This document shows, in pieces, positions 1 through 64,000 of a DNA stretch of 64,000 bases. Both the position numbers and the translations under genes were made by a program. How positions within the stretch are numbered: position 1 is the stretch's first letter; each line of letters starts with the position of its first letter. Source of the stretch: Escherichia coli. Lineage in GTDB: Bacteria > Pseudomonadota > Gammaproteobacteria > Enterobacterales > Enterobacteriaceae. The stretch lies in NCBI RefSeq assembly GCF_003334255.1, contig NZ_QOWU01000010.1; one strand, given 5' to 3'. The notes under the pieces are model-generated. The model was given only the letters and a program-made list of their open reading frames with translations, was not told the DNA's origin and did no database searches.

Positions 1-333
1 GAAGGTTTACAGGCGGCAAAACGTATTACCGAATGCCTGTTCAGCGGTTCTTTGAGTGCGCTGAGTGAAGCGGACTTCGAACAGCTGGCGCAGGACGGCG
101 TACCGATGGTTGAGATGGAAAAGGGCGCAGACCTGATGCAGGCACTGGTCGATTCTGAACTGCAACCTTCCCGTGGTCAGGCACGTAAAACTATCGCCTC
201 CAATGCCATCACCATTAACGGTGAAAAACAGTCCGATCCTGAATACTTCTTTAAAGAAGAAGATCGTCTGTTTGGTCGTTTTACCTTACTGCGTCGCGGT
301 AAAAAGAATTACTGTCTGATTTGCTGGAAATAA
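1..333 (+). CDS. tyrS: tyrosyl-tRNA synthetase, C-terminal part (5' end lies outside window)
   Basis: Frame open from position 1; C-terminal sequence ...[41 protein letters not shown]; lies upstream of pdxY as in E. coli. Confidence 0.85.
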
Positions 334-391
334 TGCATTAAGTGGAAAGGGGGAGTGAGAAATCACTCCCCCTGGTTTTTATACAGGGAAC

Positions 392-1255
392 ATGATGAAA
401 AATATTCTCGCTATCCAGTCTCACGTTGTTTATGGTCATGCGGGTAACAGTGCGGCAGAGTTTCCGATGCGCCGCCTGGGCGCGAACGTCTGGCCGCTGA
501 ACACCGTTCAATTTTCTAATCACACCCAATACGGCAAATGGACTGGCTGCGTGATGCCGCCCAGCCATTTAACCGAAATTGTGCAAGGCATTGCCGCCAT
601 TGATAAATTACACACCTGTGATGCCGTATTAAGTGGCTATCTGGGATCGGCGGAGCAGGGTGAACATATCCTCGGTATCGTCCGTCAGGTGAAAGCCGCG
701 AATCCGCAGGCGAAATATTTTTGCGATCCGGTAATGGGTCATCCGGAAAAAGGCTGTATCGTTGCACCGGGTGTCGCAGAGTTTCATGTGCGGCACGGTT
801 TGCCTGCCAGCGATATCATTGCGCCAAATCTGGTTGAGCTGGAAATACTCTGTGAGCATGCGGTAAATAACGTCGAAGAAGCGGTTCTGGCAGCGCGCGA
901 ACTCATTGCGCAAGGGCCACAAATTGTGTTGGTTAAACACCTGGCGCGAGCTGGCTACAGCCGTGACCGTTTTGAAATGCTGCTGGTCACCGCCGATGAA
1001 GCCTGGCATATCAGCCGTCCGCTGGTGGATTTTGGTATGCGCCAGCCGGTAGGTGTTGGTGATGTGACGAGCGGTTTACTGCTGGTGAAACTGCTTCAGG
1101 GGGCAACGCTGCAGGAGGCGCTGGAACATGTGACCGCTGCAGTCTACGAAATCATGGTGACCACCAAAGCAATGCAGGAATATGAGCTGCAAGTGGTGGC
1201 TGCTCAGGATCGTATTGCCAAACCAGAACATTACTTCAGCGCAACAAAGCTCTGA
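392..1255 (+). CDS. pdxY: pyridoxal kinase 2
   Basis: 287-aa ORF, ribokinase-like PdxY sequence ([24 protein letters not shown]...); synteny tyrS-pdxY-gst. Confidence 0.93.
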
Positions 1256-1267
1256 AATATCTCATTT

Positions 1268-1291
1268 CGGCCCACAACGACCTGTGGGCCG
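1268..1291. terminator. stem-loop between convergent pdxY and gst (candidate bidirectional terminator)
   Basis: Inverted repeat CGGCCCACA-acgacc-TGTGGGCCG directly after pdxY stop and downstream of gst. Confidence 0.45.
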
Positions 1292-1298
1292 ATGGCTA

Positions 1299-1904
1299 TT
1301 ACTTTAAGCCTTCCGCTGACAGCGCGTCTTGTACTTCCGGACGTTCAGCCATACGTTGCATAAATGCTGCAATGTGCTCTAACCCTTCCAGATTCAGTTT
1401 CACCGCGTATGCCCAGCGCAGAACCGTAAACAGATAGGCATCAGCAATTGTAAATCTTTGCCCGCAGATCCAGTGCTCATCCTTCAGTGCCTCGTTCACA
1501 TATTGCAGCTTCTTCTCCAGCTGCGCGCGAACTGTCGGTTTGTACTCTTCCGGTGTATCAGGGCGAAACAGAGGTGTGAAACCTTTATGCAGCTCGGTGG
1601 CGATGTAATTCAGCCATTCGATGGTTTTATAGCGGGAAATACTGTTTACCGGTGCCAGCAACTGGCGGTCGGGGACGCTGTCGGCAAGATACTGCATAAT
1701 CGCTACGCCTTCCGTCAGCAAAGTACCGTCATCCAGCAGCAATGCAGGCACCTGCCCCTTAGGGTTAACGGCAAAGTAATCGTCACCGTTTTCGAGACGT
1801 TTTTTCATTAAATCCACACTGACGAGGGTAAAATCCTTTCCGCTCTCACGCAGGGTGATATGGGAAGCGAGAGAGCAGGCACCCGGTTTGTAGAACAATT
1901 TCAT
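1299..1904 (-). CDS. gstA: glutathione S-transferase
   Basis: 201-aa [25 protein letters not shown]..., GST fold; synteny. Confidence 0.93.
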
Positions 1905-1951
1905 CGGTAACTCCTTTTGTCTGTGGTTTAAAGTATGGTAGTGCGTTGCTG

Positions 1952-1988
1952 AACAAAAAAAAAGCCGCTAACGAAAAGTTAGCGGCTT
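1952..1988 (-). terminator. rho-independent terminator downstream of dtpA
   Basis: Hairpin AAGCCGCTAAC-gaaaa-GTTAGCGGCTT followed on the minus strand by a U-run (plus-strand A9). Confidence 0.6.
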
Positions 1989-2009
1989 GTAAAAGAGTTT
2001 CCCTGAATT

Positions 2010-3512
2010 TTACGCTACGGCTGCTTTCGCCGCTTTGTCTGCAGCGTCATCCTGCGTCATGCGGTGCAGTTTCGGCGCGGTCAGCAGCATCAGTACTGCA
2101 ATAACGGCAGTAGCGACACCAATCTGCAAGAATACGCGACCATAGACTTCCAGTGACATCAGCGGATCGGTAACGTTATCCGGCACAGCCATCATACCCG
2201 CAACATAACCACCAATCAGGTTTGCACCGGCAGTGGTCAGGAACCAGCTACCCATAATGAAGCCCATCAGACGCTGCGGAACGAGTTGAGCAACCATTGC
2301 CAGACCCAGACCAGAGATCATCAGTTCCCCGATGCTCTGCAGGCCATAGCTTGCGACCAGCCAGCTTACAGACACGATACCAGCGTCAGACGCGAATTTC
2401 GCACCCAGCGGCAGAATCAGGAACGCACCAGAACACATCACCATGCCGATTGCAAACTTGGTTGGCATCGGCAGGGTATCGCCCATCTTGTTATAGATAG
2501 CGGCCAGAATCGGACTACCGATGATGATCCAGAACGGGTTCAGTGCCTGATACTGCTCAGGTTCTACGGCCAGACCCAGAATGGAGTGCTCAACGTTACG
2601 AATCGCAAAGAAGTTCAGTGACGTTGGCATCTGGCTGTACAGCACGAAGAAGATAATGGCTTCGAGCATCAGGATGAAGGCAACGATCATTTTACGACGC
2701 GCAGCACCTTTCATCGCGAAGGCTTCTTTACCGAAGATAACCACGATACCGAAGGCAACAACGCCCAGCGCCATACGCGCAACTTCCTGATTGTGCAGCA
2801 GCCAGGTGGCGATAGCGATCAGTGCCACAACACCAATAATGGTCAGCAGCAGGTTACGGTAGTTGATAGGCTCGAAGTCTGGTTTTGAACCGTACTGTTT
2901 AACCCAGCGTTGGCAGAAGGCGAAGTTAACGATAGTGATCAGCAGGCCTACAACGCTCAACGCAAACGCAACACTCCAGCCGTATTTCGCGGCCAGCCAC
3001 GGCGTAGCAATCATAGAGAAGAAAGAGCCGATGTTGACGGACATGTAGTACATGGTGAATGCACCGTCCAGACGCGGGTCGTTTTTCTCATAGCATGTAG
3101 AAAGCAGAGAAGACGGGTTAGCTTTAAACAGGCCGTTACCGACCGCAATAGCCGCCATACCCATATAAACGATACCGGCGTCGTGACCAGACCAGGCAAC
3201 CAGAGCATAACCAATCGCCAGCACAATAGCGCCGAGCATAATTACGCGTTTAGTACCCAGTACCTTGTCACCTAACCAGCCGCCGATAGCGACCAGACCA
3301 TAAACCAGGGCACTAAAGGAAGAGAAAAGGGTGATTGAATCCGCTTCAGACATACCCAGTTGTTTAACCAGGTAAACAGCCATAATTCCTTGTAGGCCGT
3401 AATAACCAAAACGTTCCCATAACTCAATCGAGAAGATGAGATAGAACGCCTTCGGTTGTTTGAAAGCGTTCAAACTGACGCTTTCAGTTGGTTTTTGGTT
3501 TGCAGTGGACAC
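2010..3512 (-). CDS. dtpA: dipeptide/tripeptide:H+ symporter (POT family)
   Basis: 500-aa polytopic membrane ORF with POT-family features; synteny next to gst and nth. Confidence 0.92.
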
Positions 3513-4122
3513 TTTTACCTCTTTTTTTACATCCCATATTAACGGGGGTGCTTTCTCGCGTTATGTATAAAAAACATACGCGCAATTGTTATAGTGGGAG
3601 GGGAAACGGCAGGTAATGTTCACTATCTTGCACTTTCAGACAAGTCCTTTGTAATAATCTGTTACATATAACTGAGGCGGGGAATTCAACCATTCCGGGA
3701 AATGTTATCCAGCGTTAAATTTTTCAAAAAACGTAACGGCAGATTTTTTCACTGCACTGAGAGGGGGGTGATGGCTTAACGGCGATATGTTCTGCTATTT
3801 AGCGTTTTTACTAGTGAGATAGTCCAGTTTCTGAAAAATAGCCAGTGTAATGTTTTGTAGGTCAATATTTGTTGCGTGTGTAAATTTAAATGATTTTAAC
3901 CTGATTCTTGCAATGTTTTTACATTGCGACAGCATCGTGATCTTGATCACGAATGAATAGAAAATTTCGCTATTAAAAAAACAATTAACCTGCATTTTTG
4001 GTTATCCGCAAACGGATTACCTGATGATAACGCTAAGCAATGGCATCATTGACGTTAAAAAGATGTTTTAAAAGAGGATAAAGAAAGGTTATCAATGGGG
4101 TAATCGGTGTTACCCCTTTTCT

Positions 4123-4758
4123 TCAGATGTCAACTTTCTCTTTGTATTCACAAAGATCTTCAATAATACAAGAGCCACAGCGGGGCTTGCGGGCAATGCA
4201 GGTATAACGCCCGTGCAGGATCAACCAATGGTGGCAGTCGACTTTAAACTCTGCTGGAACCACTTTCAGTAGCTTTTCTTCTACCTGTTCGACGTTTTTC
4301 CCCGGCGCAAATTGAGTACGATTACAAACGCGGAAAATGTGCGTGTCGACAGCAATAGTCGGCCAGCCGAATGCAGTGTTTAATACGACGTTGGCTGTTT
4401 TACGACCTACGCCGGGCAGGGCTTCAAGCGCAGCACGATCTTCCGGAACCTCGCCATTATGCTGCTCCAGCAAGATACGGCAGGTTTTGATGATATTTTC
4501 TGCTTTGCTGTTATAAAGCCCAATCGTTTTGATATAGGTTTTCACCCCTTCAACGCCCAGTTCAAGCATCGCTGCAGGCGTATTCGCCACCGGGTAGAGT
4601 TTCGCCGTCGCCTTATTAACACTGACATCGGTCGCCTGAGCGGAAAGCAGTACGGCAATCAGCAATTCAAAAGGCGAACTGAAATTAAGCTCGGTGGTGG
4701 GATGAGGATTGTTCTCACGCAGGCGAGTGAGGATCTCCAGGCGTTTTGCTTTATTCAT
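4123..4758 (-). CDS. nth: endonuclease III (DNA glycosylase/AP lyase)
   Basis: 211-aa ORF with HhH motif and C-terminal 4Fe-4S motif C-X6-C-X2-C-X5-C (CIARKPRCGSCIIEDLCEY). Confidence 0.93.
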   Translation of the reverse strand: MNKAKRLEILTRLRENNPHPTTELNFSSPFELLIAVLLSAQATDVSVNKATAKLYPVANTPAAMLELGVEGVKTYIKTIGLYNSKAENIIKTCRILLEQHNGEVPEDRAALEALPGVGRKTANVVLNTAFGWPTIAVDTHIFRVCNRTQFAPGKNVEQVEEKLLKVVPAEFKVDCHHWLILHGRYTCIARKPRCGSCIIEDLCEYKEKVDI

Positions 4759-5453
4759 CAGACATTCCCTGTTTCACCGTTTGGCAATGCACGTTCTGCA
4801 GCTGCTTCAGCACGGCGCTTTTTCATTCTTTCATCAATCAGGTATTTTCCTGCCAGCATCAGTCCCAGGCCAATAAATGCACCTGGTGGCAGCATCGCCA
4901 GCAGGAAAGGGGAGTCGGTGTGGAAAATCTCCACGCGTAATACTTTTGCCCAGCTACCTAACAGCGCATCTGCACCGTCAAACAATGTGCCATTGCCGAT
5001 AATTTCGCGTAGTGAACCCAGCACGAACATGGCGCAGGTTGCGCCCATACCAATTGAAAAGCCGTCCAGTGCCGAAAGCGCCGGACCTTTTTTGGCGGCG
5101 AAGGCTTCAGCGCGGCCCACAACGATACAGTTAGTGACAATCAGCGGAATAAAAATCCCTAATGATTGATACAGGCCAAAGGCGTAGGCGTTGATCAGCA
5201 TCTGTACAGCGCTGACCACCGAGGCGATGATCATCACGTAAATGGGAATGCGGATCTCGGCTGGCGTCCAGTGACGCAGCGTCGAAATGGTCAGGTTGGT
5301 CAGCGTCAGTACCAGCGTAGTCGCAAGTCCTAAACCCAGAGCGTTAGTGGCAGTGGACGTGACCGCCAACAGAGGACAAAGGCCGAGCAACTGGACCAGC
5401 GCAGAGTTGTTTTTCCACAACCCCTGAACAATAACGTCTTTAATTTCGCTCAC
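4758..5453 (-). CDS. rsxE: Rnf/Rsx electron transport complex subunit E
   Basis: 231-aa membrane ORF, first gene upstream of nth in rsx operon order. Confidence 0.9.
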
Positions 5454-5456
5454 GCT

Positions 5457-6077
5457 TTATTCTCCACAGGCAGGAAGTTGAGAAAGTTGTGCCGGTAACG
5501 TCTGAGCGTACAATCCGGCGCGTTTTACCGCATTAACCACCGCGCGGGGAGTAATCGTCGCGCCGGTGAACTGGTCGAAATCACCACCATCTTTCTTCAC
5601 CGCCCAGTGCGCATCATCTGCACCACTGATTTTTTTACCCGCAAAATGGGTGATCCAGTCAGAAAGGCGCAGTTCGATTTTATCGCCAAGCCCTGGCGTT
5701 TCGTGGTGCTCTGTCACGCGCGTGCCAAGTACCGTGCCGTTAAAATCGGCTCCCACCAGCAGCTGAATCGCACCGGAATAGCCATCTGGCGCGGTTGCTT
5801 CCAGAACGGCGGCTACCGGTTTGTCATCCTGTTTGGCGATGTAAACCCGATGCTCACCTTTACCTAACTCTGGCGCAGTTACCAGATAGCAACTCTGTGC
5901 CAGCGCATTGTTATAGCGTTCGGCTGGCAGCACCTGATCAAATAACGCCTTTTGTTGCAGACTGGCCTGTTCAGCAATCGTCGTTTTGGTCATCTGGTTG
6001 ATGGCCGCAGTTAACCCTGTTGAACCCGCTGCAAATAGCGCCAACGTAATGCCGTGTTTTCGGATAGTTTTCAGCAT
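5457..6077 (-). CDS. rsxG: Rnf/Rsx complex subunit G
   Basis: 206-aa ORF with N-terminal signal/anchor, FMN-binding type; operon position. Confidence 0.9.
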
Positions 6078-6080
6078 GGT

Positions 6081-7139
6081 TTACCCTTTGCGATGGCCGT
6101 AGACGCGCGGACGCGTGTAGTAATCGATCAGAGGAACCGTGATGTTCGCCAGCAGGACGGCAAAAGCCACGCCGTCAGGATAGCCGCCGAAACTGCGGAT
6201 CAACCAGACTAATAAGCCCGCAAGCGCGCCGAAAATAAGACGACCACGATTGGTCGTAGAAGCGGTAACCGGGTCAGTCAAAATAAAGAATGCGCCGAGC
6301 ATGGTCGCTCCAGACAGCAGATGAATTTGCGGTGCTGCCAGTGTTTCTGGTGAGAACAACCAGCCCAACATTGCGCATAACGCCAGCGTTACTAAGAAGC
6401 TGAGGGGAATATGCCAGCGAATCGCTTTCTGCCATAGCAACCATACGCCGCCAGCCAGCCAGGCGAGATTTACCCATTGCCAACCAGCGCCCGCCAGAAT
6501 ACCGCTGTAGATCGGATATTGCATAATCTGTTCAACCGAATGACCGGCACGGACAGAGGTTTTAAATGTATCCAGCGGTGTCGCCTGACTAATGCCATCA
6601 ATACCTAAGCGTAGTGTGTTCATATCACCACCACTGGCGGTATGACCGCTAAAAATAACCTGGATGGCGTCGATAAAACCAGGGATGTTGACCGCAATTT
6701 CATGTGGCGGTAACCAGCTGGTCATCTGCACGGGGAAGGAGATCAGTAAGACCACATAACCAATCATTGCCGGATTAAACGGGTTTTGTCCCAGACCGCC
6801 ATACAACTGTTTAGCGATGATCACCGCAAACACCGTACCCAGCACGACCATCCACCATGGCGCGAGGGGGGGAATACTTACCGCCAGCAATAAGCCTGTC
6901 AGCAATGCTGAGTTATCTTTCAACGTTGCGGCTACCGACTGCTTGCGTAGTTTGAGTACGAGAGCTTCGGCTAACAGAGCACTAACCGATGCCAACAGGA
7001 TCTGAACGAGAGTACCCCAACCAAAAAACCACAGTTGCGCTGCGATTCCTGGCACGGCTGCGAGCAACACCAACAGCATAATGCGCGATGTCTGGCGCTG
7101 GTTATGGGTATAAGGGGAGCTAGCTATTCTGAATACCAT
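6081..7139 (-). CDS. rsxD: Rnf/Rsx complex subunit D
   Basis: 352-aa polytopic membrane ORF; operon position. Confidence 0.9.
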
Positions 7140-9932
<2,793 letters not shown>

Positions 9933-9933
<1 letters not shown>

Positions 9934-10514
9934 TACAACTTCACCAAACCACTAAAGCCCATAAAGGCCAGAGACATAAGACCTGCGGTAATTAACGCAA
10001 TGGCATTACCGCGAAAAGGTGCCGGGACATCAGCCACAGCAAGGCGTTCGCGGATGGCGGCGAAGAGCACCATCACCAGCGAGAAACCGACAGCGGCGGA
10101 AAAACCGTACAGCGCCGACTGCAAGAAATTGTGCCCGAGATTGATATTCAGCAACGCCACGCCGAGCACTGCACAGTTGGTGGTGATAAGCGGCAAAAAA
10201 ATCCCCAGCAGACGGTAAAGCACCGGGCTGGTTTTGCGCACCACCATCTCGGTGAACTGCACGACCACAGCAATCACCAGAATAAATGCCAGGGTGCGCA
10301 GGTAAATCAGATTAAGTGGGATCAAAATCCACGTATCGATAAGCCAGGCGCAAATAGACGCCAGCGTCATCACAAACGTTGTTGCCAGCCCCATGCCCAT
10401 CGCGGTTTCCAGTTTTTTGGAAACCCCCATAAACGGACAGAGACCGAGAAACTTGACCAGTACAAAGTTATTGACCAGTACAGTTCCGACAAACAGTAAC
10501 AGGTAGTCAGTCAT
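9933..10514 (-). CDS. rsxA: Rnf/Rsx complex subunit A
   Basis: 193-aa polytopic membrane ORF; first gene of rsx operon. Confidence 0.9.
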
Positions 10515-10590
10515 TTTTCGGCCTGAAATAAAAAAGCCGCCTATTATCCGTTAATCCAGAGCAGGCGACAACAGGTTAACTGTAAGGTTA

Positions 10591-11031
10591 TTACGGATTC
10601 ACAAACGTCGCTTTTACCCGCGACGAGCGTTTGAAATAGGGGACGATCAATGCGGTTGCCAACAAAGTAAACAGCAACTGGCGAACGGCTATGCCATCTT
10701 CCACGGGTGAAAAAGCGAATGCTTTTACTGCCAGCAATACGGAAATAAGCAGCCAGATAATATAGTGTTTAGGAACACAACGCCGACGTTTAAAGAAAGC
10801 GATGGTCAACCACAGTGTGTAATACCACAAGGCGATAGCGGTAATAAAAGAAACGCCCCATAAGATTTGTGTCGTCAGTGCTTGTCCGCCGAGCGTTTGA
10901 AATGTTTGCGGAGAAGATAACGCAGCGGTATACAGCAACAACGCCAGCGTCGTACTCAACAGAGCGACTAAAAGCCAGGCCAACGGGCCAAGCAACCAGC
11001 CTCCAATACGTTGTGGCGTTGTGGTGGTCAT
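10591..11031 (-). CDS. ydgK: inner membrane protein YdgK
   Basis: ORF 10591-11055 begins at TTG; likely ATG start MTTTTPQRIGGW at 11031 preceded by GGAGA; hydrophobic. Confidence 0.75.
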   Translation of the reverse strand: MTTTTPQRIGGWLLGPLAWLLVALLSTTLALLLYTAALSSPQTFQTLGGQALTTQILWGVSFITAIALWYYTLWLTIAFFKRRRCVPKHYIIWLLISVLLAVKAFAFSPVEDGIAVRQLLFTLLATALIVPYFKRSSRVKATFVNP

Positions 11032-11116
11032 AGGTTCTCCAGAATAGCGACGCAAACAGGCAAATCTAATTTTAGGGGCGTTATTATAAGGCTTTTATAA
11101 CCGATCGCTACTTTCT

Positions 11117-11332
11117 TTATTGGACATAGTGCCAGACGGACTTCGGTACCTGGCCGAGGTCAAACAAACGCCCGCCAGAAACCAGCTCTGCGCGACGGTG
11201 ATCGGCAGCACGATACATATTGATCAGTTCCTGATCGTCCGTCAGGGTGTAATTAAGATGGTCGTAGAGTTTTTCCAGACTTTCGAGTGAACTGATTTTG
11301 CGAAATTTTAATAAGTAGTCCTGAACAGTCAT
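11117..11332 (-). CDS. cnu: Hha-family nucleoid-associated protein Cnu (YdgT)
   Basis: 71-aa [53 protein letters not shown]... Confidence 0.9.
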
Positions 11333-11604
11333 AAAAGGTCCATAAAATAATTAATACCAAAGGGGTAGGTATTATTAGTGATGATAAAATTTCACCAAAA
11401 GTGAACGCTTGTGTTATTACAATAATAAGAATGCACTGATGGCAAATATTCAGGGATGAAAAACTGCTCTGAAAAGAGTAACGCGCTTTACTATCCCTGA
11501 CAATCACCAACAACATCGAACAAGATAATAAATTCCTGGTTTAATATCCGACAAGTGAAAACATGCACCCGGACGGGCAGCATGTCGCTCCACAAGTGCA
11601 GAGC

Positions 11605-11730
11605 TTACTTGTGTTGTACCGAAGCACTCTGTTCAGGTGGCTGATAGTTGTCAATGTGACTCGCCACGCCAAGAAGAATGACTGAAACGACAAGAACGAT
11701 CCAACCTGTTAATTCAATAAGACGATTCAT
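11605..11730 (-). CDS. blr: small membrane protein Blr (41 aa)
   Basis: Internal Met of ORF 11605-11805 gives MNRLIELTGWIVLVVSVILLGVASHIDNYQPPEQSASVQHK. Confidence 0.8.
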   Translation of the reverse strand: MNRLIELTGWIVLVVSVILLGVASHIDNYQPPEQSASVQHK

Positions 11731-11972
11731 TACAGCCCACATCTCTCTTGATTGATCCATTAACTTCAGGGGGTAAATGTTACTTAGCAATAATAGCTCC
11801 AGCAAGATTTTTACTGAGGTTTTTGCGATATTTAGCTTTTGTCGTTGGAAAATTCGCTATTTTTTTGACTTAAGTTAAACAACATCCCTTATTGCTGGCA
11901 GGTTATTAAACTGTTGAGCGTGGGTAAAGGATAGTGTCAAATAGCCATCATACTTCAATGAGAGGCAATGAC

Positions 11973-13013
11973 ATGAGCGACAACATCCGTGTTGGGTTGA
12001 TTGGGTATGGTTATGCGAGCAAAACCTTCCATGCGCCCCTGATTGCGGGCACGCCCGGGCTGGAACTGGCGGTAATCTCCAGCAGTGATGAAACAAAAGT
12101 AAAAGCCGACTGGCCAACGGTTACGGTTGTCTCTGAGCCGAAGCATCTGTTTAACGATCCCAACATAGACCTGATTGTCATTCCTACACCCAACGATACC
12201 CATTTCCCGTTAGCCAAAGCGGCGCTTGAGGCGGGTAAACATGTGGTCGTTGATAAACCCTTTACCGTGACACTGTCACAAGCGCGAGAGCTGGATGCGC
12301 TGGCAAAAAGCCTGGGGCGTGTGCTGTCTGTATTCCATAACCGTCGCTGGGATAGCGATTTCTTGACGCTAAAAGGTTTACTCGCGGAAGGCGTGCTGGG
12401 TGAAGTTGCTTACTTTGAGTCTCATTTTGACCGCTTCCGTCCGCAGGTGCGCGATCGTTGGCGTGAACAGGGCGGCCCAGGCAGCGGTATCTGGTACGAT
12501 TTAGCACCACATCTTCTTGATCAGGCCATTACGCTTTTTGGTTTACCGGTCAGCATGACGGTAGATTTGGCACAGTTACGGCCCGGAGCGCAGTCGACCG
12601 ATTATTTCCACGCCATCTTGTCCTATCCACAGCGGCGAGTCATTTTACACGGTACCATGCTGGCAGCCGCTGAGTCAGCACGGTATATCGTGCATGGATC
12701 CCTAGGCAGTTATGTGAAATATGGCCTCGATCCACAGGAAGAACGTCTGAAAAATGGCGAGCGTCTACCGCAGGAAGACTGGGGCTACGATATGCGTGAT
12801 GGCGTACTTACCCGCGTGGAAGGTGAGGAACGTGTCGAAGAAACGCTGTTGACGGTGCCTGGGAATTATCCGGCTTACTATGCGGCTATTCGTGATGCGT
12901 TAAATGGCGATGGTGAAAATCCGGTTCCGGCAAGCCAGGCAATCCAGGTAATGGAGTTGATTGAGCTGGGCATCGAATCCGCCAAACATCGCGCGACTTT
13001 GTGCCTTGCATGA
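11973..13013 (+). CDS. ydgJ: Gfo/Idh/MocA-family oxidoreductase
   Basis: ATG at 11973 (MSDNIRVGLIGYGYASKTFHAPLI, Rossmann N-terminus) preceded by GAGG; synteny. Confidence 0.85.
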   Translation: MSDNIRVGLIGYGYASKTFHAPLIAGTPGLELAVISSSDETKVKADWPTVTVVSEPKHLFNDPNIDLIVIPTPNDTHFPLAKAALEAGKHVVVDKPFTVTLSQARELDALAKSLGRVLSVFHNRRWDSDFLTLKGLLAEGVLGEVAYFESHFDRFRPQVRDRWREQGGPGSGIWYDLAPHLLDQAITLFGLPVSMTVDLAQLRPGAQSTDYFHAILSYPQRRVILHGTMLAAAESARYIVHGSLGSYVKYGLDPQEERLKNGERLPQEDWGYDMRDGVLTRVEGEERVEETLLTVPGNYPAYYAAIRDALNGDGENPVPASQAIQVMELIELGIESAKHRATLCLA

Positions 13014-13046
13014 AAAATGGATGGTGCATTTGCACCATCCATTTTG

Positions 13047-14048
13047 TTACTTCGCGGCGACTTTTTCTCGCAGTGCGCGTTTTTCCTCAGCGCTGAGGAA
13101 AGCCATTTCCAGACCATTAATCTGTGCCTGGCGGATTTGCTCGCGGGATAACCCAGCAGCTGGCGCGGCAACGGTATATTCGTGAATGATATCCACTCCC
13201 TGTACGCCGGGATCGTCAGTGTTAATGCTGGCACGAATGCCATGCTCAAGGAACGTTTTCAGCGGATGTGCAGCCAGCTCTGCTACGGTGCTGGTCTGAA
13301 TATTGGAGGTCAGACAGGATTCAATACCAATTTGTTGCTCGGCGAGAAAATCCATCAGCGCCCGATCTTCAATGGCTTTTACGCCATGTCCAATACGCTC
13401 CGCACCCAGTTCACGAATCGCCTGCCAGATGCTTTCCGGCCCGGCAGCTTCGCCTGCATGGACGGTAATATGCCAGCCCGCATCACGCGCGCGGTTGAAG
13501 TGAGAAAGGAACAGACTTCCCGGGAAACCAAGTTCATCACCGGCTAAATCAAGTGCGGTAATCTGGTCACGGTGGGCTAAAAAGGCCTCCAGCTCTTGCT
13601 GACAGGCGGCTTCGCCGAAGGTCCGGCTCATAATGCCGATAAGCTTCGCCTGCACACCAAAGGTGCGGCAACCTTCACGTACGCCATCGATCACCGCTTC
13701 GACAACACCCGCTACAGGCAGCTGATGTGCCATTGCCATGTAGCCTGGTGAAAAACGCAGCTCGACATAGTGCAGGCCGTGACGGGCTGCATCTTCAATG
13801 TTTTCAAATGCCACGCGGCGACAGGCATCAAGAGAGGCGAGAACTTTAACGCCCCAGTCAAGTTTGGTCAGAAAGCTCACCAGATCGGGTTCGTTGGCAA
13901 TGACCTGAACGTGGGGAATCAGTGTTTCCAGGGATTGTGCAGGAAGCGAGATATTATACTGGCGGCCAAGTTCAAGAATGGTCTGGGGACGAATGTTGCC
14001 ATCAAGGTGGCGATGGATATCAGTTAATGGCAGGGTGGTATCAATCAT
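13047..14048 (-). CDS. add: adenosine deaminase
   Basis: 333-aa [24 protein letters not shown]... with metal-binding HxHxD signature. Confidence 0.93.
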
Positions 14049-14151
14049 GGTCGCACTCTTTTTCTGGATATAAAAGTGCGCACCATTATAAAAACAAAGC
14101 AGGGTAAAAATCCACGATTGCGCAACGATTTTTTACGTTGCGCAATTGGGG

Positions 14152-15324
14152 TTAACGAACAGCGCGGATGGCGTTAATTAATCCAGCCACACCTTTTTCC
14201 AGTTTCGAACGTGGGCAGCCGGCATTGAGACGGACAAAACCACGACCTTCTTCACCGTAGGTATACCCCGGCATGATCGCGACTTTTTCTTGTTCGATAA
14301 GTGCTTTTTGCAACGCGTTGTCGTCAATATTCAACGGACGTAAATCAAGCCATGCCAGATAAGTGGATTGTGGGATCTGCCAGTTGAGTTCAGGAAACGC
14401 GGCGTTCATTTTATCTGCGATATACGTCAGGTTATCTTTCAGATAGATGCGTAAGGCATCCAGCCACGGCGCGCCTTGCTGATAGGCGGCGATATGGGCA
14501 GTTAACGCCAGTACCGAAGGGGAAGAAAGCCCATCACGGCCTTTCAGTGCCGATAAATAGGCATCGCGGCTACTGCTATTTTCTATAATCCCGTAAGCAC
14601 CGGTCAGGGCGGGAATATTGAAACTTTTCGAGCCCGACGTTAGCAACGCCCAGTCTCCGCGAGCCACATTACTCCAGGGAATATGCGGCTGCTCGCCCCA
14701 AACCATATCCATATGGATTTCATCGGAAATAACCCGCACACCATGACGCTCGCACAGGTCAGCCATGATCTCCAGCTCATCGCACGTCCACACTTTCCCG
14801 GTAGGATTCTGTGGGCTACACAGGAGCATAATTTTACATTCTGGTTTCGCCAACACGGCTTCCAACTTGCCCATATCGCAAAACCAACCATCAGCCTGCT
14901 TCTCTAAAGCAACGGGCATTACTGTGCGCTGGTTACCTTCAATGGCCTTGTAAAATGCGTCATAGGCGGGTGTGTGGATCACCACGCCTTCACCTGTTTC
15001 AGACCACTGACGAATCAGTTCTGAAACCATATAGATGACAGAAGGGCCATACACCACCGTCTGAGAATCGATGGCGGTGTAATGCTGGGTGGAAAACCAG
15101 TGGGCAATAGCCGCGAGAAACTCATCGTTTTTCCAGCGGCTGTAGCCAAATACGCCGTGCATCAGGCGCTGATTCAGCGCCTCGATAATGCAGGGGGCAG
15201 TGGCAAAATCCATGTCTGAAATCGTGAACGGTAACAGGTCAGCAGTGCCGAAACGGTCAGCGACATAATCCCACTGTGTACACCATGTGCCATGACGATC
15301 CACGACCTTTGAAAAATCGAACAT
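14152..15324 (-). CDS. malY: PLP-dependent cystathionine beta-lyase / MalT-interacting protein
   Basis: 390-aa aminotransferase-class ORF; downstream of malX in same orientation. Confidence 0.9.
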   Translation of the reverse strand: MFDFSKVVDRHGTWCTQWDYVADRFGTADLLPFTISDMDFATAPCIIEALNQRLMHGVFGYSRWKNDEFLAAIAHWFSTQHYTAIDSQTVVYGPSVIYMVSELIRQWSETGEGVVIHTPAYDAFYKAIEGNQRTVMPVALEKQADGWFCDMGKLEAVLAKPECKIMLLCSPQNPTGKVWTCDELEIMADLCERHGVRVISDEIHMDMVWGEQPHIPWSNVARGDWALLTSGSKSFNIPALTGAYGIIENSSSRDAYLSALKGRDGLSSPSVLALTAHIAAYQQGAPWLDALRIYLKDNLTYIADKMNAAFPELNWQIPQSTYLAWLDLRPLNIDDNALQKALIEQEKVAIMPGYTYGEEGRGFVRLNAGCPRSKLEKGVAGLINAIRAVR

Positions 15325-15333
15325 ATCTTATCC

Positions 15334-18129
<2,796 letters not shown>

Positions 18130-18240
18130 TCCTCTCTTTATCTGCTATACCTGGTAGTGTCCTTTCCTCAAGGTTAATGATAAAAAATGTGGCACACAGG
18201 CGGTGCCTTTTATTTTTACTGAAGTTCACAGGAGGTTTAT

Positions 18241-19008
18241 GTGTTTAATTCTGACAACCTGAGACTCGACGGAAAATGCGCCATCATCACAGGTGCGGGT
18301 GCAGGTATTGGTAAAGAAATCGCCATTACATTCGCGACAGCTGGCGCATCTGTGGTGGTCAGTGATATTAACGCCGACGCAGCTAACCATGTTGTAGACG
18401 AAATTCAACAACTGGGTGGTCAGGCATTTGCCTGCCGTTGTGATATTACTTCCGAACAGGAACTCTCTGCACTGGCAGACTTTGCTATCAGTAAGCTGGG
18501 TAAAGTTGATATTCTGGTTAACAACGCCGGTGGCGGTGGACCTAAACCGTTTGATATGCCAATGGCGGATTTTCGCCGTGCTTATGAACTGAATGTGTTT
18601 TCTTTTTTCCATCTGTCACAACTTGTTGCGCCAGAAATGGAAAAAAATGGCGGTGGCGTTATTCTGACCATCACTTCTATGGCGGCAGAAAATAAAAATA
18701 TAAACATGACTTCCTATGCATCATCTAAAGCTGCGGCCAGTCATCTGGTCAGAAATATGGCGTTTGACCTGGGTGAAAAAAATATTCGGGTAAATGGCAT
18801 TGCGCCGGGGGCAATATTAACCGATGCCCTGAAATCCGTTATTACACCAGAAATTGAACAAAAAATGTTACAGCACACGCCGATCAGACGTCTGGGCCAA
18901 CCGCAAGATATTGCTAACGCAGCGCTGTTCCTTTGCTCGCCTGCTGCGAGCTGGGTAAGCGGACAAATTCTCACCGTCTCCGGTGGTGGGGTACAGGAGC
19001 TCAATTAA
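18241..19008 (+). CDS. hdhA: 7-alpha-hydroxysteroid dehydrogenase (SDR family)
   Basis: 255-aa ORF, GTG start, TGAGAGIGKE Rossmann motif and SDR catalytic YxxxK. Confidence 0.9.
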   Translation: MFNSDNLRLDGKCAIITGAGAGIGKEIAITFATAGASVVVSDINADAANHVVDEIQQLGGQAFACRCDITSEQELSALADFAISKLGKVDILVNNAGGGGPKPFDMPMADFRRAYELNVFSFFHLSQLVAPEMEKNGGGVILTITSMAAENKNINMTSYASSKAAASHLVRNMAFDLGEKNIRVNGIAPGAILTDALKSVITPEIEQKMLQHTPIRRLGQPQDIANAALFLCSPAASWVSGQILTVSGGGVQELN

Positions 19009-19228
19009 TACACTAACGGACCGGTAAACAACCGTGCGTGTTGTTTACCGGGATAAACTCATCAACGTCTCTGCTAAATAACTGGCAGCCAAATCACGGC
19101 TATTGGTTAACCAATTTCAGAGTGAAAAGTATACGAATAGAGTGTGCCTTCGCACTATTCAACAGCAATGATAGGCGCTCACCTGACAACGCGGTAAACT
19201 AGTTATTCACGCTAACTATAATGGTTTA

Positions 19229-19819
19229 ATGATGGATAACATGCAGACTGAAGCACAACCGACACGGACCCGGATCCTCAATGCTGCCAGAGAGATTTTT
19301 TCAGAAAATGGATTTCACAGTGCCTCGATGAAAGCCATCTGTAAATCTTGCGCCATTAGTCCCGGGACGCTCTATCACCATTTCATCTCCAAAGAAGCCT
19401 TGATTCAGGCGATTATCTTACAGGACCAGGAGAGGGCGCTGGCCCGTTTCCGGGAACCGATTGAAGGGATTCATTTCGTTGACTATATGGTCGAGTCCAT
19501 TGTCTCTCTCACCCATGAAGCCTTTGGACAACGGGCGCTGGTGGTTGAAATTATGGCGGAAGGGATGCGTAACCCACAGGTCGCCGCCATGCTTAAAAAT
19601 AAGCATATGACGATCACGGAATTTGTTGCCCAGCGGATGCGTGATGCCCAGCAAAAAGGCGAGATAAGCCCAGACATCAACACGGCAATGACTTCACGTT
19701 TACTGCTGGATCTGACCTACGGTGTACTGGCCGATATCGAAGCGGAAGACCTGGCGCGTGAAGCGTCGTTTGCTCAGGGATTACGCGCGATGATTGGCGG
19801 TATCTTAACCGCATCCTGA
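19229..19819 (+). CDS. uidR: TetR-family repressor of the uid operon
   Basis: 196-aa ORF with TetR N-terminal HTH; immediately upstream of uidA. Confidence 0.9.
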   Translation: MMDNMQTEAQPTRTRILNAAREIFSENGFHSASMKAICKSCAISPGTLYHHFISKEALIQAIILQDQERALARFREPIEGIHFVDYMVESIVSLTHEAFGQRALVVEIMAEGMRNPQVAAMLKNKHMTITEFVAQRMRDAQQKGEISPDINTAMTSRLLLDLTYGVLADIEAEDLAREASFAQGLRAMIGGILTAS

Positions 19820-20158
19820 TTCTCTCTCTTTTTCGGCGGGCTGGTGATAACTGTGCCCGCGTTTCATATCGTAATTTCTCTGTGCAAAAATTATCCTTCC
19901 CGGCTTCGGAGAATTCCCCCCAAAATATTCACTGTAGCCATATGTCATGAGAGTTTATCGTTCCCAATACGCTCGAACGAACGTTCGGTTGCTTATTTTA
20001 TGGCTTCTGTCAACGCTGTTTTAAAGATTAATGCGATCTATATCACGCTGTGGGTATTGCAGTTTTTGGTTTTTTGATCGCGGTGTCAGTTCTTTTTATT
20101 TCCATTTCTCTTCCATGGGTTTCTCACAGATAACTGTGTGCAACACAGAATTGGTTAA

Positions 20159-23391
<3,233 letters not shown>

Positions 23392-23429
23392 TATTCAATA
23401 AAAATAATCAGAACATCAAAGGTGCAACT

Positions 23430-24695
23430 ATGAGAAAAATAGTGGCCATGGCCGTTATTTGCCTGACGGCTGCCTCTGGCCTTACCTCTGCTTATGCGGC
23501 GCAACTGGCTGACGATGAAGCGGGACTACGCATCAGACTGAAAAACGAATTGCGCAGGGCGGATAAGCCCAGTGCTGGCGCGGGAAGAGATATTTACGCA
23601 TGGGTACAGGGAGGATTGCTCGATTTCAATAGTGGTTATTATTCCAATATTATTGGCGTTGAAGGCGGGGCGTATTATGTTTATAAATTAGGTGCTCGTG
23701 CTGATATGAGTACCCGGTGGTATCTTGATGGTGATAAAAGTTTTGGCTTTGCCCTGGGGGCAGTAAAAATAAAACCCAGTGAAAATAGCCTGCTTAAATT
23801 AGGTCGCTTCGGGACGGATTATAGTTATGGTAGCTTACCTTATCGTATTCCGTTAATGGCTGGCAGTTCGCAACGTACATTACCGACAGTTTCTGAAGGA
23901 GCATTAGGTTATTGGGCTTTAACACCAAATATTGATCTGTGGGGAATGTGGCGTTCACGAGTATTTTTATGGACTGATTCAACAACCGGTATTCGTGATG
24001 AAGGGGTGTATAACAGCCAGACGGGAAAATACGATAAACATCGCGCACGTTCTTTTTTAGCCGCCAGTTGGCATGATGATACCAGTCGCTATTCTCTGGG
24101 GGCATCGGTACAGAAAGATGTTTCCAATCAGATACAAAGTATTCTCGAGAAAAGCATACCGCTCGACCCGAATTATACGTTGAAAGGGGAGTTGCTCGGC
24201 TTTTACGCGCAGCTCGAAGGTTTAAGTCGTAATACCAGCCAGCCCAATGAAACGGCGTTGGTTAGTGGACAATTGACCTGGAATGCGCCGTGGGGAAGTG
24301 TATTTGGCAGTGGTGGTTATTTGCGCCATGCAATGAATGGTGCCGTGGTGGATACCGACATTGGCTATCCCTTTTCATTAAGTCTTGATCGTAACCGTGA
24401 AGGAATGCAGTCCTGGCAATTGGGCGTCAACTATCGTTTAACGCCGCAATTTACGCTGACATTTGCACCGATTGTGACTCGCGGCTATGAATCCAGTAAA
24501 CGAGATGTGCGGATTGAAGGCACGGGTATCTTAGGTGGTATGAACTATCGGGTCAGCGAAGGGCCGTTACAAGGGATGAATTTCTTTCTTGCTGCCGATA
24601 AAGGGCGGGAAAAGCGCGATGGCAGTACGCTGGGCGATCGCCTGAATTACTGGGATGTGAAAATGAGTATTCAGTATGACTTTATGCTGAAGTAA
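23430..24695 (+). CDS. uidC: outer membrane porin for glucuronides
   Basis: 421-aa ORF with signal peptide and C-terminal aromatic residue typical of beta-barrels; operon position. Confidence 0.88.
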   Translation: MRKIVAMAVICLTAASGLTSAYAAQLADDEAGLRIRLKNELRRADKPSAGAGRDIYAWVQGGLLDFNSGYYSNIIGVEGGAYYVYKLGARADMSTRWYLDGDKSFGFALGAVKIKPSENSLLKLGRFGTDYSYGSLPYRIPLMAGSSQRTLPTVSEGALGYWALTPNIDLWGMWRSRVFLWTDSTTGIRDEGVYNSQTGKYDKHRARSFLAASWHDDTSRYSLGASVQKDVSNQIQSILEKSIPLDPNYTLKGELLGFYAQLEGLSRNTSQPNETALVSGQLTWNAPWGSVFGSGGYLRHAMNGAVVDTDIGYPFSLSLDRNREGMQSWQLGVNYRLTPQFTLTFAPIVTRGYESSKRDVRIEGTGILGGMNYRVSEGPLQGMNFFLAADKGREKRDGSTLGDRLNYWDVKMSIQYDFMLK

Positions 24696-24702
24696 AAAAT
24701 AA

Positions 24703-24730
24703 CGCCGGAGAGAAAAATCTCCGGCGTTTC
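24703..24730 (+). terminator. rho-independent terminator of uid operon
   Basis: CGCCGGAG-agaaaaat-CTCCGGCG hairpin followed by TTTC, 8 bp after uidC stop. Confidence 0.6.
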
Positions 24731-24758
24731 AGATTGTTGACAAAGTGCGCGTTTTTTA

Positions 24759-24857
24759 TGCCGGATGCGGCGTAAACGCCTTATCCAGCCTACAAAAACT
24801 CATAAATTCAAAGTGTTGCAGGAAAAGGTAGGCCTGATAAGCGTAGCGCATCAGGCA
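24759..24857. repeat. REP/BIME element (two inverted REP units)
   Basis: TGCCGGATGCGGCGTAAACGCCTTATCCAGCCTAC and inverted GTAGGCCTGATAAGCGTAGCGCATCAGGCA, canonical enterobacterial REP consensus. Confidence 0.85.
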
Positions 24858-24874
24858 ATCTCTGGTTTGTTTTC

Positions 24875-24907
24875 AGATGAAAACGCCGGAGTGAAAATTC
24901 TCCGGCG
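24875..24907 (-). terminator. terminator downstream of ydgA
   Basis: Hairpin CGCCGGAG-tgaaaatt-CTCCGGCG with U-rich tract on the minus strand. Confidence 0.5.
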
Positions 24908-24920
24908 TTTTGGCCGTGAA

Positions 24921-26429
24921 TTACTGCTGCGGAATTGCCGGTACAGCCGGAACGTTAAGAGCTGGCATCGCAAACATGCCAACAAAATCTTCTAACGACA
25001 TTTTCTGCCCATTTAACGTTATCTGACCGTTAGCATATTGCAGGCTGGTGGTGATGGTATTGTCCTGCAAGGTGGTCAGACGGAACATCTGCCCCATTGC
25101 TGATGCACCTTCAACTTGCTGTTTCGCCAGTTTTTTCGCTTGATCTTCCTGATAACCTTCCAGCTTCGCTACCTGAGTCATAAACTCAGTTGCCATATCC
25201 ACCGGAATGGTCAGTTTCGCATCCAGAGATTTAACCGAACGATCTACTTCCTGCGCCAGCGTTTGCGGCGCTTCTTTAGTCGTTGCCGGATCTTTCAGGA
25301 ACAGCGACAGATTCAGGGCACTTTCACCCTGACTGTTTTTCCAGCTTAGCGGCGCGATAGTAATCACCGGATCGCCTTTCAGCATCAGCGGCAGGGCGCT
25401 AAAGAAGGCTTCCGTCACTTTCTCCTGATAAAGTTCGGGGTTGTTGGCAATTTCTGGCTGTGCCAGCAGCGCCTGAGTTTGCGCGTTATATTGCTGGCTA
25501 AACTGATGCCAGGCTTCACCATCAATCTGGCCGACTTTTAAAGTCAGCTTGCCGCTGCCCAGATCCTGATTCTGTACCTTCAGGCTGTTTAGCGAGTAAT
25601 CCAGTTGGCTATTGATCGTTTTACCGTCATTGACCAGATCCGATTTACCGCTGATCTCCATGCCTTCCAGCAGTGCCAGTTCTTTGCCTTCCACTGAAAT
25701 GGTCATTTTTTCCAGTGACAGTTTTTGATTTCCTACACGCTCACCAAAACTTGCCAGCGTGCTGGAACCGTCGGTTTTCAGATTATTAAAGGTCAACTGC
25801 ACTTTCTGGTTGTATTCGTTAACTGCGTCTATCCGACCACTTTGCGCCTCCCCGGAAAGGGAGATGGCTTTGCCGTCTCTGTCAGCATTTAACTGGAACT
25901 CGCCGCCGCTAAAGGCGACTTTTTCATCCTTTTGCTCGTAATTCAGTGGCTTGAGCGAAATATCGGAACTGGAATCACCGCTGTAACCAATGCGCGAGTT
26001 AATCTCAAAAGGCGTTTCACCTTTTGCCATATCAAACAGTGGTTTGCTTACTTCGTTATTAACCAGCGTGGTTTGAATTGATGCCATCGACGGGATCAGG
26101 TTCAGTTTTTTAAGCTGGGCAAGCGGGAAGGGACCATGATCAACCGATTCGTTGAAGATGACGCTCTGACCGCTTTTAATCCACGGATTTTCTTTCCCGG
26201 CAATGGGTTTCACCAACAGTTGCAACTGGCTGCTGAATACGCCGCGATGATAGTTTTGATAACTCACTTCCAGGTTGGATTCAGGAGCTGTCAGTTTGAG
26301 TTGCGCGTTCGCCTGCGCGACCATGTCTTCGAGATGGGTTTCAATCTTCTTGCCTGTATACCATGCGCCGCCTGTCCAGACTACGCCTAGCGCAACAATG
26401 ACGCCTACCGCTACCAGCGATTTATTCAT
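24921..26429 (-). CDS. ydgA: DUF945-family periplasmic/membrane-anchored protein YdgA
   Basis: 502-aa ORF with N-terminal anchor (MNKSLVAVGVIVALGVVWTGGAWY); synteny between uidC and manA. Confidence 0.8.
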   Translation of the reverse strand: MNKSLVAVGVIVALGVVWTGGAWYTGKKIETHLEDMVAQANAQLKLTAPESNLEVSYQNYHRGVFSSQLQLLVKPIAGKENPWIKSGQSVIFNESVDHGPFPLAQLKKLNLIPSMASIQTTLVNNEVSKPLFDMAKGETPFEINSRIGYSGDSSSDISLKPLNYEQKDEKVAFSGGEFQLNADRDGKAISLSGEAQSGRIDAVNEYNQKVQLTFNNLKTDGSSTLASFGERVGNQKLSLEKMTISVEGKELALLEGMEISGKSDLVNDGKTINSQLDYSLNSLKVQNQDLGSGKLTLKVGQIDGEAWHQFSQQYNAQTQALLAQPEIANNPELYQEKVTEAFFSALPLMLKGDPVITIAPLSWKNSQGESALNLSLFLKDPATTKEAPQTLAQEVDRSVKSLDAKLTIPVDMATEFMTQVAKLEGYQEDQAKKLAKQQVEGASAMGQMFRLTTLQDNTITTSLQYANGQITLNGQKMSLEDFVGMFAMPALNVPAVPAIPQQ

Positions 26430-26529
26430 AATGATTATCCATAAAATGAAATCAGGCGGACTGGCCGCCTGAAGGTGTTATAAGCCTTTAATAAGCTTAG
26501 CAAGAGATGTTAATTTTTTCAGTAAGCTC

Positions 26530-27705
26530 TTACAGCTTGTTGTAAACACGCGCTAAACGGCCGTGGCCTTTGACAGTCACCGGTGATTCGTTGGCGGCAA
26601 TAAACGCTGATTCACCCGGTTTAAGCTGTAACTGCTGAGAACCTTTCCACAACGTTGCATCGCCTTCGACGCAGAACAAAATGGCGGCACTCTGCTGGCT
26701 AATGGTGGTTTCTTTATCACTAAGGTCATGCAGCGAGAAGGCAAAATCATCCACTGGAATCGGGAAGTCCAGTTCTGCACCTTGTTTCACCGGCTGGGTC
26801 AACAACTGGTTAGCCGGTTTGGCTTCGAATTTCACATTGGCAACCAGTTCCGGAATATCAATGTATTTAGGCGTCAGACCCGCACGCAGCACGTTATCGG
26901 AGTTTGCCATCACTTCCAGCGCCACGCCTTGCAGGTAAGCGTGCGGTGTTTCAGCGAACAGGAACATCGCTTCGCCAGGGTTCAATTTCACCACATTCAG
27001 CAATAGCGGGGAGAACAGACCGCTGTCTTCCGGGTAAAATTCAGAAATTAAACGAATCGTTTGCCACGGTTCACCCTGCTGGCTATCGAGGGCCGATTTT
27101 AAAATCGCCAGCGCGCGGGATTTTTCTTCACCCTGCATATTCAACAGGCTGGCGAACAGTTCGCTTAAACGTTCGGCATCAGGCTGTTGTAAAAAGTGAG
27201 CAATCGCCGGATGTGCACCTGCGACCGGCTGGAGTAGGGAGACAATCTCGGAAAATTCACGAAACGCGTTCATCGCAAGGAAAGGCGTCAGCGCAAAAAC
27301 CAGCTCCGGCTTGTGGTTAGGATCTTTATAGTTACGCTCGGCGGCATCCATCGGGATACCTGCGGCATTTTCTTTGGCAAAACCGATTTCAGAATTGTGT
27401 TTGTTTGGATGAACCTGAATGGAGAGTGGCTGTGCTGCGCATAATACTTTGAACAGGAAAGGCAGTTCGCCAAAGCGTTTGGCAACGGCCTCTCCGAGCA
27501 GAGTCGATTTATCACTCTCAATCACATCACGCAGTGAAACGATATCTCCGGCGGCATTCTGCACTCGTGAACTGCTTTTCGGATGTGCGCCCATCCACAG
27601 CTCGGCCATCGGCTGGCTGGACGGATTTTCCATACCATAAAGTTCAGTCAACGCCGTTTTGCTGCCCCAGGCATAGTTTTGCACTGAGTTAATGAGTTTT
27701 TGCAT
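26530..27705 (-). CDS. manA: mannose-6-phosphate isomerase
   Basis: Start at internal ATG 27705 (MQKLINSVQNYAWGSKTALTELYG...), 391 aa; the ORF-track 5' extension is unlikely. Confidence 0.92.
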   Translation of the reverse strand: MQKLINSVQNYAWGSKTALTELYGMENPSSQPMAELWMGAHPKSSSRVQNAAGDIVSLRDVIESDKSTLLGEAVAKRFGELPFLFKVLCAAQPLSIQVHPNKHNSEIGFAKENAAGIPMDAAERNYKDPNHKPELVFALTPFLAMNAFREFSEIVSLLQPVAGAHPAIAHFLQQPDAERLSELFASLLNMQGEEKSRALAILKSALDSQQGEPWQTIRLISEFYPEDSGLFSPLLLNVVKLNPGEAMFLFAETPHAYLQGVALEVMANSDNVLRAGLTPKYIDIPELVANVKFEAKPANQLLTQPVKQGAELDFPIPVDDFAFSLHDLSDKETTISQQSAAILFCVEGDATLWKGSQQLQLKPGESAFIAANESPVTVKGHGRLARVYNKL

Positions 27706-27903
27706 GATCAATCCCTGTTTTAATGTGGAAATTAATCCCACTATTAAAGCAAGAATCCTACGGGAAGTAACCTGGAGCCGCAAAAAGTCGTACTAGTCTC
27801 AGTTTTTGTTAAAAAAGTGTGTAGGATATTGTTACTCGCTTTTAACAGGGCAACGGAACACCCGCCCAGAGCATAACCAAACCAGGCAGTAAGTGAGAGA
27901 ACA

Positions 27904-29550
27904 ATGTCAAACAAACCCTTTCATTATCAGGCTCCTTTTCCACTCAAAAAAGATGATACTGAGTATTACCTGCTAACCAGCGAACACGTTAGCGTATCTG
28001 AATTTGAAGGGCAGGAGATTTTGAAAGTCGCACCCGAAGCGTTAACTCTGTTGGCGCGCCAGGCGTTTCATGATGCGTCGTTCATGCTGCGTCCGGCGCA
28101 CCAACAACAGGTGGCCGACATTCTGCGTGACCCGGAGGCCAGCGAAAATGATAAATATGTGGCGCTGCAATTCCTGCGTAACTCCGACATCGCGGCGAAA
28201 GGCGTTCTGCCAACCTGTCAGGATACCGGCACCGCGATTATTGTTGGTAAAAAAGGGCAGCGTGTATGGACCGGTGGTGGTGATGAAGCGGCGCTGGCGC
28301 GCGGTGTCTATAACACTTATATCGAAGATAATCTGCGCTACTCGCAAAACGCGCCGCTGGATATGTATAAAGAAGTGAATACCGGCACCAATCTGCCAGC
28401 GCAGATCGATCTTTATGCCGTTGATGGCGACGAATACAAATTCCTCTGTATCGCCAAAGGTGGTGGTTCGGCAAACAAGACGTATCTCTATCAGGAAACC
28501 AAAGCGTTACTGACGCCGGGGAAACTGAAAAATTACCTGGTTGAGAAGATGCGCACGCTGGGTACGGCGGCCTGTCCTCCGTATCATATTGCGTTCGTTA
28601 TTGGTGGAACTTCTGCAGAAACGAACCTTAAAACGGTGAAACTGGCTTCCGCGAAATACTATGATGAACTGCCAACGGAAGGGAATGAGCACGGTCAGGC
28701 GTTCCGCGATGTGGAACTGGAAAAAGAATTGCTGATCGAAGCGCAAAATCTTGGTCTGGGTGCGCAGTTTGGTGGTAAATACTTCGCTCACGACATCCGC
28801 GTGATTCGCCTGCCACGTCACGGCGCATCCTGCCCGGTCGGTATGGGCGTCTCCTGCTCTGCTGACCGTAATATCAAAGCGAAGATCAACCGTCAGGGGA
28901 TCTGGATCGAAAAACTGGAACATAATCCAGGCAAATATATCCCGGAAGAGCTGCGCAAAGCGGGAGAAGGCGAAGCGGTGCGCGTTGACCTTAACCGTCC
29001 GATGAAAGAGATCCTCGCACAGTTGTCGCAGTATCCCGTTTCTACACGCTTATCGCTTAACGGCACGATTATCGTCGGTCGTGATATTGCTCACGCCAAA
29101 CTGAAAGAGCGGATGGATAACGGTGAAGGGCTGCCGCAGTACATCAAAGATCATCCGATTTACTACGCGGGTCCGGCCAAAACGCCGGAAGGTTATGCCT
29201 CCGGTTCTCTTGGCCCAACGACCGCCGGACGGATGGATTCTTATGTCGATCAACTGCAAGCGCAGGGCGGAAGTATGATCATGCTGGCGAAAGGCAACCG
29301 CAGCCAGCAGGTGACGGATGCCTGTAAAAAACACGGCGGCTTCTACCTTGGCAGTATCGGTGGTCCGGCCGCTGTATTGGCGCAGGGAAGTATTAAGTGC
29401 CTGGAATGTGTTGAATATCCGGAACTGGGAATGGAAGCCATCTGGAAAATTGAAGTGGAAGATTTCCCGGCGTTTATCCTTGTGGATGATAAAGGAAATG
29501 ACTTCTTCCAGCAGATACAACTCACACAATGCACCCGCTGTGTGAAATAA
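27904..29550 (+). CDS. fumA: fumarate hydratase class I (aerobic)
   Basis: 548-aa ORF, class I Fe-S fumarase. Confidence 0.92.
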
Positions 29551-29554
29551 ACAG

Positions 29555-29580
29555 AGCCGCCCTTCGGGGCGGTTTTTTTA
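29555..29580 (+). terminator. rho-independent terminator after fumA
   Basis: GCCGCCC-ttcg-GGGCGGT hairpin followed by T7. Confidence 0.65.
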
Positions 29581-29692
29581 CATGGCACGAAAGACCAAAC
29601 ATTTGTTATCAAATGGTAAATAATAAGTGAGCTAAAAGTTGCTTAACGAAAGCAAAACAGAAAGAAAAAATTAATCAGGTGAGGAGCAGGTC

Positions 29693-32055
<2,363 letters not shown>

Positions 32056-32097
32056 TTATAGCACAGTCGTGGTGACTTGACCATCGTGCGCGTAGTG

Positions 32098-33399
32098 TCA
32101 GGCAGAGGTAAATTGCGGGATGTTATGCCATAACGGCCAGCTAAACGAGAAGCGGGCACCACCCAGTTCGCTGGTGTCACAATTAACCGTACCGCCCATT
32201 GCCAGTGCTATAGAGTGGACAATTGCCAGCCCCAGCCCGCAGCCGCCGGTTGAGCGATCCCGGCTGGGATCGAGGCGAACAAAAGGTTCAAAGATATGTT
32301 CGCGGTTTTCTGGGGCAATCCCTGGGCCATCATCCTCAACAATTAATGTCGCTCTATTCCCCGACAGTAGCAGGCTGGTTTCAACCGTTGAATGGCAGTA
32401 CCGCAGGGCGTTATTGAGCAAATTATCCAGCACGCGCTCCATTAAGCGCATATCCAACGCCGCATAATGGCCTTGCACGAGCGTTTTTATCCGTACCGTT
32501 TTATCGGGCGTTACTGCCTGAATATCTGCCAGATGCGTTGACAGCCACAACGGCAGGTCTGGTTCGCTAAGATGAAGCTCGTTTTGTGGGCGATCGAGTC
32601 GGGCATAAGTCAGCAGCTCTTCAATTAAAGCTTCAAGTTGACTGATATCACGATTCAACGCCTGGGATTCGGCGGCGCTCAGGTTATCGCTCATCTCCAG
32701 TCGATAACGCAGGCGCACTAACGGTGTTCGCAGTTCGTGAGCGATACCGTCAATAAGCTGTTTTTTGCTGGCAATTAAGGCGTTGATATTGTCCGCCATC
32801 TGGTTAAATGCGACGCCAAGTCGTTCAAAGCTCGAACCCTCATCAAAGTGGATACGTTCATTGAGATGCCCATCGCCAAATCGTTGCGCCGCTGCTTCCA
32901 GTTTTAACATATCCTGCCAGTGCGGACGCATCCAGATAAACACCGGAAAGGCGAGGGAAATAGCAATAAAAGCGATCAGGGCGATATCCAGCAATCGCAT
33001 CTGATGGAGATAATAAAGATAAGGAACAGGACCAACTGCCAGCACGTAGTGGCTGCGCGGGATACGCTGCAAAAACGTGTACTGATCGTCCAGGGCGACA
33101 ATTTCGCCGCCACGCAGTCGGTGCATGGAAATATCATCAAGATGGTATTTACTCAGTGGCTCGACACGCAGATCGAAAGAGAGATTTAAATCCATCTCTT
33201 TCAGAGTTTTACCCCAGTCGTGTGGGGGGATCTCACGCAATTCGCTGCGCATCAGATACAGCGAACTGTTCATCAAATCATCCAGCGACTGTTTGCCCGC
33301 GCGTTCGGCGGTAAATTTGTACACCAGCCCAACCAGCAGAGACATCACAAGGAAGCAGACAAACAATAACAGGTAAAACTGGATAAACAGTTTTTTCAT
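32098..33399 (-). CDS. rstB: two-component sensor histidine kinase
   Basis: 433-aa ORF with 2 TM segments, HAMP and H-box (HELRTPL) plus ATPase domain. Confidence 0.92.
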   Translation of the reverse strand: MKKLFIQFYLLLFVCFLVMSLLVGLVYKFTAERAGKQSLDDLMNSSLYLMRSELREIPPHDWGKTLKEMDLNLSFDLRVEPLSKYHLDDISMHRLRGGEIVALDDQYTFLQRIPRSHYVLAVGPVPYLYYLHQMRLLDIALIAFIAISLAFPVFIWMRPHWQDMLKLEAAAQRFGDGHLNERIHFDEGSSFERLGVAFNQMADNINALIASKKQLIDGIAHELRTPLVRLRYRLEMSDNLSAAESQALNRDISQLEALIEELLTYARLDRPQNELHLSEPDLPLWLSTHLADIQAVTPDKTVRIKTLVQGHYAALDMRLMERVLDNLLNNALRYCHSTVETSLLLSGNRATLIVEDDGPGIAPENREHIFEPFVRLDPSRDRSTGGCGLGLAIVHSIALAMGGTVNCDTSELGGARFSFSWPLWHNIPQFTSA

Positions 33400-33402
33400 C
33401 GC

Positions 33403-34122
33403 TTATTCCCATGCATGAGGCGCAAAAAGATAGCCTTTGTTACGCACAGTTTTAATGCGATAAGGTTCTGCGGCGTTATCGAGCAGTTTTTTTCTTAACC
33501 GCGAAATAGCCACGTCCACGCTACGATCCAGTCCGTCATAACTGACGCCGCGTAAATTTTTCAGCAATGCATCGCGGTCCATGATTTGCCCGGCATGGGT
33601 AGCTAATTCCCACAATAATTCGAAATCAGCTGTCGAGAGCGAGATTTCAGTGTTAGCCAGGGTGACTACGCGGTTGATGGGATCGATGGTCAACGTGCCG
33701 AAATGCAGGGCTTTGTAGGGAGTCAGAGACGTTTCCTGAAGACCTTTGGTCAGTGTGGCTTGCTCATTCTGACGCAAATGCAAACGTAAACGCGCTAGCA
33801 AAACAGCAGGGGGCGTCGTTTTGAGAATATAGTCGCAGGCACCCATTTCCAGTGCCAGGATGTGGTTCATATCGCTATCGAGAGAGGTTAGAAGAACAAT
33901 CGGTCCAGACCACTTTGCGCGTAAATCACGACAAATGGTCATGCCGTCCTTGCCTGGTAGCATGATGTCGAGTAACACCAAATCCGGATTTTCTCGCAAA
34001 ATGGTTTCTTCGGCCTGGTCGCCGCGCGGCTCTACGGTAACCTGCATATCATGTTTTGCCAGGTACGCGGCAATCAGTGAACCGACTTCCGCATCATCTT
34101 CCACAAATACGATAGTGTTCAT
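33403..34122 (-). CDS. rstA: OmpR-family response regulator
   Basis: Start at ATG 34122 (MNTIVFVEDDAEVG...), 239 aa; receiver plus winged-helix domain. Confidence 0.9.
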   Translation of the reverse strand: MNTIVFVEDDAEVGSLIAAYLAKHDMQVTVEPRGDQAEETILRENPDLVLLDIMLPGKDGMTICRDLRAKWSGPIVLLTSLDSDMNHILALEMGACDYILKTTPPAVLLARLRLHLRQNEQATLTKGLQETSLTPYKALHFGTLTIDPINRVVTLANTEISLSTADFELLWELATHAGQIMDRDALLKNLRGVSYDGLDRSVDVAISRLRKKLLDNAAEPYRIKTVRNKGYLFAPHAWE

Positions 34123-34250
34123 AACATTCACGGTAGATATAAAAACGTCACAATACACCGCGCTGTTTTTACTTACTATCAATCGTTTCTAAACAAGTTT
34201 TCATCAGGTATTCTACTGATGACTTGTTATGGAAGTGTTAAGGTAAAAAG

Positions 34251-34586
34251 ATGGGGCTGGTAATCAAAGCCGCGCTCGGTGCGCTGGTAGTGCTGTTGAT
34301 TGGTGTTTTAGCAAAAACGAAAAATTATTATATCGCCGGGCTGATTCCACTTTTCCCGACCTTTGCGCTTATCGCGCATTATATTGTTGCCAGCGAACGC
34401 GGCATTGAAGCCTTACGCGCAACCATCATTTTTAGTATGTGGTCGATTATTCCCTATTTTGTTTACCTGGTGTCGCTGTGGTATTTCACCGGAATGATGC
34501 GCTTGCCCGCCGCTTTTGTTGGTTCTGTTGCGTGTTGGGGGATAAGCGCATGGGTGTTGATTATATGCTGGATAAAGCTGCATTAA
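34251..34586 (+). CDS. ydgC: GlpM-family inner membrane protein
   Basis: 111-aa ORF with 4 predicted TM helices; synteny. Confidence 0.8.
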   Translation: MGLVIKAALGALVVLLIGVLAKTKNYYIAGLIPLFPTFALIAHYIVASERGIEALRATIIFSMWSIIPYFVYLVSLWYFTGMMRLPAAFVGSVACWGISAWVLIICWIKLH

Positions 34587-35305
34587 CGCAGATGACGACC
34601 GCCATCAAGTGGGAAACTGCGTCCGGTGACAAAGCAACTGGTAAGTAAGTAATCGACCAGGTCGATCACTTCTTTCTCGCCAGGCGCGGTTTTCATCAGT
34701 GATTTATTCAGCGCCTGTTGTCGATATTCGGCATCATCATGTTCATTAAACAGGATCAGCGATGGCGCAATAGAATTCACTTTCACTTCCGGTGCCAGCT
34801 TGCGGGCAAACGAGCGGGTCATATTATCCAGTGCCGCTTTGCTTGCAGCATACGCAATATGTTTGTCGCTACCGCGCTCCACCACATAATCGGTAAAGTG
34901 AATGATATCGCTGGCGGCGTGTCCGTGCCCACGCAGTAATCTTTCCAGCGCATGGTTGAGCAGGTATGGGGTATTAACGTGGATCTGCATCATGCAAGCC
35001 AGTACGTCGGCCAGTGGCGCACCCGGTTTTTCCGCCATCCACGCACTGGCGTTATGCAAAATAGCACGCAGACCATGGGTGCTTTTTAGTACTTCATCGG
35101 CAAACGCCATCACACCGTCGTTGGTCGAAAAATCAGCCTGAATACACTGCGCACCTGCATTAATCAGTCCATCAATGGCTGGATAGTGTGTCCGATAGCT
35201 GACAATCACCGGTTGCTTTTGATTAATGAAATGCCATGCGAGGGCGAGGCCGATGCGACGACCTCCGCCAGTAATTAATATTGGCAAGGGCTGGGTTTTA
35301 CCCAT
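34583..35305 (-). CDS. folM: dihydromonapterin reductase (SDR family)
   Basis: 240-aa ORF with Rossmann motif ITGGGRRIG; synteny. Confidence 0.88.
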   Translation of the reverse strand: MGKTQPLPILITGGGRRIGLALAWHFINQKQPVIVSYRTHYPAIDGLINAGAQCIQADFSTNDGVMAFADEVLKSTHGLRAILHNASAWMAEKPGAPLADVLACMMQIHVNTPYLLNHALERLLRGHGHAASDIIHFTDYVVERGSDKHIAYAASKAALDNMTRSFARKLAPEVKVNSIAPSLILFNEHDDAEYRQQALNKSLMKTAPGEKEVIDLVDYLLTSCFVTGRSFPLDGGRHLR

Positions 35306-35341
35306 CGTTATCTCCTTTGCTATCCAACGATGGGATGAACG

Positions 35342-36724
35342 TTATCCCACCAGCATCCAGGTCGCCGGAACTGAGGCAATTAACAGCATGCCAATCAGCA
35401 CCATTTCCTGACGGTTCAGTACATTATCATGGGTATGCGTTTTGCGCGCGTACAGGAAAACCAGCAGCCCCGGTGCATACAGAACAACGGATAACAGCAA
35501 GTGCATTGGACCAGAGGCGTACAATAACCATAAGCCATAAATGCAGGCACCGACACCTACCGCTTTATGCAGTGGACGGGTTGCGATTTTCAGCAAGAAC
35601 GCGCCGACCAGGAAATAGGGCACCAGAATCATTTCTGAGGCGATGGTCAGCAACGTGTTGTAATCGGAACCGGTCAGCCAGATGAGTACCAGACAAATTT
35701 GCACGCAGATGTTGGTCAACCACAGTGAGGCGGATGGCGCAGCTTGTGCGTTCTGGCGCGCAAAAATGCGCGGGAATGCTTTATGAGTGGCGGCCAGGAA
35801 CGGTACTTCTGCTGCCATGATGGTCCAGCTTAAGTACGCGCCGCAAACGGAAACGATCAAACCGGCAGCGATGATGATTTCGCCCCATGGTCCCATCATT
35901 TCCACCATCAGACCGGCCATTGACGGGTTACGAATTTCAGCCAGTTCAGGACGTGCCACCACACCCAGCGAAAGCAGCGTTACCAGCAAGTAAACGCCCA
36001 GAGCGGAGAGAACCGCCAGCAGTGTCGCTTTGCCAACATCACGTTTATTACGCGCACGCGCAGAAACAACCACGGCACCTTCCACACCAATGAAAACCCA
36101 CAGGGTGATCAGCATGGTGTTTTTCACCTGTTCCCAAACGGGTACGCCAAGTGCAAGTCCGGTGAAGTCGAGCTTGAAGGTATCCAGTTTGAACATCATC
36201 ATCGCCAGCACAACAAACAGACCCAGCGGCAACAATTTTGCCAGTGTCGCCACCAGGTTAATGCTGGCAGCGGTTTGCACCCCGCGCAGGATCAAAAAGT
36301 GAACAATCCACAATAAAGCCGATGCACCGACTATCGATTGCCAGGTATTACCATCGCCAAACAGGCGCAATTCCGGCGTGTCCGTAAAAAAGCTTAACGC
36401 GGAAAAAACGATCACCAGATAGGAGACGTTGGCGATGACTGCGCACAGCCAGTATCCCCATGCGGAACAAAAGCCGATTAGCTCGCCAAACCCTTCGCGG
36501 GCATAGGTAAAGATACCGCCGTCAAGTTCGGGACGAATGCGCGTGAGGATCAGCATGGCAAAGGCCAGCAATAAAATGCCAGCGCCAGTAATACCCCAGC
36601 CGATGAGCAGTGCTGCCGGGCTGGCAACTGCCGCCATATTTTGCGGCAGACTGAAAACACCCGCGCCCAGCATTGAGCTTAATACCAGCGCGGTGAGTGC
36701 GCTCAGTCCCAGTTTCTTTTCCAT
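35342..36724 (-). CDS. ydgI: APC-family putative arginine/ornithine antiporter
   Basis: 460-aa ORF with ~12 TM helices; synteny. Confidence 0.8.
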   Translation of the reverse strand: MEKKLGLSALTALVLSSMLGAGVFSLPQNMAAVASPAALLIGWGITGAGILLLAFAMLILTRIRPELDGGIFTYAREGFGELIGFCSAWGYWLCAVIANVSYLVIVFSALSFFTDTPELRLFGDGNTWQSIVGASALLWIVHFLILRGVQTAASINLVATLAKLLPLGLFVVLAMMMFKLDTFKLDFTGLALGVPVWEQVKNTMLITLWVFIGVEGAVVVSARARNKRDVGKATLLAVLSALGVYLLVTLLSLGVVARPELAEIRNPSMAGLMVEMMGPWGEIIIAAGLIVSVCGAYLSWTIMAAEVPFLAATHKAFPRIFARQNAQAAPSASLWLTNICVQICLVLIWLTGSDYNTLLTIASEMILVPYFLVGAFLLKIATRPLHKAVGVGACIYGLWLLYASGPMHLLLSVVLYAPGLLVFLYARKTHTHDNVLNRQEMVLIGMLLIASVPATWMLVG

Positions 36725-36909
36725 CGATATCCAGTGATTAAAACGTGATAAGAAGAATAAATATTAGGGCAAAACGCATAAAAATGGAGTTTGCCACTGA
36801 AGCGCGGGATTTTACGAAGAGATGTGTCTGCATGCAATGGTCGCGGGGAAATTTGTGACTAAAAATGCGAAAGGCGGCATCAAGCCGCCTTATAGGAGTA
36901 ACTGAATAG

Positions 36910-37854
36910 TTATTTATACAGATCTGCGCTGACGGTCAGGTTATTACCACGTTCCTGCCACTGGCGGGTGATGTGGTAATACTTAGCACCTTTCTTCGCG
37001 GCACGTTTCGCAACCTGATAGGAGACTTCGGTCATGTTGCCGTAGTTGCCAGAGAATTTGATGCTGTCGAACGGGACCATCATCGCTGCGGTCGCTTTGT
37101 TCAGTTCTTCGACTTTAGTGCCATCCGGGAGCGTGACGGTGTAACGCCCGCCTTTTGATGACTGGGTTTCAAAGAAGCGACCGACTTCAGAACTTGGTGA
37201 TGCGGTAGTCGCAACACCCGGGATCTCAACTTTCTTCGCGGCTTCGCCACCGGCAGCCAGAGCTGCACGTCCTGCTTCGGAATCTGCCGGGATCACATCC
37301 GGGCTCTGGACGATACGTTTCTTAGCATCTTTTTTATAGATGAATGCAGTAATACGCTGGTTGCCGCCCTGGTTGGCATCGATTTGACGAACGATGTAGA
37401 AAGAGTAGGCACCTTTCGCTTTTGCCGCTTTGGTGATGGCATCATTGACTTCTGGCTGGCTACGATAGAAGCCCTGGACGGTGACCGTGTCAAACGGTTC
37501 AATCAGAACAGCCTGATCTTTCGGCAGTTCGACAACACCGTTAATTACGCGATTACTTGTTTCTTCTGCTTTTTCAGCATCGGCTTTATAGAGGTCAGCG
37601 ACCACACGCCAGTTACCGCTGTTACCAAAATCAGAAGTGTCGACAACATAAAAAGAGGCGGCACCTTCTTTATCTGCGCGACGAGAAACGGCTTTCACCG
37701 CTTCGCCAATAGCATTAAAACGACCGGTAACCACTACACGGTCAAAAGGTTTAACCGCTGCCGCTTGCTCCGGTGTCAGTTCTGTTGCTGCGTTAACGGA
37801 GAATGCCGTAGCAGAAAGCAGTGCCGACGCCAGGAGGGTGTTCTTAAGCTTCAT
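36910..37854 (-). CDS. ydgH: DUF1471-repeat periplasmic protein YdgH
   Basis: 314-aa ORF with signal peptide and three internal repeats; synteny. Confidence 0.8.
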   Translation of the reverse strand: MKLKNTLLASALLSATAFSVNAATELTPEQAAAVKPFDRVVVTGRFNAIGEAVKAVSRRADKEGAASFYVVDTSDFGNSGNWRVVADLYKADAEKAEETSNRVINGVVELPKDQAVLIEPFDTVTVQGFYRSQPEVNDAITKAAKAKGAYSFYIVRQIDANQGGNQRITAFIYKKDAKKRIVQSPDVIPADSEAGRAALAAGGEAAKKVEIPGVATTASPSSEVGRFFETQSSKGGRYTVTLPDGTKVEELNKATAAMMVPFDSIKFSGNYGNMTEVSYQVAKRAAKKGAKYYHITRQWQERGNNLTVSADLYK

Positions 37855-38314
37855 AAAAATAATCCTTCGCCTTGCGCAAACCAGGTACTGGTATTGTTAT
37901 TAACGAGAAACGTGGCTGATTATTGCATTTAAACGGTGTAACTGTCTGCGTCATTTTTCATATCACATTCCTTAAGCCAATTTTAATCCTGCTCAAATGA
38001 CCGTCTATGCTTAAAAAACAGCCGTATCAGCATCATTACTACTGAAGCAACTGAATTGTATAAGTTAATTTAATGTTAAGTAGTGATTCGTGCCGGGGCG
38101 ATGTCTCGTTTTACCCGACCGTCGAAGACAATTATCAGTCTTTATCCGGCGTTCTAAGGTGTTTATCCCACTATCACGGCTGAATCGTTAATATTTTGCG
38201 AGTTCACGCCGAAATACTGATTTTTGGCGCTAGATCACAGGCATAATTTTCAGTACGTTATAGGGCGTTTGTTACTAATTTATTTTAACGGAGTAACATT
38301 TAGCTCGTACATGA

Positions 38315-39910
<1,596 letters not shown>

Positions 39911-39917
39911 GGGGTAA

Positions 39918-41309
<1,392 letters not shown>

Positions 41310-41313
41310 CCCT

Positions 41314-41335
41314 GACGGCCTCTGCTGAGGCCGTC
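41314..41335. terminator. stem-loop between convergent pntB and tqsA
   Basis: GACGGCCTC-tgctg-AGGCCGTC hairpin immediately after pntB stop. Confidence 0.45.
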
Positions 41336-42240
41336 ACTCTTTATTGAGATCGCTTAACAGAACGGCGATGCTTTGACCTCCCGCTGTTTGTTCAAGCGCA
41401 ATTTTGACAATAATTGTCAACGGCACGGAAAGCAGCATACCCACCGGTCCTAACAACCATCCCCAAAAAATCAACGACAAAAATACCACCAATGTGGAAA
41501 GCCCCAGCCCACGCCCCATGATACGCGGCTCCAGAATATTGCCGAAGACCAGATTAATCAGCAGATATCCCGCCAGCACCAGCAACGCTTCGTAGAAGCC
41601 ATTAAACACCAGTACCTGAGCGATAGGGGGGATTGCCGCGAGGACTGAACCAATATTCGGGATGTAATTAAGCGCAAAGGCCAGCAATCCCCAGACAAAA
41701 GCGAAGCGAACATCGAGTGCGGCGAGCATCGCCCAGGCGACCAGGCCGGTGATGATGCTGATGGCTGTTTTCAGCACCAGATAATGAGAAACACTGTCAA
41801 TCGCACGTTGAATCGCCGCCATCCCTTCAACCGGACGCGCCATCATTTGCTGAAATTTTCCGGGCAATTGTGGCACTTCGAGCAGCATAAACAGCACCGT
41901 CAGCAGCAATAAAAATATTGATGACATGGCATTAGATAACTGCGTCAATAAGTTGGTGAGCAACGTCATCGCCGCGTTCGGATCAATATAATGCGCCAGC
42001 TGGTCAACTGAGACGTCAATCCCTACGCGTTGCAACAACGGTTCAAGCGCTTGCAGCGGCGTCATAATAGAGTTGCGATATTGCGGTAACGTCCGCGTCA
42101 ACTCGTTGAGCGCGGAACCCAGATAAGCTAATAGCAACACCATCGCCATCACGATGATGGTCATCAAAATCGACACCGCCAGTACACGCGGCACACGCCA
42201 GCGGACCATGTGTTGCACCAGCGGGTTAAGAATAACAGCA
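41334..42240 (-). pseudogene. tqsA: tqsA (AI-2 exporter) 3' fragment, separated from its 5' end by the island
   Basis: Frame encodes ...[26 protein letters not shown]... to the normal C-terminus (SDLNKE); upstream of codon AVI the frame hits TGA/TAA stops in island DNA. Confidence 0.85.
42232..42240. repeat. left copy of 9-bp direct repeat (att core / target duplication)
   Basis: ATAACAGCA; identical copy at 57098-57106; both lie within tqsA codons 43-46. Confidence 0.7.
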
Positions 42241-42367
42241 TTTTATCATTTAGTGTTTTTTGCTGTTTCATAATGTTTCAGGCTGTGCATTATGTTTTTG
42301 ATTATCAACAGATTTGTGATTTTCCTTGTTCCAGCTTGTTTCACGTTGTAGCCCTTTGTGCAACGAT

Positions 42368-42391
42368 CGGTGTAGTCACTGGTGTAGTCAC
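42368..42391. promoter_or_regulatory. tandem GGTGTAGTCAC repeat near left end (candidate integrase arm-type site)
   Basis: CGGTGTAGTCACTGGTGTAGTCAC; near-identical copy at 57001-57024 near the right end. Confidence 0.4.
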
Positions 42392-42415
42392 TTTTTCGTA
42401 AAGAGGGGGTAAAAC

Positions 42416-43645
42416 GTGAGCAGAGCAATGAACAAACTGAGCGATACCTTGCTAAGGAAACTTCATGGTAAGCCAGCGGAGAAAAACACGTTTTATAGTG
42501 ATGGCGGAAACCTGAGCGTGAAATATTTAACATCAGGGAAATTGACCTGGTATTTCACATACAGGGCCGGAACGGGAAGGGAGACACGACCCGAACGCAT
42601 TAAGCTGGGAAGTTATCCTGATCTGAGCCTGAAAGCAGCCAGGGAAAAAGCCGCACAGTGTCGCACATGGCTGGCTGAGGGGAAAAATCCACGTCATGAG
42701 ATGAATTACACCGTACAGGAAGCGTTAAAGCCCGTAACGGTTGGCGATGCGCTCACCTACTGGCTTGAGTATTACGTAAAGGAAAACCGCGTGGATTATA
42801 TCGCCCTGAAAAGGCGACTTAATAATCACGTAATACAGCAGATTGGTGCTATGCCGCTGGATAAATGCGAGCTACGGCACTGGCTGGCCTGTTTTGACCA
42901 GGTGGCAAAGCGAACGCCTGTTACTGCCGGATTCGTGCTACAGGCGTGCAAACAGGCGCTTAAGTTCTGCCGTAGGCGGCGCTATGCAATCAGCAACGTT
43001 CTGGACGATCTGAACGTGGCGGACGTTGGGAAAAAACCGGATATAAGCGAACGTGTCTTAAGTAACAAAGAACTTGGCGAATTATTGCAGGCACTGGACA
43101 AAAAAATATTTTCCCCTTACTACGTCGCGTTAATCCGCCTCCTGATTGTCTTCGGAGCCAGGACGGTAGAACTGAGGCTATCGGAGATCGGGGAGTGGGA
43201 TTTTACGGAAATGCTATGGACCGTTCCGAAGGAGCACAGCAAAACGAAGGTCGCAATATTCCGGCCCATACCGGAAGCGATCCTGCCGTTCGTCACGCAG
43301 CTGGTGGAGCAGAACAGGCACACGGGCTTATTGCTGGGGGAAGTGAAACAGGAGGCCAGCGTATCGCAGTATGGAAGATTAGCGCACAGGAGGCTTAATC
43401 ATCCTCACTGGTCACTGCATGACATCCGGCGCACCTTTACAACCATGCTGAACGATTTAGGCGTTGATCCGCATGTCGTGGAGCAGCTTACAGGTCATCA
43501 GATGCCAGGAATGCAGCGAGTTTATAATCATTCCCGTTATCTGGATGCTAAACGCAATGCGCTGGATATGTGGATGGAGCGGTTAGGGATACTGGCGGGA
43601 ACACATGAAAACGTAACCACGCTACCAGTAGCCAGAAGAAAATAA
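42416..43645 (+). CDS. int: tyrosine integrase, P4-type
   Basis: 409-aa ORF, GTG start after AGAGGGGG; N-terminal arm-binding domain, C-terminal catalytic region with HDIRRT and downstream Tyr (RVYNHSRY). Confidence 0.9.
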   Translation: MSRAMNKLSDTLLRKLHGKPAEKNTFYSDGGNLSVKYLTSGKLTWYFTYRAGTGRETRPERIKLGSYPDLSLKAAREKAAQCRTWLAEGKNPRHEMNYTVQEALKPVTVGDALTYWLEYYVKENRVDYIALKRRLNNHVIQQIGAMPLDKCELRHWLACFDQVAKRTPVTAGFVLQACKQALKFCRRRRYAISNVLDDLNVADVGKKPDISERVLSNKELGELLQALDKKIFSPYYVALIRLLIVFGARTVELRLSEIGEWDFTEMLWTVPKEHSKTKVAIFRPIPEAILPFVTQLVEQNRHTGLLLGEVKQEASVSQYGRLAHRRLNHPHWSLHDIRRTFTTMLNDLGVDPHVVEQLTGHQMPGMQRVYNHSRYLDAKRNALDMWMERLGILAGTHENVTTLPVARRK

Positions 43646-43832
43646 TTTTTTTCGTGTTTTTTCAGTATGCGCATACTGGATATGCGAACAGATACAACAT
43701 GCAACAATGAGCAACAATGCGGAACAACTACGAACAAGAGACGAAAAAGTGTACGGATTTATAAGTAGCTGATTTTTAATGTGTTACTGGTTTTTTATAC
43801 ACTAGCGAATCACTCTTTAAATAGCGAGAAAA

Positions 43833-43859
43833 AAGGCATGAAACAATATTTTATGCCTT
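43833..43859. terminator. stem-loop in int-alpA intergenic region (terminator-like, orientation ambiguous)
   Basis: AAGGCAT-gaaacaatatttt-ATGCCTT; T-run on the minus-strand side (TTTTTTCTCGC), weaker T-rich tract on plus side. Confidence 0.35.
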
Positions 43860-44019
43860 TGTATTAACATGAATTTAAATGATTTTATCCTGATTATTCC
43901 TGTTTCTGTAAACCATACGACCTCAACATTTGCCAACTCTGAATCATCCTGACACAATCAGACACATCCCAACGCAATAGAACACGAAATAACTCTTTAA
44001 GAAACGAAAGGGGGCAATA

Positions 44020-44208
44020 GTGTTAAGCACTGATCGGTTTATACGTGAAAAAGAATGCGAAAAGCTAACAGGCCTTAGCCGCTCATGCCGCTACCGCCTG
44101 GAAAAGGCCGGACAATTCCCATCACGTCGTAAACTTGGCGGTCGTTCCGTTGGCTGGTCTTTATCCGAGGTTCTGGCCTGGAAGGATAGCTGCAAGGCAG
44201 TTCATTAA
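44020..44208 (+). CDS. alpA: AlpA-family phage transcriptional regulator / excision activator
   Basis: 62-aa ORF, GTG start after AAGGGGG; MLSTDRFIREKECEKLTGLSRSCRYRLEKAGQFPSRRKLGGRSVGWSLSEVLAWK matches AlpA/Vis-type HTH proteins. Confidence 0.85.
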   Translation: MLSTDRFIREKECEKLTGLSRSCRYRLEKAGQFPSRRKLGGRSVGWSLSEVLAWKDSCKAVH

Positions 44209-44351
44209 TCACGCTGGCGGCACACAGCCGCCACACATCAATCATCTGAACACAGAGCTATAACCATGAAGATTGAATATACGCCAGAACGTGGGCGGGG
44301 ATTCGTTCGCCCTGGTGAGACTGGAAAACCACAAAATTGGGGTTTTTCAGG

Positions 44352-44388
44352 CATAAAAAAAGCGGCCCCGAAATGGAGCCGCCTTTCT
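44352..44388 (-). terminator. rho-independent terminator for minus-strand island transcript
   Basis: On minus strand: AAAGGCGGCTCC-atttc-GGGGCCGCTTT followed by T7. Confidence 0.45.
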
Positions 44389-44477
44389 GAACAGATAACA
44401 CGCTGCGCCGTTTGTGTGTGTGATCCCAAACATAAGCACGGGGATGATAGCCGCTATCAGGCTGGTGGGCAATGCAA

Positions 44478-44651
44478 TCAGTCTGGTTCAGTTCGTTGCC
44501 ATACCTGCAATGAGCGCTTTTCCCTGTACTCTTTAAGGAATTGCTCAAGGGCAAAAGCACATGGCGCGAATCTTTCTGATTCATGCTCTATCTTTCTGCG
44601 CCGTCTTTTCCGTGCCGGTGATAATGTTTTGGTCAATTCTTTATCGGTCAT
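44478..44651 (-). CDS. hypothetical small basic protein (57 aa)
   Basis: MTDKELTKTLSPARKRRRRKIEHESERF...; ATG preceded by AGGA; downstream of orf101 on same strand, before the minus-strand terminator. Confidence 0.3.
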   Translation of the reverse strand: MTDKELTKTLSPARKRRRRKIEHESERFAPCAFALEQFLKEYREKRSLQVWQRTEPD

Positions 44652-44708
44652 TGTGTTGTCCTGCATAGCAATGCGCCGTAATACCTCACACCACGGCGCT
44701 GATAGTGA

Positions 44709-45014
44709 TTATTCTGATTCTTTGGCCTTGCGGCGCTGTAGTTCTTCACGAGCGATGGCGATAAGTTGCCCGAGTTCTTCCGTAGCTTTAATACCAATTT
44801 TTTCCACTTGCGCCAATGCATCGAGAGAAGAAATCAGAGGATTTTCACTGCTTCCTTCTGCCTGGCGGCGGGCGATCTCCCCGCGCATGGCGGTTACTAT
44901 GAATCCGGCGTTGCTTTCGCCGTCCAGTTTTACGGATTCCATGCCATCAAAAGCATCATGTGGGATACGAATTGAAATCTGTTTTGATTTGTCGTTGATA
45001 GTGTTTTTTGCCAT
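44709..45014 (-). CDS. hypothetical protein (101 aa), candidate island regulator
   Basis: MAKNTINDKSKQISIRIPHDAFDG...; ATG preceded by AGGAGA; reads away from paired operator-like inverted repeats. Confidence 0.55.
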   Translation of the reverse strand: MAKNTINDKSKQISIRIPHDAFDGMESVKLDGESNAGFIVTAMRGEIARRQAEGSSENPLISSLDALAQVEKIGIKATEELGQLIAIAREELQRRKAKESE

Positions 45015-45036
45015 GTGCATTCTCCTAAACAAAAGA

Positions 45037-45112
45037 TGTGATTCAGTATACACAAAAAAGAATCACAAAAAACACTTGACCTGTGATTCAGTTGAATTTA
45101 ATTTAAATCACA
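45037..45112. promoter_or_regulatory. divergent promoter region with two operator-like inverted repeats
   Basis: TGTGATTC-N15-GAATCACA (45037-45067) and TGTGATTC-N16-AATCACA (45082-45112); TTGACC -35-like hexamer at 45076-45081. Confidence 0.55.
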
Positions 45113-45201
45113 CCTCAGTAAGAGGATGTAAACGACAACGCCCCGAACTGTTTGCGGCAGTAGCGGGGCGTCTAACCAAACCGTTAACAGGAGTAACGAT
45201 T

Positions 45202-45399
45202 ATGGCTGGAACACAGCATACCCCACGTCTGGCGCACACACAAACTGCCTTTGTGTGGCGTTTTCTGGCACTAAGTGCCGGAGAATCTCAAATCATCCAC
45301 GTAACCGCCTGGACGGAACGCGAAGCGCGTAGCCGTTGCCCGTCCGGTTGTGTTGCTGTATTCGCCGCCCGTATTCGTCAGGGGGTGTGCCATGCCTGA
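45202..45399 (+). CDS. small protein (65 aa), possibly Icd/Ash-like
   Basis: MAGTQHTPRLAHTQTAFVWRFLALSAGESQ...; ATG after AGGAG (45189-45193); first gene rightward of the operator region; family assignment from memory only. Confidence 0.45.
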   Translation: MAGTQHTPRLAHTQTAFVWRFLALSAGESQIIHVTAWTEREARSRCPSGCVAVFAARIRQGVCHA

Positions 45400-45712
45400 C
45401 ATGACCAATTACCAGTACCTGATTAATCCGCATTTTAACTGTGAGCATGATATTGCTAAAAAGGTTTATTCCGCTGCGGATGGGGCTACTGACAATATAT
45501 CAATGGCTGTTTCGTCAATTGGTAGCCTGATGTGGTATGCGTCAGAAAATAAGGAATATGACGAAAAGGCCATGCGCATTGATATGGGTAATATTGGTTT
45601 GTTACTGGCAATGCTTGGACATTTTGATATTTCGTTACGGTGCACCATTGAAAATGCCACAGATGCATTAAATGCTATAAAGAAAGCGAATACTGATTCA
45701 AATCGGGGATAA
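45392..45712 (+). CDS. hypothetical protein (106 aa)
   Basis: MPDMTNYQYLINPHFNCEHDIAKKVYSAADG...; start overlaps previous stop; no family recognised. Confidence 0.5.
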   Translation: MPDMTNYQYLINPHFNCEHDIAKKVYSAADGATDNISMAVSSIGSLMWYASENKEYDEKAMRIDMGNIGLLLAMLGHFDISLRCTIENATDALNAIKKANTDSNRG

Positions 45713-45718
45713 ATAATC

Positions 45719-46018
45719 ATGAGAACGTATTTATCTGGCTTTACTGCCAGCGGTTATGCACACCCCAAAATTATCCCCGGCGCTATTTATCTGGATAAGA
45801 ACGGTAACAGAGTAACGGTAAAAGAACTGATGTTTGACCGTGTGTATTTTATTCGTGATGGCTATTCATTTCATAGTTCGCTGAACGTGGAGATCTTTAT
45901 TAGCAGATTCCGGCGGGAAATCCCGCTTTCCAGAAATAACCATGTGTCATGTATGGATGTTGATAAAAAACTACAGGAACTGAAAAACATGATTGCCGCG
46001 TGGAGAGAGCAGAAATGA
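45719..46018 (+). CDS. hypothetical protein (99 aa)
   Basis: MRTYLSGFTASGYAHPKIIPGAIYLDKNGNRVTVKELMFDRVYFIRDGYSF...; stop overlaps primase start (ATGA). Confidence 0.5.
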   Translation: MRTYLSGFTASGYAHPKIIPGAIYLDKNGNRVTVKELMFDRVYFIRDGYSFHSSLNVEIFISRFRREIPLSRNNHVSCMDVDKKLQELKNMIAAWREQK

Positions 46019-47832
46019 AAAAAGCGCCAAATTTAAAACACCAGCCGCGTGACAAAATGACGGAAGTCATCATTTTTGCGGGTAGTGATGCGTGGGCACA
46101 TGCGAAGCAGTGGCAGGAACAGGACGGGCGACTGGCTGGCGATAACGTGCCACCTGTCTGGCTTGGAGAGCAACAACTTGCCGAACTGGACAACCTGCAA
46201 ATCGTACCGGACGGACGCTATCGCGTGCGTCTCTACCAGGCGGGGTTATTGCGTCCGGGGCTTGTTAATACCATCGGGCAGAAACTGGCAGCGGCAGGTG
46301 TCAGGGATGCTGATTATTACCCTGAAGGAATGCACAGCCAGAAACGGGAGAACTGGCGCGAATATCTGGAACGTGAGCGGGGAGAGCTGGCGGAAAAGAA
46401 AAAGGTAGTTGAACTGCCTGTAAAGAAAAAAGAGCGGGTAAAAGACGATAACGCTTCATCACTGGCGCTTAACCAGATGGGAGCAAGTCAACGCGGCGAA
46501 GTTCTCCTGGCACATTATGGCGGTGAACTGGCGATTCATGCTGACTCTGACACTGTTCACTATTACAACGGCGTTGTATGGGAGCCAGTACAGGATAAAG
46601 AATTACAGCGAGCTATGGCGCAGATTTTCATTGATGCGGAGATCAGCTATTCGCAGAACGCCATTAAATCGGCGGTCGATACCATGAAGTTAAGTTTGCC
46701 TGTAATGGGGAATACAGCCCGTAACCTGATTGGATTCAGTAACGGTGTTTTTGATACCCGGACAGGCGATTTTCGGGAGCATAACAAAAACGACTGGTTG
46801 TTAATTGCCAGTGAATTACCTTTCAGCCCACCAGCAGAGGGGGAAACGCTGGCAACACATGCGCCGAATTTCTGGAAGTGGTTACGCCGTTCGGTGGCTG
46901 AGAATGACCGCAAGGCGGATCGCGTACTGGCTGCATTATTCATGGTGCTGGCGAACCGGTACGACTGGCAGTTATTCATTGAGGTAACAGGTCCAGGGGG
47001 AAGTGGTAAAAGCGTGATGGCGGAGATTTGCACCATGCTGGCGGGTAAGGCCAACACGGTATCGGCAAGCATGAAGGCGCTGGAAGATGCCAGGGAACGC
47101 GCGTTAGTGGTTGGCTTTTCGCTGATTATCATGCCGGATATGACCCGTTACGCTGGTGATGGCGCAGGAATTAAGGCCATTACAGGCGGTGACAAGGTGG
47201 CAATCGACCCGAAGCATAAAGCCCCCTACTCAACACGCATTCAGGCGGTAGTGTTGGCGGTGAACAATAACGCCATGTCATTCAGTGACCGCAGCGGGGG
47301 GATTTCACGTCGTCGGGTGATATTCAATTTTTCGGAGGTTGTACCGGAAAACGAACGCGACCCCATGCTGGCAGAAAAAATAGAAGGAGAGCTGGCGGTT
47401 GTGATTCGCCACCTGCTTACTCGTTTTTCTGACCAGGACGCAGCTAAACGCCTGCTGTATGAGCAGCAGAAATCAGAAGAAGCTCTGGTGATAAAACGCG
47501 AGGGCGATTCGCTGGTGGACTTCTGCGGCTATCTCATGTCGTCGGTAATGTGTGATGGTCTGTTAGTGGGTAATGCCGAAATTATTCCGTTCAGTCCGCG
47601 CAGGTATCTTTATCACGCCTATCTGGCATATATGAGGGCACACGGATTCGGTAAACCTGTAACACTGACGCGCTTCGGTAAAGATATGCCGGGGGCAATG
47701 GCGGAATATGGCAGGGAGTATATGAAACGGAAAACGAAGCACGGTTTGCGTTCAAACGTGACACTGACGGAGGAATCAGAAGACTGGATGCCATCATGTG
47801 TATCGGTCACTAATGACGATAGCAAAAATTAA
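46015..47832 (+). CDS. P4 alpha-like replication protein (primase/NTPase, P-loop)
   Basis: 605-aa ORF with Walker A GPGGSGKS and Walker B-like region; followed immediately by TGTTCACC iteron cluster. Confidence 0.8.
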   Translation: MKKAPNLKHQPRDKMTEVIIFAGSDAWAHAKQWQEQDGRLAGDNVPPVWLGEQQLAELDNLQIVPDGRYRVRLYQAGLLRPGLVNTIGQKLAAAGVRDADYYPEGMHSQKRENWREYLERERGELAEKKKVVELPVKKKERVKDDNASSLALNQMGASQRGEVLLAHYGGELAIHADSDTVHYYNGVVWEPVQDKELQRAMAQIFIDAEISYSQNAIKSAVDTMKLSLPVMGNTARNLIGFSNGVFDTRTGDFREHNKNDWLLIASELPFSPPAEGETLATHAPNFWKWLRRSVAENDRKADRVLAALFMVLANRYDWQLFIEVTGPGGSGKSVMAEICTMLAGKANTVSASMKALEDARERALVVGFSLIIMPDMTRYAGDGAGIKAITGGDKVAIDPKHKAPYSTRIQAVVLAVNNNAMSFSDRSGGISRRRVIFNFSEVVPENERDPMLAEKIEGELAVVIRHLLTRFSDQDAAKRLLYEQQKSEEALVIKREGDSLVDFCGYLMSSVMCDGLLVGNAEIIPFSPRRYLYHAYLAYMRAHGFGKPVTLTRFGKDMPGAMAEYGREYMKRKTKHGLRSNVTLTEESEDWMPSCVSVTNDDSKN

Positions 47833-47846
47833 ACTTATGGAATAAC

Positions 47847-48076
47847 TGTTCACCACTGTTCACCCTGTCATAAATATCTTTTGTATCAGTATGTTATAGG
47901 GTGAACAGTTATTTATGAACTGTTCACCAAACTATTCACTGTTCACCTTTTTGATTGTTTATTGAGCTTCAAGGGTGAACAGTGGTGAATAGTTGGTGAA
48001 TAGTTTTTGTGAAACTGTTCACCCCTTAACATTATGAATTAAAAGATAAAATATCAAAAGGTGAACAGGTGAAGGG
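47847..48076. repeat. iteron cluster (TGTTCACC / GGTGAACA), candidate origin of replication
   Basis: At least 8 exact 8-mers in both orientations (47847, 47857, 47899, 47921, 47940, 47974, 48016, 48060) plus degenerate GGTGAATA copies in an AT-rich 230-bp non-coding stretch. Confidence 0.8.
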
Positions 48077-48119
48077 TTAAAACGCAAAAATTTTAATTTA
48101 CTGCTGTGAGATAAAGCCT

Positions 48120-48365
48120 ATGACAGCGAAGCACACAAAAAAATCACAATCGCACGCCCTTGATTTGACGGAACACTGGTTAAGGGTGTCGATAAAAATC
48201 ATCGACCGCAACGCCGGGGAAGGATATGCGAAAGCACATCCCGAACTGATTAGCTCATTCATGACAACGGCAGCTGCAAACTTTGCCACGCTGACAGAAC
48301 GGGAGATTGCCGAAGCGGAACAGGTGACAACCATCAACGTTAAAACCGGAGAGCAGACAGCATGA
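48120..48365 (+). CDS. hypothetical protein (81 aa)
   Basis: MTAKHTKKSQSHALDLTEHWLRVSIKIIDRNAG...; stop overlaps start of the SSB-like gene. Confidence 0.45.
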   Translation: MTAKHTKKSQSHALDLTEHWLRVSIKIIDRNAGEGYAKAHPELISSFMTTAAANFATLTEREIAEAEQVTTINVKTGEQTA

Positions 48366-48772
48366 CAGCACAGATAGCAGCTTACGGGCGGCTGGTGGAC
48401 GACCCGCAGGTAAAACAGACCAGTAAGGGCACACCGATGACGCTGGCGCGTATGGCGGTATCGTTGCCATGTAGTCAGGCGCAGGATGGGCAGGCGACGT
48501 TATGGCTATCGGTCATCGCATTTGGTAAGCAGGCCGACTTCCTGGCTAAACATCAAAAAGGCGACGTTGCCAGCGTATCCGGCACGATGCAGGTCAGCCA
48601 GTGGACCGGACAGAACGGGGAAACGCGGCAGGGTTATCAGGTTATTGCAGACAGCGTAATCAGTGCCCGTGCGGCACGTCCTGGCGGGAACAGACGCAAA
48701 ACCACAGGCACACAGGGTAATCAGCCACCAGCGGGAGGCGATGACCCTTACGGTGACGGTATTCCGTTCTGA
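48362..48772 (+). CDS. single-stranded DNA-binding protein-like (OB fold with acidic C-terminal tip)
   Basis: 136-aa ORF with Gly/Gln-rich linker and C-terminal DDPYGDGIPF resembling the SSB DDDIPF tail. Confidence 0.7.
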   Translation: MTAQIAAYGRLVDDPQVKQTSKGTPMTLARMAVSLPCSQAQDGQATLWLSVIAFGKQADFLAKHQKGDVASVSGTMQVSQWTGQNGETRQGYQVIADSVISARAARPGGNRRKTTGTQGNQPPAGGDDPYGDGIPF

Positions 48773-48782
48773 GGGGGTGGCG

Positions 48783-49055
48783 ATGGTACATGACCGCATA
48801 GCGGAAGAACTCGAGGCGAAAGGCTTTTACCGGAGGGCGGCGGCGCGATGGGGTGAAGTCATGCTGCTGGTGGAGACAGACAAGGAACGGCATCAGGTTA
48901 CGATGCGACGGCTGGAATGTTCCAGGAAGGCACAGAAGCCACCGGAGCCGCCGGATAACTTCGGAGACCTGAGAAAGGCAGTAGATCGCACTTATGCTGA
49001 AATGGGTATAGATGGTGTAAGCGATGAAATATGGCGTAATTACCCAGACAGCTAA
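48783..49055 (+). CDS. PerC-family transcriptional regulator-like protein
   Basis: 90-aa ORF MVHDRIAEELEAKGFYRRAAARWGEVMLLVETDKERHQVTMRRLEC...; the AExLExKGxxRRAAxRWxEVM pattern is typical of PerC/Pch proteins; ATG after GAGGGGG. Confidence 0.55.
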   Translation: MVHDRIAEELEAKGFYRRAAARWGEVMLLVETDKERHQVTMRRLECSRKAQKPPEPPDNFGDLRKAVDRTYAEMGIDGVSDEIWRNYPDS

Positions 49056-49060
49056 TCAAC

Positions 49061-49084
49061 AGCCGGAGAAATCCGGCTTTTTTT
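49061..49084 (+). terminator. rho-independent terminator
   Basis: AGCCGGAG-aa-ATCCGGCT hairpin followed by T7. Confidence 0.65.
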
Positions 49085-49179
49085 GCACCAGTTGAAACGG
49101 TATGGCGCATTACCGGGTTTTCGTCACGGTCAGGCATAGTTACTATCTGAAACAAACAGACACAACAGAGGAAAAAACA

Positions 49180-49404
49180 ATGCCGATGAAATTTGATGAG
49201 ATATTAAAACAGCGTGATAAATACCATGCTGACAACATGGAGACGATGAGCATCAATGATTACCGCGCATTCCTGGAGACGGGCGCACTGATTGAAAAGG
49301 ATCAGCATGGTTTTGTGAGATGTGCTCTGTCCGGTGAAATGCTGGCGGTAAATCCTGAACAGATAGATGCATTGATAGAATTTCTGAAAGGGATCAGGGA
49401 CTGA
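49180..49404 (+). CDS. hypothetical protein (74 aa)
   Basis: MPMKFDEILKQRDKYHADNMETMSINDYRAFLETG...; ATG after AGGAAAAAA; followed by a terminator. Confidence 0.45.
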   Translation: MPMKFDEILKQRDKYHADNMETMSINDYRAFLETGALIEKDQHGFVRCALSGEMLAVNPEQIDALIEFLKGIRD

Positions 49405-49414
49405 GCACGCATAC

Positions 49415-49436
49415 AGCCGGAGCAATCCGGCTTTTT
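49415..49436 (+). terminator. rho-independent terminator (near-duplicate of 49061-49084)
   Basis: AGCCGGAG-caa-TCCGGCT hairpin followed by T5. Confidence 0.65.
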
Positions 49437-49696
49437 GTCATTTTTTGTAAATTATTTGTTCGTGGTTGTTCCACGTTGTTCACTGACAGGATCGGCATAT
49501 TTTACCCGAACTGAATCATGAGTATTCTCGCCCGTGGTGCCAGGACGCTGGGGCCACTTTCCCGCCTGTTAATGTGCTCGCCAATATTCATTACCAGGCG
49601 GGAAAACGATCGGTGCGATTGCTGATTTCCTTATGAAAAACGGTTGAGTTTTTGCCGCGTCCTGGAGTTCCTTACTTAACCCCAGGACTTTTTTTT

Positions 49697-50854
49697 ATGC
49701 CGAGAATAATCGAATTACGCCAGCAGAAAACCGCCATTAAAAATCAGATGCGCGACATGCTGGAGAACGCGGAAAAAGAAAACCGCAGCCTTAACGATGC
49801 AGAGGGCGCAAAATTTGACGAATTACGCGCTAAAGCTGAATCCCTCGATAAAGACATTTCCCGCCTTGAAGCCATTGCAGACGAAGAGCGCAGCAAGCCA
49901 GGTAAAAGCAGCCAGACCACTGACCCGGCAGAACTCCGCAACTACATCCTGACAGGTGAAACCCGCGCATTAAGTACAGGCGTTCCCGCTGATGGTGGTT
50001 ATACCGTTATCCCCGAACTGAACACCGAAATCATGCGAATGCTGACGGATGAATCCACCATGCGCCGCATCTGTACCGTGAAGAAAATCAGCAGCAACGA
50101 GTTTAAGCAGCTTGTTTCCGCTGGCGGTGCGACCGTTAACCACGGTGAAGAGGGTAAGACACGCGAACAGACCAGCACCCCGCAGATTAACGAGGTGAGC
50201 ATTAAGCTGTATCCGGTCTATGCGTACCCGCGCACCACACAGGAAATCGTGGATTTTTCCGATGTGGACATCCTTTCATGGCTGACGGGTGAGATTGGCG
50301 ACACCTTCACGGAAACCGAAGAAAGCGATCTGGTTGTGGGCGACGGTGACAAAAAAGCAAAAGGTTTTTTATCCGTACCCCGTGCAGAGAAGAACGACAA
50401 AGAGCGTGATTTTGGTACGTTGCAGGTAATTAAACCTTCCGAATCTCTGGCGTGGACATCTGCGGACCCGCTGATCGACCTGAAATTTGCATTACGTAAA
50501 AAATACCGCAAAAACGCGGTCTGGGTGGTTAACTCCACGACGGCGGCAAAACTTCAGAAGGTGAAGAACGCGAACGGTGATTACATCTGGCGCGACCGTT
50601 TACAGGCGGGTGATCCTGATACGTTGCTGGGCCTTCCGGTCGAATATCTGGAGTTTATGCCTGATAACGTTATTGCCCTGGGTGACTTCAAACGCGGTTA
50701 CTACATTGTTGATCACGAAACAGGTGTTCGCACCAGACCGGACAACCTCACAGAGCCGGGCTTCATCAAAATTTTCACGCAGAAATATTTAGGCGGTGGC
50801 GTGGTGGATTCGAACGCGATCAAGATTCTGGAACTGCCACAGGACGACGATTAA
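49697..50854 (+). CDS. major capsid protein, HK97 fold, with N-terminal coiled-coil (delta/scaffold-like) region
   Basis: 385 aa from ATG 49697 (MPRIIELRQQKTAIKNQMRDMLENAEKENRSLNDAEGAKFDELRAK...); capsid-family core follows. Confidence 0.85.
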   Translation: MPRIIELRQQKTAIKNQMRDMLENAEKENRSLNDAEGAKFDELRAKAESLDKDISRLEAIADEERSKPGKSSQTTDPAELRNYILTGETRALSTGVPADGGYTVIPELNTEIMRMLTDESTMRRICTVKKISSNEFKQLVSAGGATVNHGEEGKTREQTSTPQINEVSIKLYPVYAYPRTTQEIVDFSDVDILSWLTGEIGDTFTETEESDLVVGDGDKKAKGFLSVPRAEKNDKERDFGTLQVIKPSESLAWTSADPLIDLKFALRKKYRKNAVWVVNSTTAAKLQKVKNANGDYIWRDRLQAGDPDTLLGLPVEYLEFMPDNVIALGDFKRGYYIVDHETGVRTRPDNLTEPGFIKIFTQKYLGGGVVDSNAIKILELPQDDD

Positions 50855-50864
50855 CAGCATACAG

Positions 50865-50893
50865 AAGGGGCTTAAAAGCCCCTTTAGTGTTTT
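50865..50893 (+). terminator. stem-loop after capsid gene (attenuator/terminator)
   Basis: AAGGGGCTT-aaa-AGCCCCTT followed by TAGTGTTTT. Confidence 0.5.
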
Positions 50894-51466
50894 ATGGGTG
50901 AAAAAATTATGAAGAGTATGGAAATCCGGTCATCGGAAATCACCACCAGCGCCAGCAACACGCTTACAGGCTACGTTGTTCGCTGGGATAAGCTTTCAGA
51001 GCTGCTATGGGGGGAGTTTTACGAAAAATTCCAGCGGGGAGCGTTTACTGAATGGCTTGCGGCGGGTAATGACGTTCGCGGCCTGTATGAGCATGACCAC
51101 AGCATGTTGCTGGGGCGTACCCGTTCCGGCACGCTGAAACTGGAAGAGGACGAAACAGGGTTACGCTTTGAACTGACCCCACCGGATACCAGTACAGGGC
51201 GCGACGTTATCGAACTGGTTAAGCGTGGGGACATCTCGGGGATGAGCTTTGGCTTTCGCTCCCGTAAGGATGTATGGGATACCACAACAGATCCATGCGT
51301 GCGCACCGTGCTGGTGGCGGAACTGTACGAAATTACCGTTACATCGGTACCGGCTTACCCCGATTCCGGCGTGGAGCTGGCCCGCCGTTCCCTGTATGAG
51401 CAGCACCCCGAAAAAATGCCGCGTGCGGATAATCGCCGCTGGTGGGTGGATTTAGCGGGGGTGTGA
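50894..51466 (+). CDS. prohead maturation protease, HK97 family
   Basis: 190-aa ORF (true start may be ATG 50909); GAFTEWLAAGNDVRGLYEHDHSMLLGRTRSGTLKLEEDETGLRFELTPPDTSTGRD...GDISGMSFGF matches HK97-type prohead protease. Confidence 0.8.
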   Translation: MGEKIMKSMEIRSSEITTSASNTLTGYVVRWDKLSELLWGEFYEKFQRGAFTEWLAAGNDVRGLYEHDHSMLLGRTRSGTLKLEEDETGLRFELTPPDTSTGRDVIELVKRGDISGMSFGFRSRKDVWDTTTDPCVRTVLVAELYEITVTSVPAYPDSGVELARRSLYEQHPEKMPRADNRRWWVDLAGV

Positions 51467-51467
51467 T

Positions 51468-52679
51468 ATGTGGCTTTTCAGAAGAAAAAAAGAGCAGCGC
51501 AGCATGACGCTTGATGAATTTATGGCGCTGGCTGGCACATCGAACACGGGGGCGGGTGAGTACGTATCATCGGGGACAGCGGAATCACTGCCCGCCGTCA
51601 TGAACGCCGTGACGGTCATCTCTGAGGCGGTGGCTACCATGCCGTGTTACCTGTACCTGGTACGCAATGAGAAGGGGAAGGAGGCCCGCGAGTGGCTTGA
51701 TTCTCATCCGGTCGATCACATCCTCAACGAGCGCCCGAACGCGTGGCAGACTCCCTACCAGTTTAAGCGAATGATGATCCGCCACTGCCTGTTAAACGGT
51801 AATGCTTATGCGGTGATTCAGTGGGGGCGTGATGGTTTTCCGGTGGCTTTACATCCTTACCCGCCGCAGTCGGTGAACGTGGAGCAGACAGGCGAACACA
51901 ACTGGCGCTACTGCATCACTGACGCCTACACCGGAAACACCCGCAACTATTTACCGTGGGAGGTTCTCCACCTTCGTTACTCCACGGATGACGGTTTTAT
52001 GGGGCGCTCACCTGTAACCATCTGCCGCGAATCGCTGGGGCTTGGGCTGGCCCAACAACGCCACGGCGCGAGCGTGATGCGTGATGGCATGATGGCGGCA
52101 GGGGTTATCACGTCAGGCGAATGGCTGGACGGCGTGAAGGGCAAACAGGCATTAGCCGCACTGGAACGCTACAAAGGGGCCAGAAACGCCGGAAAAACGC
52201 CCATCCTTGAAGGGGGTATGAGCTATCAGCAGCTGGGCATGAGTAATCAGGATGCTGAATGGCTGGCCTCCCGTCGCTTCACCATTGAAGACATCGCCCG
52301 AATGTTCAACGTCTCGCCGATTTTTCTGCAGGAATACAGCAACAGCACCTACAGCAATTTCAGCGAGGCAAGCCGCGCATTTCTCACCATGACAATGCGC
52401 CCGTGGCTGGCGAACTTTGAGCAGCAGATAAAAAACGCCCTGCTGGTGGCCTCGCCTGTACCTGGTATCCGGTATCAGGTGGAGTTTGACAGCGCGGACC
52501 TGTTACGGGCCACACCTGGCGAACGCTTTGCCACCTATGAACGCGGCATCAAATCCGGCGTTATGTGCCCGAACGAAGCCCGCGAACGTGAAGGGCTGTC
52601 CCCGCGTGATGGTGGTGATGAGTTCAGCCAGGCATGGAAACAGGAAGTAAAAATCAGCGAGGGAGAAAAACCGGAATGA
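51468..52679 (+). CDS. portal protein, HK97 family
   Basis: 403-aa ORF; N-terminal region ...MPCYLYLVRNEKGKEAREWLDSHPVDHILNERPNAWQTPYQFKRMMIRHCLLNGNAYAV typical of HK97-like portals. Confidence 0.8.
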   Translation: MWLFRRKKEQRSMTLDEFMALAGTSNTGAGEYVSSGTAESLPAVMNAVTVISEAVATMPCYLYLVRNEKGKEAREWLDSHPVDHILNERPNAWQTPYQFKRMMIRHCLLNGNAYAVIQWGRDGFPVALHPYPPQSVNVEQTGEHNWRYCITDAYTGNTRNYLPWEVLHLRYSTDDGFMGRSPVTICRESLGLGLAQQRHGASVMRDGMMAAGVITSGEWLDGVKGKQALAALERYKGARNAGKTPILEGGMSYQQLGMSNQDAEWLASRRFTIEDIARMFNVSPIFLQEYSNSTYSNFSEASRAFLTMTMRPWLANFEQQIKNALLVASPVPGIRYQVEFDSADLLRATPGERFATYERGIKSGVMCPNEAREREGLSPRDGGDEFSQAWKQEVKISEGEKPE

Positions 52680-53014
52680 ACATAGGGCGACTGCGTGACA
52701 GGGTAACGATTCAGACCCTGAAACAGACCAGGGATATAACCGGCGAAATACTCGAAACGTGGGAGGACGGTCACACACTCTGGGCAAGCGTGAACATGAT
52801 CAGCAGCAAGGAGGCCATTTCATCGGGTGCAGAGCTGGCGATTGGTACCGTAAGGATCTGGATACGGTACCGGAAGGACATCAATGCCACCAGCCGGATA
52901 AAGGTCAGTACGGGGCCGCTGGCGGGGCGTGTACTGAATATCATCGGGCAGCCGCTGCCGGATGCCGCCAGGACACGCCTTGAAATTCTTTGTCGTGAGG
53001 GCGCGGAAAAATGA
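52676..53014 (+). CDS. head-tail adaptor / head closure protein
   Basis: 112 aa from ATG 52676 overlapping portal stop (MNIGRLRDRVTIQTLKQTRD...). Confidence 0.65.
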   Translation: MNIGRLRDRVTIQTLKQTRDITGEILETWEDGHTLWASVNMISSKEAISSGAELAIGTVRIWIRYRKDINATSRIKVSTGPLAGRVLNIIGQPLPDAARTRLEILCREGAEK

Positions 53015-53307
53015 CAGAAGAACTTATCACCCTGGAAGAAGTGAAACTCCATTGCCGCATCGATGGCGACGAGGAAGACCAGTTAATCAGCGGATACATC
53101 GCCGCATCGCTTGAGGCGTGCCAGATACACATAGGCAGGCGCTTTGATGACGGGCTGGAGTTCACGCCAGCCATAAAGATTGGCTGCATGATGTTTATCG
53201 CTCACCTGTATGAAAATCGCCAGATTGTCGCGGATAACGCAAAAACACGCGTACCCATGACGATTGGTGCACTCTGGACGGCTTACCGTGATGTGGGGGT
53301 GTACTGA
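53011..53307 (+). CDS. gp6-like head-tail connector protein
   Basis: 98-aa ORF MTEELITLEEVKLHCRIDGDEEDQLISGYIAASLEACQIHIGRRF... Confidence 0.65.
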   Translation: MTEELITLEEVKLHCRIDGDEEDQLISGYIAASLEACQIHIGRRFDDGLEFTPAIKIGCMMFIAHLYENRQIVADNAKTRVPMTIGALWTAYRDVGVY

Positions 53308-53747
53308 TGCCGTGGCAACCATTAAGACGATGCACAGAACCAGGCTGTAACAGGCGCGTGAAGTCCGGCAAGTGTGAGGAGCACAGGCGGGCGGCATGGC
53401 GTGCAGAGGATGCCAGACGAGGACACCGCCGCGCGCGTGGGTACTCCAGACAGTGGGACAAATACCGCGCCATGTATCTGAGTAAAAACCCGTTATGCGT
53501 GCGATGCCTTGAGAAGGGGATATATACGCCCGCCGTGGTGGTGGATCACATTATCCCGATTAATGGCGGTGATGATGTTCTCTTCTGGCCCGAATGGAAC
53601 CATCAGCCATTGTGCCAGGCGTGCCATAACCAGAAAACGAAATGGCTTGATCCGGCAACAAAAAGCAAGCGTGCCGCAGGTGGATTTCGTGAAGAGGAAG
53701 AACGGGCCGCTAACCGCAATAACTGGATGTATGACGCTGATGAATGA
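53307..53747 (+). CDS. HNH endonuclease (packaging-associated)
   Basis: 146-aa ORF with Cys pairs (CTEPGCNRRVKSGKCEEH, CVRC) and HNH core VVDHIIPINGG...NHQPLCQACHNQKT. Confidence 0.85.
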   Translation: MPWQPLRRCTEPGCNRRVKSGKCEEHRRAAWRAEDARRGHRRARGYSRQWDKYRAMYLSKNPLCVRCLEKGIYTPAVVVDHIIPINGGDDVLFWPEWNHQPLCQACHNQKTKWLDPATKSKRAAGGFREEEERAANRNNWMYDADE

Positions 53748-53913
53748 GCGGGAACAAAACCGCCTTATCCGTGGACTTATAAGGCAGCGTGACGCATGGA
53801 AGACACAGGAAACAGGGCATAAAGATAAAGCGTCAGGACGCGCAGAACGCATCACAGCGAAGCGATTAACCGACCGTGACCGCGAGGTTATGGAATGTTT
53901 CCGCAATCGCTGA
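53740..53913 (+). CDS. possible small charged protein (57 aa), translationally coupled to HNH gene
   Basis: ATG overlaps HNH stop; MNEREQNRLIRGLIRQRDAWKTQETGHKDKASGRAERITAKRLTDRDREVMECFRNR; no RBS evidence. Confidence 0.25.
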   Translation: MNEREQNRLIRGLIRQRDAWKTQETGHKDKASGRAERITAKRLTDRDREVMECFRNR

Positions 53914-54035
53914 TGAGGCTGTATGACGGGGTGGGGGGCGTTTTCAGGACAAACCCGACCCCGCCGGGCACCGACCGCCTCCTCAAATTTTTATGCACGG
54001 GAATTTTTTGAAAAATAATCTGACGAAAAATAAGC
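53914..54035. other. candidate cos/packaging-initiation region between HNH and terS
   Basis: Non-coding stretch with G/C-rich blocks (ACGGGGTGGGGGGCG, CCCGACCCCGCCGGGCACCGACCGCC) directly upstream of terS; HNH-cos-TerS arrangement is typical of HK97-like cos packaging. Confidence 0.3.
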
Positions 54036-54392
54036 ATGGCAAGACCACCGAAAGCCCCCGCCTACCTGGATGACATCGCCGTGAAGCAGTGGCGGGAAAA
54101 ATCGCGGCAGCTTGCGGAACGGGGAGACCTGACCCCCGCCGACTGGAGCAATCTGGAACTGTATTGTGTCAACTACTCCATTTACCGGAAAGCCGTCGCA
54201 GACCTTGCGGCGCGCGGGTTCAGCATTGTTAACAGTCAGGGCGGCGAGAGCAGAAACCCCGCATTAAGCGCGAAATCAGACGCTGAAAGGGTGATGATAA
54301 AAATGGCCTCCTTGCTCGGTTTTGACCCGATAAGCCGCCGTAAAAACCCACCGGAAACAGAAGAAGAGGACGAGCTTGACCGCCTGGAATAA
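54036..54392 (+). CDS. terminase small subunit (P27-like)
   Basis: 118-aa ORF MARPPKAPAYLDDIAVKQWREKSRQLAERGDLTPADWSNLELYCVNYSIYRKA...; overlaps terL start. Confidence 0.7.
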   Translation: MARPPKAPAYLDDIAVKQWREKSRQLAERGDLTPADWSNLELYCVNYSIYRKAVADLAARGFSIVNSQGGESRNPALSAKSDAERVMIKMASLLGFDPISRRKNPPETEEEDELDRLE

Positions 54393-56037
54393 GTACGCAG
54401 AAGACGTAAAAACGGGCAAAATTCAGGCCTGTAAACGGTTAAAACAGGCCGTTAAACGGTACTTTTCGGACCTTAAAAGCCCCCTTTACACGTTCGATCG
54501 TGAGGTTGTGGATCGGTTTATTGCCTTTTCCAGGGTGTGCCCGCACGTAAAAGGGCCGATGCGTGGCAGACCCATTGAGCTGGAGCCGTGGCAGCAGTTC
54601 GCCTTTGCGTGCATCCTCGGCTTTAAGGTTAAGGCCACCGGACGGCGCAAATATACGAGCGCCTTTATCGAAGTGCCGCGCAAAAATGCTAAATCAACGA
54701 CCGCCGCGATTCTGGCTAACTGGTTTCTGATTATGGAGAACGGTCAGCAGGATATTTACACCGCAGCGGTGAGCCGTGACCAGGCGAGGATCGTATTTGA
54801 TGATGCGCGTCAGATGTGCATTTTATCCCGACCGTTACGCAGGCGGGTGAATATTCAGGCGCATAAGGTGATACACCCGAAAACCAACAGCCTGTTAAAG
54901 CCGCTGGCAGCAAAAGCGGCAACTATCGAGGGCACAAACCCCAGTCTTTCTATCGTGGACGAATACCACCTACACCCCGACAACGGCGTATATTCTGCGC
55001 TTGAACTGGGGATGGGGGCACGTCCCGAAGGGCTGTTATTTGCCATTACCACATCGGGAAGTAACGTCGTTTCAGCCTGTAAGCAGCATTATGATTATTG
55101 CTGCCAGATCCTGGACGGCGAAGAGGTTAACGAATCGCTTTTTGTGCTGATTTACGAACTGGACGACGAAAACGAGGTTGATGATCCGGAGATGTGGATA
55201 AAGGCGAACCCTAATATCGATGTTTCCGTGGATCGTGAAAAACTGGCCTCAACCATTCAGAAAGCGCGGGGTATTCCGTCGCAATGGGTGGAGATGATGA
55301 CAAAGCGATTTAATATCTGGTGTCAGGGGACTACCCCGTGGATGGGTAATGGTGCATGGGCTGAGTGTGCCGGAACGTTCACGGAGGAAGATTTACACGG
55401 TCAGGAGTGTTACGCGGGGCTGGACTTATCATCAACCAGCGATATTTCCAGCGTGTGCTATGCCTTTCCGGTCGGTAAAACCATTATGATGATTTCCCGT
55501 CATTATCTGCCGGAGTTCCAGCTACAGAACCCCGCCAATAAAAACCGCGCTGTCTATCGTCAGTGGGCTAAAGCAGGCTGGATACGCACAACGCCTGGCG
55601 ACTGCATTGATTACGACCGGATCAGAGATGACATCATGCAGGACGCGGAGAAATTTAATATCAGGCTGGTGGGCTTTGATACGTGGAACGCCACGCATCT
55701 CAGAACGCAATTACAGGGGGCAGGTTTTGAGGTGGAGCCGTTCCCGCAAACCTACCTCAGATTCAGTCCGGCGGCGAAATCGTTCGAAGTTTTTGTTAAC
55801 CGCAGGGTGATTGTGCATCGTGGCGATCCGGTGTTGTCCTGGTCGATGAGTAACGTCGTGATGCAGAGTGACGCGAACGCCAATATCAAGCCGAACAAGA
55901 AAAAATCACCGAACAAGATAGACCCGAGCGTGGCGGCGCTGATGGCGTTTGGTACATTCCAGGCAGAGCATGAGGATTTTGCTTTTGATATAAGCGACAG
56001 CCACCGCCAGAAACTGGAAGAATTTAGCGGGGTGTAA
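54376..56037 (+). CDS. terminase large subunit
   Basis: 553-aa ORF with ATPase P-loop region (VPRKNAKSTTAA) and C-terminal nuclease-type domain. Confidence 0.85.
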   Translation: MTAWNKYAEDVKTGKIQACKRLKQAVKRYFSDLKSPLYTFDREVVDRFIAFSRVCPHVKGPMRGRPIELEPWQQFAFACILGFKVKATGRRKYTSAFIEVPRKNAKSTTAAILANWFLIMENGQQDIYTAAVSRDQARIVFDDARQMCILSRPLRRRVNIQAHKVIHPKTNSLLKPLAAKAATIEGTNPSLSIVDEYHLHPDNGVYSALELGMGARPEGLLFAITTSGSNVVSACKQHYDYCCQILDGEEVNESLFVLIYELDDENEVDDPEMWIKANPNIDVSVDREKLASTIQKARGIPSQWVEMMTKRFNIWCQGTTPWMGNGAWAECAGTFTEEDLHGQECYAGLDLSSTSDISSVCYAFPVGKTIMMISRHYLPEFQLQNPANKNRAVYRQWAKAGWIRTTPGDCIDYDRIRDDIMQDAEKFNIRLVGFDTWNATHLRTQLQGAGFEVEPFPQTYLRFSPAAKSFEVFVNRRVIVHRGDPVLSWSMSNVVMQSDANANIKPNKKKSPNKIDPSVAALMAFGTFQAEHEDFAFDISDSHRQKLEEFSGV

Positions 56038-56050
56038 TGAGGTCAGCAGC

Positions 56051-56332
56051 ATGACAGAAGCCGAAATAACGGGATTAATCCGCCGCGTTGCCGGAATCAG
56101 CCAGCAGGCTGACGAACAGGCCACGCAGCCGGACAGCGTGACAGCCGAAAACTATGCGCGTGTTGTTGCTGAGGTGATGCGCCGTGATGGTATAGAACTT
56201 AATGGCGTGGATATGCGCAACATACGAACCAGAGTTCTTGAGTTGCTGGCCTACCGTCGCCGCGTGGAGATGTATCGGGAGAAGGAGAAAATAACGTACC
56301 ACTGGAAGAAGCCGGAGCGGTTGCGGCGGTAA
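56051..56332 (+). CDS. hypothetical protein (93 aa)
   Basis: MTEAEITGLIRRVAGISQQADEQATQPDSVTAENYARVVAEVMRRDGIEL...; ATG after GAGGT, 14 bp downstream of terL stop. Confidence 0.5.
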   Translation: MTEAEITGLIRRVAGISQQADEQATQPDSVTAENYARVVAEVMRRDGIELNGVDMRNIRTRVLELLAYRRRVEMYREKEKITYHWKKPERLRR

Positions 56333-56419
56333 CTGGTTGATATTCCCGACGGACCAAAAATGGGTGGCTACATCCCTCGCTTCTGAGGACTGTTAACAAG
56401 CTGCCTGAAAGACAGTCAC

Positions 56420-56890
56420 AAACTACGAAATTTTCGCAGTTTAATTAATGATCAGCTTAATCGCTAACCCGCTGATATTTTCGGAAACCTCAATTTGAGG
56501 AAGTCGGCGCGGTAACTCGCTGAACTTTAAGCAAAGTGCAAAATTGCGCTTGCTGAATAATCATTATGATTACGCAGATGATTAAGGAATGACCGAAGGC
56601 GGAAATTCGCCTGTGGTTAATGGGGGAGTTGCAGATCTGCAACTCGACCATGAAACTACGGAAACTACCCGTAGTTTGGGTAGTAAGAGTAACACCCAGA
56701 TTTTGGGTCTTACTCGTGATACCCAAATTTGGGGTATCAGTGGCAACCATAACGACTTTCGTTACGGTTGATGCTTTTACCCCATTGGGGGAAAGGTATT
56801 ACGATAATCATAACACCTACCGAACAGGTAAAGCCCACCAGCCTGATTAACGTTTAACCGGAAAAAAATTCCGGTAGGTGGGGATCCCCA
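56420..56890. other. palindrome-dense non-coding region at island right end
   Basis: Ten dyad-symmetric elements including perfect 20-bp palindrome GAGTTGCAGATCTGCAACTC (56626-56645) and three TACCC..GGGTA-type dyads about 25 bp apart; overlapping small ORFs lack RBS. Confidence 0.6.
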
Positions 56891-57000
56891 TATCGACATT
56901 AACGCCCCTCATGAATTGGTGCGCTTCCCCCTGGAAAGATGATCCGCCTGTATATTTCTTGTGTCTATTTGTTCCACGTTGTTTCATACAGTGCACCGAA

Positions 57001-57024
57001 CGGTGTAGTCACTGGTGTAGTCAT
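57001..57024. promoter_or_regulatory. tandem GGTGTAGTCA repeat near right end (candidate integrase arm-type site)
   Basis: CGGTGTAGTCACTGGTGTAGTCAT, counterpart of 42368-42391. Confidence 0.4.
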
Positions 57025-57097
57025 TTTGCGATTTTTGGCACTTTTTGCGGTGAAAATTATTTAATTAAATCAACGTGTTATGTGAAATAAGTTATAT

Positions 57098-57106
57098 ATA
57101 ACAGCA
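57098..57106. repeat. right copy of 9-bp direct repeat (att core)
   Basis: ATAACAGCA, identical to 42232-42240. Confidence 0.7.
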
Positions 57107-57234
57107 ATAAATAATGCGAGAATAAACGGCACGATGATCTCGGCGGCAAAACGGATACCGCAGAGAATAATGACCAGCATTCCCAACATAATGACGATTT
57201 TTAGGCCATTGAGCGTGATGATCGGCTTTGCCAT
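57098..57234 (-). pseudogene. tqsA: tqsA 5' fragment (codons 1-46) separated from the rest of the gene
   Basis: Minus-strand ATG at 57234 encodes [46 protein letters not shown] then runs into island DNA (YNLFHITR, stop). Confidence 0.85.
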
Positions 57235-57645
57235 GCTTGTCCCCGTTTTTTCTTCCTTTGCTAATAATAATGTCTTTTTCGCTCCGTCATCATAACGAAA
57301 ATCAAACCGCTCAGGTAAAGAAGTGAAAATATTTTGAGTTAATTCTTAAGCTATGATACAAATCAGGCGTGTTCAACTACCGAGGACAATTATCATCCGC
57401 GATGACGAGAAGCAACACTGCGGATAATTGTAATATTATGGACAATTTGTTCAGGACGTTATTTTCTACATTTACCCATCTTCGTACCTCATCCACTATC
57501 TTGCTCGTAGGTGAGCAGCACTGGCGCAACGCGCTTTAGTCCTTTCTTCTGCCAAAGCTTGCGCTATGCGCGGGGCTTGACCACTTTACTTTGGTTTCGC
57601 TGAATTAAGCGAAAATTAAAATAATTCTCTTGCAGGAGAAGGACA

Positions 57646-58011
57646 ATGTATATTTATTGGATTTTATTAGGTCTGGCTATTGCTACAGAAATTACCGGTA
57701 CGCTGTCAATGAAATGGGCGAGCGTCAGTGAGGGAAATGGCGGCTTTATTTTAATGCTGGTGATGATTTCTCTGTCGTATATATTTCTCTCTTTCGCCGT
57801 TAAAAAAATCGCCTTAGGCGTAGCTTATGCGCTGTGGGAAGGTATCGGTATTTTATTTATTACCTTGTTTAGCGTTTTGTTATTCGACGAAAGTTTATCG
57901 CTGATGAAAATTGCCGGGTTAACCACCCTGGTCGCCGGGATTGTGTTGATAAAATCAGGTACCCGTAAAGCGCGTAAACCTGAACTGGAGGTGAACCATG
58001 GCGCAGTTTGA
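57646..58011 (+). CDS. mdtJ: SMR-family spermidine export protein subunit
   Basis: 121-aa 4-[35 protein letters not shown]... Confidence 0.9.
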
Positions 58012-58327
58012 ATGGGTTCACGCCGCCTGGCTGGCATTGGCAATCGTGCTGGAAATCGTTGCTAACGTCTTTTTGAAATTTTCTGACGGCTTTCGTCGCA
58101 AAATATTTGGCTTGCTCTCCCTGGCGGCGGTGCTGGCTGCCTTTAGTGCGCTTTCTCAAGCCGTTAAAGGGATCGACTTGTCTGTCGCTTATGCATTGTG
58201 GGGCGGGTTTGGTATTGCCGCCACGTTAGCCGCAGGTTGGATCTTGTTTGGTCAACGGTTAAATCGTAAAGGCTGGATTGGCCTGGTCTTGCTGTTGGCT
58301 GGAATGATCATGGTGAAACTTGCCTGA
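57998..58327 (+). CDS. mdtI: SMR-family spermidine export protein subunit
   Basis: 109-aa 4-TM ORF overlapping mdtJ 3' end. Confidence 0.9.
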
Positions 58328-58365
58328 TGAAGACGCTGCCCGCGCTGTCGGGCAGCGTTTGAACA

Positions 58366-59187
58366 TTATTTTTGCGACAGTTGATCCAGCTTGTCGCGAA
58401 AACCGGTAACAGAAATGGCCCGGTTATCGGCGCGCCAGCGATCTTTCGCGGCAGGAGCCGAACTTTGCACCCCAATTAATTGCCAGCCGTCATCGGTATG
58501 CAACATCAGAGGCGAACCGCTGTCACCCGGCAAGGTATCGCACTGATGTGACATCACCGACGTTTGCGCCCAGCCAGTCACTTCACAGTTTTGATGACTG
58601 TACAACGTATCGAGATGATCTTCAGGGTAGCCTGCCTGAGTCACTTTACGACCTGCCGCTTTTAATGCGGCGGTAAGCGCGGCTTTATCTCCCTCAAATA
58701 ACGGCAACGGCGTAATGCCAGAAGGGGGATTACGTAGCACAATCAATCCGAAGTCCCACGGCGCGGCTGCGGGAGGTACAATCCAACCATCCCCATCTGC
58801 TTTTAACCGCTTTCCCAGTGTCGGATCAACGCGGCCTTCTATGTCGTGGATCTCATAGCGCCAAAGACCTTTATTTGACACAAAACGCAGCGCCACTGCT
58901 TTATCGGCTTTACCCTTTGGAGGTGTCAATAAACAGTGTCCTGCCGTTAATGCCAGATTGGGTGCAATCAGCGTCGCCGTACATAAATTGCCGCTGGCCG
59001 TTTCCAGTTGCCCAACCGCATCCCACGGTGATTGGGTCGTGTCATTCACTGGCACACGATCATCATGACCAAAAAACAGGGTGCTGACCTCATCGTTTGC
59101 CGATCTGGCAACGTCTGGTTTATCTGCAAACACAAAAGCAGACGTCAAACTAATTGCACCCAACACTACAGCAATGGTTGTACGCAT
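58366..59187 (-). CDS. ydgD: putative secreted trypsin-like serine peptidase
   Basis: 273-aa ORF with signal peptide and His (TAGHC) / Ser (GDSGSP) active-site motifs. Confidence 0.85.
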
Positions 59188-59286
59188 ATCACACTCTGGT
59201 GGGTAATTATGATTATTAAAAGCAAACCCTCATAAATACTATAGACGGGACGGGATGAAAGTGGGAGTAAAATCAGATAACTACAA

Positions 59287-59370
59287 TCAGGAAAGATAAA
59301 AACGGGCGGCAATCAGTGCGCATAAAATAAGGATGATCAGAATGAACTCAAAGCGATAACGGCCCACCAT
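59287..59370 (-). CDS. ydgU: small membrane protein YdgU (27 aa)
   Basis: ATG preceded by GGAGGG; MVGRYRFEFILIILILCALIAARFYLS. Confidence 0.6.
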   Translation of the reverse strand: MVGRYRFEFILIILILCALIAARFYLS

Positions 59371-59462
59371 ACTACCCTCCGCTAAAGGCGGTGCTAAACG
59401 TTACCCGCTTAGCACCGTAATTTTCAGGCGCGAGGGGGCGCGCCAGCATTACTGTTGAAAAC

Positions 59463-59771
59463 TTACGCTGCGGGTTGTGCAGCAGGTTTTGCCGGTTGCT
59501 GATGGCTGTGTTTCTTGGCGTGTTTCTTCGCTGCCTGCGCTTTTTGTTCAGGGGCTTTCTGTTCAGCTTTCGTATTTTTATGATGCTTTTTAGCCGCCTG
59601 CGCTTTCTGGGCAGGTGCTGCTTTATGCTGTTTTTTATGATGTGTAGTTTTCGCCGGCGCTGCTTTGGTGGTCGTCGCAGTCGGAGCAGGTGTGGTCGTA
59701 GTCTCTGCAGCAAAGGCGGCAGAAGACAGACCCATAGCAGCGGCAACAACCAGAGCTAATACTTTTTTCAT
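59463..59771 (-). CDS. asr: acid shock protein
   Basis: Start at internal Met ([21 protein letters not shown], signal peptide), 102 aa, repetitive Lys/Ala/Gln/His-rich periplasmic protein. Confidence 0.88.
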
Positions 59772-60194
59772 TGTCATACCCTCAATTTGTTTTTTCATTT
59801 AACCCCACTGCGGGGCCGTTGAAATAACTATATCCCTGGGAATGGCAGACTTCCGTGAGTGGTTGGTTTCAGCGTGTAACGATATGTACAAACGCTGAAT
59901 AAATTACAGCGTTGATAATAACGTATTGTGACTTAAGGAAAATTTAGCTACCAATAATAGTAGTCTTGATCGGGTTAACTATTTTACTACTTACAAAGCA
60001 GTAGAATAACTGCGCATCAGTAATAAATGACACACAGCAAAATGAATCCGTTTATTTGGGTACTTATAATCCTGATGACGCTAGACGCGCTGCGGGAATT
60101 GGCTGGCGCTTCGTCTATTTTAGGATGGCTATTAACGTTGGTTTGAGCTGGCAATAAGTCCGGACGGGTATTTACCGCAGTCCGGACTTATTTT

Positions 60195-61448
60195 TCAGGC
60201 GTGCAGACGACGATGCAAACGCGTCCCGACCAGCAGAGCAATGACCAGCATCAGAGCAATAAATGCGCCGACGCCGTTCCAGCCATAGTTATGCCAGAAA
60301 ACACCACCCAGCGTCCCGGCAATACTCGACCCCAGATAGTAACTGAACAGATACAGCGAGGAGGCCTGGCCTTTAGCGCGTTTTGCGCGGGGGCCGATCC
60401 AGCTGCTGGCTACTGAGTGGGCTGCGAAGAATCCTGCTGAGAAGAGTAACATTCCGGCAAAGATCAGCCACAGCGAGCTGAATAAGGTCATCAGTAAACC
60501 AAACAGCATAACCCCCGTCGAAAACAACATCACTGGACCACGCCCATAGCGGGTGGTCATGGTTCCGGCTTTGGGTGAGCTCCATGTACCGGTCAAATAA
60601 GCCAGCGATAATAAGCCAACCACGGCCTGACTGACATGCCAGGGGGAGAGCATCAACCGATAGCCGATGTAATTAAACAGCGTGACGAACGACCCCATCA
60701 GAAAAAAGCCTTCTGCGAACAATAACGGTAATCCCCGGTCACGCCAGTGCAGACGAAAGTTGATAAACAACGTCTTAGGGCGCAGCGAAGTCGGGCGAAA
60801 ATGGCGTGATTCAGGGAGGATTTTCCAGAACATCAACGCCGAGGCCAGCGCGAAACAACCGATTGCCGCCAGAGCAATTCGCCAGTTGAAAAAGTCCGTG
60901 AAGACACCGCTAATTAAGCGTCCGCTCATGCCGCCAATTGAGTTGCCGCTGATATACAACCCCATTGAAAAGGCCACGAAACTGGGATGGATTTCCTCGC
61001 TAAGATAAGTCATGCCAACAGCTGCCACGCCACTTAACGAAAGCCCAATCAAGGCGCGCATAATCAAAATGCCGTGCCAGCTGGTCATCATTGTCGAAAG
61101 TAACGTACAAATGGAGGCCAACAGTAGCGCCGTGACCATCACTGGTTTGCGACCAATGGCATCGGATAGCGGGCCAGTAAACAGCAAACCAATAGCCAAC
61201 ATCGCCGTGGAAATGGACAGTGAAATACTACTGTTCGCGGGGGTTAAGCCAAACTCCTGCGAAAGCACCGGAAGGATAGGCTGCACACAATAGAGAAGTG
61301 CAAATGTTGCCAGTCCGGCAGAGAACAGCGCCAGGGTGACGCGCATAAATTGCGGCGTACCGCGTTTAATAAATTGATTTGGCTGAGAAATGCTTTGCTT
61401 GTCAGTGTCGCTTGCCGGAGCGCCATCAACAGTTGTAGTACGGCTCAC
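60195..61448 (-). CDS. ynfM: MFS transporter
   Basis: 417-aa 12-TM ORF; divergent from LysR-type gene ynfL. Confidence 0.85.
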   Translation of the reverse strand: MSRTTTVDGAPASDTDKQSISQPNQFIKRGTPQFMRVTLALFSAGLATFALLYCVQPILPVLSQEFGLTPANSSISLSISTAMLAIGLLFTGPLSDAIGRKPVMVTALLLASICTLLSTMMTSWHGILIMRALIGLSLSGVAAVGMTYLSEEIHPSFVAFSMGLYISGNSIGGMSGRLISGVFTDFFNWRIALAAIGCFALASALMFWKILPESRHFRPTSLRPKTLFINFRLHWRDRGLPLLFAEGFFLMGSFVTLFNYIGYRLMLSPWHVSQAVVGLLSLAYLTGTWSSPKAGTMTTRYGRGPVMLFSTGVMLFGLLMTLFSSLWLIFAGMLLFSAGFFAAHSVASSWIGPRAKRAKGQASSLYLFSYYLGSSIAGTLGGVFWHNYGWNGVGAFIALMLVIALLVGTRLHRRLHA

Positions 61449-61554
61449 TTGAAATCCTTGCTAAATATGCCTGTAGATCAGGCTTATACATAGGGTAGGA
61501 AAATCGAATTGTTCTGTCTAATATATTAATAATCTCAAATAAGATGTTTTAAAT

Positions 61555-62448
61555 ATGAATATTGAACTTCGTCATCTGCGTTACTTTGTTGCTGTTGCGG
61601 AAGAGCTGCATTTCGGGCGCGCCGCTGCCCGCCTGAATATTTCGCAACCGCCGCTAAGTCAGCAGATTCAGGCGCTGGAGCAACAAATTGGTGCCCGACT
61701 GCTGGCACGAACCAATCGCAGTGTATTGCTGACGGCAGCAGGAAAACAGTTTCTTGCAGATAGTCGGCAAATCCTGTCTATGGTGGATGACGCTGCCGCT
61801 CGCGCTGAAAGGCTGCATCAGGGTGAAGCGGGGGAGTTGCGCATTGGTTTTACTTCGTCGGCTCCTTTTATTCGGGCGGTGTCCGATACGTTATCGCTGT
61901 TTCGCCGTGATTATCCTGATGTCCATTTACAAACCCGCGAAATGAACACTCGCGAGCAAATCGCTCCGCTCATTGAAGGAACGCTGGATATGGGATTGCT
62001 GCGTAACACAGCGTTACCGGAGTCGCTTGAACACGCAGTCATCGTCCATGAACCGCTTATGGCGATGATCCCGCACGATCATCCCCTGGCAAATAACCCG
62101 AATGTAACGCTGGCTGAACTGGCGAAAGAACCCTTTGTCTTTTTTGATCCGCACGTCGGGACAGGGCTGTATGACGATATTCTCGGGCTGATGCGACGTT
62201 ACCATTTGACGCCCGTCATCACTCAGGAGGTGGGCGAGGCAATGACCATCATCGGTCTGGTTTCCGCCGGTCTGGGTGTTTCAATTTTGCCTGCGTCATT
62301 TAAACGTGTTCAGCTCAACGAAATGCGCTGGGTGCCGATTGCTGAAGAGGATGCGGTTTCTGAAATGTGGTTGGTCTGGCCGAAACATCATGAACAAAGT
62401 CCGGCTGCGCGTAACTTTCGTATTCATCTGCTGAATGCTCTCAGGTGA
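61555..62448 (+). CDS. ynfL: LysR-family transcriptional regulator
   Basis: 297-aa ORF with N-terminal HTH (LRHLRYFVAVAEELHFGRAAARLNISQPPLSQQIQALE). Confidence 0.88.
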   Translation: MNIELRHLRYFVAVAEELHFGRAAARLNISQPPLSQQIQALEQQIGARLLARTNRSVLLTAAGKQFLADSRQILSMVDDAAARAERLHQGEAGELRIGFTSSAPFIRAVSDTLSLFRRDYPDVHLQTREMNTREQIAPLIEGTLDMGLLRNTALPESLEHAVIVHEPLMAMIPHDHPLANNPNVTLAELAKEPFVFFDPHVGTGLYDDILGLMRRYHLTPVITQEVGEAMTIIGLVSAGLGVSILPASFKRVQLNEMRWVPIAEEDAVSEMWLVWPKHHEQSPAARNFRIHLLNALR

Positions 62449-62548
62449 GGGAAATTTCAGCGAAAAAGCCCGAAAAATGTGCTGTTAATCACATGCCTAA
62501 GTAAAAATTTGACGACACGTATTGAAGTGCTTCACCATAGCCTACAGA

Positions 62549-62569
62549 TTATTTCGGAGCGCGAAAATA
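62549..62569. promoter_or_regulatory. Mlc/NagC-type operator palindrome in mlc promoter (autoregulation)
   Basis: TTATTTCGGAGCGCGAAAATA dyad 14 bp upstream of the mlc GTG start. Confidence 0.5.
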
Positions 62570-62582
62570 TAGGGAGTATGCG

Positions 62583-63803
62583 GTGGTTGCTGAAAACCAG
62601 CCTGGGCACATTGATCAAATAAAGCAGACCAACGCGGGCGCGGTTTATCGCCTGATTGATCAGCTTGGTCCAGTCTCGCGTATCGATCTTTCCCGTCTGG
62701 CGCAACTGGCTCCTGCCAGTATCACTAAAATTGTCCGTGAGATGCTCGAAGCACACCTGGTGCAAGAGCTGGAAATCAAAGAAGCGGGGAACCGTGGCCG
62801 TCCGGCGGTGGGGCTGGTGGTTGAAACTGAAGCCTGGCACTATCTTTCTCTGCGCATTAGTCGCGGGGAGATTTTCCTTGCTCTGCGCGATCTGAGCAGC
62901 AAACTGGTGGTGGAAGAGTCGCAGGAACTGGCGTTAAAAGATGACTTGCCATTGCTGGATCGTATTATTTTCCATATCGATCAGTTTTTTATCCGCCACC
63001 AGAAAAAACTTGAGCGTCTAACTTCGATTGCCATAACCTTGCCGGGAATTATTGATACGGAAAATGGTATTGTACATCGCATGCCGTTCTACGAGGATGT
63101 AAAAGAGATGCCGCTCGGCGAGGCGCTGGAGCAGCATACCGGCGTTCCGGTTTATATTCAGCATGATATCAGCGCATGGACGATGGCAGAGGCCTTGTTT
63201 GGTGCCTCACGCGGGGCGCGCGATGTGATTCAGGTGGTTATCGATCACAACGTGGGGGCGGGCGTCATTACCGATGGTCATCTGCTACACGCAGGCAGCA
63301 GTAGTCTCGTGGAAATAGGCCACACACAGGTCGACCCGTATGGGAAACGCTGTTATTGCGGGAATCACGGCTGCCTCGAAACCATCGCCAGCGTGGACAG
63401 TATTCTTGAGCTGGCACAGCTGCGTCTTAATCAATCCATGAGCTCGATGTTACATGGACAACCGTTAACCGTGGACTCATTGTGTCAGGCGGCATTGCGC
63501 GGCGATCTACTGGCAAAAGACATCATTACCGGGGTGGGCGCGCATGTCGGGCGCATTCTTGCCATCATGGTGAATTTATTTAACCCACAAAAAATACTGA
63601 TTGGCTCACCGTTAAGTAAAGCGGCAGATATCCTCTTCCCGGTCATCTCAGACAGCATCCGTCAGCAGGCCCTTCCTGCGTATAGTCAGCACATCAGCGT
63701 TGAGAGTACTCAGTTTTCTAACCAGGGCACGATGGCAGGCGCTGCACTGGTAAAAGACGCGATGTATAACGGTTCTTTGTTGATTCGTCTGTTGCAGGGT
63801 TAA
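62583..63803 (+). CDS. mlc: ROK-family global repressor Mlc (DgsA)
   Basis: 406-aa ORF, GTG start; N-terminal HTH, ROK sugar-kinase-like core with Zn motif (HTQVDPYGKRCYCGNHGCLE). Confidence 0.93.
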   Translation: MVAENQPGHIDQIKQTNAGAVYRLIDQLGPVSRIDLSRLAQLAPASITKIVREMLEAHLVQELEIKEAGNRGRPAVGLVVETEAWHYLSLRISRGEIFLALRDLSSKLVVEESQELALKDDLPLLDRIIFHIDQFFIRHQKKLERLTSIAITLPGIIDTENGIVHRMPFYEDVKEMPLGEALEQHTGVPVYIQHDISAWTMAEALFGASRGARDVIQVVIDHNVGAGVITDGHLLHAGSSSLVEIGHTQVDPYGKRCYCGNHGCLETIASVDSILELAQLRLNQSMSSMLHGQPLTVDSLCQAALRGDLLAKDIITGVGAHVGRILAIMVNLFNPQKILIGSPLSKAADILFPVISDSIRQQALPAYSQHISVESTQFSNQGTMAGAALVKDAMYNGSLLIRLLQG

Positions 63804-63927
63804 CATTTTTTAACTGTTCTACCAAAATTTGCGCTATCTCAATTTGGGCCAGGAAAGCATAACTTAGACTTTCAAGGTTAATTATTTTCCTGGTTTATAT
63901 TTGTGAAGCATAACGGTGGAGTTAGTG

Positions 63928-64000
63928 ATGCTGAAGCGTTTCTTTATTACCGGTACAGACACTTCTGTAGGGAAAACGGTGGTTTCCCGCGCATTGCTAC
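63928..64000 (+). CDS. ynfK: dethiobiotin synthetase paralog, N-terminal part (3' end outside window)
   Basis: ATG at 63928; MLKRFFITGTDTSVGKTVVSRALL with P-loop GTDTSVGKT. Confidence 0.8.
   Translation, partial: MLKRFFITGTDTSVGKTVVSRALL

Follow-up and report, generated by a model that had tools for sequence, protein, structure and literature searches.

Introduction

Two islands of Escherichia coli, EcCI042 and EcCIK1516, are known to use tqsA as attachment gene with the att core ATAACAGCA (Fillol-Salom et al., 2018, ISME J, Table S1; PMC6092414). EcCI042 is an 11 kb element in E. coli 042 (FN554766.1, 1832521-1843554), and EcCIK1516 measures 11.4 kb (Fillol-Salom et al., 2018; PMC6092414). 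The E. coli PICI sites in the same table are mostly intergenic (ycfD-phoQ, cspD-clpS, lysR-smrA, frmR-thiM and yejM-luxR); EcCICFT073, for example, is found at ycfD-phoQ with the core GGACATATTT, and tqsA is the only single-gene host site listed (PMC6092414). The criteria of these authors separate PICIs from P4 by the genes they carry, and AlpA-dependent excision of PICIs has been described (PMC6092414). The life cycle of the capsid-forming PICIs (cf-PICIs) was described by Alqurainy et al. (bioRxiv 10.1101/2022.09.08.507074); these elements use six E. coli attB sites, four of them common to classical PICIs (bioRxiv 10.1101/2022.09.08.507074).

Disruption of tqsA has been recorded independently of the PICI literature. 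Bobay et al. (2013) place tqsA among the core genes broken by prophage integration, and the abstract of Mageeney et al. (2020, NAR) puts it forward as a possible case of regulated gene integrity, with islands of 11, 15 and 16 kb in the supplement (Eco33.11.tqsA, Eco557.15.tqsA and Eco282.16.tqsA). The cryo-EM structure of TqsA assigns Thr7-Phe29 to helix H1 and Ala31-Trp57 to helix H2, and contacts between H1 helices are vital for the pentamer (PMC9475539). Deletion of tqsA increases intracellular AI-2, lsr expression, motility and biofilm formation (Herzberg, 2006, as summarised in PMC9475539).

Here we describe an island in tqsA within a 64-kb stretch of E. coli DNA, which we refer to as the window. 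Its site, its core, its element family and the disruption of the gene are all already published, and the case is an ordinary one. The island has the att core ATAACAGCA and the attachment gene tqsA in common with EcCI042 and EcCIK1516, whose int/att module is that of the 11-kb island of strain 300709. These are classical 11-kb PICIs with a capsid and decoration pair and without portal, protease or large terminase, whereas the window holds a 14.9-kb capsid-forming island. Its genes stand in the same order as those of EcCIEDL933, the prototype cf-PICI: int and alpA, then replication, then capsid, protease, portal and connectors, and finally HNH, terS and terL, with tail genes absent.

A ~15.4-kb O157:H7 island (strain PNUSAE146131, not EDL933 itself) has a packaging module 97.5% identical to that of the window. 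It lies between roxA (ycfD) and phoQ at the core GGACATATTT, an intergenic position where it disrupts nothing. Its integrase is 91% identical overall, its arm repeats are GGTGTAGTTAA rather than the GGTGTAGTCAC of the window, and its replication gene encodes a DUF927 protein instead of a primase. One satellite cargo is thus carried on two int/att modules, one harmless and one gene-disrupting. P4 and P4-like elements (e.g. CP4-57, with IntA at ssrA) have an integrase of the same Arm-DNA-bind_3 plus tyrosine recombinase architecture; the window integrase shares ~55% identity with proteins that bear the annotation CP4-57 integrase, and the island also encodes an AlpA/Vis-type regulator and a primase. 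Whereas P4-like elements typically use and restore tRNA or tmRNA genes, the island uses a protein gene and does not restore it.

Results and discussion

The island splits tqsA at a 9-bp core

A sequence-only reading of the window had proposed that an island separates a 3' fragment of tqsA (41334-42240) from the first 46 codons (57098-57234), 14.9 kb away, with a 9-bp core at both junctions and island-encoded stops on either side. All of these points are borne out. Translation of 41334-42272 (minus strand) gives a TqsA portion that begins at Ala44-Val45-Ile46 and ends in DLNKE*, with TGA and TAA just upstream in island DNA; the 3' fragment itself (41334-42240, minus strand) comprises codons 44-344 and the stop, the attL core included, as judged from its translation and its identity to K-12. 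Translation of 57040-57234 (minus strand) gives TqsA residues 1-46, ending in FIAVI, followed by eight island codons (YNLFHITR*), so that the open 5' fragment (57070-57234, minus strand) is made up of codons 1-46 (57098-57234) and this short island-encoded tail. The break falls after codon 46 (Ile46). When the fragments are fused over a single core, 1035 of 1035 nucleotides are identical to K-12 tqsA.

The core, ATAACAGCA, overlaps tqsA codons 44-46 (GCT GTT ATT). Alignment to K-12 tqsA places its plus-strand copies at 42232-42240 (attL) and 57098-57106 (attR), and the distance between them is 14,857 bp (island 42241-57097, plus strand, one core excluded). Since ATAACAGCA occurs four times in the 64-kb window, against 0.69 copies expected, the 9-mer by itself is weak evidence. 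The attachment-site call is settled by alignment of the junctions with the uninterrupted K-12 gene, a check suggested along with the original reading: at the left junction the match to tqsA includes the core and ends there, and at the right junction it starts with the core. Chance and assembly error are ruled out because 247 of the 5,426 complete genomes of E. coli have the identical junction, and no observation speaks against the split-gene structure. The automatic PGAP annotation agrees, in that the same 3' stretch is called 'tqsA, incomplete, missing N-terminus' in strains G6/7, 300709 and RM10386 and the homologous 5' stretch in relatives is called a pseudogene 'missing C-terminus'.

The attB site therefore lies inside a protein gene that the island does not restore, and not at the restored 3' end of a tRNA or tmRNA gene as in P4-like elements. 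Scanning the entire window for Rfam families and tRNAs gave no tRNA, no tmRNA and no other RNA match, so an RNA gene plays no part at the attachment site.

Consequence of the insertion for tqsA

Mapped onto the cryo-EM structure, the break after Ile46 lies in the middle of helix H2, and residues 1-46 comprise H1 together with half of H2. Past the junction, in-frame starts are limited to GTG at Val50 and ATG at Met53. We found no Shine-Dalgarno-like sequence before either codon, and no in-frame fusion or restoring sequence is supplied to the 3' fragment by the island. No promoter-like site pointing to the 3' fragment was detected on the minus strand of the island left end in a crude consensus search, which weak outward transcription may escape. 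Because the break is in mid-H2, the island-side frames are closed by stops, the internal starts have no evident promoter or ribosome-binding site, and no replacement coding sequence is provided, tqsA is almost certainly inactive (null) throughout integration of the island. The native tqsA promoter could still give rise to a 54-aa peptide.

The initial reading had left room for translation of the 3' fragment from an internal start, at the cost of the first TM helix. The inactivation it proposed stands, and the cost of an internal start would be higher than it supposed, namely H1 plus most of H2. Read-out from the island could in principle express a partly functional, N-truncated exporter from Val50 or Met53, which lie in frame 10 and 13 codons past the junction, and an open antisense frame (42246-42533), annotated by PGAP as a hypothetical protein in relatives, runs toward the junction in the tqsA frame. 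The missing promoter-like and Shine-Dalgarno-like signals speak against such expression, as does the nature of the product, which would be without H1, the pentamer contact, and without most of H2. The antisense frame ends in two stops and is probably no gene: among relatives just the close ones have it open, which conservation of their attP DNA explains, and in more distant sister islands it is broken. We treat it as spurious, and we consider a functional truncated exporter extremely improbable.

For carriers of the island we infer a loss of AI-2 export. Three other AI-2E family proteins are found in E. coli (YhhT, YdiK and PerM), and since these remain the phenotype of tqsA loss may be mild. 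A second, unrelated lesion is informative here. A nonsense allele of tqsA, S298*, is common to 57 complete genomes that, by their strain names, appear to be the ST1193 clone. We had considered that S298* in the ST1193 3' fragment might be decay after insertion, but rejected this, as the allele is found both with the island and in uninterrupted tqsA (strain DS566-1) and is independent of the island. The distribution of the S298* allele indicates that tqsA is dispensable in nature.

Gene content of the island

The island starts with int (42416-43645; all genes are on the plus strand unless stated otherwise), which encodes a tyrosine recombinase of 409 aa with P4-like architecture (Pfam Arm-DNA-bind_3, 1e-17, and Phage_integrase, 7.5e-16; PHROG 1 integrase, 6e-72). 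It is followed by a gene for an AlpA-type regulator/excisionase of 62 aa (44020-44208; PHROG 2790 'excisionase and transcriptional regulator', 1.7e-17), whose homologue in sister islands carries PF05930 Phage_AlpA. The sole minus-strand gene of the island belongs to the YlcI/YnfO family (44709-45053; NCBIfam NF041551, 4e-18). A DUF4222 gene (45719-46018; annotation of the G6/7 homologue, PHROG 285) precedes the primase/replication gene pri-rep (46000-47832, 610 aa; PHROG 864 DNA primase, 1e-193) and the single-stranded DNA-binding protein gene ssb (48362-48772; PHROG 44, 1.3e-39). An accessory gene encodes a PerC-family transcriptional activator (48783-49055; PHROG 994 and 10396 'transcriptional activator'; 'PerC family' in the PGAP annotation of the G6/7 homologue).

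Eight packaging genes (49652-56037) follow in the order stated for cf-PICIs of Proteobacteria. They encode an HK97-type major capsid protein (49652-50854, annotated from ATG 49697 in relatives; PHROG 10, 4e-89), a prohead protease (50894-51466; PHROG 80, 8e-67), a portal protein (51468-52679; PHROG 12, 1e-116), a head closure protein (52676-53014; TIGR01563, 1e-14, and PHROG 25), a head-tail adaptor/connector (53011-53307; TIGR01560, 2e-26, and PHROG 40), an HNH endonuclease (53307-53747; PHROG 144, 8e-45), the small terminase TerS (54036-54392; PHROG 83, 3e-39) and the large terminase TerL (54376-56037; PHROG 9, 2e-179). A search of 20 island ORFs against PHROGs gave zero matches in the tail and lysis categories, in keeping with the absence of lysis genes and of a complete tail module from cf-PICIs, and the island has no room left for further large genes.

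The remaining features of a cf-PICI are also found. The 14,857 bp between the cores fall within the range of ~10-18 kb, and int at the left end is followed by the alpA regulation module and the replication module. The packaging genes are distinct from those of real phages: among the 50,697 phage records of INPHARED no phage exceeds 78% identity or covers more than ~31% of the packaging module. The best match (77% identity over 31%) comes from a record of 16.5 kb labelled 'induced prophage', which may be a cf-PICI in its own right. The closest match to the whole island is found in E. coli strain G6/7, again in tqsA, with 99.8% identity over 97% of the length. As gene content and gene order match the cf-PICI definition, we conclude with high confidence that the insert in tqsA is a cf-PICI that was integrated by its own tyrosine integrase through attP x attB recombination at ATAACAGCA. 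The description of the element as a site-specific island with a P4-like integrase holds, and we refine it to a phage satellite of the cf-PICI type.

The lack of tail and lysis genes, together with secondary damage in some copies of the island (e.g. the one in strain 2013C-4187, into which IS600 has inserted), might also suggest a decayed prophage remnant that is fixed and immobile in the chromosome, tqsA then being simply a dead gene. In the window, however, the packaging, replication and integration ORFs are all full-length and match their family profiles nearly end to end, and the gene content and order are those of an experimentally mobilised cf-PICI family. Near-identical islands (97.8-99.8%) in unrelated chromosomal backgrounds, the uniformity of the integrases and the recovery of a sibling with the same int/att module as a circle (both described below) likewise argue for a mobile element. 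We regard an immobile remnant as highly improbable.

Excised forms and predicted life cycle

The attP junction predicted for the tqsA site (right arm, one core, left arm) has one match in IMG/VR and one in a metagenome collection. In the IMG/VR contig (L022) a terminal repeat of 119 bp indicates a circle of ~10,979 bp, and its identity to the 11-kb island of strain 300709 is 99.95%. The contig from the metagenomes (L023) is a related island in circularly permuted form. Both contigs have a single core and no tqsA flanks; the core is likewise present once in empty chromosomal sites. Excision at ATAACAGCA thus does take place in elements that carry this int/att module, as seen for the 11-kb sibling; a search of viromes and metagenomes for the attP junction of the 14.9-kb form recovered just this sibling.

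We propose the following cycle. Int would recombine the attP of the island with the chromosomal attB, both of which carry ATAACAGCA. The steps after integration are modelled on the PICI literature. The integrated island would be quiescent until a helper phage turns on alpA; Int would then excise the island and Pri-Rep would replicate its DNA. The island is expected to package itself into its own small capsids by means of HNH, TerS and TerL, with tails alone borrowed from the helper. Precise excision would regenerate wild-type tqsA.

Occupancy of tqsA in E. coli

A survey of genomes for the same attB had been suggested with the initial reading, and was carried out on 5,426 complete genomes of E. 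coli with a 401-bp probe across the empty tqsA site. Of the 5,423 genomes that could be scored, 5,167 have an uninterrupted site and 256 a split one. The tqsA-int left junction of the window is present in 247 of the 5,426 genomes (~4.6%), and its right junction in 233 of the 256 split genomes. About one in 20 complete E. coli genomes is thus without an intact tqsA because of a satellite in the gene, and these satellite-occupied genomes include O26, O103 and O111 STEC as well as many ST1193 strains. The tqsA genotype of K-12 should not be assumed in AI-2 or biofilm work on natural isolates.

The gene was rebuilt in eight occupied genomes, among them one O26, one O157:H7 and one ST1193 strain as well as the ExPEC strain PCN033. 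All eight break at the same core. The rebuilt alleles differ from K-12 tqsA by 0, 10, 14 or 21 nt, which means that the chromosomal backgrounds differ. The islands measure 10,967, 14,690-14,869, 15,254-15,294 or 16,136 bp and range from the 11-kb classical PICI to cf-PICIs of 14.7 to 15.3 kb, one island (strain 2013C-4187) bearing the IS600 insertion. Four or more chromosomal backgrounds and three or more island variants are thus represented at tqsA, and the integrases are at least 99% identical among themselves; the occupancies are independent integrations by one integrase lineage.

These observations bear directly on the proposal of Mageeney et al. (2020), in which tqsA is among 19 candidates newly put forward for regulated gene integrity, supported by a tight integrase clade, the same Pfam domain and several independent disruptions. 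The pattern by which they recognise disruption is present at this locus, as the backgrounds, variants and integrase clade just described are combined with the lack of any restoring sequence. The likeness to the regulated elements of comK, sigK, spsM, mlrA and hlb is that an integrase clade repeatedly disrupts a conserved domain without restoration. Occupancy of tqsA would on this view be an adaptive, reversible switch, like the elements of comK, sigK and mlrA, in which the host or the satellite benefits because AI-2 export goes off upon integration and returns with excision. In its favour, in seven of the eight sampled occupied genomes the fragments would rejoin as an intact tqsA ORF, the exact core would make excision scarless, and excised circles exist for the 11-kb sibling.

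Against this, the element at tqsA is a helper-dependent satellite, unlike the regulated elements, and its excision is normally accompanied by cell lysis: PICI excision is coupled to lytic growth of the helper phage, so that restoration of tqsA normally comes in a cell that dies. Intergenic sites serve the sister integrases that have the same arms, and gene disruption is therefore not a property of the family. The S298* allele, present with and without the island in 57 complete genomes, argues that the gene is dispensable, and a regulatory link between AI-2 and alpA is neither known nor visible in the sequence. We therefore consider an adaptive switch very doubtful. The broader notion that occupancy is a selected trait, in which abolished AI-2 export would be the advantage and rare survivable excision the means of reversal, is very doubtful too. 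Were it true, the satellite would alter the quorum-sensing and biofilm state of its host, and this could be to the gain of the satellite, e.g. through altered encounters with helper phages, or of the host. The matter as a whole is minor and opens no new question.

Attachment region, integrase and sister sites

The left attP arm contains two 10-bp-phased TTGTTCCACG-like units (42326-42349, plus strand), a candidate site for a recombination-directionality factor or regulator, and two direct GGTGTAGTCA repeats (42369-42390, plus strand) that are candidate arm-type integrase sites. In the right attP arm (56969-57023, plus strand) a TTGTTCCACGTTGT unit (56969-56982) is followed by two GGTGTAGTCA repeats (57002-57023), and the right-arm module as a whole repeats that of the left arm directly, though imperfectly, over 76 nt (76% identity). 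The window has four exact copies of GGTGTAGTCA, all at the two island ends and two per arm. From this arrangement the GGTGTAGTCA repeats are likely to be arm-type integrase sites, and the TTGTTCCACG-like 10-bp-phased units may be bound by a regulator, AlpA or another. Units of this kind recur twice in the island: between int and alpA as four tandem 10-bp TTGTTNNNNN units (43694-43737, minus strand), and as two further 10-bp TTGTTCCACG units upstream of the capsid operon (49456-49479, plus strand).

The integrase was said in the initial reading to be of the P4 type, and its domains agree with this: an N-terminal Arm-DNA-bind_3 (DUF4102) domain and a C-terminal Phage_integrase domain, as expected of P4-like tyrosine integrases. 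R249, K276, H335, R338, H361 and Y370 are invariant across six aligned homologues and presumably form the catalytic R-K-H-R-H-Y set. The integrase of strain 300709 differs from that of the window at one of 409 residues. A scan of one genome per species found no relative of the integrase, and every match of at least 84% identity comes from E. coli; the tqsA-type integrase thus appears to be confined to this species.

Related integrases are found at other sites. The sister integrase at roxA (ycfD)-phoQ is 91% identical, one downstream of the LysR-type gene abgR 84%, one at cspD 75%, and those at rcnR/rcnB in E. coli and Salmonella 68% and 63%. The sister islands share the left-arm start TTTTATCAtTTAGTG, which in each follows directly after a different core; for roxA-phoQ the core was derived from both junctions as GGACATATTT. 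The sister sites, derived independently here, agree with those in Table S1 of Fillol-Salom et al. (2018). The initial reading had called integration into an ORF uncommon for P4-type integrases. This can be put in context, since the enterobacterial PICI integrase group uses no tRNA genes at all and its E. coli sites are mostly intergenic, tqsA being the one single-gene site in the published table.

The tqsA-type and roxA-phoQ-type integrases are a natural pair for mapping what shifts the target of a PICI integrase from an intergenic to an intragenic site. Their identity is 79% over residues 1-100 and 95% over residues 101-409. There are 33 fixed amino-acid differences between the two types, of which 12 lie within residues 119-259 and none beyond residue 259. 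The other 21 are in the arm-binding domain, and the arm repeats change in parallel (GTCAC to GTTAA); in sister islands GGTGTAGTTAA stands at the position of the GGTGTAGTCA repeats, alongside the diverged N-terminal domain of Int.

Integrase specificity and attachment-site architecture

The O157:H7 strain PNUSAE146131 carries a cf-PICI (capsid-forming phage satellite; locus L020, 1834-17290) whose cargo is nearly equal to that of the window's island (42241-57097), with a packaging module that is 97.5% identical, and which is located between roxA (ycfD) and phoQ at the core GGACATATTT. Its integrase is 91% identical to the tqsA-type integrase of the window. Fixed differences separate the two types at 33 residues: the arm-binding domain accounts for 21 of them and residues 119-259 for the other 12, with none past residue 259. 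The differences in the arm-binding domain co-vary with the arm repeats (GTCAC versus GTTAA). The two integrases are a natural pair with which to map attB specificity.

Both attP arms of the window's island carry one 76-nt module as a direct repeat, in which TTGTTCCACG-like units at 10-bp phase are followed by two copies of GGTGTAGTCA. Sites with the repeat module or TTGT units are found at 42326-42390, 43694-43737, 49456-49479 and 56969-57023; the second of these consists of four TTGT units in tandem in the int-alpA gap, the third of two units upstream of the capsid operon. The occurrence of TTGT units in the attP arms as well as at these two positions suggests that a single DNA-binding protein would serve both recombination and transcription, AlpA being a possible candidate.

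Two contigs of the 11-kb tqsA-type PICI, L022 (IMG/VR UViG 3300045988_152974) and L023 (metagenome contig CYGL01000683.1), are circular or permuted and have an attP with a single core. L022 comes from a viral-contig collection, which fits with satellite DNA that was packaged or replicating in the sampled environment.

Accessory genes

The island carries a gene for a PerC-family transcriptional activator (48783-49055), which is of relevance for the island copies in O26, O103 and O111 STEC strains. The stretch from alpA to the Icd-like/DUF4222 genes (44266-45399) is unlike the closest island, that of strain G6/7, which is 167 bp shorter and aligns in two pieces. It is similar to the islands of O26 and 300709, where a YlcI/YnfO gene is encoded on the opposite strand. 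The pattern suggests that the accessory region has undergone mosaic exchange. A 377-aa plus-strand ORF listed here looks spurious.

An antisense open frame (42246-42533, minus strand) overlaps the start of int and the arm repeats. It shares the frame of the tqsA 3' fragment, ending in two stop codons ahead of the attL core, and in relatives a 60-aa version has been annotated by PGAP (WP_001332680.1). More distant sister islands have the frame interrupted, and it is unlikely to be a real gene.

Other lesions in tqsA and in the island

Exactly the same nonsense allele of tqsA, S298*, is present in 57 complete genomes, which seem to be the ST1193 clone. In the ST1193 strain MDBZ1340 (locus L014, 1846-1914) the allele accompanies the cf-PICI in tqsA, and in strain DS566-1 (L021) it lies in an uninterrupted gene, so a lineage with pandemic success tolerates the loss of tqsA, independently of the island.

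Of the 256 genomes in which the tqsA site is split, nine do not have the window's integrase junction. Among these are 11A20CPO008 and CFSAN004176: in one, the 401-bp empty-site probe matched in two pieces over 609 bp, which implies an extra stretch of ∼ 200 bp; in the other, only half of the probe matched. These are probably tqsA disruptions of other kinds.

In the tqsA cf-PICI of strain 2013C-4187 (locus L018, 8673-9829), IS600 is inserted in the small gene that precedes the capsid operon, an example of secondary decay of the island itself.

Follow-up and report, generated by a model that had tools for sequence, protein, structure and literature searches.

The window (the whole 64-kb stretch of E. 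coli DNA that was analysed) contains an island of 14,866 bp at 42241–57106, with the 9-bp direct repeat ATAACAGCA at both edges; the features are listed in Table 1. Alignment against the empty site of strain K-12, a check proposed in the earlier note, placed the crossover in this 9-bp core (42232–42240 and 57098–57106), and the boundaries given in that note proved to be exact. The att core was defined by aligning three sequences, the K-12 attB and the two island junctions, and homology to the element EcCIEDL933 likewise begins at 42240/42241. The 14.9-kb block lies in the core chromosome, as had been claimed, both flanks consisting of core genes (fumC to mlc), but it was found inside tqsA and not between genes. 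The island splits tqsA at approximately codon 45, and this AI-2 exporter gene is inactivated. In the G6/7 RefSeq annotation both tqsA pieces are pseudogene fragments, the 5′ piece lacking the C-terminus, and the 3′ part in the window is 100% identical to that of G6/7 and strain 300709.

Exact copies of GGTGTAGTCA number four and are confined to the island ends, and the arm-repeat variant co-varies with the integrase allele. The tandem GGTGTAGTCA repeats are probable integrase arm-type sites; the attP of P4 likewise has tandem 12-bp arm repeats on either side of the core. Profile matches showed that all genes named in the earlier note are present as uninterrupted ORFs, each with a family match, and the largest unannotated gap in the island is 774 bp.

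Table 1. Features of the island and its junctions, in window coordinates
Feature	Coordinates	Strand	Evidence
tqsA 3′ part, cut by insertion	41334..42239	-	K-12 alignment; N-terminus-less pseudogene in G6/7 annotation
attL, 9-bp core ATAACAGCA	42232..42240		K-12 attB/junction alignment
Left attP arm	42319..42394	+	76-nt repeat matching 56952–57027; tandem GGTGTAGTCA at 42369 and 42381, 12 bp apart
Tyrosine integrase, P4-type architecture, 409 aa	42416..43645	+	Pfam Arm-DNA-bind_3 and Phage_integrase; phrog_1
AlpA	44020..44208	+	Pfam Phage_AlpA PF05930, 5.6e-18
Recombinant patch	44266..45400		Segment-wise blastn: resembles 300709 classical PICI, not G6/7 cf-PICI
62-aa ORF	44478..44666	-	phrog_21027, 1.6e-15; 100% identical in EcCIEDL933
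YlcI/YnfO-family protein, 101 aa	44709..45014	-	phrog_6522, 2.1e-57, full length; NCBIfam YlcI_YnfO_N
Icd-like small protein	45202..45399	+	NCBIfam phage_ICD_like; phrog_29966, phrog_1743
Hypothetical protein, 106 aa	45392..45712	+	phrog_15327, 2.2e-71
DUF4222 protein	45719..46018	+	phrog_285; PGAP annotation in G6/7
Primase-helicase replication protein, 605 aa	46015..47832	+	Pfam D5_N, DUF5906, Pox_D5
Predicted replication origin	47847..48067		8 exact TGTTCACC iterons in both orientations, plus degenerate copies
Hypothetical protein, 81 aa	48120..48365	+	phrog_1231
Single-stranded DNA-binding protein (SSB)	48362..48772	+	phrog_44; 100% identical to EcCIEDL933
PerC-family regulator	48783..49055	+	Pfam PerC, 3.4e-45; 100% identical to EcCIEDL933
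Hypothetical protein (hyp74), 74 aa	49180..49404	+	phrog_1957
Major capsid protein, HK97 fold	49697..50854	+	385/385 identical to PDB 9GYI
HK97-family prohead protease	50894..51466	+	phrog_80, 7.6e-67; 98.9% identical to EcCIEDL933
Portal protein	51468..52679	+	phrog_12, 1.1e-116; PDB portal matches; 99.3% identical to EcCIEDL933
Head closure protein Hc1, gp16_SPP1 type	52676..53014	+	phrog_25; TIGR01563; 96.4% identical to EcCIEDL933
Head-tail adaptor/connector Ad1	53011..53307	+	phrog_40; TIGR01560; 100% identical to EcCIEDL933
HNH endonuclease, packaging cofactor	53307..53747	+	phrog_144, 8.1e-45; 99.3% identical to EcCIEDL933
Hypothetical protein (hyp60), 60 aa	53731..53913	+	phrog_3173; 100% identical to EcCIEDL933
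Candidate cos region, 122 bp	53914..54035		G+C-rich, intergenic, between HNH-side genes and terS; position inferred
Small terminase TerS, P27 family	54036..54392	+	phrog_83; 100% identical to EcCIEDL933
Large terminase TerL	54376..56037	+	phrog_9, 1.8e-179; 98% identical to EcCIEDL933
Hypothetical protein (hyp93), 93 aa	56051..56332	+	phrog_1561
Highly structured non-coding right end	56333..56950		RNA fold z = -7.8
Right attP arm	56952..57027	+	Tandem GGTGTAGTCA repeats at 57002 and 57014
tqsA 5′ fragment, start codon and ~45 codons, right junction	57091..57234	-	K-12 alignment
attR, 9-bp core ATAACAGCA	57098..57106		K-12 attB/junction alignment

Regulatory and replication genes

AlpA is the master activator in Gram-negative PICIs. 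The earlier note had stated that genes of the CI/Cro immunity type are lacking, and neither such a module nor remnants of one were found in the island; however, a small leftward regulator-like module is present between alpA and the icd-like gene. The YlcI/YnfO-family label of its 101-aa protein is also carried by counterparts annotated in other genomes, and searches of Pfam and PDB with this protein gave no significant match. The gene stands where EcCIEDL933 and G6/7 have a 63-aa Arc-like protein. A 377-aa plus-strand ORF at 44266–45399 was rejected as a gene: it had no family match over 311 aa, both of the minus-strand ORFs beneath it match families, and it results from read-through into the frame of the icd-like gene.

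In segment-wise blastn, the patch at 44266–45400 gave 99.6–100% identity to L004, whereas L001 and L003 gave 88–98% or nothing. This alpA-adjacent segment of ~1.1 kb was derived from a different satellite. Because the YlcI/YnfO gene replaces the Arc-like gene of EcCIEDL933, regulation or helper range could differ between the two elements.

The description of the replication protein as a P4 alpha-like primase holds for residues 145–595 (the C-terminal ~450 aa), which are 50.7% identical to P4 alpha, but not for the rest of the protein; the N-terminal 143 aa resemble the DUF927 replication protein of EcCIEDL933 (71% identity). The TGTTCACC iterons that had been noticed after the primase are there, with eight copies in 47847–48067. 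This octamer occurs 11 times in the 64-kb window versus ~2 expected (a count of 11 was reached in 0 of 100 shuffles), and it is the same as the annotated type-1 repeats of the P4 ori and crr, as checked on the P4 record.

Head, packaging and accessory genes

The island encodes its own morphogenesis proteins (capsid, protease, portal, connector and adaptor, from PHROG and NCBIfam matches), and the packaging genes follow the proteobacterial cf-PICI order capsid-protease-portal-connectors-hnh-terS-terL. The structure to which the capsid protein is identical, PDB 9GYI, is the T=4 capsid of EcCIEDL933 determined by cryo-EM. SatelliteFinder components of the cfPICI core were present in 11 cases out of 11, and the families that it forbids (tail, holin and lysis) were absent by PHROG from the 28 scanned ORFs. 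PHROG categories bear out the earlier statement that tail and lysis genes are lacking in the block, and the genes beside it are core genes. Packaging of the cos type has been reported for cf-PICIs, and the candidate cos stretch at 53914–54035 differs from that of EcCIEDL933 at 3 positions.

Twin terminator-like hairpins (49059–49082 and 49413–49436) flank hyp74. Homologues of hyp93 occupy the same position in L004, L006, L007 and L071, and hyp93 is the conserved gene with which E. coli PICIs and cf-PICIs end. Its identification as an Rpp homologue was rejected, as a PDB search gave no match, even though that database contains the Rpp structures 6HLK and 6HN7. The accessory ORFs had been put forward as phage-interference payloads, which was not supported: none of 10 ORFs had a PADLOC match, EcCIEDL933 shows no interference against its helpers HK106 and HK446 (bioRxiv 10.1101/2022.09.08.507074), and LEE1 was reportedly unaffected by a PerC-like gene identical to that of the island (PMC11773190).

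Comparison with EcCIEDL933

EcCIEDL933 is the prototype cf-PICI, from E. coli O157:H7 EDL933 (Alqurainy et al., bioRxiv 10.1101/2022.09.08.507074; He et al., bioRxiv 10.1101/2025.02.11.637232). Experiments on this element have established that it builds its own small capsids, borrows only the tails of helper phages and packages only itself, that induction, excision and replication depend on a helper and on alpA, that the packaging genes are essential, and that there is dependence on tails, the choice of which is set by the adaptor and connector.

The region 48180–56344 (SSB to TerL plus hyp93) has 97.7% DNA identity to EcCIEDL933, with the gene order unchanged. The 12 proteins from SSB to hyp93 have lengths equal to those of their counterparts and are 87–100% identical, or 96–100% excluding hyp93, and the structural genes are uninterrupted ORFs. 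The capsid, SSB, PerC, adaptor, TerS, hyp74 and hyp60 are all 100% identical, identity is 98% for AlpA and 91% for Int, the two elements have the attP arms in common, and the HNH-terS intergenic region is nearly identical. For comparison, the authors who described cf-PICIs used 50–90% relatedness to the EcCIEDL933 packaging module as their criterion, and the value for this module was 96–100% protein identity.

The two elements differ in location, the prototype being between roxA and phoQ and the island in tqsA, with a different core region of ~25 bp, and in the arm repeats, which are GGTGTAGTCAC in the island and GGTGTAGTTAA in the prototype. The island has a P4-alpha-type replication protein with TGTTCACC iterons in contrast to the DUF927 type of the prototype, and the gene after alpA is of the YlcI/YnfO family instead of Arc-like. 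The right-end repeats also differ, the island having an extra 123-nt module, and at 14,866 bp it is ~0.6 kb shorter than the prototype (15.4–15.5 kb). These differences are modular, and the island is a close mosaic relative of EcCIEDL933.

Other relatives and distribution

At least 80% of the island is present in 72 of 5,426 complete E. coli genomes. Among the best-ranked records none matches in one continuous piece, the best coverage being 97–98% in at least two pieces. The tqsA cf-PICIs of G6/7, G1/2, G8 and O26/O111 STEC (RefSeq) occupy the same att site. The G6/7-type element has 100% DNA identity over 46019–57106 and both flanks, and its int and alpA are 99–99.5% identical to those of the island; it differs in that 44716–45162 is replaced and 45163–45400 is just 89% identical.

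The classical PICIs EcCICFT073 and the tqsA PICI of strain 300709 share with the island the front end int-alpA-(YlcI/YnfO)-icd-DUF4222-primase-SSB, a last gene of the hyp93 family and the attP arm. The 300709 element is located at the same tqsA site, and its integrase DNA is 99.6% identical to that of the island. Classical PICIs, however, lack portal, protease, connector proteins, HNH and TerL, all of which are present in the island; the absence of portal, connector and adaptor and the reliance on helper capsids and TerL that define classical PICIs are not features of this element. EcCICFT073 also differs in having lambda-type cosN sequences and in relying on helper capsids and terminase. In its regulatory patch and its replicon, the island illustrates modular exchange between two satellites with a common att site, one a classical PICI and the other a cf-PICI.

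Interpretation and alternative explanations

We are highly confident that the island is a cf-PICI of the EcCIEDL933 lineage, inserted by a P4-type tyrosine integrase at a 9-bp core in tqsA. This upholds the cf-PICI assignment of the earlier note, and the evidence that carries it is the capsid identical to PDB 9GYI, the DNA identity to EcCIEDL933 and the complete set of SatelliteFinder components. The integrase, AlpA regulator and primase-replicase at the left end, as well as the specific att site with flanking direct repeats and the satellite size (approximately 1/3 of a helper genome), are likewise as expected of cf-PICIs. The gene content and the intactness of the genes, the boundaries, the iterons and the identity to EcCIEDL933 were observed directly.

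Because the island is nearly identical to the experimentally dissected EcCIEDL933, we infer a similar life cycle, including induction, packaging and tail use, for the island copy. A lytic helper phage would turn on alpA, and AlpA would then activate the island genes, with excision requiring Int. The primase-helicase would replicate the island from the TGTTCACC iteron origin, and the late operon would supply the capsid protein, protease and portal, all encoded by the island, for a 47-nm T=4 HK97-fold capsid. The island's TerS, TerL and HNH would cut its DNA to unit length at cos, which most likely lies in the 122 bp just upstream of terS, and package it. With the head closure and adaptor proteins added, the tail-less, DNA-filled capsid would be complete, but it would be infectious only once joined to a siphovirus-made tail. 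Tails of the HK106 type are predicted, given that the adaptor matches its EcCIEDL933 counterpart at 100% and the head closure protein at 96% identity.

It is possible, but rather improbable, that the island is a cf-PICI by descent that is now immobile or orphaned owing to the swapped patch, the swapped replicon or the want of a suitable helper. The patch at 44266–45400 is indeed of classical-PICI origin, EcCIEDL933 is not induced by any of the 17 prophages of EDL933, and no helper prophage is present within the 64-kb window. Yet every ORF is intact, the att core and arm repeats are kept, the prototype forms tail-less capsids even when no phage induces it, and near-identical islands occur in unrelated lineages (O26, O111 and commensals), which argues for recent mobility.

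Head and packaging genes of phage families would also be found in an ordinary defective prophage from which the tail and lysis genes had been deleted, an explanation that we regard as very improbable. The island has no pseudogenes or gene remnants, and the tail, lysis and CI/Cro immunity genes (or remnants of these) that mark a temperate prophage were not found. Its int-alpA-primase front end is common to classical PICIs, conserved att boundaries enclose 14.9 kb, and the prototype has been demonstrated to be a satellite. Moreover, the closest of 50,697 phage entries was a satellite-sized 'induced prophage' of 16.5 kb, with 21% coverage and 77% identity. Least credible, with a negligible chance of being correct, is a P4-like satellite that remodels the capsids of a P2-type helper. 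The likeness to P4 extends to the arm-binding-domain integrase of P4 type, the tandem 12-bp arm repeats on either side of the core, the AlpA/Vis-type regulator, the alpha-like helicase and origin-binding region (51% identity), and TGTTCACC iterons just downstream of the replication gene, as in P4 crr. However, there is no sid, psu, delta or epsilon homologue among the island ORFs and no P2-type cos, the N-terminal ~144 aa of the replication protein are not alpha-like, and, unlike P4, the island has capsid, portal and terminase genes of its own.

As a cf-PICI, the island belongs to an element family and lineage that have already been published and is not new; beyond its annotation it adds little, and it opens no new question on how cf-PICIs work. 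The finding confirms that this strain bears a potentially mobilisable element. By combining tail-less capsids with any compatible phage tails, cf-PICIs spread DNA between strains and even genera.

Structured right end

The right end (56333–56950) holds CGGTAACYNGYTGATATT-type repeats and co-varying GC hairpins, and within it is a 123-nt palindromic module with sharp edges (56621–56743). No Rfam, PHROG or PGAP feature was found at 56333–56950, the right-end ORFs had no PHROG match, and an Rfam scan of 41300–58400 gave only chance miRNA-like matches on palindromic iterons, so that a known RNA was rejected. The literature on this palindrome and on TGTTCACC yielded nothing informative. A lambda-type cos at the right end was also rejected, as there is no cosN-like sequence anywhere in the island; in EcCICFT073 the cosN copies sit upstream of the hyp93 homologue.

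In an RNAalifold analysis of 31 distinct copies of the 123-nt module, most positions were invariant or had changed on one side only (wobble), compensatory pairs were few, and the signals from the two strands conflicted. Neither EcCIEDL933 nor EcCICFT073 has the module, and because the functional prototype lacks it, it is not needed for the life cycle. We consider it unlikely that the right end contains a functional non-coding element, not described before, that E. coli PICIs and cf-PICIs have in common and that might be a regulatory RNA, a protein-binding array or a miniature mobile element. Separately, we consider it unlikely that the swapped YlcI/YnfO-type patch re-targets the island to different inducing helper phages. 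Copies of the 123-nt module were found in 63 IMG/VR contigs.

Gene Content and Relationship to EcCIEDL933

The island had been described, from the sequence alone, as a tail-less, capsid-encoding satellite, and this main reading as a capsid-forming PICI (cf-PICI) was correct: every ORF named in the earlier note, from the integrase, AlpA, primase, SSB and PerC to the head and packaging set, was found as an uninterrupted reading frame with a family match, as listed in the table below. Tail or lysis genes within or beside the block, and frameshifted structural genes, which had been named as evidence against this reading, were not found: none of the 28 scanned ORFs belonged to a tail or lysis family, the longest gene-free stretch was 774 bp, the flanks are core, and the structural genes equal in length their counterparts in EcCIEDL933, the prototype cf-PICI. 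On its gene content, the island is a 'Type A' cfPICI because it has every one of the 11 components that the SatelliteFinder cfPICI model treats as core and none of the tail/holin components that the model forbids. The 'Type A' cfPICI has been reported in 13% of Enterobacteriaceae genomes.

Features of the island and its insertion site (window positions)
Feature	Position	Strand	Remarks
tqsA halves	41334-42239; 57091-57234	-	RefSeq: pseudogene fragments in the closest genome
Direct repeat ATAACAGCA, 9 bp	42232-42240; 57098-57106		attachment core
Arm repeats GGTGTAGTCAC	42369-42390; 57002-57023		two tandem copies per arm, 12 bp apart
Integrase	42416..43645	+	Arm-DNA-bind_3 and Phage_integrase domains
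AlpA	44020..44208	+	PF05930 match
Replication protein, 605 aa	46015..47832	+	D5_N, DUF5906 and Pox_D5 domains
SSB	48362..48772	+	family match
PerC	48783..49055	+	family match
Hairpins bracketing a 74-aa ORF 5′ of the capsid gene	49059-49082; 49413-49436		near-identical, terminator-like
Hairpin 3′ of the capsid gene	50864-50885
Capsid, prohead protease, portal, head closure protein, head-tail adaptor, HNH, TerS, TerL			family matches
Gap 5′ of terS, 122 bp	53914-54035		G+C-rich
Last gene, 93-aa hypothetical protein	56051..56332	+
CGGTAACYNGYTGATATT repeats, three copies	56327-56527		each followed by a short hairpin
123-nt module	56621-56743		sharply bounded

At 385 of 385 residues, the capsid protein was identical to chain B in PDB 9GYI; this entry is the cryo-EM model built for the EcCIEDL933 capsid, whose T=4 shell measures 47.5 nm (He et al., bioRxiv 10.1101/2025.02.11.637232). 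The DNA identity with EcCIEDL933 was 97.7% across window 48180-56344, and the twelve proteins encoded from SSB to the last gene were of equal length and 87-100% identical, with values of 91% for Int and 98% for AlpA. The element is already known: it belongs to a family that was described in 2022-2023, and in its morphogenesis module it hardly differs from the prototype, the capsid structure of which has been solved. As judged by these matching lengths and identities, there are no frameshifts in any of the genes that were shown to be required for EcCIEDL933 transfer (Alqurainy et al., bioRxiv 10.1101/2022.09.08.507074).

The two hairpins around the 74-aa ORF have the sequence ACAGCCGGAG[A/C]AATCCGGCTTTTT; these and the hairpin behind the capsid gene might act as attenuators and so tune late-operon expression.

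Insertion Site and Attachment Arms

Alignment of both junctions with the uninterrupted K-12 locus confirmed that the block is real and that its borders are exact, the change from chromosome to island falling within the 9-bp repeat. Counting one copy of this core, the island spans 42241-57106, or 14,866 bp. It does not lie in the intergenic position between pntB/tqsA and mdtJ that had been proposed; instead, it interrupts tqsA near codon 45 (of 344), and no tRNA gene is involved. The tqsA gene encodes the AI-2 exporter, and neither junction rebuilds it; therefore, tqsA is probably inactivated in every strain with a satellite at this site.

In strain EDL933, EcCIEDL933 is located between roxA and phoQ, and it differs from the island in the core and in the arm repeats. 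Its homology to the island starts at 42240/42241 on the left and stops about 27 bp short of the right core, which fits a shared attP arm combined with a different core. EcCIEDL933 and EcCICFT073, both at the roxA-phoQ site, have the arm repeat GGTGTAGTTAA. The repeat variant changes together with the integrase allele and the att site: elements at tqsA carry GGTGTAGTCAC, and those at roxA-phoQ carry GGTGTAGTTAA. Because the attP of P4 has the same layout, with tandem 12-bp arm repeats flanking the core on both sides, these repeats are most likely integrase arm-type sites.

Classical PICIs occupy the tqsA, tRNA-Ile and roxA-phoQ sites (L004, from strain 300709, 17776-22102; L006; L007; and L071, which is EcCICFT073, 5463-8655). 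In these elements a 'major capsid protein' is encoded alongside a 'head decoration protein', with no portal or TerL, and in EcCICFT073 two stretches, L071 7559-7570 and 8298-8309, match lambda cosN exactly.

Replication Module and Regulatory Patch

The replication protein of EcCIEDL933 is a 710-aa DUF927 protein whose N-terminus resembles only the first 143 residues of the island protein, at 71% identity (window 46015-46443 compared with 5539-5913 of the EcCIEDL933 locus), whereas residues 145-595 of the island protein are 50.7% identical to P4 alpha. Directly 3′ of the replication gene there are eight exact TGTTCACC octamers within 221 bp; the whole window contains 11 copies compared to about 2 expected, a number reached in 0 of 100 shuffles. 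The same octamer constitutes the annotated type-1 repeats of the P4 ori and crr, and crr lies directly 3′ of alpha, as the island octamers do relative to the replication gene. Therefore, the proposal of a P4 alpha-like primase followed by iterons is supported for the helicase and origin-binding part, on the basis of residues 145-595 and the shared octamer, rather than for the primase domain. From these comparisons, the replication proteins appear to combine a conserved N-terminal domain with helicase and origin-binding modules that can be exchanged.

The segment 44266-45400, beside alpA, matches at 99.6-100% identity a classical, non-capsid-forming PICI of strain 300709 that is inserted in tqsA at the same position (L004 13617-14745), whereas in the G6/7 cf-PICI and EcCIEDL933 the segment is 88-98% identical or missing. 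The remainder of the island is the same as in the G6/7 cf-PICI. The patch of about 1.1 kb thus looks like the product of recombination between two satellite types with a common integrase and att site. It contains a leftward gene for a 101-aa YlcI/YnfO-family protein (phrog_6522, NCBIfam NF041551), in the place of which an Arc-like gene of 63 aa is found in EcCIEDL933. Four regions of cf-PICIs are listed as variable, one of them being 'the gene downstream of alpA' (He et al., bioRxiv 10.1101/2025.02.11.637232).

A 377-aa plus-strand ORF at 44266-45399 is almost certainly not a gene, as it overlaps two family-matching minus-strand ORFs (44478-44666 and 44709-45014). The RefSeq annotation places a 'hypothetical protein' on the plus strand here; it has 247 aa in EDL933 and G6/7, its frame is read through to 377 aa in the window, and it is probably a mis-annotation.

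Proposed Life Cycle and Accessory Genes

By analogy with EcCIEDL933, a helper phage would switch on alpA, and the island genes would be expressed under AlpA, followed by excision and replication dependent on Int and the primase. T=4 capsids would be assembled from the island's own proteins, and TerS, TerL and HNH would package only island DNA, at a cos site; the released tail-less capsids would become infectious once joined to phage tails. We infer that the gap upstream of terS, which differs from EcCIEDL933 at three positions, is the candidate cos. Tail fit is set by the adaptor and connector, and because these are 100% and 96% identical, respectively, to those of EcCIEDL933, the island is predicted to fit HK106-type tails and not HK022 tails.

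The suggestion that the accessory ORFs are phage-interference payloads was not borne out: none of them matched a known defence family, EcCIEDL933 does not reduce the helper titre (Alqurainy et al., bioRxiv 10.1101/2022.09.08.507074), and the EcCIEDL933 PerC-like gene, which is identical to that of the island, is reported to leave LEE1 unaffected (PMC11773190).

The Non-Coding Right End

The 620 bp from the last gene to the right attP arm are unannotated in relatives, and Rfam and PHROG scans of this right end gave no match. A 301-nt portion folds far better than shuffled controls (z = -7.8). The first CGGTAACYNGYTGATATT copy overlaps the stop codon of the last gene; EcCIEDL933 has five copies (L003 16245-16680), and the short GC hairpin stems vary compensatorily between elements (CGCAAAATTGCG, CCCAAAAATGGG and GGCGGAAATTCGCC).

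The 123-nt module contains a perfect palindrome, GAGTTGCAGATCTGCAACTC, and three further hairpins. It was found in 63 IMG/VR contigs at 86-94% identity, sometimes twice per contig, and, whole or in part, in some 1,300 E. coli genomes, and many E. coli PICIs have it; in the cases checked, it sits 3′ of a PICI homologue of the 93-aa gene. Judged by EcCIEDL933 and EcCICFT073, the module is dispensable for the life cycle, because it is missing from both. The covariation was too weak to call the module an RNA.

Distribution and Source Strain

Among 5,426 complete genomes of E. coli, 72 contained at least 80% of the island. The nearest, G6/7, G1/2 and G8, are isolates from human faeces and were 100% identical over 46019-57106 and both flanks; many O26 and O111 strains of STEC follow at about 98%. 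The best match among 50,697 phage records, at 21% coverage and 77% identity, was a satellite-sized 16.5-kb 'induced prophage'.

The flanks consist of core genes, fumC to mlc, with the remaining window extending through rsxC, uidA and malX, and they match sequenced E. coli at 99.6-100% identity. Across window 1-25000, the core chromosome (rsxC, uidA, malX, dtpA and neighbours) matches E. coli G1/2, G8 and G6/7 at 100% identity, and the source strain is therefore a very close relative of these isolates. The recombinant patch sets its island apart from theirs.

Follow-up and report, generated by a model that had tools for sequence, protein, structure and literature searches.

The int-alpA spacer of a capsid-forming PICI in Escherichia coli: a candidate alpA control region with island-wide phased repeats and a terminator-like hairpin

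In a 64,000-nucleotide stretch of Escherichia coli DNA (the window), the 374-bp spacer between int and alpA appears to control alpA, the gene for the master activator of a capsid-forming PICI. It contains phased arrays that are likely operators of AlpA, a hairpin that would insulate alpA from int, a candidate alpA promoter (PalpA) and a palindrome that is not general. Taken as a whole, this model seems to us slightly more probable than its failure. The control region is real, fairly ordinary and of a known type of element, and its parts were previously unmapped: the PICI literature cited here defines neither cis elements of the int-alpA region nor DNA targets of AlpA. What is new is that the repeats are recognised as an island-wide operator set in the style of a recombination-directionality factor (RDF), that the hairpin is assigned to a strand, and that positions are given for the promoter and an anti-SD stem. 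A sequence-only reading of the window had suggested that this spacer holds control sites for alpA, and that suggestion is supported.

The window is E. coli chromosome carrying a 14.9-kb capsid-forming PICI (cf-PICI) of the EcCIEDL933/Sakai Sp7 type inside tqsA. According to the ORF list and the RefSeq annotation of an identical region, pntB (39921-41309) is followed by a copy of tqsA that lacks its 5' end, and the absent 5' end was found at ~57240-57100 on the minus strand. The left crossover block ATAACAGCA, the attL core, lies within tqsA at 42232-42240, and an identical 9-mer at 57098-57106 was assigned as the attR core from this second copy and from the joining of the flanks (neither core has a strand). 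When the flanks were joined at ATAACAGCA, the tqsA reading frame was restored, and the rebuilt junction matched more than 5000 E. coli genomes at an identity of at least 95%. Since the 9-mer is present at both junctions and the joined flanks are matched in so many genomes, the 14.9 kb constitute an insertion in tqsA.

The same annotation sources place int, encoding a tyrosine recombinase of 409 aa, at 42416-43645 on the plus strand, with its stop codon at 43643-43645. Next comes alpA (44020-44208, plus strand, GTG start), followed by a short leftward gene pair, Icd-like and DUF4222 genes, and the primase gene (46000-47832). Beyond the primase, ORFs and PHROGs gave SSB, a PerC-like gene, major head, protease, portal, connector and terminase. 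Judged by genes and homology, the element thus has the make-up of a cf-PICI, namely an int-alpA-primase core, its own head, protease, portal and terminase, a length of ~15 kb and a specific att site. The region including the int-alpA spacer is ~90% identical to prophage Sp7 of O157:H7 Sakai, presumably the equivalent of the prototype cf-PICI, EcCIEDL933 (bioRxiv 10.1101/2022.09.08.507074). The int-alpA region was found in ~880 of 5426 complete E. coli genomes, O157:H7 among them. Islands that share the arrays described below vary in their accessory genes, int and alpA being common to the left ends. The window contains no tRNA genes and gave no Rfam 15 matches at gathering score; a permissive scan of the spacer returned chance-level hits only (E >2).

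AlpA of this island, a protein of 62 aa, matches Pfam PF05930 (E = 5.6e-18) and is 95% identical to AlpA of EcCICFT073. It also matches HTH_17, and since the HTH starts at residue 5, there is no segment N-terminal to it. A search of the PDB with the AlpA sequence matched 8c3t, a member of the AlpA family, this being the sole chain of that name at E up to 10. The island therefore encodes a small winged-helix/HTH protein of the RDF type. In EcCICFT073, alpA is needed for induction, over-expression of AlpA by itself sets off excision and replication, and AlpA activates its own promoter region and not Pint (PMC6092414). Helper phages rather than the SOS response turn alpA on (PMC6092414; for EcCIMP1, PMC11773190). 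A model of the AlpA of PICMI resembles TorI and pSAM2 Xis (PMC10803314).

The sequence-only reading had pointed out tandem CAACAATG repeats in the spacer, with two copies of GCAACAATG. Both were found, the latter at 43701-43709 and 43711-43719. A pattern search, together with a comparison of core and linker conservation, resolved the CAACAATG repeats into five 10-bp units (43692-43741, plus strand; the distal array), and their description as five ACAA cores at exact 10-bp spacing (43694/704/714/724/734) is better than that as CAACAATG repeats. When the whole window was searched for ACAA-N6-ACAA-N6-ACAA, eight matches were obtained, against 0.00 expected from 100 shuffles; a looser array pattern gave 10 matches against 2.2 expected. 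Seven of the eight form four arrays within the island. The single match outside it, in 49 kb of flanking chromosome, is probably due to chance. The spacer repeats are hence no isolated peculiarity but belong to a set of phased arrays that spans the island.

The other members of this set were located by the same pattern search. Upstream of int lies the left att-arm array, with four ACAA cores in 10-bp phase (42326-42359, minus strand). The right att-arm array has three cores (56959-56982, minus strand), and the same array is present at the right end of EcCICFT073. The late array, with five cores (49435-49479, minus strand), is upstream of the major head gene, the head protein having been assigned by PHROGs. 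Relative to these three, the distal array is inverted. The late array is preceded by an intrinsic terminator, GCCGGA-GCAA-TCCGGC and then T5 (49416-49436, plus strand), as read from the sequence, and its last box, TTGTTC, is a possible -35 element of a promoter TTGTTC-N16-TATTTT. It is near-identical (at most one substitution) in Sakai Sp7 and in cf-PICIs of IMG/VR; no ACAA array was found ahead of the late genes of EcCICFT073.

We compared the island with 15 other E. coli PICI loci, which occupy tqsA, roxA, allE and further sites. The array upstream of int was present in all 15 (four cores in 14 of them, three in L005), as was the spacer array, and both also occur in EcCICFT073 and in the IMG/VR cf-PICIs. 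The positions of the arrays are fixed irrespective of the integration site; between the last distal box and the -35 hexamer of the candidate alpA promoter there are 196 bp in alleles of the close clade and 197-202 bp in distant ones. In the spacer alignment of 16 alleles, the mean identity of the core columns was 0.99, compared with 0.76 for the linker columns. Because conservation thus has a 10-bp period, with cores far above linkers, selection appears to be acting on the boxes. The repeats have the look of sites for protein binding, in line with the earlier suggestion of control sites.

A search of IMG/VR with an exact 14-mer gave mostly chance matches and six genuine cf-PICIs, and an AlpA search of the contigs of other species returned only two distant loci, neither with comparable arrays. 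CP4-57 of K-12, the founding AlpA element, had no phased array when scanned with the same detector, so that such arrays are not universal to the AlpA family. We also considered the arrays as iterons of the PICI replication origin. They are not located downstream of the primase gene, where the ori is expected (PMC6092414), and EcCICFT073 has a different repeat, TACC, just after pri.

Between the distal array and alpA, folding and pairing counts revealed a terminator-like, probably bidirectional hairpin (43829-43865, plus strand) consisting of an A6 run, GGCATGAAA, the loop CAATA, TTTTATGCC and then TTTGTATT. Its arms are 43832-43843 and 43849-43860, with GGCATGAAA/TTTTATGCC as the GC core. The hairpin and a U6 on the minus strand (the complement of A6, 43829-43834) had been noticed before and were confirmed, but the U-run is not solely on that strand, as had been thought: TTTGTATT (43858-43865) is a T-rich run on the plus strand. 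The plus-strand hairpin has an energy of -12.9 kcal/mol (z = -4.89, with none of 200 shuffles as stable), and for the minus strand z = -2.81. Among alleles, the energies are uniform for the plus strand, at -10.5 to -15.0 kcal/mol, and range from -8.0 to -15.1 kcal/mol for the minus strand.

The hairpin occurs in ten distinct alleles. Pairing is complete in the plus-strand RNA, where the 90 stem cells comprise 82 Watson-Crick pairs and 8 G·U; these eight turn into A·C mismatches on the minus strand. One stem position is A-T, G·T or G-C, depending on the allele, and three more positions carry G·T, which is the compensatory and wobble variation looked for in a plus-strand terminator. Because the eight non-Watson-Crick cells pair only on the plus strand, a function in the rightward RNA is favoured. 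The A6 run is present in all alleles, and the U-rich tract TTTGTATT follows the stem in most, being missing in L013 and L016. A consensus terminator scanner made no call at the hairpin on either strand; our reading is that the stem, extended through the flanking A/T pairs, consumes the T tail. Termination in both directions, and so also on the minus strand, is plausible as well, given the A6 run in all alleles, the missing plus-strand U tract in L013 and L016 and the silence of the scanner. Most likely, the hairpin terminates rightward transcription, possibly with activity in both directions, and thereby insulates alpA from int. As expression of AlpA alone triggers the island (PMC6092414), its role would be to end int transcripts before they reach alpA. 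The literature offered no usable transcript results for this locus in Sakai or EDL933.

It had also been proposed that an antisense or small transcript ends at this hairpin. Were this its main role, a minus-strand transcript would have to start between the hairpin and alpA, and a weak TTTACA-N19-TAAAAT can indeed be read there on that strand; its spacer is 19 bp, however, it is not conserved in distant alleles, and no conserved minus-strand promoter is found in the alignment. The U6 of the minus strand in all alleles and the loss of the plus-strand tract in L013 and L016 agree with such a transcript, and alleles with fully Watson-Crick stems fold equally stably on both strands. In about half of the alleles, though, the minus-strand energy is only -8.0 to -9.5 kcal/mol, and the two z values given above differ in the same direction. 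Another contrary observation concerns the eight stem cells, spread over four positions, which show G·U on the plus strand and A·C on the minus strand, the pairing being kept only in the plus-strand RNA. In addition, a 46-aa ORF on the minus strand (43817-43957) is frameshifted by a 10-bp indel between alleles, and was rejected as coding, and the leftward operon downstream of alpA has, as read from the sequence, a terminator of its own (44382-44355). We consider the antisense role rather unlikely and retain that of a rightward terminator.

Other features around the hairpin were examined. A 9-codon ORF spanning it was rejected as coding, since its ATG is lost in GGCATAAAA alleles. Just upstream is a conserved ACTCTTTAA block (43812-43820, plus strand; repeat family D1), which belongs to a small palindrome or stem in most alleles (CTCTTTAAAGAG or CGCTTTAAAGCG), and a T-to-G change in it is matched by an A-to-C change among the allele variants. 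The fold of the whole int-alpA spacer as RNA is unremarkable (z = -0.22). A conserved TACTGG-N8-TACAC (43785-43802) was considered as a LexA box. LexA requires CAG at a place where this sequence has CAC or CAT, and the candidate was rejected; induction of alpA is reported to be independent of SOS (PMC6092414).

A candidate alpA promoter was identified by a scanner and from the alignment (43930-43958, plus strand), with TTGCCA as -35, a 17-bp spacer and CACAAT as -10. The -35 hexamer (43930-43935) is invariant, whereas identity falls to 63% over the next 17 bp; every allele has (C/A)ACAAT at this constant distance of 17 bp. Conserved hexamers at a distance of 16-18 bp, separated by a variable spacer, are what a sigma-70 promoter predicts, and alpA is probably transcribed from TTGCCA-N17-NACAAT, at ~100 bp beyond the hairpin. 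The proximal array, with four degenerate 10-bp units, GACACAATCA, GACACATCCC, AACGCAATAG and AACACGAAAT (43951-43990, plus strand), begins at the -10 and reaches into the leader; different alleles carry 2, 3, 4 or 5 whole units. Its location over the -10 and the leader suggests repression, which it suits better than the reported positive autoregulation. The distal array, 196 bp upstream of the -35, is too far away for direct activation without looping. Finally, both MFE and centroid folds contain an anti-SD stem (43993-44014, plus strand), in which CTCTTT (43993-43998) pairs with AAAGGG (44007-44012) of the ribosome-binding site. In allele L006, CTCCA...TGGAG substitutes for this stem with the pairing kept. 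This points to a translational damping of alpA.

Which protein might bind the arrays? RDFs occupy, head to tail, direct repeats with a spacing of one helical turn, and at least three adjacent sites are required for binding; Apl, Cox and Vis (of 186, P2 and P4) also bind arrays at promoters distant from att (PMC7498355), and RdfS binds attP as well as its own promoter (PMC11963761). The arrays of the island are tandem direct repeats one helical turn (10-11 bp) apart, they hold 3 to 6 adjacent cores, and two copies are within the att arms at 42326-42359 and 56959-56982, adjoining TGTAGTCA doublets. By analogy, this is the signature of operators of a winged-helix RDF, such as 186 Apl, P2 Cox or lambda Xis, with AlpA as the likely binder. 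Provided that some island protein binds the arrays, we think it reasonably likely that this protein is AlpA, because an array at the packaging operon ill suits Int, and the doublet suits Int better. As for covariation between AlpA and the boxes, the AlpA alleles available, at least 90% identical, are too similar to reveal it; the divergent L140 and L141 (AlpA 62% identical) keep the att-arm arrays, with TTGT boxes at attL, and have a different spacer.

Each att-arm array sits just upstream of a doublet TGTAGTCACTGGTGTAGTCA. The left one (42371-42390, plus strand) is at ~+133 from the core, and the second TGTAGTCA doublet (57004-57023, plus strand) is at ~-80 to -99 from the right core. These were the only two copies in the window, so that the doublet is confined to the att arms, one per arm, and it is also present in EcCICFT073 and in L140 and L141. 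A doubled motif of helper-embedded PICIs (HE-PICIs), ~81 bp upstream and 132 bp downstream of the attP centre, has been provisionally assigned to the arm domains of Int (PMC10111431), and we infer that the TGTAGTCA doublets are arm-type sites of Int.

The arrays themselves could be arm-type binding sites of the integrase rather than sites for AlpA. Lambda arm-type sites may also be tandem direct repeats, two of the arrays are situated in the att arms, and Int is the other protein common to all array-bearing islands. Arrays are nevertheless found at sites distant from att, namely ahead of the packaging operon and at the alpA promoter, and it is the doublet that is limited to the att arms, at ~-80 and +133, with the geometry of the motif in PMC10111431. 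An assignment of the arrays to Int is therefore unlikely.

Alternatively, a host response regulator of the ArcA, PhoP or OmpR kind could bind the arrays, several such regulators being known to bind direct repeats with TGTT at 10-11-bp spacing, or the arrays could be slippage repeats without a binding function, since slippage can expand 10-bp units (compare the leader array). Against both, arrays of at least three cores cluster in the island, with one probable chance match in 49 kb of flanking chromosome, the conservation of the cores far exceeds that of the linkers, and the arrays keep fixed positions next to Int doublets in islands at different chromosomal sites. We regard this alternative as very improbable.

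There is still less reason to see in AlpA a Q-like antiterminator that loads at the array and lets polymerase read through the hairpin into alpA, in the manner of P. aeruginosa AlpA, which recognises an element within the promoter and overrides intrinsic terminators further downstream (PMC7969949): the hairpin does lie between the distal array and alpA, but it is upstream of the predicted promoter, no convincing promoter can be read between array and hairpin (the candidate -10s lack the key A2 or T6), the PDB search linked our AlpA to 8c3t and to no other AlpA-named chain at E up to 10, without homology to the Pseudomonas protein, and the 62-aa AlpA has no N-terminal segment, the part which, in Pseudomonas AlpA, forms a ring in the RNA exit channel (PMC9371919).

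Directly after the int stop, the 16-allele alignment has two phased T tracts (T7-CGTG-T6; 43646-43662, plus strand), whose mean column identity of 0.96 is, save for the -35 hexamer, the highest of any multi-base stretch in the spacer. The perfect 16-bp palindrome CAGTATGCGCATACTG reported earlier is real, at 43663-43678 (no strand), 17 nt after the int stop. In shuffled spacer sequence, a 16-bp palindrome arises with P ~0.011, and the whole window has four against 0.9 expected, only a mild excess. The palindrome is clade-specific: 12 of the 16 alleles have it, EcCICFT073-type alleles carry extra ACAA units instead, and single substitutions in Sakai and L006 break its symmetry, none of them compensating. 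It is hence not a general control site, as had been supposed. An RNA hairpin (z = -1.39) and a degenerate inverted Int doublet (AGT being the sole common bases) were considered for this element and rejected.

EcCIEDL933-type and EcCICFT073-type islands respond to different helper phages (PMC6092414; bioRxiv 10.1101/2022.09.08.507074). Because their spacers differ at the palindrome while their AlpAs are nearly identical and their helpers differ, the palindrome is, by way of speculation, a candidate helper-specificity element. A wider conjecture, to which we give a small chance, is that the GAACAA arrays are an operator code shared by AlpA and an excisionase-type protein of the helper phage, that the helper induces alpA in the way that P2 Cox switches on the satellite P4, and that allele-specific spacer elements such as the palindrome set the pairing of helper and island.

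Putting the elements together, we propose the following mechanism. The CAACAATG repeats would be an operator array of five GAACAA-type boxes one helical turn apart, to which AlpA would most likely bind cooperatively, head to tail, bending the DNA as other RDFs do. One protein could in this way promote excision at the att arms, exert feedback on alpA and switch on the packaging operon. The hairpin would end int transcripts in the rightward RNA and so shield alpA from constitutive int transcription, and the ribosome-binding site of alpA would be partly masked by the anti-SD stem. The palindrome, limited to one group of alleles, would stand outside the general mechanism.

AlpA is the master switch of Gram-negative PICIs. 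A defined box, GAACAA at a 10-bp phase, in the att arms, the spacer, the alpA promoter and the packaging operon provides targets for mutagenesis and footprinting, and the candidate terminator, promoter and anti-SD stem, now located, add further ones. The elements suggest how one protein of 62 aa could couple excision, self-activation and the expression of capsid genes.

Several known systems may be compared with this region. Like rho-independent (bidirectional) terminators, the hairpin has a 9-bp stem with a GC core and a loop of 5 nt, and it is preceded by a run of A and followed by a T-rich run; unlike typical ones, its plus-strand U tract is interrupted (UUUGUAUU), and it is lost in two alleles. 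The island has in common with Pseudomonas aeruginosa AlpA (PMC7969949, PMC9371919) the protein's name and the use of a small DNA-binding protein to switch on genes of the lysis or late type. In Pseudomonas the binding element is placed between -35 and -10 and the terminator follows the promoter, whereas the hairpin of the PICI is upstream of the predicted promoter.

Like the doubled attP motif of helper-embedded PICIs (PMC10111431), the doublets of the window island are co-oriented and similarly spaced from the core. Their sequence is TGTAGTCA and not the TGTATTGC of HE-PICIs, whose motif was reported as unique to them, and in contrast to that description a phased ACAA array accompanies each doublet.

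The arrays are comparable to those of 186 Apl, P2 Cox and P4 Vis (PMC7498355), where each array likewise consists of three to seven direct repeats spaced by one helical turn, and where arrays occur at the attachment site as well as at promoters in other parts of the element. Those elements also encode a small HTH/winged-helix protein that serves as excision factor and transcription regulator, for which AlpA is the candidate counterpart in the PICI. The differences are that the candidate binder belongs, by its sequence, to the AlpA family (PF05930), that the PICI has five arrays, one of them ahead of the capsid and packaging operon, and that activation is reported for AlpA but mainly repression for Apl and Cox.

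The closest relatives are the int-alpA regions of EcCICFT073 and EcCIEDL933 (PMC6092414; bioRxiv 10.1101/2022.09.08.507074), with the same gene order and a 95% identical AlpA. Their spacer is homologous to that of the window, having the same array, hairpin and -35, and their PalpA region responds to AlpA and to the helper phage (PMC6092414). The window allele has the palindrome, unlike EcCICFT073, and its island is in tqsA rather than beside roxA.

Immediately upstream of alpA, the leader was found to carry 10-bp units with a consensus of about GACACAATNN (43951-43990), present in 2, 3, 4 or 5 copies depending on the allele among the homologous alleles compared. The units are followed by an anti-SD stem, CTCTTT/AAAGGG (43993-44014), predicted to mask the ribosome-binding site of alpA. 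In the allele of one PICI locus (L006), CTCCA/TGGAG replaces this stem; both sides are changed and the pairing is kept.

Paired changes were also observed further upstream in the int-alpA spacer. The 9-mer ACTCTTTAA occurs in two conserved copies 180 bp apart (43808-43827 and 43988-44007). The first of these, upstream, lies in most alleles within a small palindrome, CTCTTTAAAGAG or CGCTTTAAAGCG, in which a T-to-G change is matched by A-to-C between alleles. A further conserved block, TACTGGTTTTTTATACAC, is located at 43785-43802, with ACTG and TACA invariant. A LexA box requires CAG. The block is similar to such a box, yet has CAC or CAT in place of CAG, and was rejected as a LexA site; it may be bound by some other regulator.

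Just past the alpA stop codon there is a GC-rich hairpin, GGCGGC-ACACA-GCCGCC (44216-44232), that lacks a U run. A leftward gene pair (44481-45053) is convergent with alpA and ends at a strong minus-strand terminator (44355-44382), consisting of a stem and then U7.

Ahead of the head gene lie a plus-strand terminator and then an array of five boxes (49416-49503). The last box, TTGTTC, is a possible -35 element of TTGTTC-N16-TATTTT, a putative late promoter that would depend on AlpA. An equivalent is lacking in EcCICFT073. Directly after its primase gene, EcCICFT073 carries four phased TACC repeats (L139 16567-16600); these differ from the ACAA arrays, and coincide with the position reported for the PICI origin, downstream of pri-rep (PMC6092414).

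Outside the island, two more perfect 16-bp palindromes (at 13084 and 16977) and one phased run of three ACAA cores (11500-11523) were seen, probably chance occurrences. Within it, the non-coding right end (56340-56900) contains many closely packed palindromes and inverted repeats, e.g., AGTTGCAGATCTGCAACT around 56628, GAAACTACGGAAACTACCCGTAGTTT, and ACCCAGATTTTGGGT/ACCCAAATTTGGGGT; this region may represent the cos/pac site or a cis element of another kind.

Insertion of the island has divided tqsA at the crossover block ATAACAGCA (42232-42240 and 57098-57106). When the rebuilt tqsA junction (285 bp) was used as a query, the best-matching island-free genomes (H111-H115) gave a two-piece alignment over 493 bp. 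These genomes therefore carry an insert of about 200 bp at the junction, which may be what is left of an island.

Each att arm carries one copy of the doublet TGTAGTCACTGGTGTAGTCA (42371-42390 and 57004-57023), at offsets from the crossover block of about +133 in the left arm and approximately -80 to -99 in the right, and a search of the window found it confined to the two arms. A 'doubled motif' has been reported as unique to helper-embedded PICIs (PMC10111431). Compared with that motif, the att-arm doublet has the same geometry but a different sequence.

Follow-up and report, generated by a model that had tools for sequence, protein, structure and literature searches.

A 29-bp sequence in the spacer between int and alpA of a phage satellite resident in Escherichia coli closely resembles a sequence in the chromosomal nth-dtpA intergenic region, and the resemblance is best described as an isolated similarity of about 50 bp between two loci, situated in what appears to be a fast-evolving, lineage-specific part of both regions. 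The two loci lie in the window, by which we mean the whole 64,000-nucleotide stretch of contig NZ_QOWU01000010.1 analyzed here, with positions counted from its first base. We tentatively attribute the similarity to a single ancient copying event, by which the stem lineage of E. coli acquired part of a satellite spacer upstream of dtpA, and consider the chances of this explanation to be close to even. Nothing suggests a function common to both copies, under any reading of their origin.

Extent of the similarity and its chance expectation

The satellite copy, AATTTAAATGATTTTATCCTGATTATTCC (43872-43900, + strand), and the chromosomal copy, AATTTAAATGATTTTAACCTGATTCTTGC (3883-3911, + strand), are identical at 26 of 29 positions on the same strand, exactly as the original prediction had claimed from the sequence alone, and the ungapped match grows by two bases leftward to 28/31 (starting at 3881 and 43870). 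The loci had also been labeled correctly, one as the nth-dtpA intergenic region and the other as the int-alpA spacer of an island, which we find inserted in tqsA. A search for ungapped homology in the flanks of both copies found none; in a gapped alignment a collinear match of 16/20 lies to the left, past an 8-nucleotide indel (3863-3882 versus 43844-43863), and the similarity overall is 41/47 (3863-3909 versus 43844-43898). On the satellite side the whole segment (43844-43898, + strand) consists of CAATATTTTATGCCTTTGTA, TTAACATG and the core, and takes in the 3' arm of a hairpin. Further to the left, a collinear match of 9/10 falls in a vertically conserved block of the dtpA upstream region. 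Both copies contain TGATT-N6-TGATT, a direct repeat with helical phasing such as response regulators or excisionase-like proteins bind, and a mini-ORF, MIL(S/T)*, is common to both. A 27-aa satellite ORF starting at 43869 was dropped from consideration, as it has an early stop in distant alleles.

The match had been judged too good for chance even in A+T-rich DNA, a claim that stands for one window and fails once many are scanned. Pairs matching at 26 or more of 29 positions are expected 0.013-0.027 times per window from local-composition shuffles in both orientations, and about 0.06 times for direct pairs, or about 0.13 times for both orientations, when the histogram from real sequence is extrapolated (the direct-pair counts in the window at 19 to 24 matches are 4728, 1038, 190, 41, 7, and 1). 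The core alone is unusual for one window, yet it is expected when many windows are scanned. It is the sole unexplained pair with at least 24/29 matches within the 64 kb, the others being accounted for by rsxC tandem repeats, the att repeats of the island, and terminator-like hairpins. Among these, perfect 29-mers between 7213 and 7650 recur at spacings of 96, 192, 288, and 384 bp and form tandem repeats of about 96 bp, which we take to lie inside rsxC; similar terminator-like hairpins pair at 24701/24882 (27/29) and at 49056/49410 (24/29). The window also has near-perfect palindromes at 13013-13046 and 56617-56654, the latter just inside the right end of the island.

The collinear flank, an extension found post hoc, is of a strength rarely seen. 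A 16/20 flank match has a p value of 2-5e-4 in composition-matched shuffles, and a comparable one accompanies 7 of 3549 real chance cores and one of the 135 that are AT-rich (p ~0.002-0.007). The gapped local score is 28.5, far beyond the best value of about 21 reached in 6,000-10,000 unrelated AT-rich pairs, and extrapolates to a P of 5e-8 to 6e-7 per AT-rich window pair and roughly 1e-4 to 2e-3 per 64-kb window; the joint expectation of core and flank is roughly 4e-5 to 2e-3 per window over the shuffles and real-sequence nulls. Both regions are about 70% A+T, and nhmmer returns E = 0.096 for a single query, with a composition-bias correction of 10.5 bits. BLAST with a 49-nucleotide motif query finds equally good matches of the 25/27 type in phage and plasmid sequences that are unrelated, among them the RNase H gene of a Serratia phage, a plasmid from Nostoc, and a helicase from Acinetobacter, and four unrelated viral contigs in IMG/VR, all AT-rich, share a 20-mer of the motif by chance. 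The statistics are borderline: they suggest that the two copies are related and do not prove it.

A lineage-specific patch upstream of dtpA

The nth-dtpA intergenic region (3513-4122, 610 bp) lies between nth (4123-4758) and dtpA (2010-3512), both on the - strand, and the window from 3000 to 5000 is identical to the rsxE-nth-dtpA region of K-12. The chromosomal copy, which corresponds to about 1,712,375-1,712,403 in MG1655, precedes the start codon of dtpA by 371-399 bp and lies in a 47-bp spacer patch (3863-3909 on the + strand) that is specific to E. coli and within about 2 bp of whose borders the ends of the similarity fall. This patch is fixed in the species, being present at 95% identity or more in 5424 of 5426 genomes. 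In the nth-dtpA region of 80 other Enterobacteriaceae species, four of them non-coli Escherichia, the motif is absent from every locus, the best match being 19/29. The patch is 16/47 (~34%) identical to the same-length patch of one sister Escherichia genome (L016), and its segments score 15-18/43 against all other taxa and 15-17/43 against the four sister Escherichia, with flanks that are ~92-100% identical between E. coli and these sisters. An alternative patch of the same length, whose identity to that of E. coli is no better than random, occupies the position in the four sister genomes (E. albertii, E. whittamii, and two more Escherichia), and is absent from the 5426 RefSeq E. coli genomes. 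Because the alternative patches resemble one another and, weakly, those of Salmonella and Citrobacter, it is the E. coli patch that looks derived; only its central GTTAAA(A/T)T box is common to other genera.

The motif columns have an information content near zero and form the least conserved stretch of the upstream region. Common E. coli variants turn CCTGATT into CCTAGTT or CCTAATT, and the motif is therefore not visibly constrained in E. coli, where polymorphisms are as frequent inside it as outside. The polarity of these polymorphisms is uninformative, with three variant types lowering the similarity to the satellite and one raising it. As it stands, the chromosomal copy would be spacer DNA with an older, semi-conserved -10-like box, GTTAAAAT, beside a CRP site. 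That site, ttCGTGAtcaagaTCACGatg (3933-3954, - strand), is 22 bp from the motif. At least 51 of the 81 sequences formed by the window and the 80 species' loci retain it, at a constant distance (-436 to -440) from the start of dtpA, and it has been footprinted in vitro, at MG1655 position 1,712,342, with a Kd of 2.1 nM (PMC12871828). An inverted repeat, GCAATGTttttACATTGC (3910-3927), abuts the patch and is retained within the genus Escherichia, where E. albertii differs by one base (ATTAC). Closer to the gene, blocks near-invariant across the Enterobacteriaceae (3588-3722, - strand) contain a putative proximal dtpA promoter (TTACCT, 17 nt, TATAAC) with OmpR-like boxes predicted upstream, and dtpA (tppB/ydgR) is under OmpR control according to the literature. 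The chromosomal copy is inside this OmpR/CRP control region but in a variable, E. coli-specific spacer, outside the conserved blocks.

Several side observations concern the same region. Between the CRP site and the proximal blocks there are hypervariable spacers of conserved length. At several other patches of the nth-dtpA region E. coli has retained the state found in Salmonella, Citrobacter, and Enterobacter (for example TAAATAGCAGAAC), and E. albertii, E. whittamii, and two other Escherichia (L013-L016) have a common, different state; the history of the region within the genus is accordingly mosaic. A CRP-dependent promoter around the chromosomal copy would be speculative, since none of the spacings corresponds to class I or class II geometry. 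We rejected an internal duplication of the conserved block CAGGTTAATTG (3982-3993), which shares only an 8-mer with the motif and matches at 16/29 overall.

A variable segment of the satellite int-alpA spacer

The island in tqsA (42358-57024, + strand) is 14.7 kb long and is bounded by 34-bp direct repeats (42358-42391 and 56991-57024). It has PHROGs matches to integrase, primase, major head, protease, portal, HNH, TerS, and TerL, and none to tail genes, and it encodes AlpA besides the integrase and primase. It thus combines the int, alpA, and primase of PICIs with a head and packaging module, and judged by gene content, a length within the usual range of about 10-15 kb, and att repeats it is a capsid-forming PICI-type satellite. 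The spacer that carries the motif (43646-44019) lies between the tyrosine integrase gene int (42416-43645, + strand) and alpA (44020-44208, + strand), whose 62-aa HTH product activates the satellite cycle. Where int ends, an A-run and GC-containing hairpin (43829-43860), conserved in 12/12 aligned satellite alleles, probably terminates transcription in both directions, the better U-run being on the - strand, and the satellite copy begins 12 bp downstream of it. A putative alpA promoter (43930-43958, + strand) combines TTGCCA and CACAAT at a 17-nt spacing, with TG before the second hexamer; all 12 aligned alleles have TTTGCCA, and some depart from CACAAT (the O157-type reads AACAAT). Relative to the start that this promoter would imply, the satellite copy lies about 65-95 bp upstream. 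In its present context it is upstream DNA of the putative alpA promoter, beside the int terminator.

This is the same place, between int and alpA, as the PalpA region of the Gram-negative PICIs EcCICFT073 and EcCIMP1. In such related elements PalpA lies in the int-alpA spacer, is autoactivated by AlpA, and is induced by helper phages via an unidentified factor (PMC6092414, PMC11773190). Those papers map no operator, and the motif described here is one allele of a variable segment next to a promoter that is itself putative.

The extent of this variation is evident from the 12 E. coli alleles that were aligned and from a subsequent comparison of 80 spacers, representing 42 distinct alleles. In its left half (AATT[T/A]AAA..TTTT) the motif is only loosely kept, and the right half, CCTGATTATTCC, is allele-specific, with unrelated sequence in its place in most satellite alleles; the commonest allele reads TTCTTACTGTTTC there, and the type seen in the window is found in about 150 of the roughly 880 genomes that match a 166-nucleotide query from upstream of alpA. 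Two aligned O157-type elements, from the other main allele class, differ in the right half of the motif and encode an AlpA ~98% identical to that of the window, and we found no co-variation of the motif with AlpA across variants at this level of identity. A family-invariant TGAAT lies within the 8 nucleotides that are missing from the dtpA copy. The original prediction had proposed conservation in related strains as a gauge of the motif, and the answer is divided: the motif is fixed within E. coli strains but absent from the sister species and variable across satellite alleles. A weak sigma-70 promoter, TTAACA-16-TATCCT, overlaps the satellite copy at no more than chance frequency, with none at the dtpA copy, and in a scan for DNA and RNA structure the terminator hairpin of the satellite is alone in being conspicuous (the dtpA copy has fold z-scores of -1.5 and -0.8).

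The int-alpA spacer is itself mosaic. A segment of about 110 bp (43880-43990) immediately before the putative promoter is only ~75% identical between satellites, and the surroundings are near-identical, including the end of int, the left part of the spacer, and alpA (98% for the protein). To the right the near-identity persists for about 690 bp from the alpA start, through alpA into the beginning of the following ORF, with divergence beyond. The choice of helper phage that induces alpA could be determined within the mosaic segment. More speculatively, the better U-run on the - strand means that the hairpin at 43829-43860 would terminate a short leftward transcript, and a possible leftward promoter (TTTACA, 19 nt, TAAAAT; 43876-43913), whose geometry is kept in other alleles, overlaps the motif. 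The 377-aa ORF that follows alpA (44266-45399) matches phage transcriptional-repressor families over its last 65 residues only, and in the RefSeq annotation of related strains its region is given as fragmented Icd-like pseudogenes together with an antisense YlcI/YnfO gene.

Origin of the resemblance

A search for further copies, in this genome and in related ones, yields nothing beyond the dtpA locus and satellite spacers: among 5426 E. coli genomes there is no third context, and no genome has the motif in more than three places. All 22 of the 22 motif matches in IMG/VR are satellite spacers, the phage and plasmid collections hold chance-level partial matches and a few satellite or dtpA loci, with no third context, and an Rfam search of the whole window finds no match. 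Nor is there a closer donor allele, or one lacking the 8-nucleotide indel, among the 42 satellite alleles, or a closer donor in the phage collection or IMG/VR, where four matches are to unrelated AT-rich viruses; intermediate patch alleles were sought in metagenomes and none was found, the one match being E. albertii-like. The position of one copy inside a mobile island and near an integrase gene might have indicated a small dispersed mobile or repeated element of the REP, ERIC, or MITE kind, or a recombination site of the integrase, and the original prediction had included a small mobile motif among its suggestions. This reading is effectively refuted. The motif occurs always at the dtpA locus or in a satellite spacer, there is no significant structure at the dtpA copy, and the real att repeats, at 42358 and 56991, are 1.5 kb and 13 kb away from a motif that is internal to the island and downstream of int. 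REP/BIME and ERIC/IRU sequences and att duplications are likewise short non-coding sequences present more than once per genome; unlike them the motif has two contexts only, is not palindromic, belongs to no family, and is not at an island boundary.

A shared protein-binding site, through which a host regulator (Fis, IHF, H-NS, Lrp, or another) or AlpA or a helper factor would co-regulate alpA and dtpA, appears improbable to us. Both copies are in promoter-upstream DNA, the satellite copy at about -95 to -65 from the putative PalpA start and the chromosomal copy 22 bp from a strong CRP site, both have TGATT-N6-TGATT, and PalpA of related elements is autoactivated by AlpA and helper-induced (PMC6092414, PMC11773190). 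Against these points, the dtpA motif is not conserved outside E. coli though the adjacent CRP site is, common E. coli variants change CCTGATT, and the right half, including the second TGATT, is not retained in satellites with ~98% identical AlpA; the satellite-invariant TGAAT is absent from the dtpA copy, and there are no further genomic copies, unlike what a regulon would have. For the host global regulator originally suggested, the outcome is unfavorable on the same grounds, with at most 19/29 matches at the dtpA locus in 80 species, a right half replaced in most satellite alleles, and TGAAT missing. Against the consensus sequences of IHF, Fis, Fur, ArgR, Lrp, OmpR, and TyrR we recognized nothing convincing in either copy. 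A combined version, in which the dtpA patch was copied from the alpA control region of a satellite and is still a shared binding site, would have AlpA, the helper inducer, or a host factor exploited by the satellite couple satellite induction to expression of the peptide permease, and we regard it as very unlikely.

That unrelated A+T-rich spacers should share 26/29 by coincidence, with the flank similarity due to the same luck, is a distinctly possible explanation, though one that we are inclined to doubt. With 0.02-0.13 such cores expected per 64-kb window, several would be met in a genome-wide scan; equal matches of the 25/27 type are found by BLAST in unrelated DNA, the 20-mer is in four viral contigs, and the nhmmer E value is 0.096 after bias correction. 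The additional 9/10 collinear match in the vertically conserved block must be chance, neither copy is conserved in its own lineage, E. coli polymorphisms are not depleted inside the motif, and the supposed replacement is length-neutral, retains the GTTAAA box, and has no known mechanism. What coincidence accommodates poorly is that a 16/20 collinear flank is found beside only 0.2-0.7% of chance cores, that the gapped score is far above the maximum of the unrelated AT-rich pairs, and that the similarity falls on the only large lineage-specific patch of the intergenic region.

These last observations are the ones that incline us toward the single copying event. As we envisage it, about 55 bp of the int-alpA spacer of a resident PICI-type satellite would have served as an ectopic template or filler, through illegitimate recombination, template switching, or end-joining repair, and the copied DNA would have taken the place of 47 bp of spacer that separated the CRP site from the conserved blocks nearer to dtpA, with a later loss of 8 bp restoring the spacing. 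The hairpin and TGAAT are conserved across divergent satellite alleles, from which we infer that the sequence is native to satellites, and this favors transfer from satellite to chromosome. The suggestion that the motif might be recombinogenic survives in this restricted form: one-off copying is a serious possibility, given that the 41/47 similarity coincides with the replaced, E. coli-specific patch, and it is unproven. Several features count against it. The replacement is exactly length-neutral and the GTTAAA box is shared with other genera, which in-place divergence would fit equally well; the 9/10 match at the left, being in a vertically conserved block, must be a coincidence or else imply the opposite direction; and there is no closer donor allele among the 42 satellite alleles, the two regions have the same ~70% A+T content, and the nhmmer E value is only 0.096. 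We know of no established mechanism for a micro-transfer of this kind from a satellite. The nearest parallel is horizontal regulatory transfer, in which non-coding promoter DNA has reportedly been replaced in E. coli, and which likewise involves non-homologous replacement of intergenic sequence between conserved flanks, fixed in one lineage. Its cases swap whole intergenic regions by recombination in the flanking genes, with an allelic region as donor, whereas here only 47 bp would have been exchanged and the putative donor is a satellite spacer.

If the resemblance is a coincidence its lesson is methodological, in that A+T-rich spacer DNA should yield a 26/29 match about once in every 10-50 windows, and such a match is not on its own to be taken for a motif. 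Either way, no regulator or regulon is added to the control of dtpA or of PICIs. If it is instead the scar of a copying event, it would represent a modest and datable instance of a host promoter region patched with mobile-element DNA, an unusually fine-grained replacement of regulatory DNA, and would indicate that satellites can donate non-coding sequence.

What the first reader, a model, noticed from the sequence alone, without database searches (positions are those of the whole stretch)
44352..45014. Minus-strand two-gene unit (101 aa + 57 aa) with its own terminator, convergent on alpA
Seen in sequence: 101-aa ORF with AGGAGA RBS, then a 57-aa highly basic ORF (SPARKRRRRKIEHE), then a hairpin plus T7 terminator on the same strand. 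The N-terminus of the 101-aa protein (KQISIRIPHD) resembles the beta-strand start of ribbon-helix-helix regulators. Inference: may be the island repressor with a partner, or a small toxin-antitoxin/defense pair; the 57-aa ORF is uncertain.
Basis: inference. Interest (0 to 1): 0.45.

Follow-up and report, generated by a model that had tools for sequence, protein, structure and literature searches.

The report
Candidate repressor cassette of a phage satellite
The two small minus-strand genes are real, and the first most likely encodes the still-unidentified repressor that keeps this E. coli phage satellite silent; the whole cassette is written antisense inside a long open reading frame on the other strand that selection keeps free of stop codons.

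Summary
The 101-aa ORF is 44709-45014(-) with an AGGAGA ribosome-binding site. The 57-aa ORF is 44478-44651(-). A hairpin plus U7 terminator lies at 44353-44387(-). All converge on alpA.

The island (int 42416 to terL 56037) is a capsid-forming PICI inserted in tqsA. The 101-aa protein belongs to the YlcI/YnfO family. Its N-terminus is predicted to form a ribbon-helix-helix dimer, followed by a long C-terminal helix.

Four half-sites (TGTGATTCA) form two inverted repeats, 45037-45067 and 45082-45112. They bracket the divergent promoters. Across genera their sequence co-varies with the protein's beta-strand. The best reading is therefore an autoregulated, Mnt-like repressor of the icd-like/replication/packaging operon. 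Published work calls the existence of such a repressor in Gram-negative PICIs "unclear".

The 57-aa gene is probably real but optional, and its function is unknown. A toxin-antitoxin or defence reading is not supported.

This matches the phage P4 eta/kil nested-gene architecture. Here a protein repressor sits where P4 has its CI RNA. Stop codons in that frame are strongly avoided: 2 observed against 74 expected.

The parts
44020..44208 (+). alpA-like HTH gene (62 aa). It is the activator of Gram-negative PICIs and converges on the minus-strand unit.
   Evidence: ORF list. RefSeq annotates an identical relative as a 'helix-turn-helix transcriptional regulator'. Role of AlpA: PMC6092414.
44266..45399 (+). 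eta-like long ORF of 377 codons (stop-to-stop 44209-45399). Its last 65 codons (45202-45399) are the Icd-like/Kil-like gene. It runs antisense through the terminator, the small ORF, the spacer, the RHH gene and the divergent promoter region.
   Evidence: The frame is open for 313-607 codons in 15 of 15 E. coli alleles and in most loci of other genera. It has 0 stops in the 'intergenic' part against 5-9 in the other two frames, and intergenic lengths are 1 mod 3. About 58 of 69 upstream sequence types are open for at least 100 codons. Only the C-terminus hits a family, NF033153. P4 eta has the same layout.
44353..44387 (-). Intrinsic terminator of the minus-strand unit: a 13-bp stem with a 5-nt loop, followed by U7.
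   Evidence: Fold of -22.4 kcal/mol, z = -3.5. It is weak on the + strand.
44478..44651 (-). 57-aa basic protein gene (MTDKELTKTLSPARKRRRRKIEHESERFAPCAFALEQFLKEY...). It is an accessory second gene of unknown function.
   Evidence: Translation. 36 homologues, confined to E. coli and Shigella. Conserved core with in-frame indels. Conserved second ATG. pN/pS 0.34. phrog_21027. Optional across loci.
44652..44708 (-). 57-nt intercistronic spacer of constant length, with a hairpin at 44673-44699 (GCGCCGTGG...CCACGGCGC-type; outer stem GCGCC/GGCGC invariant).
   Evidence: Same length in every allele. It travels with the small ORF behind long YlcI, short YlcI and Arc-like RHH genes.
44709..45014 (-). 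101-aa YlcI/YnfO-family protein. It has an N-terminal ribbon-helix-helix (residues about 10-55) and a C-terminal long helix (59-100). It is the candidate island repressor.
45021..45026 (-). Shine-Dalgarno AGGAGA of the RHH gene.
   Evidence: Sequence.
45037..45067 (.). Operator O1: the inverted repeat TGTGATTCA-N13-AGAATCACA. It brackets a TATACT -10-like hexamer on the minus strand (45045-50), the putative promoter of the RHH gene.
   Evidence: Half-sites located. Fixed offsets, and covariation with the beta-strand type.
45076..45104 (+). Putative internal promoter of the icd-like operon, equivalent to P4 P_LE. The -35 is TTGACC (45076-81) and the AT-rich -10-like element is TAATTT (45099-104).
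   Evidence: The -35 TTGAC is conserved at the same offset in nearly all sequence types. It was not called by the strict consensus scanner, so it is an inference.
45082..45112 (.). Operator O2: the inverted repeat TGTGATTCA-N13-TAAATCACA. It runs from just after the -35 to the expected transcription start of the icd-like promoter.
45138..45171 (+). Conserved GC-rich hairpin in the leader upstream of the icd-like start (ACGCCCCG...CGGGGCGT). Its role is unknown.
   Evidence: Fold. It is conserved as 'TKP..G..TG' in the frame translations of many alleles. It has no Rfam C4/isrK hit.
45202..45399 (+). Icd-like (P4 Kil-like) gene of 65 aa. It is nested in frame at the end of the eta-like ORF and is the first gene of the replication/packaging operon.
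   Evidence: NF033153 at 60.8 bits. RefSeq annotation. P4 Kil carries the same domain.

Best explanation
The unit is the immunity (repressor) cassette of a capsid-forming PICI.

The 101-aa protein is a ribbon-helix-helix DNA-binding protein. Its dimers are proposed to bind two 31-bp inverted-repeat operators, O1 at 45037-45067 and O2 at 45082-45112. O2 covers the -35/-10 spacer and the expected start site of the rightward promoter, which drives icd-like, DUF4222, primase, SSB, the capsid genes and terminase. O1 covers the -10 of the protein's own leftward promoter. The protein would therefore keep the island silent and autoregulate. The long C-terminal helix probably joins dimers so that O1 and O2, 45 bp apart, are bound cooperatively, as in P22 Mnt. 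Short 59-aa alleles would work like Arc.

The 57-aa basic protein is an optional second gene, expressed behind an intercistronic hairpin. Its role is unknown; an accessory modulator is a guess.

The cassette sits antisense inside an eta-like ORF that follows alpA. By analogy with P4, helper-induced and AlpA-activated transcription from upstream is translated through this ORF. Translation would prevent termination, so the transcript runs across the repressor cassette into the operon. This would bypass the repressor and probably interfere with its expression.

Shown: the ORFs, the terminator, family membership, the predicted RHH fold, the operator repeats and their covariation, the open antisense frame, and stop avoidance in it.

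Inferred: DNA binding, repression, the promoters, the role of the C-terminal helix, and the read-through mechanism.
For: Context:
- The island is a cf-PICI, with int, alpA, primase, major capsid, protease, portal, HNH, TerS and TerL, and no tail or lysis genes.
- The order int-alpA-[RHH, opposite strand]-icd-like-DUF4222-primase is conserved in Escherichia, Enterobacter, Yersinia, Serratia, Pantoea, Hafnia, Xenorhabdus, Photorhabdus and others.

Fold:
- The tandem-fused N-terminal model gives E10-18, H19-28 and H35-55, twice, with pLDDT about 90 and pTM 0.70.
- The full-length model adds a helix at 59-100.

Operators:
- Four half-sites lie at 45037, 45059, 45082 and 45104. They sit at fixed offsets from the start codon in every sequence type.
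- The half-site sequence changes with the beta-strand sequence. KSKQISIRIP goes with TGTGATTCA in E. coli and in Yersinia. KSQSLTARIP goes with GTGTAAGAC in E. coli and in Enterobacter. KSQLTTVRVP goes with GTGTGTTTCA in E. coli and Photorhabdus, and the one-residue variant KSQLFTVRVP goes with it in Serratia. At least four further pairings were seen.
- The -35 TTGAC between O1 and O2 is conserved.

The RHH gene stands alone in most non-E. coli loci, so it is the core element.

eta-like frame: searches show it is open. In 72 distinct RHH genes there are 2 antisense stops against 73.8 expected. In 29 small ORFs there are 0 against 12.6.

P4 precedent:
- P4 has a 199-aa ORF starting at the vis stop, with the Icd-like domain at 146-193.
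- It contains the C4 and isrK RNAs. These are absent from the window and from 7 PICI loci.
- The mechanism is summarised in PMC10111431.

Literature gap:
- A global repressor in Gram-negative PICIs is called 'unclear' (PMC6092414).
- The gene downstream of alpA in cf-PICIs is 'of unknown function' (bioRxiv 10.1101/2025.02.11.637232).
Against: - There are no binding or expression data.
- Pfam gives only marginal RHH-clan hits: PSK_trans_fac at E 0.066, and RHH_1 at E 0.04 in 1 of 59 members.
- The RHH dimer comes from an artificial tandem fusion that I built. The monomer model shows no strand.
- The promoters are inferred. The consensus scanner called none of them.
- The operator/beta-strand covariation is a qualitative table on related sequences, not a phylogenetically corrected statistic.
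- Published work shows that AlpA is required for induction, and it did not need a repressor to explain that.
- The operators could in principle be AlpA sites. However, they co-vary with the RHH and not with alpA, which is nearly identical in L002 and L003 while their RHH and operators differ.
- Within-type substitutions in the intergenic part show no codon-position bias (25/26/24). The eta-like frame is therefore kept open without any visible amino-acid constraint.
Confidence: 0.62

Rival explanations
1. The pair is a type II toxin-antitoxin or small defence module. The RHH protein would be the antitoxin and autorepressor, and the 57-aa basic protein the toxin or effector.
Against: - Neither protein hits PADLOC, and the 57-aa protein has no Pfam or PDB-sequence hit either.
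- A constant 57-nt hairpin spacer separates the genes, so they are not coupled.
- The small gene is missing from about half of the loci and from nearly all non-E. coli genera, which would leave an 'orphan antitoxin' in a conserved position.
- The identical small ORF follows 59-aa RHH-only alleles and an Arc-like RHH.
- The operators lie over the promoter of the island's main operon, not only over the unit's own promoter.
Confidence: 0.05
2. Only the + strand eta-like ORF and the RHH gene are functional. The 57-aa ORF would be an unexpressed by-product of a frame that stays open because the opposite strand must stay open.
For: The antisense frame that shares wobble positions has nearly the same pN/pS as the small-ORF frame (0.42 against 0.34). 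The family is narrow, confined to E. coli and Shigella. C-termini vary in a frameshift-like way. PGAP annotates this ORF inconsistently. The ORF is optional across loci.
Against: - The start codon is conserved, with AGGA 7 nt upstream, while the upstream ATG is not conserved.
- The 57-nt spacing is exact in every allele.
- Indels are in frame.
- Two divergent subfamilies keep a shared FALExF[LV] motif in this frame.
- A dedicated terminator follows the ORF.
- It hits phrog_21027.
Confidence: 0.2
3. The RHH protein binds the repeats but is not the master repressor. It might be an activator, or an accessory DNA-bending factor for excision, replication or packaging (as TraY and ParG are). Alternatively it might regulate only itself, with island silence depending solely on the lack of AlpA.
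For: The top structural match is TraY, a relaxosome accessory protein. The published model explains induction through the activator AlpA alone. The island's replication module lies close by.
Against: O2 lies between the -35 and the expected start site of the rightward promoter, which is a repressing position. The divergent arrangement with two operators resembles P22 immI Mnt/Arc. The TraY match reflects the tandem RHH topology that I imposed.
Confidence: 0.13

Closest known systems
Phage P22 immI region: Mnt and Arc ribbon-helix-helix repressors controlling P_ant and P_mnt
   Same: Both have a small RHH repressor transcribed divergently from the promoter it represses, with symmetric operators overlapping both promoters. 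The long form (RHH plus a C-terminal helix) resembles Mnt, which has an RHH plus a tetramerisation helix. The 59-aa short alleles resemble Arc. Ant/Bro-type genes share the same zone in related islands. The P22 facts come from established knowledge, not from a test here.
   Different: There is no detectable sequence similarity: Pfam Arc/RHH_1 is not significant. The controlled operon here is icd-like plus replication plus capsid genes of a satellite. The cassette lies antisense inside a translated ORF.
Satellite phage P4 immunity region: vis (AlpA homologue), nested eta/kil genes, internal promoter P_LE, CI RNA and seqA
   Same: An alpA homologue is followed by a long ORF whose in-frame C-terminal 65 aa is an Icd-like/Kil protein (NF033153 in both). 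An internal promoter lies inside that ORF. In P4, translation of the long ORF prevents termination (PMC10111431).
   Different: P4 immunity is RNA-based. The C4 and isrK models hit inside P4 eta, but neither hits the window or 7 related PICI loci. Here that position is occupied by an antisense protein-repressor cassette with operators. The ORF is 377 codons here against 199 in P4. The 101-aa protein has no match in the phage collection, which includes P4.
Stl / Rpr master repressors of SaPIs and Gram-positive PICIs
   Same: Functional analogy. The gene is transcribed divergently from the replication/packaging operon and is proposed to hold the island silent until a helper phage acts.
   Different: The fold is unrelated, since Stl proteins are large HTH proteins. 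In those islands int lies on the repressor's strand, whereas here int and alpA are on the opposite strand. Derepression by a helper protein is unknown here. AlpA-driven read-through is the proposed route instead.
YlcI (DLP12) and YnfO (Qin) of E. coli K-12: NCBIfam NF041551, Pfam DUF3950
   Same: Sequence family membership of the N-terminal 42 residues (65.7 bits). DUF3950 is hit by one member of the family alignment.
   Different: Those proteins are uncharacterised short forms in lambdoid prophages. No function, fold or operator had turned up for the family in the literature searched.

Membership tests
YlcI/YnfO family (NCBIfam NF041551) | Score above the curated cutoff of the N-terminal family model. 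| tested here: met
   65.7 bits against a cutoff of 30, residues 9-50 aligned to model positions 1-42 of 42. RefSeq names the identical protein WP_001107606.1 'YlcI/YnfO family protein'.
Ribbon-helix-helix (Arc/MetJ/CopG) superfamily | A beta-strand, helix, helix unit that pairs into a dimer through an antiparallel two-stranded sheet. | tested here: met
Ribbon-helix-helix (Arc/MetJ/CopG) superfamily | Significant sequence match to an RHH Pfam family or to a solved RHH protein. | tested here: not met
   The best hits are PSK_trans_fac at E 0.066, and RHH_1 at E 0.04 in 1 of 59 members. The profile search against PDB sequences returned no RHH protein.
Operator-binding transcriptional repressor of a divergent promoter (Mnt/Arc-like) | Symmetric repeats over the promoters whose sequence tracks the DNA-reading residues. 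| tested here: met
   There are two inverted repeats at fixed offsets. The half-site sequence co-varies with the beta-strand type, and three pairings recur in different genera, one of them through a one-residue beta-strand variant.
Operator-binding transcriptional repressor of a divergent promoter (Mnt/Arc-like) | Demonstrated DNA binding and repression. | not testable with these tools
   This needs EMSA or footprinting and reporter assays.
Type II toxin-antitoxin system | The second gene is homologous to a known toxin or defence family. | tested here: not met
   The 57-aa protein has no Pfam, NCBIfam, PADLOC or PDB-sequence match.
Type II toxin-antitoxin system | Obligate co-occurrence and tight coupling of the two genes. 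| tested here: not met
   47 of about 113 loci have no second ORF within 120 nt, and non-E. coli genera lack it. A 57-nt hairpin spacer separates the genes.
P4-type eta/kil nested-gene immunity region | A long ORF downstream of the alpA/vis homologue that ends, in frame, with an Icd-like/Kil domain and contains an internal promoter. | tested here: met
   The window ORF 44266-45399 carries NF033153 at residues 329-372. P4 has a 199-aa ORF with NF033153 at 146-193. The frame is conserved in about 58 of 69 sequence types. The internal promoter is inferred from a conserved TTGAC.
P4-type eta/kil nested-gene immunity region | CI (C4-type) immunity RNA and its seqA (isrK-type) target inside the long ORF. 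| tested here: not met
   Rfam C4 and isrK hit P4 at 74.9 and 60.8 bits. Neither hits the window at E up to 1, nor 7 related PICI loci at gathering score.
Capsid-forming PICI (cf-PICI) | int plus alpA plus primase, together with the island's own capsid, protease, portal, HNH, TerS and TerL, and no tail or lysis genes. | tested here: met
   PHROG hits for all of these genes lie between 42416 and 56037. The same tqsA insertion site and layout are seen in an O157:H7 strain. EcCIEDL933 is the published prototype.

The most novel reading that the evidence does not exclude
The YlcI/YnfO-type RHH protein is the missing master repressor of Gram-negative PICIs, including cf-PICIs. Its cassette is a true antisense-overlapping gene set: about 160 codons of two minus-strand genes are embedded in a translated eta-like ORF. 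Selection removes antisense stop codons because translation of the + strand is needed to carry AlpA-activated transcription across the cassette into the replication/packaging operon. The switch would then be a protein repressor at an internal promoter, overridden and silenced by translated convergent read-through. This would be a protein-based replacement of the P4 CI-RNA immunity system.
Probability: 0.4. Interest if true: 0.8.

Novelty: new variant of a known kind. Interest (0 to 1): 0.68.

Why it matters
PICIs and cf-PICIs are abundant. The small-ORF part of this cassette alone matches 31% of complete E. coli genomes, and these islands move virulence and defence genes. For Gram-positive PICIs the Stl repressor is the key to how a helper phage wakes the island. 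For Gram-negative PICIs only the activator AlpA is known, and the existence of a repressor was explicitly left open (PMC6092414).

This analysis names a candidate and predicts its operators to the base. It also predicts specificity classes, as beta-strand and half-site pairs. These predictions can be tested with a few EMSAs, reporter fusions and one deletion in EcCIEDL933.

The locus is also an unusually clean case of selection on both strands. In 72 distinct RHH genes, 490 codon contexts could create an antisense stop. Only 2 do, against about 74 expected. This case has a mechanistic rationale borrowed from P4 (translation prevents termination), which bears on the disputed question of functional antisense overlapping ORFs in bacteria. 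Genome annotation currently handles the locus inconsistently, with pseudogene calls on the + strand and the small ORF often missing.

Tried and rejected
- **Pfam on both proteins** gave nothing significant.
- **Profile search against PDB sequences.** The only near-hit was a helix-hairpin-helix-like match of the C-terminal segment to Hef (E 0.014). I rejected it because AF2 predicts one continuous helix at 59-100.
- **Rfam search for a C4/CI or isrK RNA in the leader** found none.
- **Read-through fusion of alpA with the long ORF.** In the window the two are in frame and separated only by the alpA stop codon. I rejected a fusion because the frame relation is not conserved in L003 and L004.
- **The long + ORF as a real multi-domain Bro-type protein.** Only the C-terminal Icd-like part matches any family. 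One allele has a short Bro-N/Ant remnant. Within-type substitutions show no codon-position bias. The frame therefore seems to be kept open without amino-acid constraint.
- **Codon-position or pN/pS analysis to decide which strand codes under the small ORF.** This is only weakly discriminating, because the two frames share wobble positions.
- **tblastn of the RHH protein against the phage collection** gave no match. The Icd-like protein matched only one 16.5-kb 'phage' record.
- **The Forti 1999 P4 paper** (PMC94026) is not held. One literature query failed for lack of capacity and one on a short term.
Full report
**1. Observation**

- The 101-aa ORF is 44709-45014(-). AGGAGA lies at 45021-45026, 6 nt upstream of the ATG.
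- The second ORF is listed mechanically as 62 aa from ATG 44666. In several alleles that ATG is a Leu codon. The second ATG (44651) and an AGGA 7 nt upstream of it are conserved.
- The terminator is a 13-bp stem-loop at 44357-44387 followed by U7. It folds at -22.4 kcal/mol, z = -3.5. The simple consensus scanner missed it. On the + strand it has no U-tract.
- The unit converges on the alpA-like gene at 44020-44208(+).

**2. Context**

The window is E. coli. An island is inserted in tqsA next to pntB. It carries int (42416-43645), alpA, the minus-strand unit, an Icd-like gene (45202-45399) and DUF4222. It also carries a primase (46000-47832), SSB, a PerC-like gene, major capsid, protease, portal, HNH, TerS and TerL (to 56037). 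There are no tail or lysis genes. This is the layout of a capsid-forming PICI, whose prototype is EcCIEDL933. An O157:H7 strain has the same insertion and layout.

**3. The 101-aa protein**

It belongs to the YlcI/YnfO family (NF041551, 65.7 bits against a cutoff of 30; phrog_6522).
- The family is small. It has 74 representatives at 50% identity among 1.84 billion proteins. It is confined to Enterobacterales.
- Alignments show two modules. One is a conserved N-terminal domain (residues 9-51). The other is a helical C-terminal domain (58-97) that is simply absent from 59-65-aa alleles.
- Pfam gives only marginal RHH-clan hits.
- AF2 on the monomer gives two helices plus a long helix at 59-100.
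- RHH domains fold only as dimers. I therefore fused two N-terminal domains with a Gly-Ser linker, for 43 homologues, and predicted that construct. Both halves form strand 10-18, helix 19-28 and helix 35-55, with pLDDT about 90 and pTM 0.70.

The caveat is that this is a prediction on a designed fusion.

**4. What it binds**

The 187 bp between the RHH start and the Icd-like start contains four copies of TGTGATTCA, allowing one mismatch. They lie at 45037(+), 45059(-), 45082(+) and 45104(-). They form two inverted repeats 45 bp apart.
- O1 brackets a TATACT hexamer on the minus strand, the putative promoter of the RHH gene.
- O2 starts directly after a conserved TTGACC (45076-81) and ends at the expected transcription start of the rightward operon.

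I compared 124 loci from E. coli genomes, from one genome per species of other genera, and from IMG/VR. The four half-sites stay at the same offsets, but their sequence changes together with the beta-strand of the protein:

| Beta-strand | Half-site | Seen in |
|---|---|---|
| KSKQISIRIP | TGTGATTCA | E. coli, Yersinia |
| KSQSLTARIP | GTGTAAGAC | E. coli, Enterobacter |
| KSQLTTVRVP (Serratia: KSQLFTVRVP) | GTGTGTTTCA | E. coli, Photorhabdus, Serratia |
| KSQMTTIRVP | TGTATATCAC | |
| KSQMTTVRIP | GTGTATTTCA | |
| KSQQLNARFP | GGTATTCAC | |
| KSQTVAARVP | GTGTTCAACAC | |

The beta-strand is the DNA-reading element of RHH proteins, which is established knowledge. This is the pattern expected if the protein binds these repeats. 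The repeats do not follow alpA: L002 and L003 have nearly identical alpA but different RHH types and operators.

The geometry predicts repression of the rightward promoter and autoregulation, as with P22 Mnt/Arc. The C-terminal helix is a plausible oligomerisation element linking dimers on O1 and O2. That last point is an inference.

**5. The 57-aa protein**

Evidence that the gene is real:
- Homologues exist only in E. coli and Shigella (36 clusters).
- The core SPARKRRRRKIEHESERFAPCAFALEQFLKEY is conserved. Indels are in frame and C-termini vary.
- Its frame has the lowest pN/pS of the six frames, 0.34.
- Its ATG always lies exactly 57 nt after the stop of the upstream gene. The spacer carries a hairpin with an invariant GCGCC/GGCGC outer stem.
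- The spacer plus small ORF follows long YlcI, short YlcI and, in L032, an Arc-like 57-aa RHH. A divergent 75-aa subfamily shares the motif FALExF[LV].

Evidence that it is accessory:
- About half of the loci have no second gene, and almost all non-E. coli genera lack it.
- It matches nothing in Pfam, NCBIfam, PADLOC or PDB sequences.

I conclude that it is probably a real gene (about 0.75) and accessory. Its function is unknown. The toxin-antitoxin or defence reading is unsupported.

**6. The other strand**

A 377-codon ORF (44266-45399, stop-to-stop from 44209) runs on the + strand through everything described above. It ends as the Icd-like gene. PGAP calls parts of it a pseudogene in some genomes.

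This is not an accident:
- The frame is open for 313-607 codons in all 15 E. coli alleles first examined. One of them has a second inserted RHH module.
- It is open in most loci of other genera.
- In the 'intergenic' promoter region it has 0 stops where the other two frames have 5-9. The lengths of that region (187, 193, 196, 199, 205, 208, 211 and 334) are all 1 mod 3. The exceptions are one allele type (L002, L004 and L035, 197 nt) and L024 (186 nt).
- Among 69 distinct upstream sequence types, about 58 are open for at least 100 codons.
- The frame shares wobble positions with both minus-strand genes. Antisense stops can therefore arise only where a codon ending in T or C precedes Tyr, or a codon ending in T precedes His or Gln. 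In 72 distinct RHH genes there are 490 such contexts, with 2 stops observed against 73.8 expected from synonymous usage elsewhere in the same genes. In 29 small ORFs there are 0 against 12.6. These sequences are related, so the numbers are not independent trials.
- Substitutions within allele types show no codon-position bias in the non-overlapped parts (25/26/24; 6/7/8).
- Only the C-terminal Icd-like part matches any protein family.

The frame is therefore kept translatable, but its amino-acid sequence seems unconstrained.

**7. Explanation of the long ORF**

Mageeney et al. (PMC10111431) summarise the P4 immunity region, citing Forti et al. 1999:
- It contains the constitutive internal promoter, seqA and the CI RNA.
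- Kil is its in-frame C-terminal part.
- Translation of eta from the upstream late promoter prevents termination, so that transcription reaches the downstream genes.

I checked this on the P4 record. A 199-aa ORF starts at the vis stop and carries the Icd-like domain at 146-193 (73.3 bits). Rfam C4 (74.9 bits) and isrK (60.8 bits) lie inside it. Neither RNA model hits the window or seven PICI loci.

The window therefore has the P4 eta/kil architecture. The RNA immunity elements are replaced by an antisense protein-repressor cassette and its operators. The proposed switch is as follows:
- In the quiescent state the RHH protein shuts the internal promoter.
- On helper induction, AlpA-activated transcription is translated through the eta-like ORF. 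AlpA autoactivates, according to PMC6092414.
- That transcript ignores the minus-strand terminator, crosses the cassette convergently and enters the operon.

This last chain is inference by analogy.

**8. Literature position**

- Fillol-Salom et al. [quoted passage not shown]
- He et al. 2025 call the gene downstream of alpA in cf-PICIs 'of unknown function'.
- Searches for YlcI, YnfO and DUF3950, and for RHH together with PICI, found no functional study.

The library is incomplete, so prior description elsewhere cannot be excluded.

**9. Verdict**

- The unit is best described as a Mnt/Arc-like immunity cassette of a cf-PICI, embedded antisense in a P4-type eta-like ORF.
- It is a new variant of known kinds.
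- It makes an open question in satellite biology directly testable.

Noticed in passing
window 44266-45399 (+): A 377-codon ORF lies antisense to both minus-strand genes and runs through the promoter region, ending as the Icd-like gene. It is conserved as an open frame across alleles and genera. I interpret it as a P4 eta/kil-type nested gene. PGAP annotates it inconsistently, as 'Icd-like', 'hypothetical' or 'BRO-N' pseudogenes.
   Followed up: yes
window 45138-45171 (+): A conserved GC-rich hairpin (ACGCCCCG...CGGGGCGT) lies in the leader between the putative icd promoter and the icd Shine-Dalgarno sequence. On the minus strand it is followed by a T-rich run and could insulate the RHH promoter. 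It has no Rfam C4/isrK match.
   Followed up: partly
window 44652-44708 (-), hairpin 44673-44699: The intercistronic spacer is exactly 57 nt in every allele and has a conserved hairpin. It behaves as one mobile unit with the small ORF, joined directly to the stop codon of whichever RHH gene lies upstream. It could be an attenuator, a processing site or a protein or RNA target.
   Followed up: partly
L032 1979-3540 (also L033, L046): Some islands carry two tandem modules on the minus strand. The first is YlcI-101 plus a 75-aa FALEAFL protein. The second is an Arc-like 57-aa RHH (MSTPLEKRSPPYQMRLPEEF...) plus a 67-aa small-ORF paralogue. The + strand frame still stays open for 607 codons.
   Followed up: partly
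between alpA and the small ORF: L034, L036, L041, L042, L043 (window equivalent 44209-44477): This junction is a variable cargo site. Other islands carry BRO-N, AntA/AntB antirepressor, Rha and GIY-YIG nuclease genes here on the + strand. L035 has a Bro-N/Ant remnant in the long-ORF frame. This fits the 'Bro zone' of Gram-negative PICIs described in PMC10111431.
   Followed up: partly
L001 13093-13557; L042; L056 and L076 types: Many related islands have a second, tandem Icd-like domain fused in the same frame, giving open frames of 182-200 codons rightward from the RHH start. The window has a single copy.
   Followed up: no
window 45350-45712 (+): The mechanical 120-aa ORF after icd starts at a GTG 50 nt inside icd. 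In relatives (L002, L004) the corresponding gene is annotated as starting 8 nt before the icd stop. The + strand genes are tightly packed or overlapping, as expected for one translationally coupled operon.
   Followed up: no
window 41334-42218 (-) and 42416 (+): The island interrupts tqsA. RefSeq marks the remnant as a pseudogene lacking its N-terminus. The same insertion site is used by related islands with different RHH, operator and replication modules (primase or RepA helicase). The regulatory and replication zones are therefore mosaic.
   Followed up: partly

Follow-up and report, generated by a model that had tools for sequence, protein, structure and literature searches.

Candidate operators of an RHH-type protein within a P4-like control region of a capsid-forming PICI of Escherichia coli

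Two near-identical inverted repeats lie between divergently oriented genes of an island in Escherichia coli, and they raise the question of which protein, if any, reads them and how they bear on the control of the island. They are found in the window, by which we mean the whole 64-kb stretch of DNA that was analysed, and an earlier note had taken them, together with a small neighbouring gene, for the island's induction switch. E. coli NMBU-W12E19 has a region of 99.1% identity whose annotation describes an island within tqsA that carries an integrase, an AlpA-type regulator, a YlcI/YnfO protein, Icd-like proteins, DUF4222, a primase-type protein, SSB and PerC and, within the fetched stretch, also a major capsid protein, prohead protease, portal, head-completion proteins, HNH and terminase. 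ORFs of sizes matching these genes are present in the window. Judged by the gene set that the fetched stretch covers, the island in the window is a capsid-forming PICI (cf-PICI) in tqsA, a member of the family described in 10.1101/2022.09.08.507074. The exact switch allele is carried by 41 of 5,426 complete E. coli genomes, and a tRNA scan of the window found none. The genes that surround the repeats are listed below.

44020..44208, plus strand: alpA, 62 aa, activator/excisionase-type regulator (phrog_2790 'excisionase and transcriptional regulator', E 1.7e-17)
44478..44666, minus strand: orf62, 62 aa, downstream of ylcI (phrog_21027, E 1.6e-15)
44709..45014, minus strand: ylcI, 101-aa protein of the YlcI/YnfO family, predicted RHH protein and candidate repressor (NF041551 and dimer model)
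45202..45399, plus strand: Icd/Kil-like gene, 65 aa, first of the rightward operon (NF033153 phage_ICD_like, E 5.4e-18)

Both start codons given before, ATG 45014 for the 101-aa minus-strand ORF and ATG 45202 for the plus-strand gene, are as read. The alpA counterpart in the 99%-identical island is annotated as an HTH regulator, and the alpA homologue in one related locus (L036) carries PF05930 Phage_AlpA. On the leftward side, orf62 is possibly co-transcribed with ylcI. In the rightward operon, icd/kil and the replication genes follow one another with overlapping ORF ends and starts; the ORF after the Icd/Kil-like gene begins at 45393 and overlaps its stop, and a 610-aa ORF is, by family assignment, a P4-family primase.

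Direct reading of 44600-45500 and repeat searches agreed on the two near-identical dyads that had been described, which are here proposed as operators OL and OR.

45037..45067: dyad 1 (proposed operator OL), arms TGTGATTC at 45037-45044 and GAATCACA at 45060-45067, 15 nt between
45082..45112: dyad 2 (proposed operator OR), arms TGTGATTC at 45082-45089 and AAATCACA at 45105-45112

The difference between the spacers N15 and N16 that the earlier note gave them comes down to one mismatch at the innermost arm base, A45105, the right arm of dyad 2 being given there as AATCACA (45106-45112). Read as 8-mers, the two dyads have the same geometry, TGTGATTC-N15-(G/A)AATCACA (that is, RAATCACA in the right arm). 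Within each dyad the arm centres lie 23 bp apart, the dyad centres are 45 bp apart, and the left arms of both dyads form an 11-nt direct repeat, TGTGATTCAGT, at the same 45-bp distance. Counting both strands, TGTGATTC occurs five times in the 64-kb window, and three of these copies fall within 54 bp at the switch; outside the switch, the island has only lone copies of the half-site, at the frequency expected by chance. AT-rich DNA often contains small repeats, and a 7-mer with four occurrences, in both orientations within 187 nt, arose in 54 of 20,000 dinucleotide-preserving shuffles of the 187-nt region. That the repeats arose by chance in an AT-rich spacer is nevertheless a negligible prospect, given that their positions are conserved across genera and that the copies within a locus change together (see below); we regard this conservation as a stronger argument for the dyads than the shuffle statistic. 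Origin iterons were also considered for the dyads and rejected.

The dyads are set among predicted signals for transcription in both directions and a ribosome-binding site for the leftward gene.

45020..45025, minus strand: GGAGAA, ribosome-binding site of ylcI, as read; GGAG-type motifs stand in the same place in related loci
45046..45051, minus strand: TATACT, predicted leftward -10 of ylcI, consensus match in a column conserved in nearly all loci
45076..45081, plus strand: TTGACC, predicted rightward -35, consensus match with TTGAC kept in most loci
45097..45104, plus strand: predicted rightward -10, either TTTAAT (15-nt spacer) or TAATTT (17-nt spacer)

Both promoters are guessed from the consensus. 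No convincing match for a -35 of the leftward ylcI promoter was found by reading, and the rightward -10, which aligns with TATAAT, AATAAT or GATAAA in other loci, is weak and of uncertain register. A generic promoter/terminator scan, whose counts were at chance level, listed neither promoter. The hexamer TTGACC had been said to overlap a dyad; it abuts the left arm of dyad 2 instead. As predicted, each dyad brackets one -10 of two back-to-back promoters, the leftward one in dyad 1 and the rightward one in dyad 2. The proposal of a divergent control region is supported.

The best candidate reader of the repeats is the 101-aa protein, as had been suggested. It matches NF041551 YlcI_YnfO_N at 65.7 bits (cut-off 30) with residues 9-50 covered, the identical gene is annotated in RefSeq as YlcI/YnfO family, and homologues are named 'CopG family' or 'Arc-like' in some database sources. 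Its sequence reads as a strand (KQISIRI), a helix, a second helix and a long helix. We modelled a dimer with AlphaFold2 as an artificial linker fusion, using a shallow alignment of 22 rows and reaching a mean pLDDT of 63; in both copies the model has a strand at residues 10-18 and helices at 19-28 and 35-54, with pLDDT of approximately 83-85. In this dimer model, the strand followed by two helices is the RHH fold (Arc/MetJ/CopG type), and a long C-terminal helix is predicted at residues 59-100. The monomer model has helices at 19-28, 35-53 and 59-100 and an unstructured N-terminus with no strand. Among the top Foldseek matches of the dimer model were AcaB and one chain of the F-plasmid relaxosome entry 9f0z, at E-values that were not significant; the monomer model matched nothing, since its strand forms only with a partner. 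When the family profile was searched against PDB sequences, no match reached significance, to solved RHH proteins or to others. Likewise, a Pfam search returned nothing significant, PSK_trans_fac alone appearing at E 0.066. Literature searches found no binding or expression data for any YlcI/YnfO protein, and no functional study of YlcI, YnfO, DUF3950 or RHH repressors in Gram-negative PICIs. The earlier observation that no recognisable CI-like or Stl-like repressor is present agrees with these results, the predicted fold here being RHH and not HTH. Across the YlcI/YnfO alignment, Arg16 is invariant, and variation is concentrated in residues 2-15, the rest of the protein being conserved.

We compared 38 related loci from about 15 genera; 32 were fetched with each species represented by a single genome, and another five were retrieved through exact protein matches. 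Loci with long-form proteins have four half-sites at about -98, -75, -53 and -30 from the ylcI ATG, and loci with short 60-aa forms have another layout of about three sites, 34-45 bp apart. In all 38 loci, seven classes of the predicted beta-strand match seven classes of half-site with no exception.

(K/R)QISIRI: half-site TGTGATTC; Escherichia, Yersinia, Edwardsiella and Klebsiella
QLTTVRV or QLFTVRV: half-site TGTGTTTC; 8 loci
QMTTVRI: half-site TGTATTTCAC; 18 loci, short 60-aa forms
QSLTARI: half-site TGTAAGxC; 2 loci
QQLNARF: half-site TGGTATTCAC; 1 locus
LQVSVRL: half-site GGTGnnCAC; 1 locus
xKNxRx: half-site ATACACAC; 4 loci, partly direct repeats

In the alignment, the half-sites vary while the promoter hexamers, TTGAC for the rightward -35 and TATACT/TATAAT for the leftward -10, stay constant; a GTG/CAC core of the half-sites also seems constant by inspection, and all half-site copies within one locus change together. 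Two natural exchanges tell the candidate readers apart. The Citrobacter protein P0018 is 86% identical overall to the window protein and identical to it from about residue 25 onward; it has a QLTTVRV head, and its locus carries TGTGTTTC sites. In the cf-PICI of O157:H7, which is approximately 98% identical to the window on both sides of a swapped segment, the replaced segment runs from the ylcI stop to the icd N-terminus. The replacement contains a 63-aa Arc-like RHH ORF (PQFRMRISPELKEQF...) and two GTGGTCACC repeats directly after a TTGACA -35. AlpA of this island differs from that of the window by one residue and Icd is identical from residue 12, yet the repeats are unrelated; they therefore follow the RHH gene and not AlpA, Icd or a host factor. 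As a caveat, the operators and the N-terminal codons of ylcI are only 25-100 bp apart, and their joint inheritance could in part be linkage.

The O157:H7 comparison also weighs against the reading that the repeats are bound by another factor, be it AlpA, the Icd/Kil-like protein, a helper-phage protein or host CRP, which we consider very unlikely. The arms do contain the CRP half-site letters TGTGA and TCACA. The CRP consensus is TGTGA-N6-TCACA, and a CRP site was rejected here, where the spacing is TGTGA-N21-TCACA and the letters TGTGA are not conserved in related loci; in addition, loci from the same host genera carry different half-sites, which is incompatible with recognition by a host factor. 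PHROGs label Icd-like families 'transcriptional repressor', but this label probably derives from the old 'cI gene product' annotation of the P4 eta/kil frame, and P4 cI is now known to act as RNA. AlpA, for its part, is a known activator of Gram-negative PICIs (PMC6092414), and a helper protein might conceivably be a second ligand of the repeats. A different possibility is that the dyads work at the RNA level, as hairpins in a transcript across them that serve, for example, as pause, processing or translation signals, and not as DNA operators. In a plus-strand transcript, each could fold into a stem of 8 bp that closes a 15-nt loop, and a structured RNA exists just downstream. We hold this to be highly improbable because the sites are partly or wholly direct repeats in some loci (L004, L005, L012, L013 and L032) and cannot pair there; moreover, the arms keep their place relative to the promoter hexamers, and their changes in sequence track the adjacent DNA-binding protein. 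The description of the dyads as operator-like is well founded in their conserved positions and in a sequence that co-varies with the predicted RHH beta-strand, and they are very probably binding sites of the adjacent small DNA-binding protein, which would keep the island silent.

Several known repressor systems offer points of comparison. RHH repressors such as Arc and Mnt of P22, CopG, and omega of pSM19035 are similar in being small, with a beta-strand, two helices and a dimer sheet that is predicted for the window protein, and in having several short repeated sites that overlap promoter elements. In Mnt, a C-terminal helix builds the tetramer, and that of the 101-aa protein could likewise do so; the heptad of omega is WATCACW, and the arm AATCACA fits it. 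Both of these are leads only. The window locus differs in that its arms are 23 bp apart and not adjacent, the arm spacing of classical RHH operators being narrower, and in that its gene lies antisense inside a translated frame. In lambdoid immunity cassettes, too, repressor gene and operators are swapped as a unit between near-identical elements, as in the exchange of repressor and operators that distinguishes imm-lambda from imm434; here, however, the protein belongs to another family, a single repressor stands in place of the CI/Cro pair, and the cassette sits inside an overlapping ORF. Stl and Rpr, the master repressors of SaPIs and Gram-positive PICIs, are larger HTH proteins and are lifted by the binding of a helper-phage protein. 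The candidate gene in the window shares their position on the integrase side, divergent from the replication operon and with operators between (layout in PMC6092414). It differs from them in its predicted RHH fold, and the documented trigger of Gram-negative PICIs is AlpA expression.

The control region had been treated as lying between genes. A stop-free frame under selection, however, crosses both the switch and the repressor gene.

44266..45399, plus strand: eta-like ORF of 377 codons, stop-free and in frame with the Icd/Kil-like gene

Upstream of the icd ATG, this frame is open for 993 nt, to 44209 right after the alpA stop, and its first ATG is at 44266; from there it runs antisense through orf62 and ylcI and then through the operators and the leader. 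Over the stretch that runs from the ylcI stop codon up to the icd start, this frame has no stop in 29 of the 38 loci, whose other frames have 4-18 stops each, and it is broken or shifted in the other nine. The distance from the ylcI ATG to the icd ATG, measured in 27 of the 29 open-frame loci, is 187, 190, 193, 199, 205, 208 or 211 nt, all of which are 1 mod 3; the upstream sequence of the remaining two (L028 and L031) is near-identical to that of measured loci, and the loci with other spacings are those with the frame shifted or broken. Across 37 distinct ylcI genes, antisense-stop trinucleotides number 0 in the eta phase, compared with 109 and 192 in the other two phases. T-ending codons before His or Gln are absent (0/201), as against 24.9% elsewhere in these genes and an equivalent figure of 21% in six other window genes, and Tyr codons are absent as well (0/2,997). 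According to these counts, selection keeps the eta-like frame open. Domain searches found no recognisable domain in the eta-like product upstream of its Icd-like end; therefore, translation of the frame can be argued for and its protein cannot, and translation itself is probably the selected property. In O157:H7 the counterpart ORF falls short of the icd ATG by 26 nt and is given by PGAP as a 247-aa protein. Annotation of this zone is inconsistent among islands: the Icd-like gene is 'pseudo' in one, a 247-aa hypothetical is given in another, and the RHH gene of O157:H7 is unannotated.

Between the operators and the Icd/Kil-like gene, the leader forms a putative RNA structure of two helices.

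45137..45172, plus strand: leader helix 1, conserved stem-loop (inverted repeat I10 and compensatory changes)
45182..45198, plus strand: leader helix 2, 5-bp hairpin with the GGAG Shine-Dalgarno (45190-45193) in its loop, before the ATG at 45202

A single-stranded motif, TCTAACCA (45171-45178, conserved as TCTNACC), follows on the 3' side of helix 1. The structure was named by hand and then counted, and RNAalifold recovered only parts of it, the loop lengths being variable. In 32 sequences, 88% of the cells are paired, as opposed to 30-42% with the partner slid, and no shuffle reached the observed values; compensatory changes occur in 10 of 18 pairs. For helix 2, 95% of the cells are paired and four of five pairs have compensatory changes. 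The window leader folds at -32.4 kcal/mol (z -2.84), and no Rfam family matched it. The leader element is also present in the Arc-type cassette.

The order of these elements recalls the immunity region of the phage-plasmid P4 (vis - eta/kil - PLE - seqA/CI RNA). In both, a long ORF with an internal promoter starts from the 3' end of an AlpA/Vis homologue and ends in a nested 65-aa Kil/Icd-like gene, and the downstream genes lead to a P4-type primase. The P4 ORF (8168..8812) starts inside vis and ends in the 65-aa kil segment, which is preceded by a Shine-Dalgarno. P4 Kil falls in the same family, NF033153, at E 1.6e-21; BLASTP of the Icd-like protein of the window against P4 Kil gave no alignment, and homology is at the profile level only. 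With the Icd-like protein as query, tblastn on phage records matched one 16.5-kb record, P4 not being among the matches. In the model proposed for P4, Kil is a truncated Eta, and full-length Eta comes from the upstream late promoter only, coupled to the alpA homologue (PMC10111431). Translation of Eta in P4 prevents termination, and Kil causes cell killing (PMC10111431). We propose the rightward promoter of the window, by analogy, as the counterpart of the P4 internal promoter PLE.

The two systems differ in what occupies the interval between. P4 silences the transcript from its internal promoter by CI antisense RNA (C4-type) with a seqA/isrK target, and in P4 Rfam detects C4 at 74.9 bits, isrK at 60.8 and c4-a1b1. 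At E<=1, no C4/isrK immunity RNA was found in window positions 42000-50000 or in the O157:H7 island. The sole Rfam matches in the window were spurious ones of miRNA type at the replication origin. In the window, an antisense RHH gene and four DNA half-sites fill the interval of the immunity RNA, and the leader is about 90 nt, compared with roughly 300 nt estimated in P4, with a different conserved hairpin. The earlier suggestion that the control logic may be unlike that of described satellites is not supported, as the layout is the alpA/vis - eta - kil of P4 without a detectable C4/isrK RNA, and by this analogy the locus is a variant of the P4 immunity design.

Our preferred explanation, to which we give a probability of approximately two in three, is that the arms are half-sites of the RHH protein, that both promoters are controlled through them, that the layout is P4-like and that the lock is bypassed on induction. 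The analysis itself shows the repeats with their conservation and co-variation, the modelled fold, and the open frame with the selection on it; binding, repression, the promoter positions, the oligomeric state and the bypass are inferred, and the mechanism as a whole draws on layout and analogy. One RHH dimer would sit on each arm, with contact through the N-terminal beta-strand, and the long C-terminal helix would probably join dimers into a higher-order complex. With dyad 1 occupied, the leftward repressor promoter would be autoregulated, and with dyad 2 occupied, the rightward promoter of icd/kil and replication would be shut; in the quiescent island, the protein would be on all four arms and its own synthesis limited. 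On induction by a helper, AlpA would rise and activate its own upstream promoter. The resulting transcripts would be translated across 44266-45399, over the repressor gene and the operators, to the replication genes. Translation through the stop-free frame would let them escape Rho-dependent termination and any repressor roadblock, and transcription driven by AlpA would also oppose ylcI by convergence.

A further alternative is that the RHH protein binds the repeats and is not the master repressor, acting as an autoregulator, as an antitoxin-like partner of Kil/Icd or as an activator. RHH proteins are commonly autoregulated antitoxins, and the sole Pfam hint, PSK_trans_fac, is of antitoxin type. 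Furthermore, the killing of cells by P4 Kil would suit an antitoxin, the leftward promoter, with no -35, may need activation, and induction in the PICIs studied depends on AlpA (PMC6092414). Against this, dyad 2 lies between the -35 and the predicted start, which is a repressing position, and the same promoter heads the replication genes through overlapping ORFs; therefore, repressing kil would also repress replication. With the evidence on both sides taken together, we think it unlikely that the protein is confined to such a role.

To call the dyads an induction switch, as the earlier note did, goes beyond the evidence, since the known trigger in Gram-negative PICIs is AlpA and not loss of a repressor (PMC6092414). 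In that work, whose AlpA experiments used EcCICFT073 and EcCIEDL933, with alleles other than that of the window, overexpression of AlpA alone induces the PICI EcCICFT073, AlpA activates its own promoter, and whether Gram-negative PICIs have a repressor is stated to be unclear (PMC6092414). Induction by AlpA alone fits the proposed bypass. The dyads may thus be an immunity lock on the internal promoter, which induced transcription bypasses. A more far-reaching version of our preferred explanation, which we put forward only tentatively and at less than even odds, takes the antisense position of the repressor gene within the translated bypass ORF as part of the mechanism: transcription and translation driven by AlpA from upstream would collide with and silence ylcI, carry RNA polymerase through the bound operators and shield the transcript from Rho, giving a bistable arrangement that is exchanged between satellites as a cassette. 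If true, overlapping genes on opposite strands would form a bistable switch, and the specificity of the immunity cassette would be set by five beta-strand residues.

For Gram-negative PICIs, the locus gives a concrete repressor candidate, operator sequences and a putative specificity code of few residues. It suggests a link between PICIs and cf-PICIs on the one hand and the P4 immunity design on the other, with one slot that takes a lock based on either RNA or protein, and a slot holding either type of lock would explain the high variability of this zone. With its antisense overlap, the locus is a clear natural example of both strands being constrained at once. Finally, orthogonal repressor/operator pairs of such size could be possible parts for engineered PICI vectors.

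The leader of icd/kil holds a conserved structured RNA, with covariation across 32 loci in its support. A match to this leader RNA among Rfam families was not found, and the same element also occurs in the Arc-type cassette of the O157:H7 island. Its parts are listed here with the other features of the region.

Window approximately 44217-44233: hairpin GGCGGC-ACACA-GCCGCC, without a T-run, in the 57-nt gap ahead of ATG 44266
Window 45137-45198: icd/kil leader RNA; 5' to 3', a 13-bp interrupted stem-loop, the motif TCTNACC and a hairpin presenting the Shine-Dalgarno sequence
Window 45237-45257: terminator-like hairpin 35 nt inside the icd/kil ORF, CACACAAA-CTGCC-TTTGTGTG then GCGTTTTCTG
Window 47838-48075, both orientations: repeat cluster (GGTGAACAG / CTGTTCACC and GGTGAATAGTT) around an AT-rich stretch, directly 3' of the primase gene
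L035 (capsid-forming PICI of E. coli O157:H7 86-24) 3221-3412, minus strand: unannotated 63-aa Arc-like ribbon-helix-helix (RHH) ORF (PQFRMRISPELKEQF...)

The terminator-like hairpin downstream of the leader recurs in the O157:H7 island. It may have arisen as a side effect of coding for HTQTAFVWRFL, and the scan that covered it returned a count at chance level. Upstream, alpA and the long ORF that runs antisense through ylcI share one frame, the single stop between them being the alpA TAA (window 44206-44266). In L001, the related island of E. coli NMBU-W12E19, PGAP treats the 5' part of this long ORF, which overlaps ylcI, as an Icd-like gene marked 'pseudo'. That island carries approximately 457 bp more than the window (L001 around 10300-10960) and is otherwise 99% identical; its annotation shows two neighbouring Icd-like genes in the icd region, which is probably where the additional sequence sits. 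The ORF adjoining the integrase (window 41334-42416), which carries a truncated-gene annotation in the near-identical genome, represents the 3' part of tqsA, from which we conclude that the island was inserted within tqsA; no tRNA gene was found in the 64-kb window. The repeat cluster 3' of the primase gene probably marks the replication origin of the island, with the repeats as iterons. Rfam matches to plant miRNAs at this cluster were dismissed as spurious.

In the O157:H7 island, the position of ylcI is taken by the Arc-like RHH ORF, and two GTGGTCACC repeats lie alongside the TTGACA -35 element; the sole RefSeq annotation there is an overlapping plus-strand ORF of 247 aa. Within the YlcI/YnfO family itself (related loci L014-L033 and A1), a short form of 59-63 aa consists of the RHH only, while the long form of approximately 100 aa has a conserved C-terminal helix. 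The two forms differ in the number and spacing of their proposed sites, the short form having approximately three, 34-45 bp apart. Because the C-terminal part is kept across operator-specificity classes, sequence conservation suggests that it has a role in assembly or with a shared partner.
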